Positions 1 through 64,000 of a stretch of DNA of 64,000 nucleotides are shown in pieces. The translations under genes and the position numbers were made by a program. The stretch's first letter is position 1. Each line of letters starts with the position of its first letter. The notes under the pieces were generated by a model. The model had not been told where the DNA came from. It saw only the letters and a list, made by a program, of their open reading frames with translations, and ran no database searches. The DNA comes from Methanobacteriota archaeon (lineage in GTDB: Archaea; Thermoplasmatota; E2; DHVEG-1): positions 1 to 64,000 of the forward strand of contig CAVYNH010000007.1 in the NCBI GenBank assembly GCA_963769885.1, written 5' to 3'.

Positions 1-189
1 AAACAGAAGACCAAGGAGACCGTGGTTTTAGAAAAAAAGATTGACATCCTGCCGAAGACGCGGGTGGAGTGCCCGAAGTGCGGGCATAATGAGGCGTTCT
101 GGGTCCTGCGGCAGACCCGGGCGAGCGATGAACCGGAGACGCGCATCTACACGTGTGTGAAGTGCGAGCACCGTTGGCGCGCGTACTGA
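1..189 (+). CDS. tfs: Transcription factor S (TFS/RpoM), 3' part
   Basis: Frame 1 reads ...KTRVECPKCGHNEAFWVLRQTRASDEPETRIYTCVKCEHRWRAY*: TFIIS-type Zn ribbon with the QTRxxDEP motif. Not in the ORF track. Confidence 0.93.
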   Translation, partial: KQKTKETVVLEKKIDILPKTRVECPKCGHNEAFWVLRQTRASDEPETRIYTCVKCEHRWRAY

Positions 190-295
190 CGCTGGTTCGG
201 ATGGCGGCCGTCCCTTCTCCGCTTGCTACGGCAGTTCAATTCCCGAACGTTTATTAACAAATTTTGATAGGGTCTTCGATAAGGGGATGAATTCA

Positions 296-561
296 ATGGA
301 AACCGCTACCGATAAAAAAACGACAAGATCAGCAAGATGCAGTTCGGCGAAGACCACCTCATCACGTAGTTCTCCGCCGACATCCAGAAATTCCTGCCAC
401 AGCTGCTCTCACCCACACCGGCCTGGGCCTGTCCCGACGGCCACTACACCATCGAACTCGTCCCAGGATTCGACACCTCCGCCATCACACCCTACATCTC
501 AGAGATAGCATCCCACCACCCCAGCCCCCGCTCTCGAAGCAGGATACCCCTCCTCATTTAG
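296..561 (+). pseudogene. Probable small disrupted gene (frameshift at A7 run plus in-frame TAG)
   Basis: TATA-like TTTATTAA near 250 and ATG at 296. A host-like C-ending codon frame (337-561) reads MQFGEDHLIT*FSADIQKFLPQLLSP... with TAG at 367-369. Confidence 0.4.
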
Positions 562-610
562 GGAAAAATATATAAATAAACAAAAGAATAGAAACAACGA
601 GGTTCGTGTT

Positions 611-1255
611 ATGAGCCACACCAAAAGCATCATTGCCCTCGGCATCACCATCCTGATCCTCACCGGAACCCTCCCGGCCCTCGCCGCCACCCCTACAGTC
701 ACCAAAAGCGATGAGAGTTCCGCCATCCAAGCCTTCTTCGACCGCATCGACACCGCCGCCGCCACCTCACACTCCCTCCGAGAATTCCTCGACAAGCTCT
801 ACGATCTCTGCCGCGACAAGACCCTCGCAGGCCACCCCCTGCTGCAATCCCTGGCCGACCGCATCAGAACGTGGTGCAACAAAAACCCCCTCTACACCCT
901 CTTCGGCCTGCCCCTCGGCTCCGCCCTCTCAAGCAAACCTGGCCACTTCGTTATCAGCTTCGGCACCTACCACCGCTACAACCCCTTTAGGCACAACACG
1001 CTCTCCTTCATCAAGGAACGCCTCAGCCTCTGGCACTACCGCAGCCAGAACAACCTCTTCAAGGGCCGTACCCTCATCCTCGACCGCCACCCCTTCGGCA
1101 TCGGCCAACGCCTCCAAGGGCCGCAGATCGGCCTCATGAAAGGCTTCCGCGGCGTCTACTGGGACCATGAAAGCAGGCTCACCGACAATAGCTACCTCTT
1201 CTTCATGGGCAGCGCCGACCGGGTCCGAGCCTTCGACCTCACCCCCTTCCACTAA
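611..1255 (+). CDS. Secreted hypothetical protein (paralog of 1428-2075)
   Basis: Signal peptide; C-terminal RTLxxDxHPFxI...GxQxGxMxxFxGVY...RVRxxDLxPF motif shared with the neighbour. Confidence 0.8.
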   Translation: MSHTKSIIALGITILILTGTLPALAATPTVTKSDESSAIQAFFDRIDTAAATSHSLREFLDKLYDLCRDKTLAGHPLLQSLADRIRTWCNKNPLYTLFGLPLGSALSSKPGHFVISFGTYHRYNPFRHNTLSFIKERLSLWHYRSQNNLFKGRTLILDRHPFGIGQRLQGPQIGLMKGFRGVYWDHESRLTDNSYLFFMGSADRVRAFDLTPFH

Positions 1256-1427
1256 AACACAAAACCCACAGGGAAAAAACCTCCCTTTCTTTTTCTCATT
1301 TTTACACCAATCAGATTGAAATTTCCTTTCTCCAGTAGAAATCAGGTAAAGGGGAGAAAATTATATAAATACTAAAGTTAATATAGTCCTAACTTAATAA
1401 TTATTCTAACCGCATGAGGGAAGACCC

Positions 1428-2075
1428 ATGAAAAAAAGAACAGGAATTCTCGCCATAAGCATGATCCTCCTCTTAACAAGCCTTTCCGTTTCACCCGTCT
1501 TCGCCCAGCAGACCTCCCACCCCCTCGCCACCCTCGTTTCCGACCGCCTCAGCCTCACGAACAAGGACATCAACGCCCTCGACACCTTCTACGCCTCCCT
1601 CCTCGGCGACCTCGCCGGCGTCAAAGACCTCGCCGGCTTCAACAAGCTCATCGACCGATACATCCTCCGCTACGGCGACCACCCCCTCTTCCGATTCCTC
1701 CACCGCCTCGCCATCTATGCCACGCTCGAACGCCACCTCATCTGCTTCAGTACCCTGCGGACCAGCGCCTGGGTCCTCAGTATAGGCAGCGTCAACCGCT
1801 TCTTCTGCCGCCAGCCCTTCCACTTCAACTTCTACCGCCCCTACACCTTCTGGTTCTACGGCAACGTCGCCGACGCCGCCATAAAAAGCCGCACCCTCGT
1901 CATCGACTTTCACCCGTTCTCCATCCGTAACGTCGACGGCCGGCAGCTCGGCTTCATGACCAACTTCTACGGCGTCTACCTCCAACGCGACCGATCACTG
2001 CTCGGCGGCGAACACACCTTCATCTTCGGCCACGCCCAGCGCGTCCGCGTCCTGGACCTCTCACCCTTCAACTAA
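1428..2075 (+). CDS. Secreted hypothetical protein (paralog of 611-1255)
   Basis: Signal peptide MKKRTGILAISMILLL...VFA; shared C-terminal motif; TATA box TTATATAAA upstream. Confidence 0.8.
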   Translation: MKKRTGILAISMILLLTSLSVSPVFAQQTSHPLATLVSDRLSLTNKDINALDTFYASLLGDLAGVKDLAGFNKLIDRYILRYGDHPLFRFLHRLAIYATLERHLICFSTLRTSAWVLSIGSVNRFFCRQPFHFNFYRPYTFWFYGNVADAAIKSRTLVIDFHPFSIRNVDGRQLGFMTNFYGVYLQRDRSLLGGEHTFIFGHAQRVRVLDLSPFN

Positions 2076-2160
2076 ACACCACCACCCTTCTTTTTTTCAT
2101 TTCTTTTTTTTCACGGAGAATAAACGTTATAACAGCAGCACCTTTTCCCCCTGATGTAGC

Positions 2161-2685
2161 ATGCGACCTGACGACATCACGATCATCCGCAGCGCCCGAC
2201 GGCGCAAGACCATCCAGACCAAATACTGCAACGGCCGCCTCTGGATCTACCTCCCCGACGGCATGCCCAAAGACGAGGAAGACCGCTGGGTCGCCCGCAT
2301 GGTCAAACGACACGAACGCATCCAGCAGCGCGACCACCACACCCGCAGCGACCTCTGGCTCGAGCAACGCGCCCGCGGCCTCAACGCCCGCTACTTCGAC
2401 GGCCACCTCACCTTCTCCATCCGCTTCGTCGACAACCAACGCCACCGCTTCGGCAGCTGCACCCATGCCGACAGCACCGTCCGCATCTCCACCCAAGTCA
2501 AAGACTTCCCCCTCTGGGTCAAAGACTACGTCATCATCCACGAACTCGCCCACCTCCTCCACCCCAACCACTCCAAGAAATTCTGGCAGGCCGTCTACCG
2601 CTACCCCCTCGCAGAACGCGCCCGCGGCTACCTCCTCGCCATCTCAGACCTTACTGGACAGCCAAAGAAACAAGAACTGGACTAA
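2161..2685 (+). CDS. YgjP/DUF45-like (M48-related) zinc metallopeptidase/hydrolase
   Basis: RSARRRKTI N-terminus, FGSC, DYVIIHELAHLLHPNHSKKFW. Confidence 0.88.
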   Translation: MRPDDITIIRSARRRKTIQTKYCNGRLWIYLPDGMPKDEEDRWVARMVKRHERIQQRDHHTRSDLWLEQRARGLNARYFDGHLTFSIRFVDNQRHRFGSCTHADSTVRISTQVKDFPLWVKDYVIIHELAHLLHPNHSKKFWQAVYRYPLAERARGYLLAISDLTGQPKKQELD

Positions 2686-2694
2686 AAAAAGGTC

Positions 2695-3219
2695 TTACTT
2701 CCCTGAGTAGACGGCGTGCTGCCCGGCCCGATGGCCCGCCGCAATCAGGCGGTACGTCTCCGCATTCTTCCGGATCGTCTCCACAAATTTCGGATCTTGT
2801 CGTACCACCTTCCCGGGGATGCCCACCACCAGGCTTCCGGGCGGGACCACACAGTTCTCCGTCACCAACGCACACGCGCCGATGATGCTGCCGGTGCCGA
2901 TCACGGCGCCGTTCAACACCGTCACATGGATCCCGATGAGACAGTCATCCTCGATCGTCGCGCCATGCACGACCGCCGCATGCCCAATGGACACATGTCG
3001 TCCAATCTTCAATGCATGCTCACGGTCCGCATGCAGCACACAGCAGTCCTGCACATTCGAACCATCCCCGATAGTGATACAGTTCTGATCCCCACGAATT
3101 ACCGCATGAGGAAAAACCCCACAGTCCTTGCCGATCCTCACATCACCAATGATGACCGCGCTGGACGCGACATAACACGAGGCGTGAATCTGCGGACTCG
3201 TTTTCATGTCACCCACCAA
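2695..3219 (-). CDS. Gamma-class carbonic anhydrase family protein (hexapeptide repeats)
   Basis: IIGDVRIG, IRGD, NVQDxCVLH, IGHxAVVHG motifs; the start may be the ATG at 3207. Confidence 0.92.
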   Translation of the reverse strand: MVGDMKTSPQIHASCYVASSAVIIGDVRIGKDCGVFPHAVIRGDQNCITIGDGSNVQDCCVLHADREHALKIGRHVSIGHAAVVHGATIEDDCLIGIHVTVLNGAVIGTGSIIGACALVTENCVVPPGSLVVGIPGKVVRQDPKFVETIRKNAETYRLIAAGHRAGQHAVYSGK

Positions 3220-3308
3220 CAGGCTAGAACCATATAGTTTTTACCTTATACCAACAACCATACGTAATCTATTTATCCTCTCTCTCGCTCATAGGGCCGA
3301 AGAGACAG

Positions 3309-3710
3309 ATGTCCATCCTCATCACTAATTACGGCACGCATGCCGGGGCCGTCTGGCATACCCTGAACGCCAACGGCGAGCTGAACGAAGAACGACTCCG
3401 AACGCTCACCCACCTGCATGATGAGGACCTCCACGCCGCCATCGGCTGGCTGGCCCGAGAAAATAAGATCCGACAGCAACCCCACGGCTACAGCCTGGGA
3501 GAGACCAACCTCGTCCCCAGCATTGGTAAGAACGCCGGGATGGTCTGGCGCGCCCTGGATATCTGGGGTGACGTCTCCGCCCACTCCCTCCTTCGCCTCG
3601 TCCGACTTACTGAAAGAGACTTCTACGCCGCCATCGGCTGGCTCGCATGCGAAGGAAAACTCGAGGCAGCCACAGACCCGAACAACACCGTCGTCTTCCA
3701 CCTCCGCTAA
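3309..3710 (+). CDS. Tandem winged-helix protein (DUF2582-like, two copies)
   Basis: Two repeats of GxxAGxVWxxL...AAIGWLAxExK. Confidence 0.85.
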   Translation: MSILITNYGTHAGAVWHTLNANGELNEERLRTLTHLHDEDLHAAIGWLARENKIRQQPHGYSLGETNLVPSIGKNAGMVWRALDIWGDVSAHSLLRLVRLTERDFYAAIGWLACEGKLEAATDPNNTVVFHLR

Positions 3711-3715
3711 CCTAT

Positions 3716-4276
3716 CTACTCTTTTCCCCGACGACGGCCAAGTCCCTTGAATTTCCCAACAATCCCAGAAAGCTTTGACGTCTTCCCCTCGGAAGACTTG
3801 CCTTTTCGAGACAACACCCGTCTCAGCTTCGCAAACCGGCCGCTCGCCACCGGCTCCTCGCCACCTTCTGCACGCTGTTTCCGATGGAACAATCGAATCT
3901 CGGGCGGCTTCGGCCGCGGCCGATCAAACCCATACAGGTTCCCCTCTTCGTCAAGCTGAAGAGAAAACGTGCTGCGCACCGGCCCACTCGAGGCAACCGT
4001 CTCAACGTCGAACAACCGCTGACGCTTAAAAAGAGGCGGTCGCTTCACCCGCCGCTCACGACGAAAAAAACCCTTGTGAGCTTTAACCACAGGCGGTTCC
4101 GGCTCCATCACCGGGATAGAAACATCCGGGACCGACGGCTCTACCTCCTCGGGAAAAACCGTCTCCAGAGGCACGGTCTCAATCACAGGCGACCGGATTC
4201 GCTGCTCGAGGCCATCCAACTCCTCAAACAGCGCCATGATCTCCTCATGACTCTTCACCGATTCCTTCTTCTCCAC
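3716..4276 (-). CDS. Hypothetical protein: acidic N-terminus, basic/aromatic (KGFF, RLF) patches
   Basis: GTG start after GAGGGG SD; coherent ORF. Confidence 0.65.
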   Translation of the reverse strand: MEKKESVKSHEEIMALFEELDGLEQRIRSPVIETVPLETVFPEEVEPSVPDVSIPVMEPEPPVVKAHKGFFRRERRVKRPPLFKRQRLFDVETVASSGPVRSTFSLQLDEEGNLYGFDRPRPKPPEIRLFHRKQRAEGGEEPVASGRFAKLRRVLSRKGKSSEGKTSKLSGIVGKFKGLGRRRGKE

Positions 4277-4402
4277 GTCAGCCCCTCATACTATCTCAGC
4301 TCAACACTCAACTCGACACCAAATCGGCAAAGGGTTAAAAAAAACTATGCCCAGCCCTGCCATGATTTTTTTTGGCAGAGCCCCGGCACCGCCAAGGTCT
4401 CG

Positions 4403-4534
4403 CTACTCCACGGCCTCGTACCGGAACGTGGACTCGTCACAATGCGGACAGTACTCCTCCACAACGTAGACGTGGTCGATTTTCCGAACGGGAACCTGGC
4501 GTACTTCCTGTTGACAATTTTTGCAGCAAGTCAT
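4403..4534 (-). CDS. Small Zn-ribbon protein (43 aa)
   Basis: MTCCKNCQQEVRQVPVRKIDHVYVVEEYCPHCDESTFRYEAVE*; two CxxC pairs; TATA-like TTTATATA upstream on the minus strand. Not in the ORF track. Confidence 0.7.
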   Translation of the reverse strand: MTCCKNCQQEVRQVPVRKIDHVYVVEEYCPHCDESTFRYEAVE

Positions 4535-4819
4535 AACAATCACTTGACTCACAAAAAAACAATGCCCTACAATTAATAGAGACGTGCCACTATATAAATC
4601 TGTCTATGGAGGAGCCGGCGTCCAGAGCCCCCCTACCTCATCCACCACCAAACCGCCTGTGAATCGTTCTCGACGCAGCCTTCAACCATCCTTTCAATAC
4701 CACACTCCTCACAGACCTTCAACCGCACCTCGGCCTCTCGTTTATCCCCCCACTTTCCCTGCCCCTTCAAACGAATGACGCGCCGAAAACCCCAAGGACC
4801 CCACACCACGGCTGTTTAC

Positions 4820-5260
4820 TCAAGGTGCCCGAACCACCTTCACCATCGCCGCCTGCACAAACCGCGGATGCCCCACCGCCGACACCCGCACATCCAAATA
4901 CCCCTCCCAGACCCCCGGCTCAAGCGACACCGGCAGACCGACCACCACCCGACCCGACGCATCCGTCCTCCCCACCCCAGCACCCCCCAGCCCGACGATC
5001 ATCACCGTCGCCGCCGCCTGCGCATGACCAAGACGGTCAGCCACCGACACCTGAAAACTCACAGTCCCCGACGCATTCCCCCCAACCGACCCCACCAACG
5101 GCCTCACGGAAACCACCAGCGGCTGCGACACCACCCCCGCCGTCGACAAAAACCCAAGAATCGCCCCCAACGCCACCACCCCGATAATCAACGACACCAC
5201 CAGACGCAGCGGCAGCCCAATCACCGCCACCTCATCCTGAAAAAACCCTCTCAACCTCAT
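4820..5260 (-). CDS. Pilin-like protein (class III-type signal) with Ig/carboxypeptidase-regulatory-like domain
   Basis: MRLRGFFQDEVA/VIGLPLRLVVSLIIGVVALGAIL; GRTDASGRV beta motif. Confidence 0.7.
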   Translation of the reverse strand: MRLRGFFQDEVAVIGLPLRLVVSLIIGVVALGAILGFLSTAGVVSQPLVVSVRPLVGSVGGNASGTVSFQVSVADRLGHAQAAATVMIVGLGGAGVGRTDASGRVVVGLPVSLEPGVWEGYLDVRVSAVGHPRFVQAAMVKVVRAP

Positions 5261-5356
5261 TCACACAACCTCCCAGCTACCGTATTAATTTCGAACGATA
5301 AATACTTATTGCCCAATACAATTCCAGGTCCCACGAATATCTGGGAGGAACACGAC

Positions 5357-5848
5357 ATACACTTCAGACAACTCAGGTCGCAGCAGCACGCGGTCCTCGG
5401 GCTCCCCATCTACCTCACCGTCGCCCTCATCATCCTCACCGTCGTCCTCGTCTACCTCACCGCATCCCTCCAAGACATCACCCGGACCCAAGACCTCCAC
5501 CGCTGCACCGAACAAACCCATCGCATCCTCACCGAAGCAACCCAGATGTACACCTACAGCATCGACACCGCCCAAGTCCACCTCACCCTCGACGTCCCCA
5601 CCTCACTGCGCCTCCTCGCCTTCGGCGGCCTGCCTACCAACAACACCCAACAAATCCTGCACGACCAGACCACCGCCTCCAACTACTTCTCCCTCGACCG
5701 CGACGGAACCATCACCACCGGTCATACCCAAGCACAATTTTGCGGACAGAACACGACCACCGCCGCCATCTTCCCCCCAGGACACTACCACCTCACCCTA
5801 GAACTAATCCAGACACCAGAGGGCCCCTATGTCAAAATTACCTACTAA
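5357..5848 (+). CDS. Pilin-like protein, apparent ATA start
   Basis: GGGAGG SD at 5343-5348, then (I/M)HFRQLRSQQHA/VLGLPIYLTVALIILTVVLVYL; later VPTSLRLLAFGG resembles VPDGCVFVSFGG in 39009-39563. Confidence 0.65.
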   Translation: MHFRQLRSQQHAVLGLPIYLTVALIILTVVLVYLTASLQDITRTQDLHRCTEQTHRILTEATQMYTYSIDTAQVHLTLDVPTSLRLLAFGGLPTNNTQQILHDQTTASNYFSLDRDGTITTGHTQAQFCGQNTTTAAIFPPGHYHLTLELIQTPEGPYVKITY

Positions 5849-6425
5849 TTCCCACGCGGTGCTCGGCCTCTCGCTCGCCAACCTCGCTTTGTTCCTCGCC
5901 AGCGGCCTCCTCCTCTGCATCATCCTCGAAGGAGCCTACGGCAGCCTCTGGGAACACACCGCACAGCTCCAGGCCACAGCCGACACCCTCAACACCTCAG
6001 TCGAAACCCTCAGCGCCGCATACCAAGACACCCGCCTCACCCTTCCGCCGCTCTCACAATCCCCCACCATACACCTCTCCTGCTCAACCCAATACATCCA
6101 CGTCTGGTCCCAGAGTGGCTCCACCACCTCCCTCTCCCTTACCACCTCATGGACGATTCCTCCCTGGCCGCGACCCAATGCCACCTGGCAATCAGGCGAC
6201 GAACTCCACCAATGGCTCAACGCCACCTACGGCCACCTCGGTACGCCCCAAGACCCCATCAATGAGACCATCCTCCAGACCTTGAGGGCGCAACAAGAGG
6301 CGGCCGCCCTCGCCCTTGCCTACGACCCCCTGGAGTATACCACTACGTCTACCATCTTTATCGAAAAAACCTACCTCTCCGTTGAACAGGAGCCGCCCTA
6401 CGCGGTTTTGCTCCTGTATCAATAA
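5829..6425 (+). CDS. Pilin-like protein
   Basis: MSKLPTNSHA/VLGLSLANLALFLASGLLLCIIL; overlaps the previous gene. Confidence 0.65.
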   Translation: MSKLPTNSHAVLGLSLANLALFLASGLLLCIILEGAYGSLWEHTAQLQATADTLNTSVETLSAAYQDTRLTLPPLSQSPTIHLSCSTQYIHVWSQSGSTTSLSLTTSWTIPPWPRPNATWQSGDELHQWLNATYGHLGTPQDPINETILQTLRAQQEAAALALAYDPLEYTTTSTIFIEKTYLSVEQEPPYAVLLLYQ

Positions 6426-6589
6426 ATTGTTACAAAAAAAATACCAGATATTCGACCGAATCAGGAAAATATTCCTGGGAAGAAAAAAGAAATGGAGAAA
6501 AATGAGAGGGATAAAACCGTCACCATTAAATAGCCAACACTGCATTCTTTTTCTACACCTGAAAAGAGAGCAAATGGGGAGGCATATGG

Positions 6590-7327
6590 ATGTTTACCGC
6601 TAAAGTAAAATCGGATATTATAAAAGGCATAATCGATGTCACCTCGCCTCTGGTCAACGAGGCGAAGTTCAACATCACAGCGAAAGGAATCACCCTACGA
6701 GCGGTAGATCCAGCCCACGTCGCTATGGTCGACCTCGAACTTCGCCAGACCGCCTTTGAGGAATACAAAGCAAGCGAGATGGAGCTTGGCATCGATCTCG
6801 ACAAGCTCAGCGGTATCATGAAGCTCGCTGCTGCCGGGGACAGCGTGACCCTGGAGTATGATGAGGAGACGAACCGGCTTGTTGTCAGGATTGGCAACCT
6901 CGTCCGCCGTATGGGCTTGATTGATACGGCAGGAATGCCGGACTCCAAGGTGCCGCACCTCGACCTCCCCGCCAAAGCAGTCGTCAAGGCCGGGGAGTTG
7001 AGCAAAGGGGTGCGTGCCTCAGAAGCAGTCTCCGATCACCTGGCCCTGAACATCGACAAGGAGTCCTTCGAGCTCTACGCCGAGGGGGACACCGATACCG
7101 TGAACCTCAAGCTCCCCAAGGAGATGCTCCTGGAGCTGAAGGCGGACGGGAAGTTCCGCAGCCTCTTCTCGATTGATTATTTCAGCAATATGATCAAGCC
7201 TGTGCGCAGCGAGGATCCCATCACGATTAACCTGGGTAATGATAACCCGATCCGCGTCGATTTTGACATCGCGGATAAGAACGGTCACGTGACGTACCTA
7301 CTCGCTCCGCGGATTGAGTCCGAATAA
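6590..7327 (+). CDS. pcn: DNA polymerase sliding clamp PCNA
   Basis: LRAVDPAHVAMVDL, ELGIDL, YLLAPRIE motifs. Confidence 0.98.
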   Translation: MFTAKVKSDIIKGIIDVTSPLVNEAKFNITAKGITLRAVDPAHVAMVDLELRQTAFEEYKASEMELGIDLDKLSGIMKLAAAGDSVTLEYDEETNRLVVRIGNLVRRMGLIDTAGMPDSKVPHLDLPAKAVVKAGELSKGVRASEAVSDHLALNIDKESFELYAEGDTDTVNLKLPKEMLLELKADGKFRSLFSIDYFSNMIKPVRSEDPITINLGNDNPIRVDFDIADKNGHVTYLLAPRIESE

Positions 7328-7359
7328 AACAATGATCTTAGGGTGAGGGAGGCTGAGGC

Positions 7360-7668
7360 TTGCGCTTCCGGCGGTACCGCTATATTCTGGTGAGAATCGA
7401 GTGGGGCCCTGCCAAGTCCGCCTCGGAGTCCGTGTTTTTCCAGGCGGTAAAAGCCTGTTGCGAGCAGCACCTTGGTCTACGCGCGCAGGAGATAGGCCTT
7501 CGGCTTTTTGACTATGGTCAGGGCTGGGCTATCATTCGGTGCACCCAGGCGCATCGGGCCGCGGTCATGAAGTCGCTGTGTAGCCTTCGAGATGTTGGCG
7601 GTCTGCCCGTCATGGTTGTTTCCGAATCGACGTCAGGGACGTTGCGGTCGTTACGGCGGCGGGTTTAA
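7360..7668 (+). CDS. rnp2: RNase P protein component, Rpp14/Pop5 family
   Basis: RRYRYILVRI, AIIRC, TSGTLRSLR motifs; TTG start. Confidence 0.85.
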   Translation: MRFRRYRYILVRIEWGPAKSASESVFFQAVKACCEQHLGLRAQEIGLRLFDYGQGWAIIRCTQAHRAAVMKSLCSLRDVGGLPVMVVSESTSGTLRSLRRRV

Positions 7669-8189
7669 GTGAAGTCTTTAAGTCGTTCGATATAGGGGTT
7701 ATTGATGCCGCAGGTCTTGACCGGGAAGATCTCCTCGACGAGGAAGATCTCGGCGACGTAGCTTTGGTACAAGCGGTTGAAGACTTCGACGAACCGTTTC
7801 GCTTTTCTTATATCTTCAGTGACGAAGGTGATTATCCAGTCGAAGGAACCGTGCAGGTAGCTGCTCGATTCGATGATGACTTCGAGGTGCCTAGCCTGTT
7901 TCTCGAGTTCGCGGGTGACGATGATGTTGAGGAGTTCAGCGACGGGCTTGTTGGTCTTTTTGATAAGGAGGATGTAGGTTTTCAGCTGGAGTTTTTCGTT
8001 GTCGACGACGGCATGATATCCCCAGATGGTCTTGTTGCTTTCGAGCTTCTTGATAACTCTCCAGACCTTTTGTCGTGAAAACCCACAACGTTTTGCGAGC
8101 TTGTCGATGCTTTCGTTTGCGTTATTCTGAAGCTCCGCTACGACTTTTCGTTCATCCAATTCTTTTTGGCGCTTGCTGACTTTGGGCAT
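7665..8189 (-). CDS. Lrp/AsnC family transcriptional regulator
   Basis: LDERKVVAELQNNANES..LAKRCGFSRQKVWRVIKKLE..IWGY HTH; HGSFDW in the RAM domain. Confidence 0.88.
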   Translation of the reverse strand: MPKVSKRQKELDERKVVAELQNNANESIDKLAKRCGFSRQKVWRVIKKLESNKTIWGYHAVVDNEKLQLKTYILLIKKTNKPVAELLNIIVTRELEKQARHLEVIIESSSYLHGSFDWIITFVTEDIRKAKRFVEVFNRLYQSYVAEIFLVEEIFPVKTCGINNPYIERLKDFT

Positions 8190-8292
8190 GGTTAGCTCCC
8201 CTTGCTGCGTGCCATTATCCTAGTGATATATAAATTTATAGAACGAACTACTAGATTTCCTGGGGGGAGCCTACAAGAATGTTCGTTATGAA

Positions 8293-9804
8293 TCATGAAT
8301 TTGGGCCGTTGCCGCCTCCTGAACTCAATGAGACGTCCTTTGCCGAGGCGACCGTGGGTCGCTCCAGGGTTTTCCAGGTGAGAATCGGGGTTTTCACGGC
8401 GCCGACTTCGTCGATGCGGCGGACCGCGGTCTCATGGGGCGCTCCTTTGCTCATCGTCGGGTCTTCCTTGGCGATGGCGATAAGGGCGTTGATGTACTCG
8501 TCGAGCGTCTGCCGGGACTCCGACTCTGTCGGCTCGATCATCAGCGCCTCCTTAACAATGTGCGGGAAGTAGACCGTCGGCGGATGCAGACCATAGTCCA
8601 GGAGGCGTTTGGCGATGTCAAGAGCGCGGATTCCCTTGGTGTTTAGGAGGCGTTCCGCGCTGAGGACGAACTCGTGCTTACGGAGGGGCTGGAAGGGGAG
8701 GTCGTAAAAGCCGGATTCCACGAGTTTCTGTTTCATGTAGTTGGCGTTGAGGACGGCGACCTCTGAGGCCTCGGTTAGTCCGTCGGCGCCCATGAGCAGG
8801 ATGTAGGTGTAGGCTTTGATGATTGCGGAGATGTTGCCGTACCAGGATTTGATTTTGCCGATGGACTGCGGGTGTTGGTAGGAGAGATCATAGCCGGTTT
8901 TCGTCTTGATGATGCGGGGGATGGGGAGGAAGGGTTCGAGGTGTTTCTTGACGCCGACTGGGCCGGAGCCGGGTCCGCCGCCACCGTGGGGGGTCGAGAA
9001 GGTCTTGTGGAGGTTGATGTGAACAATGTCGAAGCCCATGTCGCCGGGGCGTGCCTTCCCTATGATGGCATTGAGGTTCGCGCCGTCGTAGTACAGCAGT
9101 GCGCCCTTGGCATGGACAATCCTGGCGATTTGGAGGATTTCGGATTCGAAGATGCCGAGGGTGTTGGGGTTGGTGAGCATGAAGCAGGCGGTGCGGTTGG
9201 AGGCAGTCTTTTCGAGGGCGTCGAGGTCGACGGTGCCTTCGGCGGTGGAGGGGATCTCGATGACGGTGTAGCCGGCCATAGTGGCGGAGGCGGGGTTCGT
9301 CCCGTGGGCGGTGTTCGGGAGGATGACCTCGGTCCGGTTGGTGTCGTGCCGCTGATCGTGGTAGGCCCGGGTGAGGAGGAGTCCGGTGAATTCTCCCTGG
9401 GCACCGGCTGCGGGTTGAAGGGTCATAGCGTCCATGCCAGTGATTTCGCAGAGCATCTGTTCGAGGGTGTACATGAGGTGGAGGGTGCCTTGGACGGTGG
9501 TGGGGTCCTGGTGGGGGTGGGTGAGGGCGAAGCCTTCCCATCTGCTGACGGTTTCGCAGAGCTTGGGGTTGTATTTCATGGTGCAGGAGCCGAGGGGGTA
9601 CATCCCGGTTTCGACGCCGTAGTTCATCTGGCTGAGGTGGAGGAAGTGGCGCATGAGTTGGAGTTCTTCCAGGGTGGGGATCTCGATGGGGCTGGTGCGC
9701 TGGAGGGCTTTGGGGACTTCAGGGGTGGGGGTGAGGGAGGCGGGCTGGGGCTCGGTGAGGTCGCGGAGGAGTGGCTCGCGGTATCGGGCGCTGCGGTACA
9801 TCAT
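8293..9804 (-). CDS. gcvPB: Glycine dehydrogenase (decarboxylating) subunit 2
   Basis: YPLGSCTMKYNP, LQPAAGAQGE, NLHKTFSTPHGGGGPG. Confidence 0.97.
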   Translation of the reverse strand: MMYRSARYREPLLRDLTEPQPASLTPTPEVPKALQRTSPIEIPTLEELQLMRHFLHLSQMNYGVETGMYPLGSCTMKYNPKLCETVSRWEGFALTHPHQDPTTVQGTLHLMYTLEQMLCEITGMDAMTLQPAAGAQGEFTGLLLTRAYHDQRHDTNRTEVILPNTAHGTNPASATMAGYTVIEIPSTAEGTVDLDALEKTASNRTACFMLTNPNTLGIFESEILQIARIVHAKGALLYYDGANLNAIIGKARPGDMGFDIVHINLHKTFSTPHGGGGPGSGPVGVKKHLEPFLPIPRIIKTKTGYDLSYQHPQSIGKIKSWYGNISAIIKAYTYILLMGADGLTEASEVAVLNANYMKQKLVESGFYDLPFQPLRKHEFVLSAERLLNTKGIRALDIAKRLLDYGLHPPTVYFPHIVKEALMIEPTESESRQTLDEYINALIAIAKEDPTMSKGAPHETAVRRIDEVGAVKTPILTWKTLERPTVASAKDVSLSSGGGNGPNS

Positions 9805-11144
9805 GGTTTCGCCTCCTTGAGGCCGGTGAGCAGACGGTTGATTTGTTCTGGGGTGTGCAGTTCGGTGACGCCGAAGAGCATGCAGTCGGTGAGCTCCGGG
9901 AACCAGGGCTGGAGGAGGAGTCCTCCGTGGACGCCGTGGTTGAGGAGGGTGGTATGGGTTTTGGTGGCGTTGGGGCAGCGGATGACGAATTCGTTGAAGG
10001 GGGTGCCGGTGAAGGGGGCGTGGTAGCCGGGGATGGCAGTGATGGCTTTTTTGAGGCTGTGGCCGGCGTTGATGTTCCGGCGTCCGAGATCGGTGAGGCC
10101 TTGGCCGCCGAGCCAGGCGAGGTGGACGGCGGCGGCGAGCATGCAGAGGCCTTCGTTGGTGCAGATGTTGCTGGTGGCTTTTTCACGGCGGATGTGTTGT
10201 TCCCTGGTCTGCAAGGTCATGCAATAGGCGGGGTGGCCGTCGGTGTCTTTGGTCATGCCGATGATGCGGCCGGGGAGTTGTCTGAGGTAGTCGTGGCGGC
10301 AGGCGAAGATGCCGAGGGTGGAGCCGCCGTAGTCCATCGGGTTGCCGAGGGCTTTGCCTTCGCCGATGACGATGTCGGCGCCGTAGTCGCCGGGGCTGCG
10401 GGTGATGCCGAGCGAGATGGGGTCGACGCCGACGACGAAGAGCGCCTGTTTGGCGTGGGTGAGGTCTGCGATGTCGGCGGCATGGTCTTCGAAGATGCCG
10501 AAGAAGTTGGGGTTTTCGAGGTAGACGCCGGCGGTGGTGTCGGTGAGGAGGTCGGCGAGGGCGTCGCGGTTAATGGTGCCGGTGTGAGGGTCATAGGGGG
10601 CCTCGTGGACGGTGATGCCGGCGCCGGTGGTGTAGTTTTTAAGGACGCTTTTCTTTTCCCAGGAGAGGTTTGCGGGGATGAGGAAGTGGGTTTTCTTGGT
10701 CTGTCGGCTACACATGAGGGCGGCTTCGCCGAGGGCGGTGGCGCCGTCGTAGAGGCTGGCGTTGGCGATGTCCATGCCGGTGAGCTCGGCGATCATGCTT
10801 TGGTATTCGAAGATGGCCTGGAGGAATCCTTGGCTGGCTTCTGGTTGGTAGGGGGTGTAGGCGGTGTAGAACTCGGAGCGGCTGGTGACAGCGGTGACGG
10901 CGGCGGGGAGGTAGTGTGGTTTGATGCCTCCGCCGAGGAAACTGGGCAGTTCGCAGAAGGATTTATTCTGGGCGGCGAGGCCTCTGAGGTGTGCTTCGAC
11001 GGCTTGTTGACTCTGGCCGGCCGGGAGGTTGAGTTTTTTGAGTCGGAGTTGTGGTGGGATGTCGGAGAAGAGGTCGTCGGTTGTGGTGAGGCCCATGTCA
11101 TGGGTCATGGCGTGTTTGACTGGAGAATTCGGGATGAATTTCAT
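9801..11144 (-). CDS. gcvPA: Glycine dehydrogenase (decarboxylating) subunit 1
   Basis: EFYTAYTPYQPEASQG, NASLYDGATA, TREQHIRREKATSNICTN. Confidence 0.97.
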   Translation of the reverse strand: MKFIPNSPVKHAMTHDMGLTTTDDLFSDIPPQLRLKKLNLPAGQSQQAVEAHLRGLAAQNKSFCELPSFLGGGIKPHYLPAAVTAVTSRSEFYTAYTPYQPEASQGFLQAIFEYQSMIAELTGMDIANASLYDGATALGEAALMCSRQTKKTHFLIPANLSWEKKSVLKNYTTGAGITVHEAPYDPHTGTINRDALADLLTDTTAGVYLENPNFFGIFEDHAADIADLTHAKQALFVVGVDPISLGITRSPGDYGADIVIGEGKALGNPMDYGGSTLGIFACRHDYLRQLPGRIIGMTKDTDGHPAYCMTLQTREQHIRREKATSNICTNEGLCMLAAAVHLAWLGGQGLTDLGRRNINAGHSLKKAITAIPGYHAPFTGTPFNEFVIRCPNATKTHTTLLNHGVHGGLLLQPWFPELTDCMLFGVTELHTPEQINRLLTGLKEAKP

Positions 11145-11208
11145 GGATGGTCCCCCACTCATTGTGGGGGTAACCGTCGTCCCTTAAAGAAAGTTTCTTC
11201 GTTTTTGC

Positions 11209-11661
11209 TTAGAGAGTGAGGAGGGGGGCGGGGTTGAGGGTGTGGGCGGTGAGGTCCCAGATTTGGAGGGCGAGCTGAGACCACGGGGTGCGGTCGAGGC
11301 TGCCGGTGATCCTGCCGAGGATGTCGTGGGGGCTGATGGCCTGGGTGGTGTCGGCGGCGATGTAGACGAGGTTGGTGGGTGGGGGGATAATGGCGCAGAC
11401 GGTAGCGCAGTGGGCGCCGTCGTCGTCTTGGTAGAGGATGGCGTCGCCTTCCTGGAGGGTGCCCTGGGTGTCGAGGTCTTTGATCAGGAGGTATCGCTGG
11501 GTGAGTGGGGTGGCGTCAGGGATGTAGTGGTATTGGTCGGGGTGTTGGTAGGAGTCGAGGAGGGTGTCGGGGCCGAGGGCTGCGGTCAGGATGATAAAAG
11601 GGATGCAGAGGATGATGAGTCCGAGGAGTGTTTTGAGGATGATAGTGATGTAATGGGTCAT
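11209..11661 (-). CDS. Membrane-anchored hypothetical protein, degenerate S26 signal-peptidase-like fold
   Basis: N-terminal TM, LQEGDAILY and DILGRI segments; catalytic SM motif not recognisable. Confidence 0.5.
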   Translation of the reverse strand: MTHYITIILKTLLGLIILCIPFIILTAALGPDTLLDSYQHPDQYHYIPDATPLTQRYLLIKDLDTQGTLQEGDAILYQDDDGAHCATVCAIIPPPTNLVYIAADTTQAISPHDILGRITGSLDRTPWSQLALQIWDLTAHTLNPAPLLTL

Positions 11662-11798
11662 TTGTCCGCTCTTCTCCGTGCTTGGGTTTGTCAGTGTTGG
11701 TATTTAAGGGTTGATTGTGAAAATGGCGGGGGCGGTGTTTTTCCGGGTTCTCCTGGGGGACCAAAAGCATTATTCGGAGGAAGTCATTACGTCTGGCG

Positions 11799-12758
11799 AT
11801 GCAGGATATATGGGTTGAGAAGTATCGGCCACGGTCGTTGTCGGATATCGCGGGGCAGGCGTCGATCGTGGAGCGGCTGGAGGCGTATGCGGCGACCAAG
11901 TCGGTGCCGCATCTGATTTTCGCCGGGCCGGCCGGGACGGGGAAAACGACGGCGGCGCTCGCGCTTGCCCGGTCGCTGTATGGTGAGGGGACGTGGTCGC
12001 AGAACTTCCATGAGCTTAACGCCAGCGACGAGCGCGGCATCGGGATCATCCGGGGGAAGATCAAGGATTTCGCGCGGACCGCGCCGATCGCCGCGGACTT
12101 CAAAATCATTTTCCTGGATGAGGCGGATTCGTTGACGCCGGAGGCGCAGGCGGCGTTGCGGCGGACGATCGAGAAGTACTCGCGGATCTGCCGGTTCATC
12201 CTTTCCGTGAACTATTCGTCGAAGATCATCGAGCCGATCCAGTCGCGTTGTGCGGTGTTCCGGTTCAAGCCGCTGGACGCCGAGGACATTAAGAAGTACA
12301 TCAGGAAGATCGCGACAAAGGAGAAGCTGGAGATCACCCCGGATGGGCTGGAGGCCCTCATCTTCATCGCGCGGGGGGATATGCGCAAGGCGATCAACAC
12401 CCTGCAGGTGTCCGCCTCCCTTGATAAGAAGATCACGGCGGAGTCGCTGTTCGAGATGTCGGCGACGGCGCGGCCGGAGGACATCAAGGCATTGATCTCG
12501 ACGGCACTGTCCGGTAACTTCATCGCGGCGCGCAACAAGCTTTATGAACTGCTGATCACGATCGGGCTGAGCGGGGAGGAGATTATCAAGCAGATCCACC
12601 GGAGCATCTTCGATCTCACGATTCCGGATGAGTCCAAGGTCCAGTTGATGGAGCGGACTGGAGAAGTGGAGTTCCGGCTCGTGGAGGGCAGCAACGAGCA
12701 TATCCAGCTGGAGTCGCTGCTCGCGCAGTTCGTCCTCGTGGGAAAAACATTACACTAG
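11799..12758 (+). CDS. rfcS: Replication factor C small subunit
   Basis: WVEKYRP, GPAGTGKTT, ELNASDERGI, LDEAD, IQSRC. Confidence 0.98.
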   Translation: MQDIWVEKYRPRSLSDIAGQASIVERLEAYAATKSVPHLIFAGPAGTGKTTAALALARSLYGEGTWSQNFHELNASDERGIGIIRGKIKDFARTAPIAADFKIIFLDEADSLTPEAQAALRRTIEKYSRICRFILSVNYSSKIIEPIQSRCAVFRFKPLDAEDIKKYIRKIATKEKLEITPDGLEALIFIARGDMRKAINTLQVSASLDKKITAESLFEMSATARPEDIKALISTALSGNFIAARNKLYELLITIGLSGEEIIKQIHRSIFDLTIPDESKVQLMERTGEVEFRLVEGSNEHIQLESLLAQFVLVGKTLH

Positions 12759-14087
12759 GCGGCGGCTCGTAAGGAACTTTTCGACGACTGCGTCGAGTTC
12801 TTTTTCGGTGTGTTCACCGACGCCGTAGCTGACACGCAGCACCGGTCGGTCGGCTTTCAGGATGCGGGAGAGGTCGATGGGCGTTCCGCTGAGGACTAGG
12901 TCGCAGTCGCTGCGGTTAATGGTCTGCTCTAGCTCTTTGACCTGCTTCTTCCCGTAGCCCATTGCGGGCAGCACGTTGGTCAAATGGTTGTACTTTTCGA
13001 ATGTCGCCTTAATCGAGCCGACGGCGAACGGACGGGGATCGATGATTTCCTTGGCGCCGTAGTCCCTGGCAGCGACAGAGCCTGCCCCATAGGGCATACT
13101 GCCGTGTGTCACCGTGGGCCCGTCCTCGATGACGAGGACGCGCTTGCCGGCGATTGCCTCGGCACCCTGAACCGCGACGGTGGAGACGCCCTCGATGATT
13201 TGGGCGGTAGGGTTGATGCGTTGGACGTTGCGGCGGACTTTTTCGACGTTGCCGGGGTCCGCGGTGTTCACTTTGTTGATGATGATGACGTCGGCGCAGC
13301 GGACGTTCACCTCGCCGGGATAGTACGAAGTCTCATGCCCGGGCCGGTGGGGGTCCGCAATCGTGATGAACAAATCGGAGGCGTAGAACGGGAAGTCGTT
13401 GTTGCCGCCGTCCCAGATGATGATATCCGCCTCAGTTTCGGCGGCCTGCAGGATCTGTTCGTAGTCGACGCCGGCGTAAATGATGCCGCCTTCGTCGATA
13501 TACGGCTCGTACTCCTCACGTTCTTCGATTGTGCATTCGTATTTGTCTAAGTCTTCGTACTTGGCGAACCGCTGGCAGACCTGGGTCATTAGGTCGGTGT
13601 TGTACGGCATGGGATGCCGGATTGAGACGACCCGCAGCCCCCGCTTCCGGAGCAGCTGGAAGATCTTCCGGGCGACCTGGGACTTGCCGCAGCCGGTCCG
13701 GACGGCGACCACCGCGATCACGGGTTTCTTCGAGTGGAGCATGGTGTGGTTCAGGCCAAGGAGCATGAAATCGGCGCCGGCGGCATTGACGATCGCGCTC
13801 CGCTCCATCACATAGGTATATGCGACGTCACTGTAGGAAAAGACTACGGTCTCGACCTTGAGGTCTTTGATGAGCCGAGTCAGGTCGTCCTCTGGGTAGA
13901 TGGGGATGCCCTGTGGATATAGGGAGCCGGCGAGCGCGGCGGGGTACTTCCGCCCCGCGATATCGGGGATCTGCGTGGCCGTGAAGGCAACCACGTTGTA
14001 CAAGGGGTTGTTCCGGAAGTAGACATTGAAGTTGTGAAAATCGCGGCCTGCTGCCCCCATGATGAGTACATTCGTCTTCTGCGCCAT
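12750..14087 (-). CDS. COG2403 GTPase / cyclic 2,3-diphosphoglycerate synthetase-like protein
   Basis: GAAGRDFHNFN, AVRTGCGKS, RHPMPY, WDGGNND, EDGPT. Confidence 0.88.
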   Translation of the reverse strand: MAQKTNVLIMGAAGRDFHNFNVYFRNNPLYNVVAFTATQIPDIAGRKYPAALAGSLYPQGIPIYPEDDLTRLIKDLKVETVVFSYSDVAYTYVMERSAIVNAAGADFMLLGLNHTMLHSKKPVIAVVAVRTGCGKSQVARKIFQLLRKRGLRVVSIRHPMPYNTDLMTQVCQRFAKYEDLDKYECTIEEREEYEPYIDEGGIIYAGVDYEQILQAAETEADIIIWDGGNNDFPFYASDLFITIADPHRPGHETSYYPGEVNVRCADVIIINKVNTADPGNVEKVRRNVQRINPTAQIIEGVSTVAVQGAEAIAGKRVLVIEDGPTVTHGSMPYGAGSVAARDYGAKEIIDPRPFAVGSIKATFEKYNHLTNVLPAMGYGKKQVKELEQTINRSDCDLVLSGTPIDLSRILKADRPVLRVSYGVGEHTEKELDAVVEKFLTSRRLV

Positions 14088-14241
14088 ACCCAGTCACGCT
14101 ACACCCAGGGAATCCGGCGACGGTTAATATAGTTTCTCGGAAAGAATACCCCGATTTTTATCCTCATGGTTTTCGCTAGCTTCATAAGCACCCAACATGA
14201 TATCATTGCACTCCCTTCGAGACGGGATCCGAGGAGAACGA

Positions 14242-14439
14242 ATGAACCGGGAGGCACTCCCCCTCATCGTCGGAATCGCCGTGCCCATCATCGCGGTCGC
14301 TCTCATTATCTCCTACGTCCTCGGAATCGACTACCTCGCCGTGTTCCGCGCCGTCTCACCGATTTATTTCATCGTCTTAATCCCCTTCATCCTGGGCGCC
14401 TTCGCCGCCGGCATGTGGCTGCGGAAAAGCCGGGACTAA
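14242..14439 (+). CDS. Small 2-TM membrane protein
   Basis: GAGGAG SD, then MNREALPLIVGIAVPIIAVALII...; two hydrophobic helices. Confidence 0.7.
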   Translation: MNREALPLIVGIAVPIIAVALIISYVLGIDYLAVFRAVSPIYFIVLIPFILGAFAAGMWLRKSRD

Positions 14440-14580
14440 TCCCTCCTGGTACAGACGTGAAGAAAGTTATAAATACGCGGTTCCTGTTATCACACCCCGA
14501 GGATGAGATGCCAGGATACAATTCACGTTATTCTCTAGCCTAGCAATCGATTTCTCAAAGATGGGATATGGGTTGACGGG

Positions 14581-17253
14581 ATGCACTTAAAACACCGCAA
14601 AAAGGAGACCACAGGCGGACGACCACCGGACACTCCTGAGAAGAAAACCAATGCACCGCTCACCGTCGAACAACGCGTCGACGAAGTCCTTCGCACCACC
14701 TCACCTCCCGACACGCACTCCACCCCTTCCCCCCACAAATCCTTCTTCATCAGAAAAAAATATGCTACCCCCGTCGCCGACGCACACGCCACCCCAACCA
14801 CCACGACGCCCCAGTCCCAGACACGACACCTCCTCACCCGACCCCACTTCAGAGAAACCAAGGCCCACGCCCCGTCCCACCGCCGCTTCACCCTCCACCG
14901 ACAGTCACACCAGCCGGACCAACAACCGGCCCCGAAACCAAAGAAACATCACCTCCTCCACCTTCCCGCTCGCCACGCAGACAAACAAGCGACCTCAAAG
15001 CCGAAGAAACACCGCCTCCTCCACCGCCGCCCCCACCTAAAACCCTCCCATCCACCCGCAAAGAAACATGGACTCCTCCACCGAACACCCACTACAACCC
15101 CAGAAACTGCCAAAAAACACACCCGATTCACCCGCAAACACCCCACCACGAAACACGCACCAAAAATCAAGAAACACCCCGCCTTCACCAGCCATGATAC
15201 CCTCACCGCCCCCGGAACCCCGCAGCCAGACCAACCCGTTCCACCATCCCCGACCACAGAGGGACCCCTACCCGAGCATAAGACCCGGTTCTTCTTCGCT
15301 AAAAACAAGCAAACCAAACCCAAAAAACCCCAAACATCAACGACAGCCGAAACACCAAAAACACGCACCAAACCAAAGCCCACCACGACAACGCAGCCGA
15401 TCTCCACCCCCCAAGACACCGAAACCAGGCAAGAAGAACCCAAATTCCCAGAATACCTCCCCAACGTCAACGACGACGAAGCCTCAACCATCGACCAAAA
15501 AATCAAAGAAACCCTCACCGCCACCAGCGACATCGCCTTCTTACACGACCCCGCACACCCCCACGCCGCTCACACCCCTGCTGCCTCTCCACAAACACCC
15601 ACGTCACCATCAGCCGCCACTCCCAACCAGCCCGAAGCCCCAATCAAAATCAGCACCAAAGAACGGCCGACGAAACGATTCGAAGACCTTGCCCCCGACG
15701 GCATCCTCCAAAACCAAGACATCGCCCGCCAACTCAAAGACCAGACCCTCGGCCAACTCGGCTATAAAACCGGCACCATCGAAGAAATCGACTTCTACCC
15801 CCTCTACGAACCCTACGCCTACGTCGAAATCGTCAGAGAGCAAGACTCGCTCGACAAACGCTACCTCCTCGTCGAAATCCAACTCACCCCCGATGAGAAC
15901 AACCTCCTCAACTTCCTGAAAACCACCTTCTCCACCATCGTCTTCCACCCCCACGAAATCGACGAAGTCAGCGAATTCGATTACCTCACCACCAAAGTCG
16001 ACGAAATCCTCGACGACTACATGGTCCCCATCGAAAACGAGACCAAGAAAAAACTCATCTACTTCCTCGAAAAAGAATTCCTCGGCCTCGGCAAACTCGA
16101 AATCCTCATGAAAGACCCCAACATCGAGGACATCTCCTGCGACGGCGTCGGCATCCCCATCTTCCTCTACCACCGCCGCTACGGCAGCCTCCAAAGCAAC
16201 GTCGAATTCACCGAAGAAGAACAACTCTCCGCCTTCGTCGTCAAACTCGCCCAAAAATGCGGCAAACACATCAGCGTCGCCGAACCCATGCTCGACGCCA
16301 CCATGCCCGACGGCTCCCGTATCCAGATGACCCTCAGCACCGAGGTCACCACCAAAGGATCCACCTTCACCATCCGCAAATTCAGCGAAGACCCCTTCTC
16401 ACCCCCCGACCTCGTCGAATTCCACACCATGTCCTCCGAAATGGTCGCCTTCATGTGGCTCGCCATCGAAAACGGCATCAACGCCCTCATCGCCGGCGGC
16501 ACCGCCGCAGGCAAAACATCCACCCTTAACGCCCTCTCCCTCTTCATCCCCCGCGAATCCAAGATCGTCTCCATCGAAGAAACCCGCGAAATCAACCTCC
16601 CCCACCCGAACTGGATTCCCGGCGTCGTCCGCTCCGGCTTCGGCGAAGTCGTCGGCAACAAAGTCATCGGCGAAATCGACCTCTACGACCTCATGAAAGC
16701 CGCCCTCCGCCAACGCCCTGAATATATCATTGTCGGCGAGATCCGCGGCAAAGAGGCCTATGTCCTCTTCCAAGCCATGGCCACCGGCCACACCACCTAC
16801 TCCACTGTGCACGCAGACTCCGCCCAATCACTGATTCACCGCCTCGAAGGAAAACCCATCGAAATCCCCAGAATCATGCTCCAGGCCCTTGACCTCATCT
16901 GCATCCAAGTCATCTCACGAGTCAAAAACAAACGCGCCCGCCGCTGCAAACAAATCATCGAAATCATCGACATCGACCCCACCACCAAAGAAATCCTCAC
17001 CAACGAAGTCTTCCACTGGGACCCCATTGAAGACAAATTCATCTACTCCGGCAAAAGCTACGTCCTCGAACGCATCCGCTCAGAGAAAGACATCTCCAGA
17101 GAAGAGATGATCCAGGAAATCAAGAACCGCTCCCTCCTCATCGAATGGATGAACAAGGAGAACTACCGGGAATTCAAGAAAGTCGCCACCATCATCGCCC
17201 AATACGCCGACAATCCCGCGGAGACCATGAAGAAGGTCCTCGGACAGCCATGA
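14581..17253 (+). CDS. Type IV pilus/secretion ATPase (VirB11/ArlI family) with long disordered N-terminal extension
   Basis: DPNIEDISCDG, GGTAAGKT, SIEETRE, LRQRPEYIIVGEIRG, TGH..STVHA. Confidence 0.95.
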   Translation: MHLKHRKKETTGGRPPDTPEKKTNAPLTVEQRVDEVLRTTSPPDTHSTPSPHKSFFIRKKYATPVADAHATPTTTTPQSQTRHLLTRPHFRETKAHAPSHRRFTLHRQSHQPDQQPAPKPKKHHLLHLPARHADKQATSKPKKHRLLHRRPHLKPSHPPAKKHGLLHRTPTTTPETAKKHTRFTRKHPTTKHAPKIKKHPAFTSHDTLTAPGTPQPDQPVPPSPTTEGPLPEHKTRFFFAKNKQTKPKKPQTSTTAETPKTRTKPKPTTTTQPISTPQDTETRQEEPKFPEYLPNVNDDEASTIDQKIKETLTATSDIAFLHDPAHPHAAHTPAASPQTPTSPSAATPNQPEAPIKISTKERPTKRFEDLAPDGILQNQDIARQLKDQTLGQLGYKTGTIEEIDFYPLYEPYAYVEIVREQDSLDKRYLLVEIQLTPDENNLLNFLKTTFSTIVFHPHEIDEVSEFDYLTTKVDEILDDYMVPIENETKKKLIYFLEKEFLGLGKLEILMKDPNIEDISCDGVGIPIFLYHRRYGSLQSNVEFTEEEQLSAFVVKLAQKCGKHISVAEPMLDATMPDGSRIQMTLSTEVTTKGSTFTIRKFSEDPFSPPDLVEFHTMSSEMVAFMWLAIENGINALIAGGTAAGKTSTLNALSLFIPRESKIVSIEETREINLPHPNWIPGVVRSGFGEVVGNKVIGEIDLYDLMKAALRQRPEYIIVGEIRGKEAYVLFQAMATGHTTYSTVHADSAQSLIHRLEGKPIEIPRIMLQALDLICIQVISRVKNKRARRCKQIIEIIDIDPTTKEILTNEVFHWDPIEDKFIYSGKSYVLERIRSEKDISREEMIQEIKNRSLLIEWMNKENYREFKKVATIIAQYADNPAETMKKVLGQP

Positions 17254-19022
17254 TCAAGAAAACTGCGGTCTGCCCCTCCTGCCATACGAAAATCACGGTT
17301 GAGGGCACCCCAGGAACAAAAGTAAAGGTCGCCTGCGCCTCCTGCGGAAAACAGGGCACCATCATATTTTCCTCACACGAGACCACCATCGAAGAAAAAA
17401 ACCTCGTCCAACTCGATTTCTACCCCGTCCATGAACCCTTCTCATACATCAAAGTCCTCAAAGACTCAGCCTCCCTCGACAAATTCTACAAAGTCATCGA
17501 ACCACACCTCACCGACGAAGAAACCAAACACCTCATGACCATCCAAAACACCCTCATCAACACCATCGACGTCATGGTCGAAGACATCGACCCAGCGAAA
17601 ATCGAACCATACCTCCTCGACCACATTAACAAGATCATCACGGAAAACCAATTCCCTGCTGACGACGTCTTCAAAACCAAGATCCTCTACTACATCAAAC
17701 GCGACTTCCTCAACTATGGCAAAATAGACCCGCTGATGAGAGACCCCAACATTGAGGACATCTCCTGCGACGGCTCCGCAATCCCCATCTTCCTCTACCA
17801 CCGCAACTTCGGATCCCTGAAAAGCAACGTCCAGTTCCTCGACGAAATCGAACTCTCATCGTTCGTCGTCAAACTCGCCCAGAAATGCGGCAAGAACATC
17901 TCCGTCGCGGAGCCCATGCTTGACGCGACCATGCCTGACGGCTCCCGCATCCAGATGACGCTCAGCAAAGCGGTAACCACGCACGGATCCACCTTCACCA
18001 TCCGCAAATTCAGGGCAGATCCTATCACGGCGACGGATCTCATCAAGTATAAGACATATTCCCCAGAGATGGTCGCCTTCATGTGGCTCGCCGTCGAAAA
18101 CGGGATTAACGCCCTCATCGCCGGCGGGACCGCATCCGGGAAGACCTCGGCGCTCAACGCCCTCTCCCTCTTCATCCCCCGCGAATCCAAGATCGTCTCC
18201 ATCGAAGAAACCCGCGAGATCAACCTCCCCCACCCGAACTGGATTCCGGGCGCAGTACGATCAGGATTCGGCGAGGTGGTCAATGAGAAATTCGCCGGCG
18301 AAATCGACCTCTACGACCTCATGAAGGCCGCCCTCCGCCAACGACCTGAATACATCATAGTGGGGGAAATCCGCGGCAAAGAGGCGTACGTCCTCTTTCA
18401 GGCTATGGCGACCGGACATACAACATACTCAACGGTCCATGCGGATTCCACAGAATCACTCATCCACAGGCTGGAAGGGAAGCCGATTGAAATCCCTCGA
18501 GTCATGCTCCAGTCATTGAACCTCGTCATCCTTCAATCCAGTGTTTTGATTGGGGATAAGAACGTCCGTCGGTGCAAACAGATCGTTGAAATCGTGGACA
18601 TTGACCCGATGACAAAGGAGATTCTGACCAACGAGGTGTTTCGTTGGAACCCTGTTGATGACAGCTTTTACTTCTCCGGGAAAAGCTACGTCCTGGAACG
18701 AATCAGAAGTCAGTATGATATGAGTCGGGAAGAGATGCTGAGTGAAATCAAGCGGCGAGTCCAGATCCTTGAGTGGATGACGCAGAAGAACATCCGGGTG
18801 TTCAAAGATGTTGCGCGAATCGTTGCCTACTACGCTGAGTTTCCCGAAGATTTAATGTCGAAGGTCAAGAAAGACCTGGAAAAGGCGAGCGAAGGTCTAG
18901 GCTCGGTAAGCACTGGAACTCAGAATGAGCCTGTTCAAATACAACCGCAGTCGTCTCCCCCGATTCCACCGGAAGGCGGATCTGAGCCGGTGTCGGGGAA
19001 ACGGTCGAAGAAGGCGAAATAG
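17250..19022 (+). CDS. Second type IV pilus ATPase with N-terminal Zn ribbon
   Basis: CPSC...CASC, then GGTASGKT, LRQRPEYIIVGEIRG; ATGA overlap with the upstream gene. Confidence 0.95.
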   Translation: MIKKTAVCPSCHTKITVEGTPGTKVKVACASCGKQGTIIFSSHETTIEEKNLVQLDFYPVHEPFSYIKVLKDSASLDKFYKVIEPHLTDEETKHLMTIQNTLINTIDVMVEDIDPAKIEPYLLDHINKIITENQFPADDVFKTKILYYIKRDFLNYGKIDPLMRDPNIEDISCDGSAIPIFLYHRNFGSLKSNVQFLDEIELSSFVVKLAQKCGKNISVAEPMLDATMPDGSRIQMTLSKAVTTHGSTFTIRKFRADPITATDLIKYKTYSPEMVAFMWLAVENGINALIAGGTASGKTSALNALSLFIPRESKIVSIEETREINLPHPNWIPGAVRSGFGEVVNEKFAGEIDLYDLMKAALRQRPEYIIVGEIRGKEAYVLFQAMATGHTTYSTVHADSTESLIHRLEGKPIEIPRVMLQSLNLVILQSSVLIGDKNVRRCKQIVEIVDIDPMTKEILTNEVFRWNPVDDSFYFSGKSYVLERIRSQYDMSREEMLSEIKRRVQILEWMTQKNIRVFKDVARIVAYYAEFPEDLMSKVKKDLEKASEGLGSVSTGTQNEPVQIQPQSSPPIPPEGGSEPVSGKRSKKAK

Positions 19023-19898
19023 ATGGTTTTAACAAAGTATCAGAAGACCTCTTATAGATGGTTCGGGCGATTTGGTGAAGACCATGTCAGCGTGCGGTTC
19101 AAAAAGGATTTGCAGGCCGCGCACCTGGAGATTCGCCCTGGTGCGTACTTATCCTATACCTTGCTGTCCACGTTGCTTGTTGTCGTGGCCTCCGCCTGCG
19201 TCCTGTATCTCCTAACACTTGTAGTGTTGCCGCTGCTGAAAGTGACCTTGGCTCAAGGCTTGCTATTGGTTATCCTTCTTTTACCCCTCGTCTTTGGGGC
19301 ACTGACGTATTTAGTGATGCTGTCGCGGCCTTCCTCAATTGCGAAAGGGCGTCGAAAAAAGATTAACGCGAATCTCTCCTATGCGGTGAATTTCATCTCG
19401 GCGATGGCCTCGGCGGGGGTGACCCCGACGGAGATATTCAAGAGTCTTTCCAAGCAGGATATCTACAGTGAGATCACTGAGGAGGCCGCGTGGATTTATC
19501 GTGATGTCGAACTCCTCGGATTGGATATTCTCACCGCGATTAAGACGAACATCGAGCGTACACCTTCTGAGCGGTTCAAGGAATTCCTTCAGGGAATGGT
19601 CGTCACAGTGACCTCAGGAGGCTCGTTGAAGACATATTTTATGCATAAGGCGGATCAATATATGTGGGAGAACCGCCAGGCCCAGAAGCAGATGATGGAG
19701 ACGCTGGGGATTATGGCCGAAAGCTACGTCACTGCGGCGGTGGCCGGTATCCTGCTGCTGTTAATCGTGATTCCCCTGATGATGATTATCAGTGGGAGTT
19801 GGAACGTGATGTTTCTGTTTGTCTTGATTTTGATTGTGGTGCCGTTGATCCATATTGGGTTCTCTGTGGTGATACGGATTATGTCTGAGGGGGCATAG
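19023..19898 (+). CDS. Type II secretion system F / TadC-like platform protein
   Basis: MASAGVTP.EIFKSL, RDVELLGLD, TPSERFKEFLQG, TM helices. Confidence 0.92.
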   Translation: MVLTKYQKTSYRWFGRFGEDHVSVRFKKDLQAAHLEIRPGAYLSYTLLSTLLVVVASACVLYLLTLVVLPLLKVTLAQGLLLVILLLPLVFGALTYLVMLSRPSSIAKGRRKKINANLSYAVNFISAMASAGVTPTEIFKSLSKQDIYSEITEEAAWIYRDVELLGLDILTAIKTNIERTPSERFKEFLQGMVVTVTSGGSLKTYFMHKADQYMWENRQAQKQMMETLGIMAESYVTAAVAGILLLLIVIPLMMIISGSWNVMFLFVLILIVVPLIHIGFSVVIRIMSEGA

Positions 19899-19899
19899 C

Positions 19900-20805
19900 A
19901 TGGCCGATGTTCACGAGAAAGCAAAGCGACCGGGGCGGTTGAAGGAGCTGCAGCTGGCGGAGGACGTGGTGCGGCTCATTGTCATCGTCGTGACTGCAGT
20001 ATGTATTGCGGTCTTCAGTCTGATGGCGGTCTTGGCGGGGCTTGGGGTGATTAAGGGCGTCGGGGGTCCGATCGATTTCGTGGTCTTCGCGATTCTCTCT
20101 GGTGCAGGGATTTTTGGTGTATATGGGTATTTGCGGGCGCGTCGGATTGCGAAAATCGACGCGATTTTCCCGGATTTCGTCCGTGACCTTGCTGAGTCTC
20201 GGCGTGCGGGGATGACGTTTACGCGGGCTATCCTGTTTGCCTCGAAGGGGAATTATGGGATTTTAACGCCGGAGATCCAGAAGATTTCGCAACAGGTCTC
20301 ATGGGGGAGTAGCGTGGAGGATGCCCTCACGTCGTTCTCCAAGCGGGTGCGGACGAAATCGATTTGTCGGACAATCCAGTTGATCATCGAGGCGAGTAAG
20401 AGCGGTGGGAATGTCGCTGATGTGCTGGAGATTGCGGCGAAGGATGCGCGTGAGATCAAGATGCTGGAGGCGGAGCGGAAGGCGAACATGGCCTCGTATG
20501 TCGTCGTGATTTACGTGGGGATGTTTGTCTTCCTCGCGATTGTGTTGATTCTGTGTACGAGTTTTATTCCGGCGATGGTGGGGAATAAAGGGACGAGCGG
20601 GATGCAGGGGATTATGGGTGGGAACAGTTTGGCCAGCCAGAAGGACGTGGCGGGGGTCTTCTATCTCGCGTGCCTCGTGCAGGCGTTCGGGTCAGCGTTA
20701 GTGGCTGGCGTGTTTGAGAATGGGCAGTTTTCCTCGAGCGTAAAACATGTGTTCATCATGGTGTTCACGAGCTGGCTTTCGTTTAAGCTCCTCATGGGGG
20801 TATGA
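19900..20805 (+). CDS. Type II secretion system F / TadB-C-like platform protein
   Basis: FPDFVRDLAESRRAGM, YGILTPEI, SGGNVADVL. Confidence 0.92.
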   Translation: MADVHEKAKRPGRLKELQLAEDVVRLIVIVVTAVCIAVFSLMAVLAGLGVIKGVGGPIDFVVFAILSGAGIFGVYGYLRARRIAKIDAIFPDFVRDLAESRRAGMTFTRAILFASKGNYGILTPEIQKISQQVSWGSSVEDALTSFSKRVRTKSICRTIQLIIEASKSGGNVADVLEIAAKDAREIKMLEAERKANMASYVVVIYVGMFVFLAIVLILCTSFIPAMVGNKGTSGMQGIMGGNSLASQKDVAGVFYLACLVQAFGSALVAGVFENGQFSSSVKHVFIMVFTSWLSFKLLMGV

Positions 20806-20817
20806 GTCATCAGGCGA

Positions 20818-23373
20818 GTGGCGGCACGGTCCCATGAATCGAGCGAGGCGGTCGCTGAGATTTTCGGGACGTTGATTCTGATTACGATGGCCGTCGTGCT
20901 GTTCTCTGCGCTTTCTATCCTTATTTTAAATCCGTTGACGTCGTGGTCTACGACTGAGTCGTTTGTATCGACGACGTTGGTCAGCTACATCGATCCGAGT
21001 AATTCGCGGACTATCGTCGTCGAACACCGCGGGGGCGATATGTTGCCGCATTATAAGGTGACGTTCACCATCTCGACCCTGTCGCCTCCAACTCAGGTCA
21101 ACATTACGAAAACCCAGGATGATTCTGGGATTCAGGAATGGAGTGTTGGTGAGCGCTGCAATTATACGGCGGCTGGGAGTCTGACGAATACCAAGGTGGA
21201 GGTGTTAGTCGTCGATCTTGACAAGAACTCTATTCTGCTAGATAAGGTTCTTCAGGATTACAATGATTTTGCGACGCCGTATGTGCAGGTCTACAACCCC
21301 AATGATGATCCGAAGGGGGTCACGGAGAACTCGGCGGTGCTTCGCCTATACTATAATTTCGTGAAGTACAAATATTATTTCTGTCCGAACGCGGGGACCG
21401 TCAATTTTGTGTATCAGAAGCTTGATAACGGAGGGACCCCGATCACGAATGTGAGTTCGGCCTTGTTTACGCCGCTACCGTTGGAAGGCCTGTATTCGAT
21501 CACGCTCACTGGTCTTGCGCCTGATTCACATTATCAGGTGCGGGGCGTGATCCGCTGGGGATTGCAAAAAGTCGAGACGCCGTTTGTCCAGTTCTGGACG
21601 TATTCGACTGCCCGCGGCCTGTGGCATCTCGATGAGGCGTTCACTCATGGTGGTGGCGATGTTGCCTATGATGCGTCGCGGCCTCCGACTGATGGGGCCG
21701 TTTCGGGGGCGACCTTTAAGTGGGATGCTGCCCATAATAACGGGTTCCTGAATTTTTCTGCGCCACACCAAAAAGTCGAGGTGTCCAACAATCATAAGTT
21801 CGACCTTGACACCCAGATGACGGTAAGAGCGTGGATCAATTCCCGGCCTGGCGGGGCCTTGTTCTATGGGCAGATGTCGCAGATCGATAATGCGTCGCTG
21901 GATAGTCTGCCTGGGGTCTGGCTTGAGCCCGTCGTCACTCATATCTCTGGTGATGTATACGCGGCGGTGTATCACACCTTGGTTGACCCGGGGGCGACCA
22001 TCACGACGTTCCGTATGCCCTCGGACTACGTCATCCCCACTCCATTGACCGTGATTGATTCGCAGATATTCGCGGATGTGTCGAACTATCAGAATAACCC
22101 TGATATCCTTTCGCTTGGGAACGGGTTGTATGCCGTGTCGTTCGGGTCGCGACACTATGATACGACGCCGGCGGGCTATATCATGACGGTGAGTATCACG
22201 GATGAAGGGGTCATTTCCGATTCCATGATTGGGCAAATGATGACGAACTTCTATGGGAAGATGTCACGGCTGTTCCAGGTGAATGGGTCTCTCTATGGGG
22301 TAGCCTTTGGTGGTGACTACAGTAAGACCTACTTGCATAAGACCGGGGGGGTCGTGACGTTCTCGATTGATGAATCAGGTTATTTTTCGATGCCGCTGTG
22401 TCAGCTGAAGCTTGATGAGGATTATTGTTCGAAGATTGATGTCGTGCAGGTTGGGGCGGACGTCTTTGCGCTCGCCTACAACAGTGACAGCAATGGGTCT
22501 TCGTGCATCCGGACCATCCAGATTAGCAATGGGGGCAATGTGACGTATTTGAGGCGGTCGTTTTTCTCGCTGGCGGATCATATGGAGCCGTCGATTGTCG
22601 CTGGTAGTCTCCCGAATCAATATATTGTTGCCTTCGGCGGGGATTCGACAAAACCAGTCCAGGGGGTGCTCCGGATGGTTTCTATCGCATCGGACGGGAC
22701 CATCCTTAGTATCTCGGGCTCGCAGCTCCTTCCCTCGAATACCTCCGTCTCTCCGAAGATTATGGCCCTGAAGGGCGACCTCTATCTCGTCGCCTACTCC
22801 GAAGGCTCGCCGCTCCCCAGGTGCCACACGGCGACTTTCAAAGTCACCGACCATATTGAGCTCCGGGACAAGATGGTCTTCCTTTATGATGACGCCCACC
22901 ATCAGCTCCAGGGGCTGGGGGCGACCATCGTCGCGTTGAATGACGACCACATGCTGGCCGTGTACGGCTCGAGTTCGATATATCACGGGGTGATAGCGTC
23001 GATTTCCATCAATTTCGTCTCCGTCCCGCAGTTCATTGTCAGCAAGGGAGCGATGTTCCAGATTGAACTCGTTGATACGACGATCACCGCCACGGTCAGG
23101 ACCGCTGACGGCTCCCATAGCGTCTCCGGCACGCTTATTCAAGGGGGATGGAATCATATGGTTTTGGTCTATTCATCGTCAACCCTCTCGTTATATATCA
23201 ACAAGGTTCTGAGCGGGCCCATCCCGTGCCTCGGGATCCTTGAAGTCAACGCCGACCCTCTCATCATCGGAAGCGACTTCATCGGCTACCTGGACGAGGT
23301 CGGGATCTACGCTCAAGGCTTCGATGCGGCAGGTGTAGCGAATGACTACGTCAGCACCAATCACTATGCATAA
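20818..23373 (+). CDS. Giant type IV pilin-like adhesin (pilin N-term, FN3-like, LamG split by 7 propeller-like repeats)
   Basis: SEA/VAEIFGTLILI signal; EHRGGD and WSVGER pilin motifs; GLWHLDE ... WNHMVLVY ... YLDEVGIY. Confidence 0.82.
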   Translation: MAARSHESSEAVAEIFGTLILITMAVVLFSALSILILNPLTSWSTTESFVSTTLVSYIDPSNSRTIVVEHRGGDMLPHYKVTFTISTLSPPTQVNITKTQDDSGIQEWSVGERCNYTAAGSLTNTKVEVLVVDLDKNSILLDKVLQDYNDFATPYVQVYNPNDDPKGVTENSAVLRLYYNFVKYKYYFCPNAGTVNFVYQKLDNGGTPITNVSSALFTPLPLEGLYSITLTGLAPDSHYQVRGVIRWGLQKVETPFVQFWTYSTARGLWHLDEAFTHGGGDVAYDASRPPTDGAVSGATFKWDAAHNNGFLNFSAPHQKVEVSNNHKFDLDTQMTVRAWINSRPGGALFYGQMSQIDNASLDSLPGVWLEPVVTHISGDVYAAVYHTLVDPGATITTFRMPSDYVIPTPLTVIDSQIFADVSNYQNNPDILSLGNGLYAVSFGSRHYDTTPAGYIMTVSITDEGVISDSMIGQMMTNFYGKMSRLFQVNGSLYGVAFGGDYSKTYLHKTGGVVTFSIDESGYFSMPLCQLKLDEDYCSKIDVVQVGADVFALAYNSDSNGSSCIRTIQISNGGNVTYLRRSFFSLADHMEPSIVAGSLPNQYIVAFGGDSTKPVQGVLRMVSIASDGTILSISGSQLLPSNTSVSPKIMALKGDLYLVAYSEGSPLPRCHTATFKVTDHIELRDKMVFLYDDAHHQLQGLGATIVALNDDHMLAVYGSSSIYHGVIASISINFVSVPQFIVSKGAMFQIELVDTTITATVRTADGSHSVSGTLIQGGWNHMVLVYSSSTLSLYINKVLSGPIPCLGILEVNADPLIIGSDFIGYLDEVGIYAQGFDAAGVANDYVSTNHYA

Positions 23374-26300
23374 ACAGGCATACAAACGACGGCGATCCAT
23401 CGCCTCAGTCTACAACTCGTTGCTTCGTAAGAAAAGACACCTTTCTTCAGACTCCGGCATCTCTGAAGTCGTCGGCACCTTGCTTCTCATCGGCATCGGG
23501 ATTTCCCTGTTCTCTGTCCTGATGCTGCTGGTCATGAACATCACCACCGTCTTCAACAGCAGCATGGGGCCTTCTACGAATCTCATCGGCATCTATGAGC
23601 CAGACACACGGACCATCATCTTCGAAAACCGCGGCGGCGAATCCGTCCCTATCCAGAGCATCATCACCCTGAGTTTCGCTGACATTCCGCCCGTAACATT
23701 CACCGCTGCAGAATATATGAGTCCCCACCCTAGCCCAAACGACAACCTCTGGGATGTCGGTGAACGGGTTGTCTTCAACAACACCTCGTGGATCCCGAAC
23801 TTCGATCTCATCGAGATTCACGTATCGATCAAGGACCCCACCACCAACTCCATCCTCATGAACGGCGTCCTCCGCGAAGGGACAAAAGAAGCACTCCCCT
23901 ACACGATTACGGGAACCCCCGTCGCCATTAACACCCGCACAGAGACCTTCTCGCAAATCTACGACTTTCAATTATACTCCAACCACCCGGGATGGGGCTA
24001 CTGGGCCCGGTTCTCCTATAAGAAATTGGTCGATGTGAACTGGACGTCCTATAACTGGACCACCGCCAACAGCACCCATGGATCCTACACCCTTACCGCA
24101 CAGAACCTCACCCCCGGGACCGTCTACCTCTACCGTGCCGAAATCTGCTGGGGGACGAATCCCAGCATAAACCCCCTGAACTACACGACGGGATCAAACA
24201 AACAATTTGAAACCGGGACTGACTACGTCGGTATCTGGCATTTCGACGAGACCGCACCCGCCGACGCCCTCCTCGCCAAAGACTCCACGATCAACCACAA
24301 CAACGGCACCCTTCTCCCCTCCTCGCTGAACATTCGACCTCTCCGAGTCTCAACAGGCGTCCATAGCACCAAAGCCATCACCTTTGACGGTGTCAACGAC
24401 TACACTAAAATCCCAGACTCGACAAGCCTCCGCGCCTTCACCAACGACCAGACCATCGAATGCTGGATCAAACCGCAAACCCACCGACAAGGCACCAGAG
24501 GCGTCATCACCGCCAACGACATCTCCCAATACAGCCAAACCCTCGAAAGCTACGGGTTCACCGACCCGGACATCATCCCCGTCAGCGGCCAATACTATGC
24601 CATCGTCACCCGCGGCGCCAACACCCACGGCTACCTCATCGTCGTCAACGTCACCAGCACCGGCATCATCAGACCTAAAAGCCTCCTGACCACCCCCGTC
24701 GCCGTCCTCGACTTCGACTCCGCCGTCTGCTGGACCCCAAAAATCATCCACACCACCGGGACGCAGTACGCCATCGTCTACTGCCGCGGCGGCAGCTACT
24801 CCTACGCAGCCAACGGCTACATCAAGACCCTCAACATCCTCCCCACCGGCACCATCGGATCCACCATCGGCACCCTCTCCATCGGCGTCTCCTACTTCAA
24901 CCAACCAAAAATCCTGCCCATCACCGGCACCATCTACGCCATCTTCTACAACACCGGAACACCCAACTACCAGATGCGCGTCATGACCGTCAACATCCCG
25001 ACCGCCGGAAACCCCACGACACTGAGCACCTTCAGCATCAACACCATCGTCGCCAACGACCCGGCGCCAGTACAAGTCGGCACCGACGGCACCAACTACT
25101 ACTACGCCGTCGCCTACCGGGACTCCGACAGCGACGGCTACATGACCGCCGTCTCCATCACCAACGACGGTCTTAGCCTCACTCAGATCGACCAAGCACT
25201 CGACAACGACACCATCCAATACAGCGTCATGTTCGACTCAGACGACTGCTGGGCCCCCTGCATGATCCCCGTCGGCAACACCGGCTACTACATCTGCTCC
25301 TACACCGGTAGCGTCAACAAATACGTCAACTACGGCTACGTCCGCACCTTCAACATCTCCTCTACCGGCATCGTCTCAAACGCGACCCCCGACTACTCCG
25401 CGGGCTTCAAAGTCATCGACGGCACCACCTCCAGCTGGGTCTTCGGCAAATCCAAAATCATCGCCGTCGACCAAGACACCTACCTCGTCGTTTACCAGTA
25501 CTCCATGTCCACCACCTACTATGGACTCGCTCAGACCGTCGACATCGCCGTCAACGGCAGTGTCATCTACTACGGCACAAGCGATCACCGGTTCACGTTT
25601 GAATCAGCCAACGGATGCATCACACCCGCCGTCGTACAAGTCGGCGGAACCGGACCCTACTACTTCGGCGTGGTCTACAGCAGAGCCACCAATACCACGA
25701 ACCAAGGAATGATCAAGACCTTCAGCGTCACGAACGCCGGAATCATCAACCAGCCCTGCATCAACGAAGCACTCCTTGGCCCCTACCACTTCTGGAACCC
25801 CTATATCTTCCCTCTCGCCACCAGCACCTACTACGCCATGGTCTACAACACCGAATACAACAACGGGATCACGATTACCACCACACGAATCCTCGCGAAC
25901 GGGGACGTCCAGGACGTCTTCCTCAGCCGAGCAGGGTTCCTCTCAGGGAGGATCAACTCTGTCAAACTCCAGTACATCAAGAATAACGTCTACGTCCTTT
26001 TCTATTACAACTACAGCACCGGGATCGTCGCCCGCTCACTCAAAATCTATGCCAACGGCACTATCGACACAACCGGCTCCAGAACATGGACGTACGCTAC
26101 GAGTTATGCCAACACGATCGACCTCCTCAAAATTACTAACAGCACCTTAAACGACATCTACGCGATCTCCTTCCACTCAAAAATCAACGCCACCGCCGGC
26201 ACCTACATGATCACCGTCCATATCAATAGCACCGGCGGCATCTCCGCCGTGATTGACACCTTGATCATCAACGATGCCGCATCGAACACCTACAACGTCC

Positions 26301-27283
26301 TCTATGACACCTCACTGCGACGAGTCAACAACAGCGTCGGCGGACCAGCCGACATCTTCGCCATGACCTTCGCCTGGAAATACTCTGGCAGCATCTGGTA
26401 CGGCGTCGGCCGCGTCATCACAGTCGAAATCACCATCGGCACCGGAATGATCACCGACATCCCCAAGGCGACCTTTGACTTTAATCAATATATCACAAGA
26501 GCAACGCTCACCAGAGTCTACAGCGACATCTATGCTATCGCCTACAACGATAAGTCCGGCGTCGGCATGTTGAGGACCATCCGCATCTCCGACGACGGCA
26601 CCAGCATCACCCTGATCGACCCTGGACCATCTTCGTCCTCCCTGTCATCACAGCTCCTCGCCGTTAACGCAACCAACAACATCTTCGCGGTCGTCACAGA
26701 CACCACCGTCAAAACCCTCCGTATCAACGAAAAAGGCGACATCAGCAACTCCACCTCCGGTGTATTCGAGGACAGCAGCTACAGCTTATCCAACAGCAAG
26801 AACGTCCAGGCCATCAAATTAGCGGACAAATACTACGCCTTCATCTACGCAGGAACATACTACGATGCCTACCTCCAAACGCTCACCATCACCCCGACTA
26901 CGACGAAACGACAGATCCTCTACAAGGCGGGATCCTATAACGTCAGCGCCGATGACACCAACGCCTATATCAGCATCACCGACAGCGCATCGCCAGCCGT
27001 CACCCATGCCGTGACCATACAACTCTCATATGTCAACGATTGGAACTATATCGTCTGCCTCTACAAAATCGGAAGCCCGATGAAGGTCTACATCAACGGA
27101 AACGACACGGCTCATAATGGACGATACCGAAAAACAGCCGAGGTCCTCACCGCCCCCATTGCACAATCCACCCAGCCGCTCTATTTCGGCGGCTACAACG
27201 CCGTGTACGACGAGTTTGCCATCGGAACAAAAATCTTCTCGGAACCATTAATAAAAACCATGTACCTCAACATGCTCACTTAA
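23366..27283 (+). CDS. Giant type IV pilin-like adhesin (14 propeller-like repeats inside LamG)
   Basis: DSG/ISEVVGTLLLIGI; ENRGGE, WDVGER; LTPGTVY; GIWHFDE, FDGVNDY, ECWIKP ... WNYIV ... YDEFAI. Confidence 0.82.
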   Translation: MHKQAYKRRRSIASVYNSLLRKKRHLSSDSGISEVVGTLLLIGIGISLFSVLMLLVMNITTVFNSSMGPSTNLIGIYEPDTRTIIFENRGGESVPIQSIITLSFADIPPVTFTAAEYMSPHPSPNDNLWDVGERVVFNNTSWIPNFDLIEIHVSIKDPTTNSILMNGVLREGTKEALPYTITGTPVAINTRTETFSQIYDFQLYSNHPGWGYWARFSYKKLVDVNWTSYNWTTANSTHGSYTLTAQNLTPGTVYLYRAEICWGTNPSINPLNYTTGSNKQFETGTDYVGIWHFDETAPADALLAKDSTINHNNGTLLPSSLNIRPLRVSTGVHSTKAITFDGVNDYTKIPDSTSLRAFTNDQTIECWIKPQTHRQGTRGVITANDISQYSQTLESYGFTDPDIIPVSGQYYAIVTRGANTHGYLIVVNVTSTGIIRPKSLLTTPVAVLDFDSAVCWTPKIIHTTGTQYAIVYCRGGSYSYAANGYIKTLNILPTGTIGSTIGTLSIGVSYFNQPKILPITGTIYAIFYNTGTPNYQMRVMTVNIPTAGNPTTLSTFSINTIVANDPAPVQVGTDGTNYYYAVAYRDSDSDGYMTAVSITNDGLSLTQIDQALDNDTIQYSVMFDSDDCWAPCMIPVGNTGYYICSYTGSVNKYVNYGYVRTFNISSTGIVSNATPDYSAGFKVIDGTTSSWVFGKSKIIAVDQDTYLVVYQYSMSTTYYGLAQTVDIAVNGSVIYYGTSDHRFTFESANGCITPAVVQVGGTGPYYFGVVYSRATNTTNQGMIKTFSVTNAGIINQPCINEALLGPYHFWNPYIFPLATSTYYAMVYNTEYNNGITITTTRILANGDVQDVFLSRAGFLSGRINSVKLQYIKNNVYVLFYYNYSTGIVARSLKIYANGTIDTTGSRTWTYATSYANTIDLLKITNSTLNDIYAISFHSKINATAGTYMITVHINSTGGISAVIDTLIINDAASNTYNVLYDTSLRRVNNSVGGPADIFAMTFAWKYSGSIWYGVGRVITVEITIGTGMITDIPKATFDFNQYITRATLTRVYSDIYAIAYNDKSGVGMLRTIRISDDGTSITLIDPGPSSSSLSSQLLAVNATNNIFAVVTDTTVKTLRINEKGDISNSTSGVFEDSSYSLSNSKNVQAIKLADKYYAFIYAGTYYDAYLQTLTITPTTTKRQILYKAGSYNVSADDTNAYISITDSASPAVTHAVTIQLSYVNDWNYIVCLYKIGSPMKVYINGNDTAHNGRYRKTAEVLTAPIAQSTQPLYFGGYNAVYDEFAIGTKIFSEPLIKTMYLNMLT

Positions 27284-27291
27284 AGAAAAGG

Positions 27292-30200
27292 ATGGAAACC
27301 ATGAGAAAAAAACAGCCTGAAAACAGACAGCGTAATAGGAGAGGCGTTACTCCGCTGCTCAGCACAATCCTTCTCCTCGCCATCGCAATCACCTTAGTCA
27401 CCCTGATTTACACCGCTGTCTTGAAAAGCGCCACCGAACGAACGGAAGTCTCGACCTCAACTACGAATCTAGCGGCGAGCATAACGCAAAACAAAGTCAC
27501 CTTCGTCAACCGTGGAGGCGACATCATTGATCCCAGAATCCGCATCACGCTTACGATTAATCAACATGAATACGTCACCACGGTCGGAGCGATCAACAAC
27601 AATAAACCATGGCTTCCCGGGGAAGAGATTATATACAACTCATCCTACACAACCCTCATCGGCCTCCAGGTCGAATATTCCATGGTCGACCCCAGCCAAA
27701 ATTCAGTCATAATTCACGGGTTAATACAAGAAGGCGAACAAGGGAACATCCCCTATATTCAAACCATCGGGGCCTCACAGATAACGGCCCATACAGCGAG
27801 ACTCACTGCAAACTACAATTTCATATCCTCTCGAACGACCCCCCAGGTTCGAATTCAAATCAAGACCGACAGCGCCTTAAGTCTCTATGATCCGAACGCC
27901 AGTTGGAGTACCCTGACTATCGCTCCCGCAGGACCGTATACTGGCACATTCACCTACGATGCCCATGATCTACTCGCGGGACAACGATACGTGTTTCGCG
28001 CTCAGTTAAAATATTCGGGACTTGCAACCCCAAAACAAGGCCTAGGTCTGACCTTCACGACGCCTTCCGATCGGATCGGAGAATGGAACTTCGACAGCAC
28101 ATCAGGCCCCGTGATCGATTCAGTTTCGAGTAACAACGGTCTCTTGCTTCCAAACACTTTACGAGGACCGAGATATGGCCCGGGATACGTCTTGAATGCA
28201 ATGCAGTTCGACGGTATCGACGATAAAGTGAACATCTCTGATTCAAATTCCCTCGATGTCACGGACGAGATGACGTTTGAGACCTGGGTCAAACCGATGA
28301 ATAACTCTAATGGATCCGCCCTCTCCTTGACTCAGACGTCCTCATCGCAATTCTTCGATACTTCCTATGGTTGTTATGATCCAAACTGGATTTCTCTCGG
28401 GGGCGAGTACTATGCCTATGTCTCCCGCGCTTCCAATAACTATGGATGGCTAACCACCGTCCGAATCTCTGATGGCGGCACAATATATTCGAATGCGACT
28501 ACATGTGTGATTAATAAGGCTTCATTCACTACAGCATGCGCCAATCCTAAAATCATTGCCGTAGCCGGTGCCACCGGCATCTATGCGATTGTGTATACAC
28601 AGAGTAACTATGGATACATCCGGACAGTCTCCATTTCAGGGACCGGAAAAATCGGATCGTTTTTGACGAATCTTGGCTTTAGCACGCCTCGGTATTGTTA
28701 CTCTCCCGACATCGTCTTTGTCGGAAGCAATACCTACGCAATCGTCTATGGAAGCTCAACAACCGCCACAAGTTCCTATGGCTACATCCAATGTGTTTCG
28801 ATCACGGGCGGTGGGACAACTGTGGCGTTGAAAGGATCAGTTTTCTCGATGACCCATGATAGTACAGTCATTTCTTTGACTGGCTCGCAGGTGTTGATCC
28901 AGGAACCAGAAATGCTCGAGCTGGAGGGTGGCTCCCCAGATCATTACTTTGTAATCGCCTATAAATGCCGTGATGATGACGGCGGAGTCTATGTAGTGCA
29001 GATTAACCCTTCGACTGGGGCGGTGACTCGGGTTAATGGGGAACGTAAGTTTGATTCAAAACGAGGGGAAAACCCAGAGATCTTCTATATCACTGGCAAA
29101 TTCTATGGTGTCGTCTATGGCTGCGAGGGGGCCTCTTCACCCTATAACGACGATTTAAATCATCTCAAGGGCTATATCACAATTATTCGAATCAATAATG
29201 CAAACGGTCAAATTTATACGCAGGGAGGCGAGGAGACCAGCCATTATGTCTTCGGTGGTGCGTATGATTTCAATGATAAGGATTATTCAGGGTCACAGTA
29301 TACGGTCCGGTCGTCCCATGTCCTTTGTGTAGGAAGTCATTTTGGGACGTACACCTATGTGTTTTCCTACACATTGAAGACTGCTTCTGGGACGAAAGGA
29401 TTCGTTCGGACAATTGGCATTAATCCCGCTACGCCCTATTCGCTGTTCACTCGGGTCGCGAATTTTAGTTACGATGTGAACACGCCTGATGCCCCCGATA
29501 TCGTGCAGGTTGGCGGCGGACCGACCTATGCGATCATTGAGCATCTCGGGGCGGCAGGGAACAACGGGTTGCTGAAGACGCTTACCATTCAGGATGATGG
29601 GACCATCCCTGCGAAGCCGATTTTAGATGCCAAGGAGATCGGGGTGTGTTATTGTTATCGTCCCCGGCTCTTGCGGCTATCTGATACCTATTGCGCGATG
29701 GTTTATCAGGGGTTTAACACGAGCGGGTTTTTGAAGACGTTTTATGCGCCTGCGTCGGGGACGTTGCCTTTGTATTATAATGATTCGTTGGGGTTGGAGC
29801 CGGGGGTGTGGATGGCTGCGAACCCCTATCAGGCGTGCTATGAGCCGTTCTTGTTCCGGGTGAGTGGGAGTCTGTATGCGGTTGTGTATCGGAATTATAC
29901 TAATCAGCTCGTTTTTTCCGTCGGTCAAATCAATTCCGTTGGGCAGATTACGTCTTCTTATAGACGGGTTATTAGTGGTATAACCTGTACGCTGCCGGTT
30001 GCGTGCACGGTGGACGAGTATCCGAATGTGTGTCTGGTCGCGTATCGTGATTATTCGACGGGCCGTGGGAAGTTGTTGACGATTCAGCTGACGGGTTCGG
30101 GGAGCTGTATGTTAGCGAATGCGTCGTTGGATGGCTCGGCGTGCACCGAGCCTGTGGTGTATCGGATTGGGAGTGGGTATTATGCGGTCGCGTATAGCGG

Positions 30201-31122
30201 GGTTTCCTCGAAGGGTGAGTTGAAGACGGTCCTTATTTCAAATAACGGAAGGACGATTTCATTAGTCGATGAGTATGTGTTTACGGATACGACGCGGTAC
30301 TGTAATCATCCGGATATTGTACGGGTGAACCAGACGCTGTTCGCGGTGACGTTTTCACGGAGGGAGGGGACGAAATATTCGAGCGTCGTGTTCACGGTTC
30401 CGATTCGGGTGAATGGCTCGATTTTAAAATATAATGTTGATAATTTGACGTATAATTTCCCTTCGTCGACGTCGTCGCAGGCGACAGTTGCGACGAATCC
30501 CATGCTTCTTCATTATGGGAACGGGCGGAATTACCTTGTGGTATACAAGAATAATGCGCTGACGAGCGGGGTGGCGAGTATTCGTATCGGTGAGAATGGG
30601 AATATCACCGAAGCGGTTGATACGTCGCTTGGGACGTCGGCGGATTCTTATGATCTTTCTATGGTGTATGAATCTGGGAACCGGTATCTTGAGGCGTCGG
30701 GGACCGGGTTGATCGTCAGGGCTATCCGTGTCACGATGGCACCGGTGCAGCGGGTTATTTTCTCTAAGGCGAACGCCTATGAATTGTATGCGAATGCGAC
30801 GACGGTCACCGCGAAGGTGTATGATACCGGTGTTCATGTGGTGTCGACTTCTCTGGGGTATGCGAATGATTGGAACTATGTTGTGCTGACGTACAAGGCT
30901 GGGAGATTCATGAACCTCACAGTGAATGGGAATGAGTCAGGGTCCGCGGGGCATTTCAACTTTGCGCCTGATACCGCGTCGAGTCATTTGTATTCGATTC
31001 GTGTCGGTACGGCGCCGTTGTATTTCGGTGAGTATAACGCGTGGTTTGATGAGTTTTCCTTGTGGGGATCAGCGTTTTCCCCGAGTTGGATTCGAAATCG
31101 GTTTCATAACCCGAATGCGTAG
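27292..31122 (+). CDS. Giant type IV pilin-like adhesin (14 propeller-like repeats inside LamG)
   Basis: RRG/VTPLLSTILLLAI; VNRGGD; GEWNFDS, FDGIDD, ETWVKP ... WNYVVLTY ... FDEFSLW. Confidence 0.82.
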   Translation: METMRKKQPENRQRNRRGVTPLLSTILLLAIAITLVTLIYTAVLKSATERTEVSTSTTNLAASITQNKVTFVNRGGDIIDPRIRITLTINQHEYVTTVGAINNNKPWLPGEEIIYNSSYTTLIGLQVEYSMVDPSQNSVIIHGLIQEGEQGNIPYIQTIGASQITAHTARLTANYNFISSRTTPQVRIQIKTDSALSLYDPNASWSTLTIAPAGPYTGTFTYDAHDLLAGQRYVFRAQLKYSGLATPKQGLGLTFTTPSDRIGEWNFDSTSGPVIDSVSSNNGLLLPNTLRGPRYGPGYVLNAMQFDGIDDKVNISDSNSLDVTDEMTFETWVKPMNNSNGSALSLTQTSSSQFFDTSYGCYDPNWISLGGEYYAYVSRASNNYGWLTTVRISDGGTIYSNATTCVINKASFTTACANPKIIAVAGATGIYAIVYTQSNYGYIRTVSISGTGKIGSFLTNLGFSTPRYCYSPDIVFVGSNTYAIVYGSSTTATSSYGYIQCVSITGGGTTVALKGSVFSMTHDSTVISLTGSQVLIQEPEMLELEGGSPDHYFVIAYKCRDDDGGVYVVQINPSTGAVTRVNGERKFDSKRGENPEIFYITGKFYGVVYGCEGASSPYNDDLNHLKGYITIIRINNANGQIYTQGGEETSHYVFGGAYDFNDKDYSGSQYTVRSSHVLCVGSHFGTYTYVFSYTLKTASGTKGFVRTIGINPATPYSLFTRVANFSYDVNTPDAPDIVQVGGGPTYAIIEHLGAAGNNGLLKTLTIQDDGTIPAKPILDAKEIGVCYCYRPRLLRLSDTYCAMVYQGFNTSGFLKTFYAPASGTLPLYYNDSLGLEPGVWMAANPYQACYEPFLFRVSGSLYAVVYRNYTNQLVFSVGQINSVGQITSSYRRVISGITCTLPVACTVDEYPNVCLVAYRDYSTGRGKLLTIQLTGSGSCMLANASLDGSACTEPVVYRIGSGYYAVAYSGVSSKGELKTVLISNNGRTISLVDEYVFTDTTRYCNHPDIVRVNQTLFAVTFSRREGTKYSSVVFTVPIRVNGSILKYNVDNLTYNFPSSTSSQATVATNPMLLHYGNGRNYLVVYKNNALTSGVASIRIGENGNITEAVDTSLGTSADSYDLSMVYESGNRYLEASGTGLIVRAIRVTMAPVQRVIFSKANAYELYANATTVTAKVYDTGVHVVSTSLGYANDWNYVVLTYKAGRFMNLTVNGNESGSAGHFNFAPDTASSHLYSIRVGTAPLYFGEYNAWFDEFSLWGSAFSPSWIRNRFHNPNA

Positions 31123-31131
31123 GTGAGAGAA

Positions 31132-32061
31132 ATGATGATGTGGAAGAAGAGACGGTTGACGCGAGATCAGCAGGCGGTCGCAGGGATTGTAGTCGCGGTG
31201 ATGATGGTCGGGCTCACACTGGCGGTGGTCTCGCTGGTGCAGGTGTATTATGTCCCGAAGTGGATGAAGGCGCGTGAGGCCGAGCATCTCGGGAATGTCG
31301 AGGACCAGTTTTCTCGGTTGAAGTATGCGATTGATCAGCAGGCCGTTGAGGGATCTGCGGGTGGGCTGTCAAAGAACATCCCGATTTCGACGTCGATTAC
31401 GCTTGGGAGCGAGAATCTGGGGTTTTTGATGTCGCAGCGGGCGTTCGGGCATATCAATTTGCTGAATCAGGGGTGTTCTGTGATGTTGACGATGACGACG
31501 TTGGCCAGTGAGCAGTATGATATGTCGATCCTGAAGTATTTGTCGGAGAATGCGTATTATCTAAATCAGGGGTATGTGCTGGAGGCTGGCGCGTTGATTT
31601 TAAATCAGTCTGGGTCCAGTGTGTTTCTGATTAAGCCGTCGATTTGGACTGATTTCAACAACCATATTCTTCGATTCAATTGGACGTGTACCAACCTGCA
31701 GGCAGCGGGCGGCGTCAGCTCGCTGAGTGGGTATGGGACGTATCCGATTCAGACTAAGTTCGTCGGCAATGGCAGCGTGGTTATCAACCAGATTGCGTCG
31801 GTGACAATCACCACGTACCATCCGGATATCTGGAAGCGGTTGTTTGTGGATTTGGTGACGAGTACGCCAACGAACATCCCTGGCCAGACCTTCCAGAACG
31901 GGAGCGATTTCACTATTTCTCCATATGAGCTTGGTGAGAATGGTCGGACGAAGATGACGTTCAATTTCTTGACCGGCGGTAGTCATCTGATCAGTTCGGT
32001 CATCTTCAATATTAATCTGGTGACGATTTCGGTCCAGTTTGCTCCGGGGTGGATCGACTAG
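31132..32061 (+). CDS. Minor pilin-like protein of archaeal T4P clusters
   Basis: DQQA/VAGIVVAVMMVGLTL; VPKWMKAREAEHL; Y.LEAGALILNQ. Confidence 0.8.
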   Translation: MMMWKKRRLTRDQQAVAGIVVAVMMVGLTLAVVSLVQVYYVPKWMKAREAEHLGNVEDQFSRLKYAIDQQAVEGSAGGLSKNIPISTSITLGSENLGFLMSQRAFGHINLLNQGCSVMLTMTTLASEQYDMSILKYLSENAYYLNQGYVLEAGALILNQSGSSVFLIKPSIWTDFNNHILRFNWTCTNLQAAGGVSSLSGYGTYPIQTKFVGNGSVVINQIASVTITTYHPDIWKRLFVDLVTSTPTNIPGQTFQNGSDFTISPYELGENGRTKMTFNFLTGGSHLISSVIFNINLVTISVQFAPGWID

Positions 32062-32091
32062 ACAAGACCTTGAGACGCTGGTGGAGTCTCT

Positions 32092-33282
32092 GTGAGATCT
32101 GCAGAGGGTCGTCGGTGGTTTTCCTCTGGTAGCCGAGGCGTGGCCTCGCGCTGGCGGGTCCTGATCCTCGTCTGCGGGGTCTCGGTGTGCCTCCTCATCG
32201 GCGGATTGGAGCATATTCGTGTGTATAGTTCAAGTCAGACGGTGACCAAGCATGGCTATGGGTTCTTGGTGGTTCCCCCTCCGCAGTGGTGGGGGAGCAA
32301 CTGGACGTATGTGAAAAAAATCGTCGTGAACCATTCGAGGGTCTCGTCCAATCTGGTGAATTTCCCGGTCTTGATCTCGGAGGAGTCAGACGCGGATCTG
32401 GCTGCGCATGCACAGGCGGACGGTGGGGATATCGTGTTCGTGGACGATGTCAATACGACACAGTTCCCCCACGAGATTGAGAAGTACGACAATGATTCTG
32501 GGGCGCTGGTCGCCTGGGTGAAGATCCCGTCCCTGTCCTCAGAAGAGGATACCATCGTGTACATGTATTATGGGAATCCGGGCTGTGAGAACCAGGGGGA
32601 GGCGTCCGGTGTATGGGATGATTCGTTCTCCGGGGTCTGGCATATGCGAGATGAGACGGCATTAATAGTACCCGACAGTACCTCGGAGGAGAACGACGGC
32701 TTGAAGCTAAGTGAGGGTCATCCGGTACAAGGATCGGGAGTGATCGGGGATGCAGAGGTTTTCAATGGCGTTGATGATGTGATTACAGTTTCGGGGTCGG
32801 ATTCGGTGAATCCTGCAGTGTTCACACTTGAGTATTGGGTGCGGAATTCACCGCCGCAGACCGGTGATTTTTTCGCGCGGATGACAGGGAAGACGAAAGG
32901 GTTTGAGACGGCGATCGACAGTGACGACGGGTACCTGAACGACGATGTGAGTGTCTGTTTCTATGATGGCTCCTGGCATGATACAGGGTTCGATGCATTG
33001 GCTGGGGCCTGGTATTATCTCGCCTGGCGGTATGACGGCGTCAACGTGACGTTGTCGGTGAATGGCTCTGAGGTGTTTCGCCTGGATGATTCAGGCGTGT
33101 TCCTCAGCGGGAATCTCTCCTTGGGGAATGCGGAGGGGTCGTTGCAGGGGCTGAGCGGCGGTCTGGACGAGGCTCGCCTCTCAACGGTCGTGCGCAGCGA
33201 TGCCTGGATTGCGACGAGCTATCAGACTATGAGCGTGCCTGGCTCTTTTGCCAGCATCGGCCCGGAGGTAGCCAAGGGGTAA
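32092..33282 (+). CDS. DUF2341 + LamG domain surface protein
   Basis: NFPVLI, DIVFVD, HEIEKY, AWVKIPSL, YMYYGNP; GVWHM ... GLDEARLS. Confidence 0.85.
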   Translation: MRSAEGRRWFSSGSRGVASRWRVLILVCGVSVCLLIGGLEHIRVYSSSQTVTKHGYGFLVVPPPQWWGSNWTYVKKIVVNHSRVSSNLVNFPVLISEESDADLAAHAQADGGDIVFVDDVNTTQFPHEIEKYDNDSGALVAWVKIPSLSSEEDTIVYMYYGNPGCENQGEASGVWDDSFSGVWHMRDETALIVPDSTSEENDGLKLSEGHPVQGSGVIGDAEVFNGVDDVITVSGSDSVNPAVFTLEYWVRNSPPQTGDFFARMTGKTKGFETAIDSDDGYLNDDVSVCFYDGSWHDTGFDALAGAWYYLAWRYDGVNVTLSVNGSEVFRLDDSGVFLSGNLSLGNAEGSLQGLSGGLDEARLSTVVRSDAWIATSYQTMSVPGSFASIGPEVAKG

Positions 33283-33375
33283 GGGCTGGGGAGAGCTCAT
33301 GGCTGTTTTTCTCGAGGCGGCGACAGATAGGGGCCCCCATATTCTTTAAATATACCTAGCGGATTCGGTGTCTTC

Positions 33376-33759
33376 ATGGCAGTATGGCAAGGCGGCCCCC
33401 GACGGTCCCGAACCGGGCGACGGATTCGCTATGCGCGAAACAAGCGGAAGTTTGAGATCGGGCGGGAGACCACGCTTCCCACTATTGGAAGCACCAAACA
33501 GAAACCCGTGAGAACCCGGGGGAATCATCGCAAGACCCGGCTGCTGGTCGGGAACCAGGCGTATGTGACTAATCCGAAGACCCATACCACGGCGAAGACC
33601 GATATCATCACGGTTGTGGAGAACCCGGCGAACATCCACTACGTCCGACGTAACATCCTGACGAAGGGTGCGATTATCAACACGAAGCTGGGGAAGGCGC
33701 GGATCACCTCGCGGCCGGGGCAAAGCGGCGTCATTGATGCCGTCCTCCTCTCAAGCTAG
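33376..33759 (+). CDS. rps8e: 30S ribosomal protein S8e
   Basis: RNKRKFEIGRE, RTRGN, VVENPAN, RRNILTKGAII, SRPGQSG. Confidence 0.97.
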   Translation: MAVWQGGPRRSRTGRRIRYARNKRKFEIGRETTLPTIGSTKQKPVRTRGNHRKTRLLVGNQAYVTNPKTHTTAKTDIITVVENPANIHYVRRNILTKGAIINTKLGKARITSRPGQSGVIDAVLLSS

Positions 33760-33772
33760 GAGGGAGAGGGTT

Positions 33773-34072
33773 TTGGTTTCGCGTGGGGAGTCCAAGGTTG
33801 TGGTCTGGCCTGCGTATTTTGACAGTTCCCGTACACGTGAGCAGGGCCGTCGTGTGCCCAAGCGGTTTGCGGTGGAGAAGCCAACCTGTGATGATCTTAT
33901 CGCGGCGGCGAAAGCGCTGCGGATGCCGATAGTCGTAGAAAAGGATGCCGCGTACCCGGGGACCTCGTGGAAGCGTGATGGTCGTCTGGTGATTGTGAAG
34001 TCTGGCCCGAAGACCGCGATGTTGCGGAAGTTGGGTGAGCGGTTGCGGGCTGCTAGGGAAGAGAAACTATAA
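33773..34072 (+). CDS. srp19: Signal recognition particle 19 kDa protein
   Basis: VVWPAYFDSSRTREQGRRVPK, AVEKP; TTG start after GGAGGG. Confidence 0.93.
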   Translation: MVSRGESKVVVWPAYFDSSRTREQGRRVPKRFAVEKPTCDDLIAAAKALRMPIVVEKDAAYPGTSWKRDGRLVIVKSGPKTAMLRKLGERLRAAREEKL

Positions 34073-34133
34073 AATGGCTTAGTGTATTTCAAGTGTCGCA
34101 CTAACCTGATGATTTGCTGAGTGGAGACGCAGT

Positions 34134-34841
34134 ATGGAGCCTTCTGGTTCGATGTATGACGAGGCGAGCACGATTTTCTCTCCTGATGGTCGGTTGTTTC
34201 AGGTTGAGTATGCGCGTGAGGCGGTGAAGAAGGGCGCGACGACGATCGGGGTGAAGTTCAAGAATGGGGCGTTGTTGCTTGCGCAACGCCCTGAGTTGTC
34301 GCATCTGGTGCCGTCGACGTCTCTGGAGAAGATTTTTCGGATTGATGACCATATTATTTGTACGGTGACCGGGTTGGTCGCGGATGGCCGGCATTTGATT
34401 GAGCTTGCTCGAGAGGAGGCGCAATTGAACCGGATCCGGTACCTGGATGCGATTCCGGTGAAGGCGCTGGTTGACACGATTTGTGAGTACGAGCATATGT
34501 ATACGCAGTTCGACGGCGTTCGGCCCTTTGGGGTCGTCTTGCTTGTGGCTGGGATCGACGAGCGTGGGGTGCATCTATTTTCGACGGATCCGTCTGGGGC
34601 GTACCTCGAGTATAAGGCGATTTGTGAGGGGAGTAAGAGCCAGACGGCGATGACGTATTTTGCGTCGAATTACGCGGCGAATCTGTCGATCGGTGATGCG
34701 TTGGAGTTGTCGGTGGCTGCGTTGCAGAAGTCGTCGAAGAAGAAGTTGGTGCCGGAGATGATTGATGCGGCGGTTATCGATGCGAAATCCGGTTTCCATC
34801 TCGTGTCGAGTGAGATGAAGAAGAAGGCGTTTGGGAAGTAG
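34134..34841 (+). CDS. psmA: Proteasome subunit alpha
   Basis: YDEASTIFSPDGRLFQVEYAREAV, RPFGV, TDPSG. Confidence 0.95.
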   Translation: MEPSGSMYDEASTIFSPDGRLFQVEYAREAVKKGATTIGVKFKNGALLLAQRPELSHLVPSTSLEKIFRIDDHIICTVTGLVADGRHLIELAREEAQLNRIRYLDAIPVKALVDTICEYEHMYTQFDGVRPFGVVLLVAGIDERGVHLFSTDPSGAYLEYKAICEGSKSQTAMTYFASNYAANLSIGDALELSVAALQKSSKKKLVPEMIDAAVIDAKSGFHLVSSEMKKKAFGK

Positions 34842-34872
34842 ATTGGTTTTTTGCCTGTTTTTTCTGTTGTTG

Positions 34873-35454
34873 TTATTTTCCTTTTCTGCCTGAGGTGAAC
34901 AGGTGGCGTTTGGCATGGGGAAATTGGGCTTCGGCGACGGATTTGACGTCTTCGATGGAGTAGAAGGCGTGGGGGTGGATGCTGTGAATGTGTTGGATGA
35001 TCTTGGGGAGGTCTTTGCGGCGGATGATGGCGGTGATGATTTTGACGGGGCCGGTGTTGCCTTGGCCGTCGTAGGTGGTGACGCCGTAGTTTTCGGCTCT
35101 GAGGCTGTCGATGAGTTGGGTGGTGTCGTGCTTGCAGGTGATGCGGATCATGACCATGCCGATGCTGATTTTCTCTTCGAGGATGATGCCGACGAAGTTG
35201 CCAGTGGCGAAGCCGGCGGCGTAGGCGAGGCTGCAGGGGATGTTGTTGAGGTTGGTCATGATTTGGCCGATGGCAAGCAGCCAGATGTTGATTTCGACGA
35301 AGCCGACGAGGGGGGCGATGTATTTTAGCCCGTGTGATAACGAGATGATGCGGATGGTTCCGAGTGAGACGTCGGTGAGGCGTGCGCAGAAGATGAGGAT
35401 AGGGAGGAGTACCCATTTGAAGAGGTCTGAGGAGTAGAAGCTAAGGAGGTCTAT
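34873..35454 (-). CDS. UPF0316/DUF2179 family membrane protein, apparent ATA start
   Basis: Frame extends upstream of the tracked ORF: (I/M)DLLSFYSSDLFKWVLLPILIFCARLTDVSLGTIRI...AYAAGFATGNFVGI...PHAFYSIEDV; in-frame TGA just 5' of the ATA. Confidence 0.85.
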   Translation of the reverse strand: MDLLSFYSSDLFKWVLLPILIFCARLTDVSLGTIRIISLSHGLKYIAPLVGFVEINIWLLAIGQIMTNLNNIPCSLAYAAGFATGNFVGIILEEKISIGMVMIRITCKHDTTQLIDSLRAENYGVTTYDGQGNTGPVKIITAIIRRKDLPKIIQHIHSIHPHAFYSIEDVKSVAEAQFPHAKRHLFTSGRKGK

Positions 35455-35605
35455 GGCGATGGGTCATCCCCTGGTCGTGATTATAGGGAGGAGAATGCGC
35501 TGTGTTCTTATAAACTCTTCAATTTGGTTGTGTCTTTTTGGGTGTCGAAATCTTTTTATTGGTTTTGTTTTTACCTCTCTGACACACAATTGTGGGGTTG
35601 TGTTG

Positions 35606-35803
35606 ATGAAAAAGCTCTCGGTCGGCACGGATGACTTCTGTCAGAAGTGCATGGATTGGCGTGAGTTCGACGAGAGTGGGAACTGTAAGATCTGCGGGTG
35701 TCATATCAAGAAGCAGTCACAGGCCAGTAGAAGTACGGTGGAGTACGACCTCTCGGATTTCACGACGGAGCATGAGGAGGAGCCGAGTTCCGGAGAGTAT
35801 TAA
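35606..35803 (+). CDS. Small Cys-rich (Zn-binding) protein with acidic tail
   Basis: MKKLSVGTDDFCQKCMDWREFDESGNCKICGCH...EHEEEPSSGEY. Confidence 0.7.
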   Translation: MKKLSVGTDDFCQKCMDWREFDESGNCKICGCHIKKQSQASRSTVEYDLSDFTTEHEEEPSSGEY

Positions 35804-35936
35804 GGCCTCCTTTTTCCTTTGTTTCTGTTGTTACGTTTCTTGTTTAACTTATTAATACTCTTGTTTTAATTCACGATTTTTGTTGTTGGCTGGGATGAGA
35901 ATCCTTAAATTTTGTTGACGCGTTCGTGGTCGTTGG

Positions 35937-36785
35937 ATGGATGCACCGGCGGTGGTTCGAGCCGCGATCTACACGCGGGTTTCGACTGAAGACCAAGCCA
36001 AGGAAGGCTTTTCGCTTGATGCGCAGCTTGAGAAACTGCGTGCGTATTGTACAGCGCGCGGCTGGTCCGTGGCTGGCGAGTACATCGATGACGGGTACAG
36101 CGGACGAAAGGCGAAGCGTCCCGCGTACATCCGGATGATGGAGGAACGGGGGAAGTGGGATACGCTCTTGGTCATCAAGATGGACCGGATCCATCGGAAC
36201 TCCAAGAACTTCATGACCATGATGGAGGAGCTCGGCCGAGAGGGCAAGGAGTTCGTGTCCATGATGGAGTCGCTGGACACGTCGACGGCGATGGGGCGGT
36301 TCGTCATGGATATCATCCAGCGGATTGCACAGCTGGAGTCCGAGCAGATCGGCGAGCGCGTGTACATCGGGATGGAGCAGAAGGCGAAAACCAATGGGGG
36401 CATGCTAGGTTTTAACATACCATACGGGTATGACTACGTCAATGGAAAACTCGTCGAAAATAAAACAGAATCCCCCCAGATAAAAAGAATCTTCGAGTTG
36501 TATCTTGCTGGACAAAGTATGGATAAAATTGCAGAATTGCTTAATCAAGAAGGAATTCCTTCGAAACAGAACAAAAAATGGGGACCTCACACCATTCAAG
36601 TAATTCTTAAGAATCCGCTCTATTATGGATTTCTTCACTGGGAGAAATATATGAACAAGGGGGATTATCCGCCCTTGATCGATCAAAATACTTTCACCAA
36701 GGTCCAAGAGATTATTAAAAAGAGGAAGACGATTGTTCGCCGTCAATTGAAGAAAATCAAAGCACCTACAACCGTAAAAAGTTAG
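35937..36785 (+). CDS. Serine recombinase (resolvase catalytic domain + recombinase DNA-binding domain, no Zn-ribbon tail)
   Basis: YTRVSTEDQ catalytic Ser, DDGYSG, DRIHRN, E helix, PYGY, ILKNPLYYG, PPLID. Confidence 0.93.
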   Translation: MDAPAVVRAAIYTRVSTEDQAKEGFSLDAQLEKLRAYCTARGWSVAGEYIDDGYSGRKAKRPAYIRMMEERGKWDTLLVIKMDRIHRNSKNFMTMMEELGREGKEFVSMMESLDTSTAMGRFVMDIIQRIAQLESEQIGERVYIGMEQKAKTNGGMLGFNIPYGYDYVNGKLVENKTESPQIKRIFELYLAGQSMDKIAELLNQEGIPSKQNKKWGPHTIQVILKNPLYYGFLHWEKYMNKGDYPPLIDQNTFTKVQEIIKKRKTIVRRQLKKIKAPTTVKS

Positions 36786-36792
36786 AGGAATC

Positions 36793-37554
36793 ATGAGGGA
36801 GAATGATTTTTCCTGGGAAATAAAAGCCCAAGCCTTGAAAAAAGCAAATAATCATTGCGAGCGATGTTGGTCCGAAAAAGACCCCGAATGCCATCATATT
36901 GTCCCATATGAGCTCGGTGGTCAATCAACATTAGATAACTGCGTGGTTCTTTGTCATCATTGCCATAACATTGCACCACGTGATCCTTTTCTATTAACAA
37001 ATCTTTTCCTGCGATTCGCCTCCAGTAAAGAATTAATCAACTATTACAATGTAAAAACCGAAGAAGAAGCTATTCAATGCTTTTGCCGAGAAACAAATAT
37101 TGATTTTCAAGAGACGCTTATAAAAATTAGGAATGATCCCTATTCACATGTATATGCAATTAAAAATGGCATGGAGGAACGTGTTAAAAGGAAAGGACAT
37201 GCCGGATTCAACATCCCATACGGATATATTTATTTTCAGGGCGAATTGAAGGTCTACCCAGAAGAAGCAAAGATCGTTAAGGAAATTTATCAGTGGTATC
37301 TTGAAGGAAAAAGCCTGGGTACTATCTGTAAGATGCTGAATTCGGCCCATGTTCGGTCCAAAAAAGGGAGTGTCTGGGCGAAGAAATGCGTTTCTACAAT
37401 TTTGAAAAATCCTGTCTACTGTGGTTACCATAGATGGATGAATCTTTTAGTTGCAGCAAAACATGAAAAGATAATCGACCCAATAGTCTACAATCAAGTT
37501 CAAAAGATGTTAGTGCTACATCATGGCATGCCATTTATCTTGGAGTTAAAGTAG
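36793..37554 (+). CDS. HNH endonuclease fused to a recombinase DNA-binding domain
   Basis: CERC...CHHIVPYELGGQSTLDNCVVLCHHCH; C-terminal GFNIPYGY...ILKNPVYCG...HEKIID. Confidence 0.85.
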   Translation: MRENDFSWEIKAQALKKANNHCERCWSEKDPECHHIVPYELGGQSTLDNCVVLCHHCHNIAPRDPFLLTNLFLRFASSKELINYYNVKTEEEAIQCFCRETNIDFQETLIKIRNDPYSHVYAIKNGMEERVKRKGHAGFNIPYGYIYFQGELKVYPEEAKIVKEIYQWYLEGKSLGTICKMLNSAHVRSKKGSVWAKKCVSTILKNPVYCGYHRWMNLLVAAKHEKIIDPIVYNQVQKMLVLHHGMPFILELK

Positions 37555-37835
37555 GTGTTTTTTGCTTTGGCCGCATCTTTCTCATTCCATTTGGACTACC
37601 GATATGAATGACGAGGGAAATGGAAAAGTCTGGGTTTCCCTCCTGGACCCTTCCTGTTATTCTCCTGATAGATAGGGATGCCAACAGATATGCAGAATCA
37701 TTCTACTTCTGGTTTTCTCGAAGGAGATACCGAGGATCCTCTTGTTTGAGCATCGAAAGCCTGGATTTTACGACGAATTTGGCGCGGCAGCCGCGCATTA
37801 TCCATGCTAGATTTTCTCTTGCACTTGTATATAAT

Positions 37836-37967
37836 TGTTAGCAAGTAGCAATGGACTATGTAAGAGCTATTTGCATTATATGCTAGCAAATAACATGGAA
37901 GATTTGTTAAAGTTTTGGCAATACTTGTTAGCAAATAGCATTGCTGTAAATAAGAGCCATGCTAACA
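37836..37967. repeat. Three TGYTAGCAARTARCA boxes at exact 45-bp spacing plus an inverted TGCTAACA
   Basis: TGTTAGCAAGTAGCA at 37836, TGCTAGCAAATAACA at 37881, TGTTAGCAAATAGCA at 37926; TAAGAGCYAT at 37861 and 37951; TGCTAACA at 37960. Confidence 0.75.
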
Positions 37968-38285
37968 CGAATTTATCGATTTCATTTCTTCCCTTTACAA
38001 ATTAACTAAGAAGCATTACAAACTTCACAAAATAACGATAAGAATTGAATTCACCGAAAATCAGCCAAAAAAATCACCACAAACCCATCCGTACGAGCAG
38101 ATATCCGTCGTCACAGCCGAACACACCAGCCGACCTCATTGCTCCTGCCTCCGCCATAACCACACAATCCAGACCAGTTTAAAATAAAAAAAATACCGAA
38201 ATTTAACAGGTAAATCCTAGAAAAAATCATGTGTGACGAAATATTCAAATACGAGGGAAGCGCTCCCCGACATGGGGGAACCAAG

Positions 38286-38954
38286 ATGAAGATCCATAAC
38301 ATTGTCCCACTCATTGTCATCGGCTGCGTCCTGATGGCATCGGTCGGATACACGCAAAAGGCCACCGACACCCAACAGAACACCTTAACCACCGTCGACT
38401 TCGTCGACTGCACCGGCCACACCCCAATCACCCGCACCATTCAGATGCCCACCAGCCAATGGCGCGCGCTCCAACACGACCTCAGTGAAATCAGATCCTC
38501 GGGTCCGCTCACCAAAGAGTCCTTTACCGCCCAGATCCACGTACTCCAGCACTACGGCCTCATCAGCAACGATGCCGCCACCACCCTCTATCCGCACTAT
38601 GCCACGCGAACCAGGACCGTCCTCCCCGCGATCAACAACTCCAACATCAACGCGATGTGCGCCATCAGCGTCACCCTCAACAGCATCACCCCTAACGGGA
38701 GCACCGTCGTCCTCGGGCTGAACAGCTTCATCAACTACATCGGTTTCGACATCGTCAGCTTCCATTACGGTAACGCCACCGACGGCATCCAGACCACCGG
38801 GCTCGTCAAGAAGACCTCGCCGCCCGGCGAATACTCCGGTTTCATGTTCGGCTTCCTCGGTTATTGGGTCGGTGAAAAAATAAAAACCGGCGTCTACAAC
38901 AACCTCACTGCTGTCGGCTTCACCGTCATCACCGCCTGGATCCCCGTCCTCTAA
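38286..38954 (+). CDS. Secreted hypothetical protein
   Basis: Signal peptide MKIHNIVPLIVIGCVLMAS; C-terminal GFMFGFLGYW...GF motif loosely like 611/1428. Confidence 0.75.
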   Translation: MKIHNIVPLIVIGCVLMASVGYTQKATDTQQNTLTTVDFVDCTGHTPITRTIQMPTSQWRALQHDLSEIRSSGPLTKESFTAQIHVLQHYGLISNDAATTLYPHYATRTRTVLPAINNSNINAMCAISVTLNSITPNGSTVVLGLNSFINYIGFDIVSFHYGNATDGIQTTGLVKKTSPPGEYSGFMFGFLGYWVGEKIKTGVYNNLTAVGFTVITAWIPVL

Positions 38955-39008
38955 TACACCTATTCATCCCTCTTTTTTTATATTTCTCTTTTCCACCCCC
39001 AGTAGACA

Positions 39009-39563
39009 TCACACACGGTACACCAAAATGTACATATTCTCTGAATCCCGGACCAGCTCGAACGCCAACATCGTCCGTCCCTCTTTTCTTAAAATCAGAC
39101 TCTCGTCCCCAAGCTGAACCCGCCCATCCTCAAAGAGCCCAGCGCGAAACCCCACATCAGGATCCGACAGCCACACCACCTCCTTGCTCGCCCCCTGCAC
39201 CAAGAACACGATCACCGCCCCCGACCCCGTCACCCCCGCCTCCAACACCCCGTCCCCATCAGGATCCGAGTCACCACCAAACGACACAAACACACACCCA
39301 TCCGGCACCTCCACCGGCATCACTCGCCGCGTCCCCAGCCCCGCCATCGGGTCGCGCAGATCCCGCGGCGACCCACCCCGCACCAGACTCACCAACTCCC
39401 CTGCGATCCCCTCGCACTCCCCCCGCAGCCGCTGCGACGCCAACGTCGGCTCCAGCACATACACCCCCACTACCCACACCCCCAGAATCGCCCCGATAAT
39501 CGCCAGGCTCATGACCACCCGGATCGGGACCATCTCCACCCCCCACGCGTCCAGTCGACGCAT
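39009..39563 (-). CDS. Pilin-like protein
   Basis: MRRLDAWG/VEMVPIRVVMSLAIIGAILGVW; VPDGCVFVSFGG. Confidence 0.7.
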   Translation of the reverse strand: MRRLDAWGVEMVPIRVVMSLAIIGAILGVWVVGVYVLEPTLASQRLRGECEGIAGELVSLVRGGSPRDLRDPMAGLGTRRVMPVEVPDGCVFVSFGGDSDPDGDGVLEAGVTGSGAVIVFLVQGASKEVVWLSDPDVGFRAGLFEDGRVQLGDESLILRKEGRTMLAFELVRDSENMYILVYRV

Positions 39564-39564
39564 C

Positions 39565-40827
39565 TCACCGTCTCTCCGCCGGTAGCGCCACCGGCTCCTC
39601 CCCCGCATGCCACGTCACCCTAGGACGGATCCGCACCACATGCGCGGACTCAGAGGTATCATCCACCACCACCGCTACCCCCTTCTCCCGGCCCAGCTGC
39701 CGGATCAACCCCCCGATGTCGCCCGCTAGGTACTCCGGCCGCACCCGCCCCAACGCCACCAGGTCCTCCTGCGCCGTCACCCGATGACAGATTACTAAGT
39801 CACTGTGGGCGAACACCTCCTCGTCCACCGCACACGGCCGCTGCGTCGCCATGATAAGGGACAACCCCGGTTGCCGGCCTTGTCGCATCCATTTCGACAC
39901 CAGAACCTCTTTACTCAACGTTACCCCCTGATTTGGGAGGAACACCTGCGCCTCGTCCACCGCCAGCCACGCCATCGGCAGCCCCCGCTCGCCAGGGTCT
40001 AGACCGAGCCGCCCCCGTTCGTACGCCTTGCGCGCCAGCACCCGACCCTCGAAGATCTGGTCCGCGACCAACGCCACGACCGTATCCTTCAGCTCCACGC
40101 TTGGCAGATAGCTGATGTCCAACACCGAGACGTCCCCCGGCCGCACCACTTCCTCGATCCGTACTCCCCGCGCAGAAAAAACCCCCCAAGATTCCGCCAT
40201 ATGAATAAGGTTCCCGGCGGCTACTCTCAGAAGCGGGTCGAACTCCGTGCATCCCTCTAGCCACGCCCGGATGTCTTTCAATGAGAACTCCGGTTTTTCC
40301 TCACGGATCGACAGGACGGCCTTCGCTAGGACGATGCCGACCGGATCCATCGGCGACAGTTTGAACAGATGGCACCAGGAGGCAATAGACAGATCTGAGA
40401 CCCGCACCGCGTACGGCACCACCTCGATCCCAAGCCCCCGCGCCCGATTAACAGAGCCCTCCGGGACGAACACCCGCACCGGCATCCCCTGCTCACCATT
40501 CTTCCCCAGCACTGCCGGGTATGCCATTGTCCAGAAGATCCCCAACGTATCGACCACGACCACCCCGAGATGCTCCCTCACCTCCGGCTCCAACCTTAGA
40601 AACTCCTCAAGAAAAACCCCGATCGTGTACCATTTCCCGTACCCCCGCTTCCCGCAAATCAGCACCACATGCGGGTGCAGCGCGTCCACATACACCTCAG
40701 CGCCCGCGGACCCATCCAACGCATGGTACCGCCCTAAACGCAAGACTCCCCTCGCCTCTTGCTCCCGACGACCAAGCACCATCGGCGCCTCACGGAACCG
40801 ACCGCCGACTGCCTTTTTCTGAATCAT
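39565..40827 (-). CDS. HerA/DUF87-family ATPase
   Basis: HVVLICGKRGYGKW(sic)YT, VVDTLG, AVDEAQ, GRQPGLSLIMATQRP. Confidence 0.88.
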   Translation of the reverse strand: MIQKKAVGGRFREAPMVLGRREQEARGVLRLGRYHALDGSAGAEVYVDALHPHVVLICGKRGYGKWYTIGVFLEEFLRLEPEVREHLGVVVVDTLGIFWTMAYPAVLGKNGEQGMPVRVFVPEGSVNRARGLGIEVVPYAVRVSDLSIASWCHLFKLSPMDPVGIVLAKAVLSIREEKPEFSLKDIRAWLEGCTEFDPLLRVAAGNLIHMAESWGVFSARGVRIEEVVRPGDVSVLDISYLPSVELKDTVVALVADQIFEGRVLARKAYERGRLGLDPGERGLPMAWLAVDEAQVFLPNQGVTLSKEVLVSKWMRQGRQPGLSLIMATQRPCAVDEEVFAHSDLVICHRVTAQEDLVALGRVRPEYLAGDIGGLIRQLGREKGVAVVVDDTSESAHVVRIRPRVTWHAGEEPVALPAERR

Positions 40828-40974
40828 TGTTCCATGTACCTCCCAGACAAACCAAAACTTAAATACATCAAATAATATATAATTCATTCGTTTGGGAGGT
40901 TAACAACCACTTTCACCATACCTGTGAGAAGCGGACGCTCTCACCACACCCAAGCGGGAGAACACCAGAACACG

Positions 40975-43095
40975 ATGGACTGCGACCACACCATCACCAC
41001 CCACCACCACACCAAAACCCTCACCCTCAACTGCCGCGCCTGCACCCATGGCGCCTCCAGCCTCAGCGACCCCGTCTGCCGACAACAGATTTTCACCCTC
41101 CTCAGAAAACACCGCGGCACCACCCAACTCATCCTCAACCACACCATCGTCAAAGTCTACACCAACACCGAACTGGCAACCCTCCACGCCCTCACCGCCT
41201 TCATCGACCGCGCCAGCACCTACCATCCCACCCCAGACAGCCCCCACCACGCCATCCTCGACACCCTCACCACCGACCCCATACAGACCCACCGCACCCT
41301 CACCGATCACCTCCAACACATGGACCCCACCGACCCCGACCACCACCTCCTCACCGACCTCGACACCCACTTCCCCAGACTCATCAAAGAAGACACCCCC
41401 ACCGACGCCTTCTACGCCCACCACCTCCGCCCCTACGTCCGCCCCGGCTTCATCGACTCCTACATCCACCTCCACCCCCCACCCGACACCCACTTCCTCG
41501 AATCCTACGACGTCACACGACCCGGCGGACGACCCACCCACATCACCCTCTACGCCCACACCGACAAACCAGAAAAACTCTACTTCATCGTCCCACCCGA
41601 ATACACCCTCCCCAAACACGAACTCCACCTCCTCGAAACCCTCCGCACAACCCTCGCCGCCCACCGCCCCACCGACACCACCTTCCTCGACGCCACCCAC
41701 GCCGAAGACTACTTCAAACACCTCGCCGCCACCACACTGGCCACCCTCACCACCACGCTTCCCCCCGACCGCCTCGACTACCTCGCCGACACCTACGCCC
41801 GCTACACCGCCGGCCTCGGTATCCTCGAAGACCTCCTCCTCGACCACCGCATCCAAGACATCTACATCAACGCCCCCTCGCACCACAACCCCATCCACCT
41901 CGTCCACGACGGCGAAGAATACACCACCAACATCTACCTCTCCGACACCGACATCGACGCCCTCGCATCAAAATTCCGCGCCATCAGCGCCAGAGCCTTC
42001 AGCGAAGCCTCCCCCGTCCTCGACATGGACCTCCCCGCCTACCACACCCGCATCGCCGCCATCTCCAACCCCCTCACCCCCCGCGGCATCGCCTTCGCCC
42101 TCCGCCGCCACCGCCCCCATCCCTGGACACTCGCCCACTTTATTAAAAACCACATGCTCACCCCAGCCGCCGCCGGCCTCCTCAGCCTCCTCGTCGACGG
42201 CCAAGCCACACTCCTGATCGCCGGCAGCCGAGGCGCCGGCAAAACCTCACTGCTCACCGCCCTCCTCCTCGAAATCCCCCAACGCTACCGCATCCTCACC
42301 ATCGAAGACACCCCCGAACTCCCCGTCCAACAACTCCAAGACCACGGCTACAAACTCCAATCCCTCATCACCCGCTCCATCGCCACTCACGCCACCTCCC
42401 TCGAGATCGACCCCACCGACGCCCTCCGCACCGCCCTCCGCCTCGGCGAATCCGTCCTCATCCTTGGAGAAGTCCGCGGCCTCGAAGCCAAAGTCCTCTT
42501 CGAAGCTATGCGCATCGGCGCCGCCGGCAACCTCATCATGGGCACTATCCACGGCGCCACCACCCGCGACGTCTACGAGCGCGTCGTCTACGACATCGGC
42601 GTCCCCCCCACCTCCTTCAAAGCCGTCGACGCCATCATCATCGCCGCCCCAATCCGCAAAGGCGGCGGCATCGAACGCCACCGCCGCATCACCCAAATCT
42701 CCGAGACCGCCAAAACCGGCTGGACCACCACCCCAGACCCCGACAAAGTCTTCCATGACCTCATGACCTACGACGCTGCCACCGACACCCTCCACCCCAC
42801 CGACCTCCTCGACATGGGCCAATCCCTCGTCATCAGCACCATCGCCAAGAAATGGGGCATCAGCATCGAAGACGCCCTCGCCAACATCCACCTCAGAGCC
42901 GCCATCAAACAAACCATGGTCGACCACAGCGCCACCCAGCCCCTCCTCCTCGAGGCGGCCGCGACCCGCGACGCCAACAACGCCCTCTGGCTTCTCATCG
43001 AGCAAGCTCGCCACCGCAAGGACACCGACCGCTACCACTGGATCCGACATCACTGGGACCAATGGTTCACAGAGTACCGCCGGGGCCTCGCATGA
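40975..43095 (+). CDS. Type II/IV secretion ATPase (VirB11/CpaF-like) with N-terminal Cys motif
   Basis: CRAC..C N-terminus; GSRGAGKT, TIEDTPEL, ALRLGESVLILGEVRG, GTIHG. Confidence 0.92.
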   Translation: MDCDHTITTHHHTKTLTLNCRACTHGASSLSDPVCRQQIFTLLRKHRGTTQLILNHTIVKVYTNTELATLHALTAFIDRASTYHPTPDSPHHAILDTLTTDPIQTHRTLTDHLQHMDPTDPDHHLLTDLDTHFPRLIKEDTPTDAFYAHHLRPYVRPGFIDSYIHLHPPPDTHFLESYDVTRPGGRPTHITLYAHTDKPEKLYFIVPPEYTLPKHELHLLETLRTTLAAHRPTDTTFLDATHAEDYFKHLAATTLATLTTTLPPDRLDYLADTYARYTAGLGILEDLLLDHRIQDIYINAPSHHNPIHLVHDGEEYTTNIYLSDTDIDALASKFRAISARAFSEASPVLDMDLPAYHTRIAAISNPLTPRGIAFALRRHRPHPWTLAHFIKNHMLTPAAAGLLSLLVDGQATLLIAGSRGAGKTSLLTALLLEIPQRYRILTIEDTPELPVQQLQDHGYKLQSLITRSIATHATSLEIDPTDALRTALRLGESVLILGEVRGLEAKVLFEAMRIGAAGNLIMGTIHGATTRDVYERVVYDIGVPPTSFKAVDAIIIAAPIRKGGGIERHRRITQISETAKTGWTTTPDPDKVFHDLMTYDAATDTLHPTDLLDMGQSLVISTIAKKWGISIEDALANIHLRAAIKQTMVDHSATQPLLLEAAATRDANNALWLLIEQARHRKDTDRYHWIRHHWDQWFTEYRRGLA

Positions 43096-45020
43096 CCACC
43101 GGCCACTGGTACCTCTCCGGCGTCGCCTTCACAAAACGCCACTTCCCCTGGCTCAGCCGCCCCACCGATAAGGCCAAGTCATTCTCCCGGGAATTCCTCC
43201 ATTCCCTGGCCTTCAGCGGCCTTGAGCTCGAGCCATGCGACATCCTCCTCTTCTCCCACGTAGCCGCACTTCTCGCCTTCCTCATCTGCCTTACCGCCGC
43301 CATCATCACACTCACCATTTGTACTATTATACAACAGCCACTCGACCTCCTGCTTTTGGCGGGACTCATCCTCTCCTTTGTCATCGTCCCATTCACCGCC
43401 ATGAACGCTATCGCTGCCTACCCCAGCTCCTACGCTAAGTATGCCCGCATCCAATCGCTTGGCGATGTGCCGGAAATCCTCAGCTACCTCGTCATGTCCC
43501 TCAAGATCGTCCCCAACCTAGAGAACAGCGTGAAGTTCGCCGCGACGGAATCTAAGACACACCTCGCCGCCGACCTGCGCAAACTTCTCTGGGATATGGA
43601 GATCCGGCTCTACCACGGCATCGACGAGGCGCTCACTGCCTTCTCCCAATACTGGGGGCAATGGCATGAGTACCTCCGCCGTTCACTTCATCTGATCAAG
43701 GCCTCGATCTGCGAACACGACGAGGTCTCCCGGTCCCTCACCCTGGACCGCGCCCTCGAAGTCTCCCTTGATGGCACCAAGGAGCTGATGAACAAGTTCG
43801 TCAACGCCCTCCATCAGCCAACCATGATTCTCTATTCAGTCGGCATCATGATTCCACTTTCGCTTGTTGCGATGCTGCCCGCGGCCAGCCTCGTCGGCAT
43901 CCACCTCTCCCTGTTGGAAGTATTTCTGCTCTATGACGTGGGCATCCCTATTTTCGTTTTCATTTTCATGTGGAGGATTCTCCTGTCGCGGCCGGCAGCG
44001 TTCGCGCCCCCGCGTATCTCCCCCACACATCCAGATCTGAAAAACATCCACACACTTCAGGAGGGATGCATCGCCCTTCTCATCGGTGGCCTCATCGCCG
44101 TTCCGTTCGTGCTCTCGCTATCTTCGTGGTCAGGCATCTTTGCGCGCATTAAAGGGATCATCCCTCTAAGCTTGTTCCTCATCTGGGGGATCACAGGCGG
44201 CGGTTCATGGTACTGCCTTCGCGTCTATACGCCCTATAAGAGGATTCGCGATGGAATCAAGGCGATGGAGCGGGAGTTCAGTGACGCGCTTTATGTTTTA
44301 GGGAAGCGGCTCGCAGAAGACCGGTCGCCTGAGGAGAGTATCCAGTTCACGGCGCAGGCGATGGTGGGGACGAAGATCTCGGAGGTCCTTGCTCATACAG
44401 GATACCTGTTGCAGACCATGAATATCAGCCTACGAGATGCGTTCTTCCACCCTGAGTTCGGGTCTCTGAAGTACGTCTCCTCGGATAGAATCAAGGCGCT
44501 TACGCGGCTTATTGTCGAGGGGATTCAGAAAAGCCAGCAGGCGGTGAGCCTCTCGATTATTCGGATTGCGGATCATTTGAGAGACCTGCAGGACGTCGAG
44601 GCGAAGATTCGGGATATGCTCAATGAGTTGACGTCGACGCTGCGGGCGACGACGACGGTGTTCGCGCCGTTGATTGCGGGCGTCACCTTGAGTATCACGA
44701 CGTTGATTGCGTCGATTCTTTCTTCGGTGCAATCACAGTTCTCAGTCATTCCTGAGGATTCATCTCTCTCGATGTTGCCGATATCGACGGCGTTCTCCGC
44801 GCAGAACATCCAGCCGGAGTACTTCATCTTGATTATCGGTGTGTATCTCCTTGAGCTGGTGGTGTTGTTGACGCGGTTCACGAACGGCATCAATGAGGGC
44901 GATGACCGGTCGCTGTTCATGTACAGCCTGGGGCGGACCATGATCGTCGCGGTGGTTATCTTCAGTCTGACCGTTATCTTGGGTCAGTATTTTTTCCTTG
45001 GGTTTGTCCCGCATGTCTAA
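43092..45020 (+). CDS. Double-length TadC/GspF-like membrane platform protein
   Basis: PEILSYLVMSLKIVPNLE and EFSDALYVLG..L...RSPEE half-repeats; many TMs; ATGA overlap with the ATPase. Confidence 0.85.
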   Translation: MTTGHWYLSGVAFTKRHFPWLSRPTDKAKSFSREFLHSLAFSGLELEPCDILLFSHVAALLAFLICLTAAIITLTICTIIQQPLDLLLLAGLILSFVIVPFTAMNAIAAYPSSYAKYARIQSLGDVPEILSYLVMSLKIVPNLENSVKFAATESKTHLAADLRKLLWDMEIRLYHGIDEALTAFSQYWGQWHEYLRRSLHLIKASICEHDEVSRSLTLDRALEVSLDGTKELMNKFVNALHQPTMILYSVGIMIPLSLVAMLPAASLVGIHLSLLEVFLLYDVGIPIFVFIFMWRILLSRPAAFAPPRISPTHPDLKNIHTLQEGCIALLIGGLIAVPFVLSLSSWSGIFARIKGIIPLSLFLIWGITGGGSWYCLRVYTPYKRIRDGIKAMEREFSDALYVLGKRLAEDRSPEESIQFTAQAMVGTKISEVLAHTGYLLQTMNISLRDAFFHPEFGSLKYVSSDRIKALTRLIVEGIQKSQQAVSLSIIRIADHLRDLQDVEAKIRDMLNELTSTLRATTTVFAPLIAGVTLSITTLIASILSSVQSQFSVIPEDSSLSMLPISTAFSAQNIQPEYFILIIGVYLLELVVLLTRFTNGINEGDDRSLFMYSLGRTMIVAVVIFSLTVILGQYFFLGFVPHV

Positions 45021-45075
45021 TTTTTTTTCGATGGTTCGGATGGTGGGTGTGCAGATAGGTATGCGGGCGGCTGGA

Positions 45076-45138
45076 TACATACATGGACATGTACCGGGAG
45101 ATATACCGGGGGACTTACATGAGAAATGGCTTTATTAA
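45076..45138 (+). promoter_or_regulatory. TACAT(A/G) boxes and TATA box upstream of the earA-like gene
   Basis: TACATA at 45076, TACATG at 45080 and 45116, TACCGGG twice (45092, 45104), TTTATTAA at 45131. Confidence 0.45.
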
Positions 45139-45176
45139 CTAGGACGGGTTTTCGCTGGTTGGAAGGTGGATGCGGG

Positions 45177-45512
45177 ATGCAGAACGAGGATGCTACAGGA
45201 CAGACGCTCGAGTTTCGGCGGCCGTTGGCGGTGCGGGCGCTGCGGCGCAGTAATGTGCGGATTAAGATAGCGGAGTATCTTTCTGAGATTAGTCCGAATT
45301 ATAGTTATACGGCGGACATCGCGTATCATGTGCGGACGACGCCGTCGAATGTGATTGGGGCGATCCGGGGGATGGAGACGCGGTATAAGGAGGATGAGTC
45401 TCTTCTGAATCTTGATATCGTGGAGGAGAAGAACTGCCGCAACAACATCAAGCTGTATGGAATCACGGTGTTTGGCAAGGAGATGTTGCGGGAGATTAAG
45501 GAGAAAAAATAG
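45177..45512 (+). CDS. earA: EarA-family (DUF1495) winged-helix transcriptional regulator
   Basis: RALRRSNVRIKIAEYL..I.P..SY.ADIA...PSNVIGAIRG...RY..DESL..L.IVE. Confidence 0.8.
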   Translation: MQNEDATGQTLEFRRPLAVRALRRSNVRIKIAEYLSEISPNYSYTADIAYHVRTTPSNVIGAIRGMETRYKEDESLLNLDIVEEKNCRNNIKLYGITVFGKEMLREIKEKK

Positions 45513-45551
45513 TCTTCGGTTTCTTGAGTGCGTTCTTTTTCCTTTGTTTTG

Positions 45552-47090
45552 TTATTCTGTGGGTTCGTTGATGGTTTCGGTGGAACCGCTGGCGGAGAGG
45601 AGTTGTTGCAGAGAGTTGGTGTACTCCGTGGGTGTGGCGTTGAGGAGTCGTTCGACGGATGGTTTGAGGAATTCGCCGTAGTTGATTTCTTCGGAGGTGA
45701 ATTTCCATTTGGCTTCTTTTTCGGCCTGGAAGGCGAGGAGGAAGGCGTATTCGAGGGATTTCCCTTGGGGGGTGTCCGGTCGTCGTTTGAGTTCTCGTAC
45801 TGCTTTTTGTGTGCCTTCGGTTTTGTAGATGCGGGTGATGGTGTCCGCGAACTGGGCGAGGGCTGGGAGGGTGGTGTACTGGGGGAGTTCTTGGAGGAGC
45901 CTTTGATGGTCCCGCCATTCGAAGGCCATCTTTAGGATTGTGGTTGGGGAGTCATGGAGTTGGCTGAGGGCGTCTGCTTGGTGTGGGTCGTTGACGATGC
46001 TGCGGATGAAGTCTTTGCCGTAGGGGGTCCAGAGTTGTTCGAAGACTTTGGCCGCTGTTTTTTCCGGGATGACGATGGATTGGTTGGTCCTGGTGAGCAT
46101 GTAGTCGAGGGCTTGGCGTTCTTCGGGTGAGGGCTGGAGGGCGTCGATGAAGGATTGTGGTGAGTCGTAGGCTTCTCCTTTGGCCATGAGGACGCGGTCG
46201 GTTTGTTGTCGGACCGAGGTCTGGTGGTGTTTTGCGCGGTCGCTGATGAATTGGGCGTCGGTGAGGGCGCCGGAGAAGTAGGCTCGGGTGGCGCGTCGTT
46301 TGTCTCTTGGGTTTTCTTCGTGGGCGGCAGAGTAGGCGGAGATGACGTCTGCGGTGATATCGGCGGAGAGGTCTGGTTCGATGAAGTATCTGGTCATGGC
46401 GATGATGGTGTTGCCTTTAATCTTGGCGCAGGTTTCGCAGATGCCGATGATAAGGTGGGCGGAGTGCCAGTCGAGGCGGAGGTACGGCGTTGAGACCGGT
46501 TTTTTTTCTCTCAGTGTTGAGGGGGGGATGTGTGGGCAGGCGGCAGTGTCGTCTTGGGCGGTGAGGGAGAGTTTTTTTAGCAGGAAGGTGAGGAAGTCGG
46601 TGGGTGGTTGGGGGGTGCGTCCAGTGCAGGCATAGCCGGTGTCCCAGGAGTAGATGTTGAGGTGTTTTTTCTTGGCGTAGGTGGCAATTCCGAGGAGGCG
46701 GTAGACGGGGTCTTGGCAGTGTTGGGCGGCGATGAGGTGTTCTTTGTCGGCGGCGCCGCGTTGGGCGTACATAACGGTTTCGCCGGTGGAGAATTTGAGG
46801 TAGCCGAGGACTGGTGCTTTTTCGGTGTCGAGGAGGAGGAGGGTGCCGGCGACGGCGCCTTCGAGGGTTTTTTTGTTGGCGAGTTTTTTGAGTCGGTCGG
46901 GGTTGTCGTGGAGGGTGGCGATGGCGGTGAGGTGATTGTGGAGCTTGGCGAAATATTTGTCGCAGCCGGTGGGGAGGAGGCAGTCGGGGTGTTGTTGGAG
47001 GTATCTGGCGTTGTCGATGAGGTCTTTTTCGTGTGTTTTTGGGGCGGTGCGGTGGAAGGTGCGTTGGGCGGTGGCTGGTTTCTTTGCCAT
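45552..47090 (-). CDS. Conserved hypothetical protein (Cys-containing)
   Basis: 512-aa ORF with host codon pattern; YAQRG, CPH and ICETC motifs. Confidence 0.75.
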   Translation of the reverse strand: MAKKPATAQRTFHRTAPKTHEKDLIDNARYLQQHPDCLLPTGCDKYFAKLHNHLTAIATLHDNPDRLKKLANKKTLEGAVAGTLLLLDTEKAPVLGYLKFSTGETVMYAQRGAADKEHLIAAQHCQDPVYRLLGIATYAKKKHLNIYSWDTGYACTGRTPQPPTDFLTFLLKKLSLTAQDDTAACPHIPPSTLREKKPVSTPYLRLDWHSAHLIIGICETCAKIKGNTIIAMTRYFIEPDLSADITADVISAYSAAHEENPRDKRRATRAYFSGALTDAQFISDRAKHHQTSVRQQTDRVLMAKGEAYDSPQSFIDALQPSPEERQALDYMLTRTNQSIVIPEKTAAKVFEQLWTPYGKDFIRSIVNDPHQADALSQLHDSPTTILKMAFEWRDHQRLLQELPQYTTLPALAQFADTITRIYKTEGTQKAVRELKRRPDTPQGKSLEYAFLLAFQAEKEAKWKFTSEEINYGEFLKPSVERLLNATPTEYTNSLQQLLSASGSTETINEPTE

Positions 47091-47185
47091 GGGACGGTCT
47101 TTTGGTGATAAGGTGGGGCTGTTAAAGAGGCTATCGATAGCTTTTATACGTATTGCGGTGTTTTCCAGGGTGAGGTGACTAGTGG

Positions 47186-47764
47186 ATGAATCTGTTTTCG
47201 GTGATGGTGGGTCGGCGGACGGTCCGGCGGTTTGTGCAGCGGTCGTTGCCTGCGGGGTTGTTGGAGCGGTGTGTGGATGTGGCGCGGCTGGCGCCGTCGG
47301 CGGCGAATCTGCAGCCGTTTGAGTACGTGGTGGTTTCGGATCGTGAGGGGTGTGCGCGGGTGTTTCCCGCGTTGAAATGGGCGGCGTATTTGGAGCCGGC
47401 GTGGGTGCCGGCGGAGGGGGAGCGGCCGGTGGCGTACATCGTCATGGTCGCGAGGGATGAGAAGCCGTTCACGCTGCGGGATATGGGGCTTGCGGCCTCG
47501 TCGATGGTGGTGTTGGCGGAGTCTGAGGGGGTGGGGAGTTGCATCCTGTGCAATATTGATAAGGAGAGGATTCGGAGGATTTTGGGTGTTCCCGATTCGT
47601 TTTTCGTTGATGCGGTGATCGCGCTGGGGTATAAGGCGGAGGAGCCGGTGGTAGAGGAGCGGGAGGATACGGTGAAGTACTGGCGGGACAGTGATGGGGT
47701 GTTGCATGTGCCGAAGCGGCCGTTGTCGTCGGTGCTGCATCGGGGGTCTTTTCGGGGGCGATGA
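47186..47764 (+). CDS. Nitroreductase family protein
   Basis: RRTVRRF, ARLAPSAANLQP, DMGLA, GVGSC, IALGY. Confidence 0.93.
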   Translation: MNLFSVMVGRRTVRRFVQRSLPAGLLERCVDVARLAPSAANLQPFEYVVVSDREGCARVFPALKWAAYLEPAWVPAEGERPVAYIVMVARDEKPFTLRDMGLAASSMVVLAESEGVGSCILCNIDKERIRRILGVPDSFFVDAVIALGYKAEEPVVEEREDTVKYWRDSDGVLHVPKRPLSSVLHRGSFRGR

Positions 47765-47801
47765 AAAGGTTAAAATTCTGGGTTGGCTTATGGGGGGTAC
47801 T

Positions 47802-48083
47802 ATGAGGGAATACTCGATTAAACGTGGTCATGATGTCGATTTGAATTCGCTGGTCGCCAGGTATTTCGGGGCGGACGGCGATATCACCGAGGGGATTTCG
47901 TTCTCCGCTGATGGGATCGGGGAGGTGAACCTGAAGCGGGAGAAGAACAAGCTGCAGGTGGATATCGTGCCGCCGAAGAAGATCACGGGGGACGGGACGA
48001 TCATCCGGAAGTGGAACGAGTTTTTGTTAGAGGCGACGGGCAAAGACGCGAAGGAACGGAAAAAGGAATTTGGGAAGTGCTAA
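47802..48083 (+). CDS. DUF5611-family archaeal protein
   Basis: MREYSIKRGH ... WNEFLLEATGKDAKERKK. Confidence 0.8.
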   Translation: MREYSIKRGHDVDLNSLVARYFGADGDITEGISFSADGIGEVNLKREKNKLQVDIVPPKKITGDGTIIRKWNEFLLEATGKDAKERKKEFGKC

Positions 48084-48554
48084 CAGCAAGAAACAACAGG
48101 ATGTTTTCGACATCAGACGCGGACCTTCAAGGCGCACATCGTTCATTCCCTAGTGTTTGTCCTTGCAATCGTGATTATCGACGTGGCCGTCATAATTCCC
48201 CTAACGAATCAGCTTGTTGCTGGATCTGGCCAAACTATTGAGGGAACGATTGTCTCGTACTTTAGTACGTTCATCGCCATAATGGTCCTCCTCGTCGTGG
48301 TCTTCGGACTTTTCGACGGGTAGACCACTCGGACTTGTCACCTGTCTTTTAGGGGCTGGTGGTTTATTGTGGTGGCCGCTAACCTCCTCTTTCTCCTCAG
48401 GTTGAAGTCAAACGGGCGGGGCTGGCCCAGAAGGCAGAGTTTACTTATGTTTTCCCGTCATCAGCTTCCCCCTCCTTTCATATTTTTATTTGGTGGGGGT
48501 TAACAAAAAATATAACTAGAGATATGACTTTCCCAAATCAACCTTCGAGGAAAA

Positions 48555-48737
48555 ATGGGAAAAGACGAAGATCGAGACGAAGCGATAGCAGCTTTTTTAC
48601 TTGGTTTGATAGGTGGTGCCTTAGTAGGATATTTGTTGAAAAAAACCTTGGGAACACCATGCCCAAGATGCGGAACCCAGGTACCTCAAAGAGCATATCG
48701 GTGCCCGAATTGTGGAGTTACCTTGGAATGGAAGTAA
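48555..48737 (+). CDS. Small TM + Zn-ribbon protein
   Basis: AFLLGLIGGALVGYLL, then CPRC...CPNC. Confidence 0.75.
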   Translation: MGKDEDRDEAIAAFLLGLIGGALVGYLLKKTLGTPCPRCGTQVPQRAYRCPNCGVTLEWK

Positions 48738-48741
48738 ACTA

Positions 48742-49002
48742 ATGAGCGAGACAGAGGAGCAGCGGCTTTCAATACTTCATAAAAACTTCACGTTAGGTGT
48801 AAAAGCGTCCCTGCCGATTCTAGGTGGTTTGACTTCTTGGTGCTGTTATGGTTATTTTATCCAGAACACCCTAAATATATGGTTAATCCTCATCACTATA
48901 GGATTGTTCATAAGCACTATTGGCAGATGCCTCTTTGTTTGCATTAGCCCTTTTCGAGAACCAAAAATCAAGCAAGAAAAAAATTCCAATAAAGGCCCGT
49001 AG
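48742..49002 (+). CDS. Small 2-TM hypothetical protein
   Basis: Two hydrophobic segments; starts 4 bp after the upstream gene. Confidence 0.5.
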   Translation: MSETEEQRLSILHKNFTLGVKASLPILGGLTSWCCYGYFIQNTLNIWLILITIGLFISTIGRCLFVCISPFREPKIKQEKNSNKGP

Positions 49003-49094
49003 AATCAACTAGGAACCATACATACCATTTTAGGACAGAACAACCCCACGCGGCCGTAGATAATGCGCCGCAGGCCTGAAAGCAAAGCCCGTTT

Positions 49095-50087
49095 TCATGT
49101 GGTCAATGATTTTGTTATTTCGTTGCCTGATTTTTGGTCTTGACCGAGTGCGGGAAAACGGAATTTAGAGGCTTCGAGGTATTCCTCGATTATTTCAAAG
49201 GCTATCCATTTTCTCTTTAGCTCTTGTGCTACCTTGCCGGTTACATTGCTGCCAGCGAAGGGGTCTAGAACTACGTCATTTACACCTGTGAGGAATCGAA
49301 TGAAAAACTCTGGTAGTTTCTTAGGGAATCGGGCCGGGTGTGGTTTAATGCCCGCTACCTCACATTTCTTCAGGTAAGAACTATTAGCGTCGTTGTTGCC
49401 GAACTCTAGGAGATTCGGGGGGATTGCGCCCCCAAGGTCTTTGTTGAATTTCGGGGTGATCTTGTAGCCTGAGGGCCGCTCCTTTGGTCTGTACCCGTTC
49501 ACGAGGAGGTCTTGCATCGCCTTACTATAGGGCCGTAGAACGTTGCGGTTATCGGCCTTGGGGTACTCTGTTTTCGAGAGCCACCATACAGTATTCACCG
49601 CTGGCTTGACTCGTATTCGCCTTACGTTGACCCATTCGGCGGGAGTGGGTAAGGCCGCGGTATTGTACCAATAGATATCCTGGGCTAGGTTGAACCTGAT
49701 TTTTTGCTCTTTAATCGTTTGCTCCCTACAGAGTTCGATGGGGAGCTCAAAGTTATAGAGAGATTTCGTCGGTACTCCTTTATTCCAGCTTCCCCCGACG
49801 TCAATAACCAGGCTTCCATCCTTGGTTAAGACCCGGTGAAAATCGTATTTGAATGAGGAGACAAACCAGTTAACGTATTCCTCTGGGGCGACGTTGCCAT
49901 ATTTCTTCTTGAATTGGAGTGCAAACGGGGGCGAGGTCATTATGAGATTAACTGATTCATCTGGGATTTTCTTTAGTAACTCGATTGAATCACCGAGGTA
50001 GGCCGCTCCCCGATCCGTAAAATAGAAGGGATTCTCCTGGATTTTGTTTTTAAATGGGTTGATTATTGGGTTAATCAGTTGGTCCAT
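49095..50087 (-). CDS. Beta-class N4-C/N6-A DNA methyltransferase, M.PvuII-like
   Basis: MTSPPFALQFKKKYGN, AVNTVWWLSKTEYPK, HPARFPKKLPEFFIRFLT, LDPFAGS: closely follows M.PvuII as recalled. Confidence 0.92.
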   Translation of the reverse strand: MDQLINPIINPFKNKIQENPFYFTDRGAAYLGDSIELLKKIPDESVNLIMTSPPFALQFKKKYGNVAPEEYVNWFVSSFKYDFHRVLTKDGSLVIDVGGSWNKGVPTKSLYNFELPIELCREQTIKEQKIRFNLAQDIYWYNTAALPTPAEWVNVRRIRVKPAVNTVWWLSKTEYPKADNRNVLRPYSKAMQDLLVNGYRPKERPSGYKITPKFNKDLGGAIPPNLLEFGNNDANSSYLKKCEVAGIKPHPARFPKKLPEFFIRFLTGVNDVVLDPFAGSNVTGKVAQELKRKWIAFEIIEEYLEASKFRFPALGQDQKSGNEITKSLTT

Positions 50088-50090
50088 AGA

Positions 50091-50273
50091 TCACTCTTTC
50101 TTCTGGTTAAGTTTGTTTTTCGCTGAGGTGGAAATCATGGATTTTTCAGCCATCCATGCCAGGATAATATTACGGATAATCTCAGCGTCCCCGGTTCCCA
50201 TCTCGCCCCGGAATTTCTCGATTAGATTCCATTGCTCTTGATTGAAGACAACCTGAACTCGTTTTCGTTTCAT
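50091..50273 (-). CDS. Ribbon-helix-helix (CopG-like) regulator
   Basis: MKRKRVQVVF beta strand, then helix-G-x-G-DAEIIRNIILAW. Confidence 0.75.
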   Translation of the reverse strand: MKRKRVQVVFNQEQWNLIEKFRGEMGTGDAEIIRNIILAWMAEKSMISTSAKNKLNQKKE

Positions 50274-50367
50274 CTCTCGCCCCCCCCATCTTGAAAATAC
50301 ACACTCAAGACACACCTGAGATAGTCTTGCCTTATATTAAGTTTTCTGATTTTTAAAGCCTAAGGGC

Positions 50368-50904
50368 ATGGTTCACAAGCTGGAGAAGGTTTTTAACGCC
50401 TCGAAAGAGGACATCCTGGATGCGATTTCGCATGGTTTCAGAGCGCAGGTGGATGTCAAAGGGAAACTCGCTGAACTCTATCTCGATAAAATGTTAACGA
50501 AACTCCAGAATGCAGGAACCATAAGTGACCTCCAATGGAATGACAAAGACGGGGAACCGGACTTTTATTTTACCTATGAGGGCCGGAATCATCGCCTCGA
50601 ATGTAAGAACCTCCGAAATGAGGTATTCACAAAGCCACCCTCCTACAAGGTTGAGATTCAGAAAACCCGAAACTCCAAGGATGGAACCAATACAAGGAGT
50701 TACCGCGTTGATCACTTTGATACTCTAGCCGTCTGCCTCTTTAATCAAACCGGGAAATGGGAATACCGCTATATCAAAACTATTGATTTAGAGCGAGTAG
50801 ATAATGATCCCCGTCTCCTTAAGATTATGCAAAGAGTCCCTAAAACCCTAGTTGAACCTTGGAAAAGCGACCTTCTTGATGTCTTAAAAGTGAAAAATCT
50901 TTAA
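50368..50904 (+). CDS. PD-(D/E)xK nuclease, putative type II restriction endonuclease
   Basis: GKLAE, EPDFYF, LECKN, FDTLAVCL; divergent from the MTase. Confidence 0.75.
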   Translation: MVHKLEKVFNASKEDILDAISHGFRAQVDVKGKLAELYLDKMLTKLQNAGTISDLQWNDKDGEPDFYFTYEGRNHRLECKNLRNEVFTKPPSYKVEIQKTRNSKDGTNTRSYRVDHFDTLAVCLFNQTGKWEYRYIKTIDLERVDNDPRLLKIMQRVPKTLVEPWKSDLLDVLKVKNL

Positions 50905-50961
50905 AGCAAACCTGCTATATGCTTTATAATTTCAGGGAGAGGCATCAATTAAGGAGCATTC

Positions 50962-51375
50962 ATGGAAGGGTCAAAGCAAGGGGATGAAAAATACGTCGAA
51001 ATAAACGGGAAGAAATACCCTGCCTCCCTGTGGGATGAAAAATATGGGGAGAAATACGGAATAGATCACTATGCCACAAGCCTGTCTCTTTATCACAGGA
51101 AAACCATTCAAATGCTTCTAAATTTGAAAATCATTCAGTATTATCAACCTCCTGACGGGGTAGATTTTACCTGTGTTTTAACCCCAGATTTTGTCGCTCG
51201 ATGTGAGAAACGTTATACTGAATCGGGTAACAAGAAGTTTCAATGGGACGACTTGTTTAAAGAGATAGGGAAAGAAAACGGGGTGAGGTTGGGAGGGAGG
51301 TTGTTAAGAGATATGATCGAGTTTATATTATTCGTCGATAAATGGGGGAATAAAGGACAGATTTGGCTTCGATAA
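50962..51375 (+). CDS. Hypothetical protein
   Basis: AAGGAG SD; 137-aa ORF. Confidence 0.6.
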   Translation: MEGSKQGDEKYVEINGKKYPASLWDEKYGEKYGIDHYATSLSLYHRKTIQMLLNLKIIQYYQPPDGVDFTCVLTPDFVARCEKRYTESGNKKFQWDDLFKEIGKENGVRLGGRLLRDMIEFILFVDKWGNKGQIWLR

Positions 51376-51397
51376 ACGGGTGATATGGAGGTAGATT

Positions 51398-52354
51398 ATG
51401 ACTGATGAACCAGTAAAAATGCGAAGACGTATAGATTTTGTTATGGAACCTCAAGTAATAGATGCGAAAAAGGGGATCGTCGGGGTTTCTCTTGTCCCCA
51501 ATCCGAAGAGATATGATTGGGTAACCGGAAAGGATGGAAAGAAGTATTTGCATGATAAATTTGATGATTACCTTATGCCTGAAGACCTTCTACAAGACCT
51601 TGCGAAGAGTATGGAAGGGCAGCCGATATTTTACCAACCCCCTGAGATTGAGGATGCTGATAAATATGTTGAATCAAGAAAACCCCATGTTTCAAAATTG
51701 ATCGAGAGTGGCCAGACTGATATTCAGTTCAAAGATAAATCTGAAGAATACCTTGAATCACTCGCTGTAGATAACCTCGGTTTTGCGATAATGTCAATAG
51801 ACTTAGTTGGCTCAACCAAATTAGTCCAGGAACTTGGCGAAGAAGGCTATACTAGAACGATTCAAACTCTGCTCTATGAAATGAGCAATGTCATTCCAAA
51901 ATTCAAAGGTCAAGTTTTAAAATATACTGGAGATGGACTTATTGCATATTTCCCAGAGCCTAATTTTATTACTAAATGCGACTTAGCTTTAGATTGTGCT
52001 CTCACTATCAGAAGACTTGTTTATAATGGACTGAATCCTCTTCTTGAACAGCATGGTCTTAAAAAGGTAAACATAAGAATTGGATTAGATGCTGGCAGTG
52101 CATCAGTTATCATCGTCGGAAGTCCAGAGACCAAACAACACAAAGACATTATTGGATCGGTTATCAATATTGCAGCGAAAATTCAAGCAAAAGCCACACC
52201 CGGAGGCATACTCATTGGGGATGAGATGCAGAGAAACTTGCATACAGATTGGAAATTACACTGTAAAAAATTCCCCATTGAACCCTGGCCCTATAAAGAT
52301 AAACAAGGAAAGCCTTATCCAGTTTTCAGATACGAAGATGAAGAAAGTCGATGA
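51398..52354 (+). CDS. Class III nucleotide (adenylate-type) cyclase with unknown N-terminal domain
   Basis: SIDLVGST, LKYTGDG, RIGLDAG, KDIIGSVINIAAKIQ. Confidence 0.9.
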   Translation: MTDEPVKMRRRIDFVMEPQVIDAKKGIVGVSLVPNPKRYDWVTGKDGKKYLHDKFDDYLMPEDLLQDLAKSMEGQPIFYQPPEIEDADKYVESRKPHVSKLIESGQTDIQFKDKSEEYLESLAVDNLGFAIMSIDLVGSTKLVQELGEEGYTRTIQTLLYEMSNVIPKFKGQVLKYTGDGLIAYFPEPNFITKCDLALDCALTIRRLVYNGLNPLLEQHGLKKVNIRIGLDAGSASVIIVGSPETKQHKDIIGSVINIAAKIQAKATPGGILIGDEMQRNLHTDWKLHCKKFPIEPWPYKDKQGKPYPVFRYEDEESR

Positions 52355-52372
52355 AGAATCGTTTAAAGGCGA

Positions 52373-52876
52373 ATGAGTGAAAATATGACTAGAACCAACC
52401 AGTTCAGGAAAGAATTTGTCGATTCATGTACGATGATTGGCTCTAGTATTATAACCGCAATTGTTTTTTACCTTGCATTAATCAATTCATGGCCTTATCA
52501 ACAAAAACTACTTTGGATTATTGTTTTCGTCTCTATTTATCTGGCATTTTTAGCTGCCAGCATACTTTTTTTGGTTCTATTCTATACGGCCTCCCACTAT
52601 TACGGCGGCTACAAAGATTTTCTCAAGAGATTGATTCCCGGTATCGCGGGAGGCGTGATAGTATTCACAGTTACACAGTTCATGGCGAGGCTCCCTAATA
52701 ATCCCAATATCGTTGATACCGTTATCCCTAATATTCTCTGGACTGTGGCAGATGTCTTCCTGGTATTCATAATCTTATTTTCCCTGTATCTGGTCGTTGC
52801 ATTAACAAAAAAAAGAAACACCAAGATACGAAGAAAGCCGCTCTACCCCGCCCGATCAACCGGAACCTCTAACTAA
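52373..52876 (+). CDS. 4-TM membrane protein
   Basis: Four hydrophobic helices and a basic tail; 18 bp downstream of the cyclase. Confidence 0.7.
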   Translation: MSENMTRTNQFRKEFVDSCTMIGSSIITAIVFYLALINSWPYQQKLLWIIVFVSIYLAFLAASILFLVLFYTASHYYGGYKDFLKRLIPGIAGGVIVFTVTQFMARLPNNPNIVDTVIPNILWTVADVFLVFIILFSLYLVVALTKKRNTKIRRKPLYPARSTGTSN

Positions 52877-53080
52877 CGATGGTAAAACGAAAAAATCCAA
52901 GCGTGGTAAACCGTAGCATGAAACTATAGGCAGATTTATATAGAAGATTCCGACTTGGGATGGTTTGACCTCCTCATTTTTGGTTCTCTCCTGTAATTAG
53001 GTAAAACGGCTTTTGCTGCTTACTTTAACCAAAAAGGAGTTCGGCAAGATCTAAGTGTTTAACGTAAGCGTCCTCAGTTC

Positions 53081-54043
53081 TTATTCCAAGGTTTGATCGA
53101 TGATTTCTTTCAACTTCTGTTCTCTTTTATCCGGGGTGTAGCAGGCGAGGATGCGCACTCGGGCTGGTGCCCCGGGTAATGTTAAGGCTTTCTTGATGGC
53201 AGCGACTGTTTTTTCAACGTCACCATACGGCACCACGATGCCTGTGCCCCCGGCGATCTCGGCAATTGCGCCCTTATCTGAGACAACGGGGACGCACTCA
53301 CACGCCATCGCCTCGCCCAAAGCCACGCCGAACGCCTCATGGAATGATAGTTGGCAGTAGACTTTGGCTTCCTGATAGTAGTGAAGAAGGGCGTCGTCAG
53401 TGACAAAGCCAGTGTACTTGACGTTACCGATCTTTTGTGCGGCTAACTCCGCCGCGATGTCGTCCTCTAGGCCGCCGATGACCGCAAATTCCAGGGGCTG
53501 GAGCTGTCGCGCAGCTTCGAGAAAGGTCTTCAGTCCCTTTCGTCCAATATTTTTACGGTTCACAAAACAGGTGGTGACAACGAGATCGCGTTTCTTGCCG
53601 GCGGGGTAAAACTTCGTGGCATCCACAATATTATACACCAACCGGGATGCGGGGTACTTCGCGTTATTTTGGATCTCTCGCTGGTTGGTCTCCGACACCG
53701 CGAGCACCACTGTGGCGTGATCAAGGACGAATCGGACCATCCGACTGGTGAGCGGCCGGGACATGAGGCCGTACTGGAACTGCGGTTCACAGGCGACGTC
53801 ATAGCCGCCCGCCACAACGATGACAGGACGGTGGATGAATCGCGTGACGAGACTGGTCAGCAATGCATGATAGCTTGCGAACCAGATGTATACTGCGTCT
53901 GATTCCCATATGGCATGCATGAATGCTCCGAGGCGGCGGATGTTAAAATGGATTGGAAGAACGGCGTAGTGTTTTGATAAGAGTTCGATGTCCTTGCGGA
54001 CAAAACTTGATTTCTTTAGGTAGATGACCGCGATTTTTTTCAT
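53081..54043 (-). CDS. Glycosyltransferase family 4
   Basis: RKGL, HEAFGVALGEAMAC (EX7E motif). Confidence 0.92.
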   Translation of the reverse strand: MKKIAVIYLKKSSFVRKDIELLSKHYAVLPIHFNIRRLGAFMHAIWESDAVYIWFASYHALLTSLVTRFIHRPVIVVAGGYDVACEPQFQYGLMSRPLTSRMVRFVLDHATVVLAVSETNQREIQNNAKYPASRLVYNIVDATKFYPAGKKRDLVVTTCFVNRKNIGRKGLKTFLEAARQLQPLEFAVIGGLEDDIAAELAAQKIGNVKYTGFVTDDALLHYYQEAKVYCQLSFHEAFGVALGEAMACECVPVVSDKGAIAEIAGGTGIVVPYGDVEKTVAAIKKALTLPGAPARVRILACYTPDKREQKLKEIIDQTLE

Positions 54044-54057
54044 TGTCTGATTCTGGA

Positions 54058-54717
54058 TTATTTCTTGACTTTTTCCCAGTCCTTTAGAAAACTCTTGATG
54101 CCGTTGTCGGTGAGGGGGTGTTTGACCATTTTTCGGATGATTTCGGGTGGCACGGTGGCGATGTCGGCGCCGATGCGTGCAGCGTCGATGACGTGGATGG
54201 GGTGCCGGATGCTGGCGACGATGACCTCGGTCTCGATCTCGTAGTTGTTGAAGATTTCCATGATTTCCTCGACGAGCAGCATGCCTTCCTGGCCGTTGTC
54301 GTCGAGTCTGCCGATGAAGGGGCTGACGAACGTGGCGCCGGCCTTGGCCGCGAGCAGCGCCTGGTTCGCAGAGAAGATCAAGGTCATGTTGGTCATTATG
54401 CCTTGACGGGACAGGGTCTTGACGGCTTTGAGGCCCTCAGGCGTCATGGGGATTTTGATGGCGATGTTCTTGCGGTATTTCTCCGGGGTCTTTTTGACGA
54501 GGTCCTGGGCTTCTTTGACCATACGGTCGGCTTTTTCGCTGATGACTTCGAGGCTGATGGGTCCGTCGACGATGGTGAAGATCTGAGTGAGGACTTCTTG
54601 GAAGGTGTAGCCGCATTTCGCTAGGAGCGTGGGGTTCGTGGTGACGCCGTCGATGACGCCCCACGAGGCAAGCTCCCGGATTTCGTTGAGGTCTGCGGTG
54701 TCGACGAAAAGTTTCAT
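54058..54717 (-). CDS. tal: Transaldolase / fructose-6-phosphate aldolase (TalC/Fsa family)
   Basis: [34 protein letters not shown]. Confidence 0.95.
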
Positions 54718-54868
54718 GGTCAGTTCACATCCTGGCGGTTGGGTATTTCCTCTGCGTTCATAAGCATTTGGTTATAGCCTTTTCCAGATATGAAATGATA
54801 TACGTCAAAAAGAATCGAAACATATATATATCCACGTATACATTACATGTCCTTGCCAGGAGGGGATA

Positions 54869-55024
54869 ATGCCTCTTACTCGGAAGGCGCGCATGGTGGG
54901 CAGTAGCCTCGTAATCACCATTCCGAGCCAGCTCGCAAAAGCCCATAATATCAACGATGGGGATGCACTTGAGATCATACCGTTAGGGATGGGAGAATTC
55001 AAAATTCGGAAGGTAAAGAAGTAG
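54869..55024 (+). CDS. AbrB/MazE/SpoVT-family DNA-binding protein (51 aa)
   Basis: MPLTRKARMVGSSLVITIPSQLAKAHNINDGDALEI; GGAGGG SD. Not in the ORF track. Confidence 0.88.
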   Translation: MPLTRKARMVGSSLVITIPSQLAKAHNINDGDALEIIPLGMGEFKIRKVKK

Positions 55025-55025
55025 G

Positions 55026-55051
55026 GGTGCCCTGGGTGGAGACAGGGCACC
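55026..55051 (+). terminator. GC-rich hairpin directly after the abrB stop codon
   Basis: GGTGCCCTG-N8-CAGGGCACC, perfect 9-bp stem. Confidence 0.5.
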
Positions 55052-55112
55052 TCACATGCACTCTTACAACGAAACCAAAAAAAGGGAAGGATGAAGTAGT
55101 GAGGAGAGACCC

Positions 55113-55445
55113 ATGAGTGTCACTGGGCCGCATCAACAGGGGCTGCATGCAGATGTCCAGCTGCTGTCTTTGGAGAGCGGCCCGGCACTCGGGGTTTTCG
55201 TCTCCCTGGGAAAAGCCCCCTTGGTGCTAGTCGCGGTCCCGCAGGGGTATGTGATGTGCGGGTATTTGAATATGGAGACGGCGACCAAGCTTGGTGACTG
55301 CGCCGGTCGCGTCACAGGGGTATCTTCTTTTGAGAATCTACTCGCCGCACCCGTCACCTGGGTGTCTGAGGCGGCGAAGGCGCGCGAGCTGCGTGAGGGG
55401 ATGACCGCGCGGGAGTTCCTGAACGCGGCGGCAAAAACCCATTAG
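55113..55445 (+). CDS. YunC/DUF1805 family protein
   Basis: GYVMCGYLNME, AGRVTGVSSF, GMTAREFL. Confidence 0.88.
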   Translation: MSVTGPHQQGLHADVQLLSLESGPALGVFVSLGKAPLVLVAVPQGYVMCGYLNMETATKLGDCAGRVTGVSSFENLLAAPVTWVSEAAKARELREGMTAREFLNAAAKTH

Positions 55446-56602
55446 TACGCATTCTTCAGGATCGAGTAGACATCGGTCTCGTCAAGTCTTCTGAACTTGC
55501 CGATGTCGCTTGTGGAGACGATGCTGTGGGCCATGTCCTTGAGTTGATGTTCTTGGACGCCGACGTCCTTGAGCCGCGTCGGCATCCCTAGGCTTGTGAA
55601 GAATGCCTTGGTCCGTTCGATGCCTTTCTTGACGATCGCCTCTTTTTTTCTGCCTTCGATGCCCCAGATCCGCTGGGCATAGTCAACGAACCGGCTGGCG
55701 GGGTCCTCACCGCTGACGTATTCCATCCAGACAGGAGTCAGGATGGCGAGGCCGATGCCGTGGGTGACGTCGGTGACCGCGCTGACCTTGTGTTCGATGG
55801 CATGCGTCGCCCAGTCTGCGATTTTTCCGTAGGTGATGAGGCCGTTGAGGGCGAGGCTGCTGGTCCACATGAGTTGGGCACGGGCGTTGTAGTTGGTCGG
55901 CTCGCGCATTGCGATAGGCCCGAATTTGAGGACTGTGTGCAGGAGCGCCTCAGAGATGCGGTCCTGGACGTAGGTTTCTGGGGTGGGGCTGAAGTACTGT
56001 TCGAGGATGTGGCTGTAGATGTCGACGACGCCGGCTGCGGTCTGTTCCCGGGGGACGGTAAAGGTCAGGCTGGGGTCGAGGATTGAGAACTGGGGGCGGA
56101 GCAGGTCGGACCGGACGGCGAGCTTCTGCTTGGTCTGGGTGTTGGTGATGACGGCGTTGCCGTTCATCTCGGAGCCGGTGCCGGCAACGGTGAGGGCCGT
56201 GCCTAGGGGCAGAGGGTGTTGGACCTGGGCGTCGCCGGTCATGAAGTCCCAGGGGTCGCCGTGGTAGGGGACGCCGGCGGCAATGGCCTTGGCGCAGTCG
56301 ATGACGCTGCCGCCGCCGACCGCAAGGAGGAACGTGAGATCGTGGTCGCGGCAGAGGCGGATGCCGTCATTGACGCTGGCAAGGCGGGGGTTGGGCTGGA
56401 CGCCGGGGAGCTCCTCGTAGGTGATGTGATGGGTCTTGAGGATGGCGGTGATTTCTTCGTACATGCCGAGTCGTTTGATGCTACCGCCGCCGTAGACGAG
56501 CAGGATGCGGTGGGAGTATCTGGGGATTTCGTGTTCGAGGTTGTGCAGGGTGTCGCGGCCGAAGTATACGCGGGTTGAGACTGCGTACTTGAAGTTCTCC
56601 AT
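55442..56602 (-). CDS. Iron-containing alcohol (butanol) dehydrogenase
   Basis: YGGGSIK, PNPR, AVGGGSVIDCAK, GTGSEMN, WATHAIEH, HGIGL. Confidence 0.95.
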   Translation of the reverse strand: MENFKYAVSTRVYFGRDTLHNLEHEIPRYSHRILLVYGGGSIKRLGMYEEITAILKTHHITYEELPGVQPNPRLASVNDGIRLCRDHDLTFLLAVGGGSVIDCAKAIAAGVPYHGDPWDFMTGDAQVQHPLPLGTALTVAGTGSEMNGNAVITNTQTKQKLAVRSDLLRPQFSILDPSLTFTVPREQTAAGVVDIYSHILEQYFSPTPETYVQDRISEALLHTVLKFGPIAMREPTNYNARAQLMWTSSLALNGLITYGKIADWATHAIEHKVSAVTDVTHGIGLAILTPVWMEYVSGEDPASRFVDYAQRIWGIEGRKKEAIVKKGIERTKAFFTSLGMPTRLKDVGVQEHQLKDMAHSIVSTSDIGKFRRLDETDVYSILKNAY

Positions 56603-56696
56603 CTATTTCAGTCCTCCACCAGGGAAATCGTGTATGGGGTGTGTTATTTTAAACATTCTGAGAAACAAAGAAAATAAGGAGAGAGAATTAATCTCT

Positions 56697-57569
56697 TTAG
56701 GGCGGGTTAGGCGGCGTCGGCGACAGTGGAGACTCTTCAGTAGTCGGGGCCGCTGGTTTTTCTTCTCCTTTCTTCTTGCTTGGGCGGTCCGCGATGATGC
56801 GAATGAGGTAGGCGAAGACGATGATGACGATCATGACGGCGGTGTAGGCGGCGAGGTCCGGCTGGATGCCGTATTTAGGAGGGTCGGGCTGGAGACGTTT
56901 GATGATGATGCCGATGTAGGCCCAGACGAAGACCAAGGTATACGGGAGGTCGCGGCGGATCCAAATGACGAGGAGGGCGACGATGGTGGCGACGGCGAGG
57001 ATAGTGCCGAACCAGGTGGCCTCGCTGATGCCGAAGCCGTCCCAGCCGATGGCGACGAGGTAGGCGGTAACGTTGGCAATGGTGGCGACCGTAATCCAGC
57101 CAAGGTAGACGCTGAAGAGCAGACGGGCGCCGACCCATTCCCTTCGGGGAGCAGTGGTCTTGCCGATGCCCAGGCGGGTGTAGATCTCGATGAGTGACAG
57201 CAGCAGGATGACCATGGGCAGTAGGGTCCAGTTGATGTATTTGTACTGCCAGATGAAGATCCAGGCGATGTTGGCGGCGCAGCTGAGCATGAAGTAGCCG
57301 CCGATCTTGGTGACAGTCTCAGGGACATCGCCTTTCCGGACGCCCTTAAGCTGGTAGACGAGGAAGACGATGATGAGGGCGTAGATGATGCCCCAGATGG
57401 CGAACGTGATGCCGCTGGGGGTGAAGAGGTTGTTGACCTTTAAGGCGTCGATGACATCTCCTGTTTTAATGTTATTAATAAAGCCGATGCCAGCGAGGAT
57501 GTTGACGGCGATGGTCGCAAGCCCGAGGATGAGGTTACCTGCCTGCAGGAGGGAGTGTCGTTTCACCAT
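56697..57569 (-). CDS. TspO/MBR-related tryptophan-rich membrane protein
   Basis: FTPSGITFAIWGIIY, NIAWIFIW, FSVYLGWITVATIAN. Confidence 0.82.
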   Translation of the reverse strand: MVKRHSLLQAGNLILGLATIAVNILAGIGFINNIKTGDVIDALKVNNLFTPSGITFAIWGIIYALIIVFLVYQLKGVRKGDVPETVTKIGGYFMLSCAANIAWIFIWQYKYINWTLLPMVILLLSLIEIYTRLGIGKTTAPRREWVGARLLFSVYLGWITVATIANVTAYLVAIGWDGFGISEATWFGTILAVATIVALLVIWIRRDLPYTLVFVWAYIGIIIKRLQPDPPKYGIQPDLAAYTAVMIVIIVFAYLIRIIADRPSKKKGEEKPAAPTTEESPLSPTPPNPP

Positions 57570-57740
57570 ATCCTTGATTCCACCTCTCGTGGTAGTGGTG
57601 GACATCGTGCTGCCTGTTTATCTATCTATTGCGCTGGTCTTTCAGGATCATCGCCCATCTCAGGGGCAACATGATTGGAAAACTGAACGGCAGGCCGAGG
57701 CTTGATAGGGATGTCGTCGAGGATTGAGTTCGCGATGCTC

Positions 57741-59258
57741 TTATCTTTGGGGGATGGGAGGTTCTGTTCTCCCGTAGGTGGTGGTGATGAGGCGTAGGAT
57801 GTCGGCGAGGTGGAGGGAGAGTTGGGGTTGGGTGACGCGCCAGGTCCAGTTGCCGTGGCTCTGGTTGGGGGTGTTCATGCGGGCGTCGGAGCCGAGGCCG
57901 AGGAGATCTTGCATGGGGATGATGGCTGTGTCGGCGACGGAGCTGTGGGCGAGTCTGATGAAGACCCAGTGGACGGTGTCGCTGGTGACGTCTTGGGCGG
58001 TGTAGTCGTTGATGTGTTGGCGGATGGTGGGGTCGGTTTCGGTGTCGTACCAGCCGCGGATGGTGTTGTTGTCGTGGGTGCCGGTGTAGATGACAGAGTT
58101 TTTGGCGACGTTGCACGGGAGGTAGGGGTTGGTGGTGGGGTCGTCGAAGAAGGCGAATTGGAGGATGTCCATGCCGGGGAGGTGGTAGTGGTCGCGCAAT
58201 TCCCTGACGTCGGCGGTGATGCAGCCGAGGTCTTCGGCGATGAGTTGGATGTTGGGGTGGCGGCGGTAGAGGCGGTCGAAGAAGCGGGTGCCGGGGCCGG
58301 GTGTCCAGGCACCGTTTTTTGCGGTGGGGTCGGTGGCGGGGACTTCCCAGTGGGCGGTGAAGGCGCGGAAGTGGTCGATGCGGATGTAGTCGTAGAGGGT
58401 TTGGGTGTGGGCGAGTCTGGTGATCCACCAGGTGTAGGTGGTGGTATTCTTCCAGTTGTAGATGGGGTTTTTCCAGAGTTGTCCGGTTTTGCTGAAGTAG
58501 TCGGGTGGGACGCCGGAGACGACCGCGGGGGTCTTGTCGGCGTTGAGTTTGAAGATGTCGGGGTTGGCCCAGACGTCGGCGCTGTAGTAGTCGACGAAGT
58601 AGGGGAGGTCGCCGATGAGGTGGATGGCGTGGCCGTTGCAGTAGGCTTTGAGGGCCTGCCAGTGGTGGAAGGTGAGGAACTGTAGGATTTTTTCTGCGGT
58701 GATCTGATCTCGGAGTTGGTCGTTGATTTTTTTGAGGGCGGTGGGTGTGCGGTCTTTGATGTCTGCGGGCCAGTCGGTCCATGGCGCGTTGAAGTGGGCT
58801 TCGCAGGCGTGGTAGGTGGCGTAGTCGTCGAGCCAGAAGGCGTTGGCGGCGCAGAAGGCGTCGTAGGCGCAGTGGAGGCTTTGGTCCGGGTGTTTGGTGA
58901 AGCGGGCTGGGATTTTATTGAAGAGGGTTTCTTTGTAGGCGAGGGCGTCGTCGTAGTCAACGCGGGTGTCTGAGAAGGAGGGGGGGTTGGCGAGGTCTAC
59001 AGGAGTGAGGAGTCCTTGGTTTTTTAGGATGTCGGGGCTGAGGAAGTAGGAGTTGAGGGCGAAGGCGGAGGCGCTGGCGTAGGGGGAGGTGTTACCGGGG
59101 TTGATGGGGGTGAGGGGAAGGATCTGCCAGAGGCGTTGGCCGGCGGCTTTGAGGAAATCGGCGAAGCGGTAGGCGCCGGGGCCGAGGTCGCCGATGCCGT
59201 AGGGCGAGGGAAGGGAAGAAATGTGAAGTAGGATGCCGCTGCTGCGCAGATGTCTCAC
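57741..59258 (-). CDS. malQ: 4-alpha-glucanotransferase (GH77)
   Basis: SGILLHISSLPS, WQILPL, GVPPDYFS, RIDHFR, AEDLG, YTGTHDN. Confidence 0.97.
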   Translation of the reverse strand: MRHLRSSGILLHISSLPSPYGIGDLGPGAYRFADFLKAAGQRLWQILPLTPINPGNTSPYASASAFALNSYFLSPDILKNQGLLTPVDLANPPSFSDTRVDYDDALAYKETLFNKIPARFTKHPDQSLHCAYDAFCAANAFWLDDYATYHACEAHFNAPWTDWPADIKDRTPTALKKINDQLRDQITAEKILQFLTFHHWQALKAYCNGHAIHLIGDLPYFVDYYSADVWANPDIFKLNADKTPAVVSGVPPDYFSKTGQLWKNPIYNWKNTTTYTWWITRLAHTQTLYDYIRIDHFRAFTAHWEVPATDPTAKNGAWTPGPGTRFFDRLYRRHPNIQLIAEDLGCITADVRELRDHYHLPGMDILQFAFFDDPTTNPYLPCNVAKNSVIYTGTHDNNTIRGWYDTETDPTIRQHINDYTAQDVTSDTVHWVFIRLAHSSVADTAIIPMQDLLGLGSDARMNTPNQSHGNWTWRVTQPQLSLHLADILRLITTTYGRTEPPIPQR

Positions 59259-59293
59259 CGCCTATGAGGAGGTCCTCTCGTTGTTTTTTTTTA

Positions 59294-59878
59294 TCAACCG
59301 TCGTCTCCAGCCTTTTTCCCGCCGTGTACTATCATCGTCCATTCTGCCAATGCCTCCAGCGTGTCCCTGATAAGTCGTCGTGTTCTCTCGTCGGTAAGCC
59401 GACCCATATCGTCGCACTTCTTGGTGACGTCGGCCACAAGGACTTGCGGGAAATTCAACGGATGCATGTTGCAGGCGGAAAAGACATTATGCAGGGCCAT
59501 TTGGCAGCGGGCGGTCCCAAAGCGGCCAGTGGATGCTCCCATCACGGCCACGGGTTTCCCATCGAGAACGGATGTCTCCGAAGGTCGCGATGCCCAATCC
59601 AACGCGTTTTTCAGCACTCCTGGGATCGAGTAGTTATATTCCGGCGTGCAAATGAGGAGCGCGTCGGCTTCGGCGATCGCCTGTTTCAAGGCTTTGACCC
59701 GCTCCGGGTCGCCCTGATCCTCGATATCCTGGTTGAAAAGTGGGATGCCGGCAAGGTCAAAGACCCTGATGTCAACGGAGTCAGGGGCGAGTTCGATTGC
59801 TGATTTGAGAAGCGCCTTATTGTAGGATGCTTGCCGCAGGCTCCCAGCGATTCCCAGGATTCTGAGTTGTTTCGTCAT
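59294..59878 (-). CDS. NADPH-dependent FMN reductase
   Basis: GSLRQASYN, TPEYNYSIPGVLKNALDW. Confidence 0.95.
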   Translation of the reverse strand: MTKQLRILGIAGSLRQASYNKALLKSAIELAPDSVDIRVFDLAGIPLFNQDIEDQGDPERVKALKQAIAEADALLICTPEYNYSIPGVLKNALDWASRPSETSVLDGKPVAVMGASTGRFGTARCQMALHNVFSACNMHPLNFPQVLVADVTKKCDDMGRLTDERTRRLIRDTLEALAEWTMIVHGGKKAGDDG

Positions 59879-60024
59879 ACGAAGATGCAAACCCTTCATC
59901 CTATTTTTGTTTTGTTGTCTCACACCTCATGCATAGCAAAGGAGGACGCCTACGCGCGAGGAAAAGAAAGGGAGTGGCTCGTGGCGGGCGGTTCGGAGGT
60001 TTCAGAGGCGAGATTCGTTACTGG

Positions 60025-61260
60025 CTAGCGTCTCGACCGCCCAAATGACGGCGCATGAAACGAGGCGTTCCGCTGGTGGTGCCGATGATAACTGGGCTGA
60101 CCACCCCGGTGCTGCGAGAACTGCTGAGGAGACTGCCGGGAGAACGGGACGCGCTGGAACTGCGGCATCTCCGCCCGCTCGATCTGCAGCTCTTCGTTGC
60201 TCTGCACACGGCGGAAATTATCGTGATCCCGCTCCGTTAACAGCGTGATCGCGGCGCCTTCTGCCCCTGCCCGAGCGGTGCGGCCTATCCGATGGACATA
60301 GTCCGTTGGGGTCTTAGGGACGTCATAGTTGTAGATATGGGTGATGTTCTTGATATCGAGTCCTCGGGCGGCGACATCAGTCGCGACCAGGACTTTTGTC
60401 CGCTCGTTCCTAAGGTCGTTGAGCGAGGTCGTCCGTTTGTTCTGATTCATGCCTCCATGGATCGCTGAGGCATAGATTCCCTGGCGTTTGAGGTTGCGAG
60501 CGACCACGTCGGATTCCCTGCGTGTCCCGCAGAAAACGATCGAGAGGCCCTCTGTCCTTGTCTTGAGGAGATGGACGAGAAGAGAGAACTTCTGGTTCTG
60601 CTCGAAGATATCGTAGTACACCTGATGAAGCTTGGTGTGATCGACGTACGACTGGGTTCTGACGACTACCGGGTTCTCCGAATGATTCTTCACAAGGGTG
60701 AGGACATCGTCTGAGATGGTTGCACTGAAGAGAAGGAGTTGGCGGCCGCGGGGGACTTCACGGATGATCGCTTCGACGTCTTCGATGAAGCCCATTTCGA
60801 ACATCTTGTCGGTCTCGTCTATTACAAGAACGTCGATGTTCCGAAGATCGATCGTATTGCGTCGGATGTGATCGAGCATTCGACCTGGTGTGGCGACGGT
60901 AATCTCTGCGTTTTCAAGGCGGTGGATTTGCGGGGTGATGCTAACGCCGCCGTGGACGCAGGCGACGGACAGTCGGAGGTGTTTTCCGTAGTCTTTGAAA
61001 ACTTCGGAGATTTGGATGCAGAGTTCTCTGGTCGGGGTGAGGATGAGTGCTTGCAGTCCTTGGCGTGGCTGGGTTTTCTCAAGAATGGGGAGGCCGAAGG
61101 CGAGGGTTTTACCTGAGCCGGTTTCTGCTTGCCCGACGACATCCTTGCCTTGAAGGATGGGGGGGATGCATTTTTCTTGAATGCAGGTAAGATCAGTGAA
61201 TCCTTGGTCTTGGAGCTGCTCGAGGAGTCTTGAATTGATGCTGAGGTCGTTACATTTCAT
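60025..61260 (-). CDS. DEAD-box RNA helicase (motif II reads DETD)
   Basis: AETGSGKT, PTREL, TPGR, DETD, SAT, ARGLD, HRIGRTAR. Confidence 0.95.
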   Translation of the reverse strand: MKCNDLSINSRLLEQLQDQGFTDLTCIQEKCIPPILQGKDVVGQAETGSGKTLAFGLPILEKTQPRQGLQALILTPTRELCIQISEVFKDYGKHLRLSVACVHGGVSITPQIHRLENAEITVATPGRMLDHIRRNTIDLRNIDVLVIDETDKMFEMGFIEDVEAIIREVPRGRQLLLFSATISDDVLTLVKNHSENPVVVRTQSYVDHTKLHQVYYDIFEQNQKFSLLVHLLKTRTEGLSIVFCGTRRESDVVARNLKRQGIYASAIHGGMNQNKRTTSLNDLRNERTKVLVATDVAARGLDIKNITHIYNYDVPKTPTDYVHRIGRTARAGAEGAAITLLTERDHDNFRRVQSNEELQIERAEMPQFQRVPFSRQSPQQFSQHRGGQPSYHRHHQRNASFHAPSFGRSRR

Positions 61261-61319
61261 AGTCTATCAACTGCTAGATTGTGGTCTAAGAATAGTGGGT
61301 TGAACGCGGCTGTTGTTCC

Positions 61320-61511
61320 TTATTTTTTTGTCACGTTCTTGGCTTGTGGTCCTCGCTCTGACGTCTCAACCTCAAAATTTACTTCGTCGCCCTCGTTGAG
61401 TGTGACATCGGCGGGGATTGCACTCCGATGGACAAAAACATCTTTGCCGTCTTCTCCTTGTATGAATCCGTATCCCTTTCGGGCGTTGTACCATTTTATG
61501 TTTCCTTTCAT
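61320..61511 (-). CDS. Cold-shock protein
   Basis: [23 protein letters not shown]. Confidence 0.95.
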
Positions 61512-61835
61512 AATTGATCACGTTTTTTTTGTTTTTCTTGAAAAGAATAGAAACAAAAGCTTTCAAAAATATCGGGTTTGGTGATTGTTTGTGAAATCTT
61601 TTTGTTTTATTCCTTTGGATGTGGTGTACCTTTCCCGCCTTTATATAGTTTTGTCTTATGAAGGGGCATTCAGGGTCGAGCCCATGGTATGTCTGTAATG
61701 GGTTAGAGGTGGGGTAGCGTTTACTCCATTGGTCTTTCCTAAGGGATTCCCAGTTCTAAGGATAATGCTTTTATAATAGGGCGTGGTATCCTTTTTCAGC
61801 GATCGTTTTTCAAAAACGACGCCCAAGGAATATGT

Positions 61836-62006
61836 ATGTATAGAGAAAGACGTGAAAGAGGGGGATATGATAGGCCTCCTCGCGAGATGCACCCCGCTAC
61901 CTGTGCAGAATGTGGAAAGGAAACTGAAGTACCTTTTAAGCCGGATGGCAGTAGACCGGTGTATTGCCGGGAATGCTTCCAGAAGCATAAGCCAAAACGA
62001 TTCTAA
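61836..62006 (+). CDS. CxxC-x17-CxxC zinc-finger protein
   Basis: MYRERRERGGYDRPPREMHPATCAECGKETEVPFKPDGSRPVYCRECF. Not in the ORF track. Confidence 0.92.
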   Translation: MYRERRERGGYDRPPREMHPATCAECGKETEVPFKPDGSRPVYCRECFQKHKPKRF

Positions 62007-62249
62007 GTCCCGCTAGACTCTTGGCATAATTCTTACACATCCTTCTTTTTTTTCTCTTTTTTTCAGGTTTACTTGTTTTTTCTTTTATCAAAAGGTTTAT
62101 AAGGGCTTTCGAGTGTGGGGGCATGCGAAAGAAGAAAAGACTGGGAGTCCGCGTTTTCGATGCAGTCGTCGAAGCGGCGAGAACATTTCTGGTTTTTTGT
62201 TTTTTCATCGGACACTCGCATCGAAAATCGATGGAAGCGTGGTTTGAAT

Positions 62250-62435
62250 ATGAAAGGAAGACGAAACAGCAAGAAGGATTACCATAAGATACAGCAGATT
62301 GTGACGCGCTGCAGTCTCCTGCAAAACGTGAAGTTTGAGCATGAGACTTGCGGGCAGTTCAAGACGAAAACAAATCCCCAGGCGGATCAGGTTAATTCAC
62401 AGCAGACCTGCAAGCACTGTCAGTACTCGTATTGA
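62250..62435 (+). CDS. Small Cys-containing hypothetical protein
   Basis: MKGRRNSKKDY...RC...TC...TCKHCQYSY. Confidence 0.55.
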   Translation: MKGRRNSKKDYHKIQQIVTRCSLLQNVKFEHETCGQFKTKTNPQADQVNSQQTCKHCQYSY

Positions 62436-62458
62436 ACGCCTCTTGAGGCGAGGCAGGC

Positions 62459-62650
62459 ATGGACGGCGTTGTGAACTGGTACGACGAAAAGGACGGACGA
62501 GGGTTTATCACCGGCCACGATGGAGCCGATGTGTTCGTGTATAAATCCTCCCTTGATTTTCTGACGATCCTGCATCCTGGCGACCGGATTAAGTACAACG
62601 TCGTCATGACGATAAAAGGACCACAGGCGGAACACGTCAAGGTCCTGTAA
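62459..62650 (+). CDS. Cold-shock domain protein
   Basis: GVVNWYDEKDGRGFI, DVFVY, KGPQA. Confidence 0.9.
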   Translation: MDGVVNWYDEKDGRGFITGHDGADVFVYKSSLDFLTILHPGDRIKYNVVMTIKGPQAEHVKVL

Positions 62651-62909
62651 ACGCCTTTTTTTCGGTATGTAATCTTTTTTAAAAAAAATTGATTGCGAAA
62701 GCCAAGGGGGTAGACCTTCAAGGGAGAGGGGATGAATTTAATAAAACGCGTCCCCGGCGACTCTACAAACCGTTTATAATCAACGAAGAATGCCCTGCAG
62801 CCTCTTCCAAAAAAATCATACATTCACAAATCGTTTCAATTTCGTTTCAAAACACGTATTGTCATATAATTCGAATAAATAGAAAAAGAAAAAAAGAGGG
62901 GATAGGGGA

Positions 62910-63998
62910 TTATTTTTTCAAAATGACGAGGAACAATAAGACGAGTCCTACCGCCGATTTTTCCACGTAACCGGCTTTGACCGTGATTGTCGTCTTCCCA
63001 AAGCCGATTGGCGTGTCTCTTACGGTGGTATATGTTCCGATGTTCAGTGCTGAGATAGTCCCGTCATTAGACTTCCCCTTTAAGATGAACCCGCCGACGC
63101 AACTGATCGTCCAGTTGATGTCCGTCAAGTTGACGTCCCCGACGTTTTTCACCGTCGCAGTGATGCCGAAGACGCCCTTGATGGTGATCTCAATGGGGTA
63201 GCGGATGGTGAACGCGGCAGTCTTCTCAGTCTCGATGTTGCCCGCATTGTCCACAGAGTAGAAGGCGATGGTGTGGTTTCCCTCTTCAGTGATGTTGAAG
63301 GACCCGGTGTAGATCGTCCATTCGCCGGCGTCAACCTTGTACTTGGTGTAGTTCACGCCATACCCAAAGTCAACGGCGGTGAGCGTGACCTTAACGGGGG
63401 ACGTATAATTCCCTCCGCTCATCTCACCTTCAAGGGTGCAGTTTGTTTCAGGTGGCGTCGTGTCTCCTACCGAGCCGATAAGCTGGAAGTTCAAATCATG
63501 GGGAAGTGGATTAGGATCCGGGGGGACACTCTGTGCCAATAATGTCATAATCGTCACCCAATTTGAGTAACTCCAATAAACCCCTTTAAACATTGCTTCA
63601 TGAAGTTTAATTGGACTTTGTGAACTATTGTGTCGGCACCAGGCACCTTGTGGATATGTATTCGGTGTTTGAATCGCTTGAATCGTGATCCAATACTTTG
63701 TGCCCCCGTTGAGGGTTTGCGGTACTGGTAATGGACAAGAATAGTTGGCGACCCAATAGGTATTATTATTATCGGGACGCGTGTAATTATACCAAAAACT
63801 TCTTGTAATCGACGCATCAGATATAGTACGGTTATAAATTTCGGTACCTGGCCAGCTTCCATTACCGATGTCATTCCAGAAGATAATGCGCCAATCCCAG
63901 TGGTAATCCTTTTGGCCTTGGGCTAACTGACACTGGAAATATCCTCCCTGCCAAGCTACGCTATCGACGGTGCTTGTGGTATTAAACTGGAAGTCATC
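62910..63998 (-). CDS. Secreted multidomain protein (5' truncated by the window edge), Ig-like/OmpL47-like domain plus C-terminal beta domain
   Basis: Frame is open to the window edge (DDFQFNTT...KYWITIQ...); DTTPPET, YSVDNAGNIE; hydrophobic C-terminus. Confidence 0.8.
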   Translation of the reverse strand, partial: DDFQFNTTSTVDSVAWQGGYFQCQLAQGQKDYHWDWRIIFWNDIGNGSWPGTEIYNRTISDASITRSFWYNYTRPDNNNTYWVANYSCPLPVPQTLNGGTKYWITIQAIQTPNTYPQGAWCRHNSSQSPIKLHEAMFKGVYWSYSNWVTIMTLLAQSVPPDPNPLPHDLNFQLIGSVGDTTPPETNCTLEGEMSGGNYTSPVKVTLTAVDFGYGVNYTKYKVDAGEWTIYTGSFNITEEGNHTIAFYSVDNAGNIETEKTAAFTIRYPIEITIKGVFGITATVKNVGDVNLTDINWTISCVGGFILKGKSNDGTISALNIGTYTTVRDTPIGFGKTTITVKAGYVEKSAVGLVLLFLVILKK

Positions 63999-64000
63999 GG

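Follow-up and report, generated by a model that had tools for sequence, protein, structure and literature searches.

In vertebrate mitochondria, compositional asymmetry affects one strand and forms one gradient per genome, with an A>G and C>T signature on that strand. In bacterial and archaeal chromosomes, neutral sites carry a strand-linked bias whose sign changes at the origin (Paravel et al. 2026, PMC12999951); in a 2026 survey of 874 archaeal replicons, archaea were found barely to produce strand-specific mutational skew (PMC12999951). Budding yeast has many origins per chromosome, with a skew jump at each and at some termination zones too, an A/C-enriched leading strand, and a GC-skew jump of ~9% (Marsolier-Kergoat 2012, PMC3459929). 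In GRINS, repeated elements found within genes for polyketide synthases and others (Nivina et al. 2021, PMC8256042), an intense skew of GC and TA alters the encoded proteins. In Haloferax and Thermococcus, an ORB origin coexists with initiation elsewhere and need not dominate (PMC7776575, PMC11005403, PMC12639248, PMC13136892). Dispersed initiation has been described in archaea (PMC11005403, PMC12639248, PMC13136892), the known extra origins are few, and recombination-dependent initiation is described as possible at any position and as leaving no strand switch (PMC7776575, PMC11005403, PMC12639248, PMC13136892).

The host genome studied here, the 2.1-Mb chromosome of an uncultured sediment archaeon of the Thermoplasmatota (DHVEG-1/Thermoprofundales), resembles several of these systems in part. 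As in ori/ter skew, a neutral-site strand bias switches at the origin, but the polarity is opposite to the usual bacterial one, there is no replichore-scale component, and switches number ~280. Compared with budding yeast, the host is a prokaryote whose four-fold skew swings by up to 1.9 units with a 12- to 14-kb period at motif-less sites; compared with Haloferax and Thermococcus, its sites are discrete and partly conserved between genera. Sense strands that are C-rich near promoters and G-rich toward 3′ ends, both at four-fold sites and in amino-acid use, are shared with Haloferax (PMC12999951) and fungi (PMC3315797). Those skews, however, follow genes, whereas the host skew crosses gene and operon ends, oscillates within one operon, and is far stronger (gene SD of 0.43 versus 0.10 in a 50-kb Haloferax plasmid control). 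Amplitude is similar to that of vertebrate mitochondria and the A>G plus C>T signature is identical, but the affected strand changes ~280 times and the dominant base at four-fold sites is G instead of T. Like GRINS, the skew is intense and recodes proteins; unlike GRINS, its domains are single copy, cover core genes, and tile the chromosome. No description of such a pattern was found in the literature searched, most subscription journals lying outside its scope. Whatever the cause, the host is a sharp exception, with mitochondrial-strength skew, ~280 flips, and reshaped proteins.

Skew domains of the window

The window, i.e., the whole 64,000-nucleotide stretch analysed, had been described in the initial annotation as a series of alternating C/A-rich and G/T-rich blocks. 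Its block layout and coordinates were reproduced, with 1-kb GC skew ranging from -0.61 to +0.46 and AT skew in antiphase, and its hand counts of three 60-mers (31C:5G, 10C:29G, and 34C:9G) were exact. At four-fold sites the extremes reached -0.96 (at 16 and 42 kb) and +0.94 (at 10 and 58 kb). The SD of 1-kb bins was 0.53, against a mean of 0.17 and a maximum of 0.19 in 500 runs of a permutation null that preserved gene strand and mean sense bias. The features are as follows (skew refers to the plus strand).

300..6500, C/A-rich arm with genes of both orientations; four-fold GC skew -0.52 to -0.86
6500..8000, C-to-G ramp, centre ~7,300 by logistic fit, at the PCNA gene (6590-7327, plus); putative meeting zone
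8000..13900, G/T-rich arm with gcvPB and gcvPA (minus), the RFC small subunit gene (plus), and gene 12750-14087 (minus); four-fold skew up to +0.94
11662..11798, divergent promoter gap upstream of RFC; partial G-to-C step, 0.70 to 0.44
14088..14580, G-to-C step in a divergent promoter region, fit 14,150; putative initiation site
14600..17800, C/A-rich arm with secretion/pilus ATPase genes (plus; Pfam T2SSE); skew down to -0.96
17800..19200, C-to-G ramp within gene 17250-19022, fit 18,550
19200..22800, G/T-rich arm in an all-plus operon, the sense strand being G/T-rich
22800..23700, gradual G-to-C transition, fit 23,250, with an overlapping junction of two plus genes nearby and no intergenic gap
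23700..27800, C/A-rich arm; skew -0.44 to -0.73
27800..29200, C-to-G ramp within gene 27292-31122, fit 28,500
29200..35800, G/T-rich arm, mostly plus genes; skew up to +0.91
35937..38228, AT-rich, skew-free insert with a serine recombinase gene, inside a G-to-C switch; scores 0.07 and 0.03, GC 0.38
38229..43300, C/A-rich arm, plus and minus genes; skew down to -0.96 (minus gene 39009-39533, -0.72)
43300..44800, C-to-G ramp within gene 43092-45020, fit 44,100
44800..48083, G/T-rich arm, plus and minus genes (plus gene 47186-47764, +0.81; minus gene 45552-47090, +0.83)
48100..52900, AT-rich island, nearly or wholly free of skew and probably a recent acquisition; GC 0.38 to 0.48, gene scores -0.04 to +0.25
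53081..59258, G/T-rich arm; skew +0.32 to +0.94

Switches inside single genes, also reported initially, were borne out in genes 17250-19022 (-0.68 to +0.19), 27292-31122 (-0.23 to +0.62), 43092-45020 (-0.45 to +0.44), and 20818-23373 (+0.45 to -0.04). Independence from gene direction, in contrast, stood only in part and had been overstated, strand giving an r2 of 0.13 in the window and 0.24 genome-wide; with values this low, and with oscillation inside one operon, the sense strand does not set the sign. A minus gene in the first C/A-rich arm (4820-5260), for example, had a top-strand score of -0.91. In relatives, the step at the gap upstream of RFC is complete (four other genomes, -0.32 to -0.56); TATA-like words and no ORB were seen in this gap. 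The serine recombinase of the AT-rich insert gave a CcrA/B-like match below family cut-offs. Self-comparison of positions 1 to 59,300 listed no repeat of at least 250 bp at 78% identity or more, and the skewed domains of the window are thus not near-identical repeats of the GRINS kind.

Genome-wide sawtooth and the ORB origin

The pattern extends over all seven contigs, with silent-site GC skew of up to ±0.96 and ~140 paired domains (median arm, ~6 kb). There are ~144 switches of each kind, ~280 in total, with a period of 12 to 14 kb, and hence no single genome-wide gradient of the mitochondrial type. The shape is a sawtooth, in which discrete G-to-C steps at some promoter gaps and at the ORB origin are joined by C-to-G ramps. 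These ramps are uniformly narrow (~1.5 to 2 kb; median, 1.75 kb) and mostly lie inside genes (123 of 135). Amplitude is maximal 1.2 to 1.6 kb to each side of them and is greater near ramps (0.60) than near steps (0.27 to 0.46); GC content dips slightly at the ramps themselves (GC4 of 0.75 versus 0.85; GC2 of 0.66). No replichore-scale skew was detected in the host genome or in two single-contig relatives; nor does one sign prevail per replichore with a G/T-rich leading strand, the arm at the origin being C/A-rich and fading within 3 to 8 kb. Head-on arms were not significantly shorter (p = 0.24 to 0.26), and a midpoint test of domain geometry did not discriminate between readings.

Genes and promoters are related to this map. 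The C/A-rich strand is the sense strand for 85% of coding bases in strongly skewed DNA, and genes clearly G/T-rich in sense make up 13% by a score that carries a sense offset. Nearly half of the G-to-C switches (48%, versus 14% at random) lie within 300 bp of a divergent gap, and 30% of the ramps (12% at random) near convergent junctions; about half of the switches fall in co-directional runs. Steps are marked by TATA-like words and anchored at promoters, but at a subset of promoters only. Ribosomal-protein operons, taken as a proxy for expression, are not uniformly C-rich: they oscillate or are G/T-rich in sense, and the superoperon, on one strand, runs through -0.85, +0.25, -0.77, and +0.58.

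The predicted host origin consists of an ORB pair and an AT-rich element upstream of cdc6-1, between co-directional genes. It is the sole complete ORB locus, scoring 35 bits against 13 for the runner-up, and there are two cdc6 loci; the putative sites as a whole thus lack the ORB elements, usually next to an orc1/cdc6 gene, that characterize each origin in archaeal Orc1/Cdc6 multiple-origin systems. Skew drops from +0.72 to -0.25 at this origin, the fifth largest step among 413 tandem gaps. Equivalent steps occur in G001 (-0.80), G044 (-0.72), G041 (-0.53), G018 (-0.51), and G042 (-0.41), each ranking first in its locus, and the origin step ranked 2/178, 2/110, 1/87, and 4/129 among junctions. 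In four of these genomes, the average divergent promoter is stepless (-0.02 to -0.03), and the effect at the origin dies away over 5 to 8 kb. A sign switch at the origin, whose position is predicted from sequence only, was in all found in six related genomes, which are kin and not independent cases. G014, by contrast, has a strong sawtooth (SD, 0.35) and no step at its ORB origin, and the step is absent in most low-GC genera. Because the gap also contains the cdc6-1 promoter, origin and promoter are inseparable by sequence.

A sister species shares the skew map, with r = 0.65 for 213 orthologs and r = 0.60 for 132 junctions, but the shared motif for which the initial annotation had suggested looking did not emerge. 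Full ORB and mini-ORB matrices did not predict the steps, at which mini-ORB was not enriched, and no word distinguished strong from weak gaps in the host genome or in relatives. No word of 4 to 7 bases anchored the ramps: GGCC occurred at 12% of strong ramps (background, 11%) and CCCGGG at 19% at most. AGTATCC, which is repeated in the origin, was rejected as a marker, the switches not being marked by it.

A strand-mirrored mutational bias

Sense-C and sense-G genes are mirror images at two-fold sites (C|Y 0.95 versus G|R 0.95; A|R 0.77 versus T|Y 0.79), the symmetry holds at two-fold and four-fold sites, and opposite-strand neighbours correlate at +0.46. Neutral-site bias therefore follows the DNA strand whichever strand codes, as in replication-type asymmetry, and because it mirrors between strands it is mutational and not codon choice. 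One strand-asymmetric rate matrix and its complement, in varying mixture, fit 60 composition values with 21 parameters (rms, 0.008). For this fit it is enough that A>G and C>T be asymmetric; the fitted ratios, derived from equilibrium composition and not from observed mutations, are 6.8 for A>G/T>C and 12.6 for C>T/G>A, transversion rates not being identifiable from composition. Thus, in each arm A>G and C>T changes are in excess on one DNA strand, as in mitochondrial strand displacement, and position sets which strand. Of the two explanations put forward initially, a positional, strand-specific mutation process is thereby upheld by the mirror symmetry and the single-matrix fit. The bias reaches the proteins, as first noted in the window: genome-wide, C and G strands differ in His (3.7 versus 1.8%), Thr (10.2 versus 4.3%), Val (4.9 versus 12.8%), and Arg (4.7 versus 7.0%). 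Recent repeats showed few differences between copies.

Candidate mechanisms

The other initial explanation, that initiation zones are numerous and closely spaced, is strengthened by the G-to-C step of the same kind at the ORB origin of six related genomes; it is still inferential, given the stepless origin of G014 and a break-resection alternative that predicts the same polarity. On sequence evidence, we favour dispersed, promoter-linked replication initiation with a C/A-rich, yeast-like leading strand, at a probability of roughly 45%. The data suggest, and do not prove, that the chromosome is copied or opened from ~140 promoter-linked sites and not from one to three origins. A fuller version, held a little more tentatively, has the 2.1-Mb chromosome replicated from ~140 discrete, promoter-linked, ORB-less sites spaced by ~14 kb; the canonical origin would be demoted to one of many, and leading and lagging strands would show the mutational polarity known from yeast. 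The G-to-C sites would be bidirectional initiation sites, the ORB origin being one of ~140 and the remainder open promoter DNA without ORB. Forks would cover ~3 to 8 kb in either direction, for the most part codirectionally with transcription, before converging at the ramps; the leading strand (5′-3′ away from the site) would become C/A-rich, which matches budding yeast and is the reverse of bacteria. The exposed leading-strand template might deaminate, or G-T wobble errors might stay in the new lagging strand; speculatively, an unusual B-family polymerase (probably group B8, Pol epsilon-related; PMC7544198) and PolD could split the two strands. In a variant, origin-like loading and unwinding would occur at the sites without productive replication. 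Against dispersed initiation, the other sites have no ORB or mini-ORB, and near-pure strands beside 1.5- to 2-kb ramps need very efficient, near-synchronous firing or fork barriers; the greater amplitude near ramps than near steps also weighs against it.

It is possible, if doubtful, that the G-to-C sites, origin included, are instead places in open intergenic DNA that are broken or nicked unusually often, where 5′-3′ resection leaves 3′ tails of a few kb on both sides that deaminate before recombinational repair. Ordinary single-stranded-DNA chemistry predicts the polarity, in that the strand with its 3′ end toward the site would become G/T-rich, and the asymmetry is indeed carried by A>G and C>T; in relatives the effect is strongest at the site and fades in 5 to 8 kb, RadA and NucS are present, and recombination-dependent replication is established in euryarchaea. 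As resection could also start such replication, this reading overlaps with dispersed initiation. However, near-pure composition 3 to 6 kb away requires breaks to dominate mutation over at least 40% of the genome, the GC dip at the ramps, distant from the sites, is only slight, and a single matrix accounts for every state, which is what a process shared by all bases would give. Somewhat less likely is a transcription-initiated process: it would set out from strong or bidirectional promoters, travel several kb along with antisense or read-through RNA polymerase, and mutate the template strand. The association with divergent and convergent junctions, the TATA-like words, and the 85% of strongly skewed coding DNA that is C-rich in sense are in its favour, as are the Haloferax third-position skew opposing gene strand bias (PMC12999951) and the C-rich 5′ and G-rich 3′ ends of fungal genes (PMC3315797). 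Yet G014, G018, G044, and G041 are stepped or sawtoothed despite a mean sense bias of -0.05 to +0.02, which together with the oscillation within operons, including ribosomal-protein operons presumed to be highly expressed, argues against plain transcription, as does the half of switches in co-directional runs. Moreover, known transcription damage strikes the non-template strand and would give the opposite sign.

Origins at the ramps, with bacterial polarity (G/T-rich leading strand) and forks running head-on to most genes and stopping at promoters, seem improbable. The narrowness of the ramps, their flanking amplitude peaks, and a shape like the upward skew jumps at human origins would fit; the opposite step at the ORB origin, the location of ramps inside genes with no anchoring word, and the relatives, where G-to-C edges are sharp and rises mostly gradual, would not. 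Explanation by an artefact or by something ordinary, be it misassembly, frequent inversion, selection on codons, or amino-acid composition, is largely refuted and very improbable. Assembly errors do exist, with ~5 of 149 orthologs frameshifted and a 19-kb palindrome at the start of contig C1. Nevertheless, switches lie inside intact genes, the bias at synonymous sites is mirrored between strands, the 7.3-kb ramp recurs with 100% identity in a 4,488-bp contig assembled separately, relatives of little skew have the same gene order and orientation over window positions 6.6 to 17 kb, and the sister species agrees. Gene strand, amino-acid content, inversions, and misassembly, which the initial annotation had named as possible refutations, did not account for the skew where tested.

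Present data suggest that origin-independent archaeal replication starts "anywhere". Should the G-to-C steps prove to be sites of initiation or breakage, they would supply ~140 named, partly conserved positions and bear on how eukaryotic-type, promoter-linked, sequence-independent origin choice arises with an archaeal replisome. If dispersed initiation is true, base composition would be a readable genome-wide map of fork direction in a prokaryote with eukaryote-like origin use.

As to the genes involved, no loss of repair genes was found (NucS, UDG, EndoV, Ham1, RNase HII, HhH-GPD, Nudix, and RadA are all present), and the presence of RNase HII argues against R-loop priming. The proofreading motifs of DP1 are intact. 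Searches of 25 genomes gave no Y-family polymerase, and a Rev1-like C-rule was therefore dropped; PolB2 proved not to be the sole PolB, a second, divergent PolB being present. The relatives form a graded series, with gene-level SD from 0.11 to 0.43, which offers a comparative route to the responsible gene.

Reality and extent of the skew domains

The alternating C/A-rich and G/T-rich strand blocks described in the initial annotation, together with its hand counts and the switches it placed within genes, are all real in the window, and the amino-acid shifts it reported were likewise borne out. The signal peaks at synonymous sites, with four-fold GC skew extremes of -0.96 (C-rich) and +0.94 (G-rich) in the window, where the SD of the skew is 0.53 vs ≤0.19 under a permutation null, a threefold excess. 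The domains span the whole genome under study (G000), with about 144 switches of each kind (G-to-C and C-to-G), a median block length of about 6.3 kb and a quasi-period of 12 to 14 kb. AT-rich islands show no skew. Window positions 35,937 to 37,554 encode a serine recombinase that resembles CcrA/B and XisF and seems to span two reading frames; it lies in an AT-rich, unskewed insert located in a G-to-C switch. The window also carries two type IV pilus-like clusters with paired ATPases (14,581 to 33,282 and 39,009 to 45,020), the former additionally encoding very large pilin-N-terminal proteins of 850 to 1,300 amino acids.

The skew pattern is not an artefact. Misassembly or inversion at the switch points, raised beforehand as a possible cause, does not account for it where tested: intact genes contain switches, and gene order at window 6.6 to 17 kb is the same as in relatives having little skew. 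Across the ramp at window position 7.3 kb, G000 is identical to a separately assembled contig that may derive from the same sample. The skew map is shared at lower amplitude by the same-genus genome G001 (r = 0.65, slope 0.44), with correlated junction steps (rho 0.60). The G000 assembly (2.09 Mb in 7 contigs, completeness 92%) contains indel errors, which cannot produce the pattern. Since about 3% of G000 orthologs are frameshift-split, the splits in the second cdc6 (C7:394,333-395,515; cdc6-2 of G001 is intact) and in the PolD large subunit (C3:45,380-48,815, L091) are probably assembly indels. A 19.4-kb inverted duplication with 98.6% identity at the start of contig C1 (1-19,446) is probably a fold-back assembly artefact, and a 708-bp repeat present seven times on contig C7 (98 to 99.9% identity; first copy at 64,565-65,272, just past the window) is probably an insertion element.

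Switch anatomy and mutational bias

The two kinds of switch differ in form. G-to-C switches lie ≤300 bp from a divergent gap in 48% of cases vs 14% at random and are marked by TATA-like words, and only a subset of promoters is involved (104 non-convergent gaps step by >0.6, 327 by <0.2). C-to-G switches are ramps about 1.5 to 2 kb wide, 123 of 135 within genes, with a 2.5-fold enrichment near convergent junctions; no motif was found at these ramps in G000. The claim that the skew is independent of gene direction held only in part: direction has an effect (r2 of 0.13 for the window and 0.24 for the genome) yet does not set the sign, and about half of all switches fall in co-directional runs.

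The skew is mutational in cause. Genes with a C/A-rich sense strand use C at 95% of C/T sites and A at 77% of A/G sites, those with a G/T-rich sense strand use G (95%) and T (79%) at the corresponding two-base sites, and at four-fold sites C reaches 85% in the former and G 83% in the latter; given this mirror symmetry, there is little scope for codon selection. Intergenic DNA is biased in the same direction as coding synonymous sites. A single rate matrix, combined with its complement in varying proportion, reproduces all intermediate states (rms 0.008). The ratios it implies for the G/T strand, inferred from equilibrium composition rather than counted mutations, are 6.8 for A>G over T>C and 12.6 for C>T over G>A, the fit of this model being equally good with strand-symmetric transversions.

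The ORB origin and the source of the domains

The replication origin predicted from ORB elements served as a calibration point.

C6:261,630-262,032, upstream of cdc6-1: predicted ORB origin, an AT-rich element flanked by inverted ORBs

This layout is conserved across the family, and the flanking genes are co-directional. Skew at the G000 origin steps from +0.72 to -0.25, ranking 5th of 413 tandem gaps. The step is also the biggest per locus in relatives, all of them kin (G001, -0.80; G044, -0.72; G041, -0.53; G018, -0.51; G042, -0.41), ranking in the top 1 to 4 among 87 to 178 junctions. The strand running 5'-3' out of the origin is thus C/A-rich. The influence of the origin reaches no further than a few kb, because the step fades within 5 to 8 kb and there is no replichore-scale skew in G000 or in two single-contig relatives. 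The origin gap also contains the cdc6-1 promoter. The more distant genome G014 shows no step at its ORB origin, and most low-GC genera show little or none. Between the origin ORBs of both species of the genus (G000 C6:261,630-262,032; L056:12,950-13,430) there are two copies of a 10-bp element (GAAGTATCCC-like), which is not a marker of switches elsewhere.

Taken together, these data are most simply explained if the remaining steps act like the origin, i.e., by bidirectional initiation at open promoter DNA, to which we assign a probability of roughly 0.45. Replication would start at the G-to-C steps and forks would meet at the C-to-G ramps. Budding yeast has the same leading-strand polarity (PMC3459929), and euryarchaea are able to replicate from dispersed sites (PMC11005403, PMC12639248, PMC13136892). 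The G000 domains behave like yeast-type replication-origin skew and fall outside prokaryotic ori/ter skew, ORB-defined multiple origins and GRINS: the genome architecture is real and strange, a new form of strand-asymmetric mutation. Near-pure strands beside narrow ramps are a difficulty for bidirectional initiation, as they would call for highly efficient firing or for barriers. A serious rival, even if we hold it to be rather unlikely, is break resection with ordinary single-strand deamination, which predicts the polarity observed; it would merge with the initiation reading if breaks seed recombination-dependent replication. Two geometric tests in G000 did not discriminate between readings.

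A promoter-launched transcriptional process as the maker of the domains appears improbable, and transcription alone fits the skew poorly. Skew along the S10-spc ribosomal-protein superoperon (C4:271.9-285.4 kb), whose genes all lie on the plus strand, oscillates through -0.85, +0.25, -0.77 and +0.58, and two further ribosomal-protein operons are G/T-rich on the sense strand; the genes of all three were recognised from their sequences. Sense bias averages 0 to -0.05 in G044, G018, G041 and G042, whose average divergent promoter has no step, and +0.02 in G014, which has a strong sawtooth (SD 0.35). The five sharpest G014 steps lie at gene ends or starts bearing TATA words.

Some step sites recur between genera. 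The step at the RFC promoter (window 11.7 kb) is found in five other genomes, that at the gap following a probable adenosylhomocysteinase gene in both G000 and G043, and one further site in G000 and G014; no motif is common to these recurring sites. G014 (L219-L232, L161; also the source of L032), from a more distant genus with a GC content of 42%, has sharp G-to-C steps of up to -1.5 and is the cleanest genome for learning what defines step sites.

Amplitude, polymerases and host lineage

Gene-level SD (noise 0.06) is 0.43 in G000, 0.35 in G014, 0.27 in G001, 0.23 in G043, 0.14 to 0.17 in G041, G042, G044 and G018, and 0.11 in G003 and G008; four-fold-site GC (0.12 to 0.79 across genomes) follows amplitude only loosely. 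The repair genes tested are all present, and PolD retains its proofreading motifs. A family-B profile gave no strong match in 25 genomes (best E 1e-35), so canonical PolB3 appears to be absent. A PolB2-like gene is present, as is a very divergent conserved PolB of 956 amino acids (L199, G000 C6:605,461-608,328, minus), with copies in 28 of the 29 genomes searched at 54 to 67% identity to the G044 copy. Its large in-frame insertions near residue 633 in several genomes are probably inteins. The protein probably belongs to group B8, which has been reported in all DHVEG-1 genomes and to share a clade with the catalytic domain of Pol epsilon (PMC7544198). Its Exo II motif carries a Gly-to-Ser change in G000 and G001 only; being one of >10 changes common to the genus, this is only a lead to the cause of the amplitude.

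The 16S rRNA of G000 is archaeal, and its PCNA, 74 to 91% identical to those of Thermoplasmatota genomes (83% for SM1-50), would place it in DHVEG-1/Thermoprofundales. L030, a contig labelled "Bacteroidetes bacterium," codes for a PCNA 81% identical to that of G000, which suggests a misbinned archaeal contig.

Follow-up and report, generated by a model that had tools for sequence, protein, structure and literature searches.

The two adjacent genes described here, a short serine recombinase gene (rec1) and a gene that joins an HNH nuclease head to a recombinase domain (RD) paralogous to that of its neighbour (HNH-RD), form a two-gene module that recurs in the Thermoplasmata, is exchangeable, and has so far gone undescribed, rather than a one-off arrangement. 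Both lie in the window, the 64,000-nucleotide stretch of archaeal DNA that was analysed, in which the features discussed below are all on the forward strand, with the exception of one inverted repeat. The product of the second gene may belong to an undescribed family of modular nucleases that target DNA, and be the fixed operon partner of rec1, a reading that is advanced only tentatively.

The recombinase gene and its HNH partner

The first gene, rec1 (35937..36785), encodes a protein of 282 aa, in which a Pfam Resolvase domain (PF00239; aa 9-152, E 9e-38), located at 35961..36392, is followed by a Recombinase domain (PF07508; aa 177-263, E 9e-24), the RD, which is here of the type designated A below. 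No variation was seen among 23 orthologues in the residues of the catalytic site (Ser16, Arg14, and D83-R84..R87) or in the DRIHR motif. The match to the NCBIfam models of CcrB, CcrA, and XisF extends over the first ~240-280 positions only, and is far below the cut-off. Neither this protein nor the product of the second gene has a Pfam match to a zinc-ribbon/coiled-coil domain beyond the RD, and both of them stop approximately 20 aa after it. Judged from its sequence, rec1 is a truncated recombinase of the large serine recombinase (LSR) kind, which does not have the LSR zinc ribbon with its embedded coiled coil.

This gene is the only serine recombinase of its genome. The catalytic domain is 81-86% identical at the amino acid level to its orthologues in other genera and in another family, across genomes in which the ribosomal protein S8e is 60-74% identical, and the distance between rec1 and the S8e gene is 0.5-4.5 kb in five further genomes. 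In the Thermoplasmata, rec1 is a core, single-copy, syntenic, and highly conserved host gene. The possibility that it substitutes for Xer in the resolution of dimers is weakened by the eight tyrosine-recombinase matches in the genome, two of them strong. Rfam recovered no RNA family in 35300-38400, and PADLOC matched no system.

The second gene (36793..37554; 253 aa) begins seven bases after the stop codon of the first, with a GAGG upstream of its ATG, and encodes a zinc-knuckle HNH head, a conserved helical linker, the end of helix E, and an RD of type B. Pfam recognises HNH (PF01844; aa 22-59, E 3e-9) and PF07508 (aa 156-240, E 7e-21) in this protein, and does not find the serine catalytic domain (PF00239). 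The HNH motif (36856..36969) is intact at every position of the 21-member alignment that defines it (C22, C25, H34-H35, N49, C54, C57, and H58). The C-terminal halves of the two proteins are 35% identical over 116 aa (E 1e-23), and share the GFNIPYGY, ILKNPxYxG, and xID motifs. This homology begins approximately 14 aa ahead of GFNIPYGY, at the end of helix E, and in both proteins PF07508 follows helix E, as it does in the LSRs.

The AlphaFold2 model of the second protein (pLDDT 85.5) has an HNH head (1-114), a helix (119-134), and then a recombinase-like domain. In the Foldseek searches, this last domain matched the recombinase domain of a DNA-bound LSR (4kis_A, E 2.7e-7, and also 6dnw), and the head matched the McrA (6ghc) and Gme HNH (4h9d) nucleases. 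The initial annotation had proposed a resolvase gene with an RD, followed by an HNH gene with a paralogous RD, and had left the fold of 36793-37554 to be confirmed; Pfam, the model, and Foldseek bear out this architecture, including the recombinase-domain fold of the C-terminal half. The fold, the His/Asn/His residues, and the Cys4 zinc knuckle are those of an HNH (His-Me finger) endonuclease, and the corresponding activity is predicted.

At 90% identity, the HNH-RD family falls into about 25 clusters, and at 50% identity it is covered by about 14 representatives; the searches made here recovered it from no organisms other than Thermoplasmata archaea. No fusion of HNH with PF07508 was recovered from IMG/VR or the phage GenBank records, and the literature searches found no published description of such a protein. 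Full-length copies are present in 8 of the 197 genomes of the class, with a broken copy in G022, and all of them adjoin rec1. Eight copies, either full-length or broken, are directly downstream of it, usually at 0-60 bp; those of the sister species G001 and of a metagenome contig (P0013) are rearranged, yet still adjacent to rec1, and the distant members L058 and L061 also lie directly downstream of it. The spacing of the two genes, a gap of 0-7 bp or an overlap of 4 bp, extends from the window to members of ~30% identity in other Thermoplasmata lineages. The recurrence of the fusion, and its co-occurrence with the recombinase, which the initial annotation had named as a check, are both observed, given that a short serine recombinase adjoins the fusion gene in every locus with readable neighbours. 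Most of the genomes that bear rec1 have no HNH partner. At this same locus, about 20 genomes have a second recombinase, rec2, whose 3' end is overlapped by a related short HNH.

The HNH site (H-H, N, H) is intact in 18 of the 21 close members, which belong to the window's own clade, at 45-75% identity, and is also kept in the short stand-alone relatives. The catalytic residues are replaced in P0017, P0022, and P0025, and also in eight or more of the representatives at 50% identity. Among the more distant representatives of the family, roughly half have such replacements. The members at 28-38% identity have lost the His/Asn/His, and retain the four cysteines, the linker, an intact reading frame, the tight pairing with rec1, and a uniform host GC. 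The columns of the family that never vary are the four cysteines and the linker, rather than the His and Asn. The conservation of the site in the window's clade indicates selection on catalysis there, whereas the persistence of the gene and its pairing after the loss of these residues indicates that cutting is not always part of the function.

Exchange of the recombinase domains and turnover of the locus

The RDs are divided into two deep types, A (..WG[PST]) and B (..WAK), by their diagnostic motifs, and these types form clades with 100/99 support in the RD tree. Both types are also found on solitary rec1 genes. At all ten of the loci (10/10), the HNH protein carries the RD type that is missing from the neighbouring rec1, although only two independent events, common descent and one reciprocal swap, may underlie this rule. 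In the seven other tandem loci, type A is on rec1 and type B on the HNH protein throughout. In G001, the domains are swapped, with B on the catalytic domain and A on the HNH head, and both reading frames are intact; P0013 has undergone this exchange as well, with its HNH gene oriented the other way. The A domains of the window genome and G001 share 82% protein identity. The divergence of the G001 copies implies that the exchange is old. On the RD tree as a whole, the label switches between HNH and catalytic domain at least four times.

The DNA map of the window against G001 places the recombination at the GFNIPYGY codons, which open the type A RD at 36408..36431 (J1) and the type B RD at 37204..37227 (J2), and form a repeat (D6) of 83% identity at a spacing of 796 bp. 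The synonymous sites of J1 and J2 vary freely among genomes, which rules out these codons as a conserved recombination site. The recent capture of the resident RD by the nuclease, when the cassette split rec1, can also be discarded, since, in genus g8, the B domain carried by the HNH protein in G084 shares only 57% identity with that of rec1 in its congener G008, and the HNH-linked B domains form a clade of their own. The HNH-RDs of the g8 congeners G084 and G087 come from different subclades. Nor is type A supplied by the cassette only, given that solitary rec1 genes carry it, of which at least one (G068) is a decayed tandem locus.

The base composition of the locus changes at the same junction. 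The catalytic domain of rec1 has a host-like GC of 56-62%, and is followed by a low-GC coding tract (36400..37554; 33-43%) that starts inside rec1 and includes its RD and the whole of the HNH-RD gene; the low GC runs on through the intergenic DNA to ~38250. The GC falls from 60% to 38% exactly at the boundary between the catalytic domain and the RD in three assemblies, those of the window, G001, and an independent ENA contig with the same layout (L047). In the window's genus, all of the locus downstream of the catalytic domain is foreign DNA of low GC. A chimeric assembly, in which a GC-rich recombinase was joined to the low-GC DNA of another organism, might leave a sharp step of this kind within a gene, but its probability is negligible: the step and the gene order recur in the ENA contig, and the step in G001, so that the same break in independent assemblies refutes it, and the synteny is continuous through both sides of the locus in a genome of 7 contigs.

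Three layouts coexist in genus g18: one locus is tandem, seven have rec2 and the short HNH, and in at least five rec1 stands by itself. The HNH-RD gene of G022 is broken by one stop and one frameshift, and only fragments of the HNH and RD(B) are left after the A-type rec1 of G068. The module is laterally exchanged, turns over within genera, and decays. This exchange and decay had not been foreseen in the initial annotation. The sporadic presence at a fixed locus (8/197 genomes, the three g18 layouts), with pseudogenes in G022 and G068, is a pattern of homing genes. Such genes are not, however, expected to retain inactive nucleases over the long term, whereas in other lineages the dead-HNH members are kept intact, paired with rec1, and at host GC. 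The GC break at the domain junction is compatible with the cleavage of an allele without the HNH gene near the point of insertion, rather than a demonstration of it.

Downstream of the operon, three 15-bp boxes (TGYTAGCAARTARCA; 37836..37940) start at 37836, 37881, and 37926, with an exact period of 45 bp. When up to two mismatches are allowed, the pattern occurs 3 times in the window, where 0.33 occurrences would be expected, and with up to one mismatch, the three boxes are 3 of the 4 matches in the whole 2.09-Mb genome. They recur in G001, at a period of 44 bp, and in L047, where two match the pattern exactly, and were not found in other genera, being confined to the window's genus-level group, which rules them out as a conserved part of the pair. 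An inverted partial box (TGTTAGCA...; 37954..37967, reverse strand), read from the sequence, is conserved in alignment A1. A degenerate copy of a palindrome or hairpin, which reads TCAAyTTCGG-N4-CCGAAGTTGA in other genera and comes after the final gene of the rec1 locus, lies at 37583..37610 (alignment A4, with the pattern in 11 loci), and a 19-bp palindrome (37805..37823; TGMTAGAT-N3-ATCTAKCA), ~250 bp after the operon, is conserved in many genera, and is of a type also found upstream of rec1 in low-GC relatives. The palindromes belong to a wider conserved stretch of non-coding DNA, found after rec1 in many genera, with or without the HNH gene, and the boxes extend it. The three-box site of the initial annotation is real, but, as an elaboration of this stretch that is restricted to one group, it does not define the pair. 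The palindromes are no different in A- and B-type genomes, and are not obvious type-specific targets. A further stretch (37990..38060) is duplicated in G001 on both flanks of a re-inserted 1.17-kb HNH-RD(A) unit (alignment A3, G001 sequence).

Possible functions of the pair

The explanation preferred here, although only tentatively, is that of an RD-guided nuclease that is aimed at the sites of the other RD type, and drives the replacement of the cassette. By analogy with the LSR-DNA structures, the RD would dock on a specific half-site motif, and the HNH head would be placed where the catalytic domain of a recombinase would be, near the centre of the site, which it may nick or cut. As the HNH protein has the RD type that its rec1 lacks, the target would most likely be sites of the type used by the alternative rec1 allele; the initial annotation had supposed that the nuclease was aimed at the recombinase's own site or a related one, and the consistently opposite RD types argue for a site other than its own. 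The cutting of relatives, or of incoming DNA, with the other layout would lead, in turn, to recombinational repair anchored in the conserved sequence of the catalytic domain and in the flanks. This repair would install rec1(A) and HNH-RD(B) over the other layout, in the manner of homing or the competition between alleles. Following fixation, the nuclease may become dispensable, and either decay or survive as a mere DNA-binding protein. An extended version of this scenario, which is rather improbable, envisages a gene-drive-like contest at a core archaeal recombinase locus between two DNA-recognition alleles, in which the heads that recombine and those that cut share an interchangeable RD, and the nuclease, equipped with the reader of one allele, destroys or converts the chromosomes that use it.

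A cooperative two-component system is possible, and nearly as likely as the RD-guided nuclease. The HNH-RD protein would here be an accessory subunit of rec1, which acts at accessory or neighbouring sites to help, direct, or limit recombination, with nicking being optional. The pairing of the genes down to ~30% identity at uniform GC, the zinc knuckle, linker, and RD that are retained when the HNH site is dead, the short HNH overlapping rec2, and the palindrome-bearing region after the operon are all consistent with this role. The many genomes in which rec1 has no HNH partner imply, however, that it does not need one, the HNH-RD copies decay, the layout of the locus changes within genera, and the different RD types make it unlikely that the two proteins read the same half-sites. 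The dead-HNH members, with their pairing kept at host GC, nevertheless fit a selected non-nuclease partner better than a purely selfish gene. These same replaced residues, together with the invariance of the cysteines and linker rather than the His and Asn, would also be expected of a DNA-binding regulator or competitor, that is, an RD-based repressor or site-blocker in which the HNH fold is only a structural zinc module, but the catalytic site preserved in the window's clade and in the short stand-alone relatives makes this unlikely.

A specificity-switching device, in which recombination at the shared GFNIPYGY codons moves RD cassettes between the nuclease and the recombinase, so that the latter could be re-aimed, is more doubtful still. 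The reciprocal exchange in G001, its counterpart in P0013, and the repeated changes of label on the RD tree are in its favour. The junction DNA is conserved no further than the protein requires, however, the seven other tandem loci all have the same arrangement, the event in G001 is old, and, in the tandem layout, the outcome of an exchange would be the loss of 796 bp and not a swap of domains.

The RD is the DNA-reading part of the LSRs, which are leading tools for genome writing, and is found here in nature with a nuclease head. The exchange of this reader between nuclease and recombinase in a sister species, with both proteins intact, shows the module to be portable. The locus also reveals a core, single-copy serine recombinase of the Thermoplasmata. 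Its catalytic domain surpasses a ribosomal protein in conservation, and the defined, conserved DNA elements that surround the gene make its function accessible to tests. If the nuclease drives the replacement of the locus, it would be an archaeal chromosomal element of the homing type, with a recombinase gene as its target. The contest between alleles, if true, would provide a natural precedent for the re-targeting of nucleases with LSR recognition domains, and a new kind of selfish element on archaeal chromosomes.

Comparison with known systems

Like the LSRs (phiC31, Bxb1, the Listeria A118/LI integrase, CcrA/CcrB, and XisF), rec1 has a serine catalytic domain, helix E, and an RD. The second gene shares with them the end of helix E and the RD, with a fold that matches 4kis and 6dnw, but not the serine catalytic domain. 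The zinc-ribbon/coiled-coil domain used by the LSRs in the discrimination of att sites and the control of synapsis is absent from both proteins, and, whereas the LSRs serve phages and islands as integrases, rec1 is a syntenic core gene of the chromosome. To our knowledge, no HNH nuclease with a DNA-binding module that is an LSR RD paralogous to that of the neighbouring gene has been described.

The locus also resembles the res sites of Tn3 and gamma-delta, in that a serine recombinase gene is accompanied by an array of three related boxes. The res sites consist of three dimer-binding subsites with inverted ~12-bp half-sites and differing spacings, which lie by the resolvase gene and are conserved with the resolvase. 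The boxes described here, by contrast, are 15-bp direct repeats at a fixed period of 45 bp, downstream of the operon, and specific to one genus-level group. In the specificity shufflons (hsdS, Rci/Min), a conserved junction likewise allows recognition modules to pass between two reading frames, although the exchange of the RDs is old and rare, and has no conserved DNA site at the junction.

The free-standing HNH homing endonucleases of the I-HmuI and T4 MobE type (PMC2790892) have an HNH head and a separate sequence-reading module, as in the second gene, and share with HNH-RD a conserved neighbouring gene, a sporadic distribution, signs of lateral transfer, and dead or decayed copies. They belong to phages or introns, whereas HNH-RD is found on archaeal chromosomes, with no copy in IMG/VR or the phage GenBank records; its reader is an LSR RD paralogous to that of its neighbour, and its pairing outlives the death of the nuclease. 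The order of catalytic domain, RD(A), stop, HNH, and RD(B) suggests a host gene broken at a domain boundary by an insert with a nuclease, as in the homing insertions that split genes, such as the nrdA of T-even-like phages split by mobE ("fractured genes", PMC2677866). Unlike these cases, the locus involves no intein or intron, rec1 and HNH-RD are both complete two-domain proteins, and the RD(B) on the nuclease goes back to a separate, old lineage, rather than being a recently displaced resident domain.

The gene pair and its family

The organism behind the window is an archaeon of the Thermoplasmata type (genome of 2.09 Mb in 7 contigs), and the closest names in the databases are 'Thermoplasmatales/Thermoplasmata archaeon'. 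Gene 1 (rec1; 35937-36785, 282 aa) encodes a serine recombinase in which a Resolvase catalytic domain is followed by a Recombinase domain (RD, PF07508) in Pfam, with no zinc-ribbon or coiled-coil domain, given that the NCBIfam CcrA, CcrB, and XisF models matched over their first ~240-280 positions only. Gene 2 (HNH-RD; 36793-37554, 253 aa) starts 7 bases past gene 1, and Pfam recovers an HNH domain, which has the full C..C/H-H/N/C..C-H motif, and then PF07508. The C-terminal halves of the two products are 35% identical (E 1e-23), and this homology begins at the end of helix E, some 14 residues ahead of the GFNIPYGY motif. The AlphaFold2 model of gene 2, based on 21 homologues (pLDDT 85.5), begins with an HNH head, continues through a linker of four helices and a long helix (119-134), and ends in an alpha/beta domain, which Foldseek matches to the DNA-bound RD of a large serine recombinase (4kis_A, E 2.7e-7), while the head resembles the McrA and Gme HNH domains. 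Given the agreement of the domain matches, paralogy, model, and Foldseek results, the initial annotation of a recombinase paired with an HNH gene that shares its recombinase domain is borne out in all its details, including the recombinase fold of the C-terminal half of gene 2. The product is probably a DNA-binding protein guided by its RD, with the HNH head at the predicted position of the recombinase catalytic domain.

Approximately 25 clusters with the HNH + PF07508 architecture were recovered by a word-indexed sequence search, all named in NCBI only as 'recombinase family protein', and an exhaustive HMMER search of 1.84 billion representatives with the HNH and linker returned only 15 at E<=1e-10. 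In 10/10 of the Pfam-scanned hits of 230-270 aa, PF07508 follows the N-terminal domain. Neither IMG/VR nor the phage records of GenBank yielded the fusion, full-text literature searches gave no description of such a protein or of a rec1/HNH-RD operon, and no NCBIfam or PADLOC family covers HNH-RD. Among 197 genomes of the class, full-length HNH-RD is present in G000, G001 (the sister species), G117, G087, G084, G110, G041, and G039, with a broken copy, bearing a stop and a frameshift, in G022. It lies directly downstream of rec1, on the same strand, in all these genomes except G001, so that the fusion is linked to the recombinase elsewhere, and is no one-off. Members with ~30% identity, from GC-rich soil Thermoplasmata, show the same pairing with rec1 at a uniform GC content, with a 4-bp overlap (contig L058) or a zero gap (contig L061).

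In these soil lineages, the pair of rec1 and an HNH-RD lacking its catalytic residues is followed by a gene for a 47-51-aa DUF7557 protein (L061:4122-4265; L058:1856-2011), the sequence pattern of which suggests a ribbon-helix-helix protein. In L061, an AAA/RFC-type ATPase gene comes next. The window showed no counterpart.

A core recombinase with an exchanged 3' region

The rec1 gene is the sole serine recombinase of the genome, is syntenic on both sides in G001, and is found as a single copy in five further genomes (five genera, two families), 0.5-4.5 kb from the S8e ribosomal protein gene, on the same strand. Its catalytic domain (window 35937-36392 and the orthologues of G117, G023, G084, G003, and G045) has 81-86% identity, in comparison with 60-74% for S8e in the same genome pairs, and is at the host GC content in the window. 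This gene is thus a syntenic, single-copy component of the host core, outside any ordinary mobile element. Just upstream, at 35631-35803, there is a gene for a small Cys-rich, zinc-ribbon-like protein with no Pfam or NCBIfam family, conserved in G001 and in L047, an independent ENA contig.

The GC content of the window falls from ~60% to ~38% at ~36400, exactly at the end of the catalytic domain, and remains low throughout gene 2. Given that the same step recurs in L047 and G001, all the DNA 3' of the catalytic domain in this genus was replaced by that of a low-GC relative, and the left crossover fell within conserved coding sequence. A 13-nt near-repeat, CATGCTAG[GA]TTTT, is found at 36401-36413, in codons at this GC break (..MLGF..), and at 37803-37815, in the left half of a conserved 19-bp palindrome; the coding copy is common to G001, G117, and G087, and absent from four other tandem loci. 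Strong GC-skew blocks (|0.3-0.46| in 2-kb windows), with sign flips every 4-8 kb, extend throughout the window (1-64000), which has further low-GC islets at 48-54 kb and 62-64 kb.

The locus also turns over within genera. In the genus g18, for example, three kinds of layout coexist: tandem rec1 and HNH-RD (one locus), a second recombinase gene, rec2, with a short 120-aa HNH gene overlapping its 3' end (seven loci), and rec1 alone (at least five loci). The catalytic domain of rec2 is ~27% identical to that of rec1. In the genus g8, the HNH-RDs of G084 and G087 belong to different subclades. Behind the A-type rec1 of G068, all that remains is a 40-aa piece of the HNH domain and 75 aa of a B-type RD. 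Some 20 relatives have, at the same locus, rec1, rec2 (a short serine recombinase of 248-268 aa), and the stand-alone ~120-aa HNH overlapping the 3' end of rec2, a relative of the HNH head of the window (contigs L037:756-1764, L032:753-1845, L027:876-1800, and L102:429-1175).

Two RD types and the adjacent non-coding region

The RDs form two deep clades (100/99 support), marked by ..TKQNK.WG[PST] in type A and ..TKKGG.WAK in type B. Solitary rec1 genes of both types exist, even inside one genus. All the tandem loci have A on rec1 and B on the HNH protein, whereas G001 is reversed, with convergent genes; its B-type rec1 RD is 63% identical to the B of the window, and its A-type HNH-protein RD is 82% identical to the RD of the window's rec1. 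On the DNA map, G001 has the catalytic domain, GFNIPYGY codons, and RD(B), then the box region, and then an inverted 1.17-kb unit with the HNH, GFNIPYGY codons, and RD(A) (L014:7120-8290). The ends of this unit retain ~50 bp of the tandem junction: the HNH start is still preceded by the final codons of RD(A), and the RD(A) stop is still followed by an HNH start, now mutated. A ~65-bp direct target duplication lies on both flanks. Given these retained ends and flanks, the swap arose from a tandem layout like that of the window, by recombination at the GFNIPYGY codons and subsequent re-insertion. The unit separates the box array from the next gene, has HNH-RD(A) as its sole gene, followed by a GC-rich hairpin, and resembles a very small, discrete insertion. 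One metagenome contig has the catalytic domain with B, a 645-bp spacer, and HNH with A in direct orientation. Synonymous sites of the junction codons vary freely, which rules out exchange at a conserved site-specific junction. The HNH protein has the RD type that its rec1 neighbor lacks at 10/10 loci, although, through common descent, this rule may rest on as few as two independent events.

The three boxes that had been noted next to the pair (37836-37940) are real, with a period of exactly 45 bp, unique in the genome, and kept in G001 and L047, but no comparable array was found after the pair in six other genera. They are a local elaboration of a wider non-coding region, of 600-830 bp, found after rec1 in many genera, irrespective of the HNH gene and of which genes lie beyond. 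Just past the last stop of the rec1 locus, many genera have a hairpin-like palindrome, TTCGG-N4-CCGAA (a degenerate copy in the window, at 37583-37610), and ~250 bp beyond it lies the 19-bp palindrome TGMTAGAT-N3-ATCTAKCA (37805-37823). In low-GC relatives, one or two further copies of the latter immediately precede the TATA-like element of rec1. The two palindromes thereby frame the rec1 locus, as at L048:2390-2405, 2591-2604, and 1149-1162, and at L025:816-829 and 2749-2762. The 19-bp palindrome is the same in A-type and B-type genomes, and is therefore no obvious type-specific RD target; it may be bound by something else.

The role of HNH-RD

An assembly artefact is excluded. The reading favored here, tentatively, is that of a homing-like or allele-competition element, in which HNH-RD would target the sites of the other RD type and drive the replacement of the locus; this is suggested by the opposite-type rule, by the lateral replacement edged in a conserved gene, by the alternating layouts of congeners, and by the decay of some copies. 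The H-H/N/H residues are kept in 18/21 of the closest members, lost in one subclade (G039, G041, and the protein P0022), and replaced in at least eight more distant representatives. The genes of the latter are nevertheless intact and still beside rec1, and their four Cys, RD, and AP.DP..F..FLRFAS.KE motif are all preserved. This retention is the strongest objection to a purely selfish element. Nuclease function is thus predicted not to be universal in the family.

The members without catalytic residues, together with the deep and tight pairing with rec1, lend support to a cooperative accessory role beside the recombinase, which is considered somewhat less probable than allele competition. A pure regulator is improbable, and a device for switching specificity more doubtful still. 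In relation to known systems, HNH-RD is at once a form of modular HNH nuclease and a partner of a serine recombinase.
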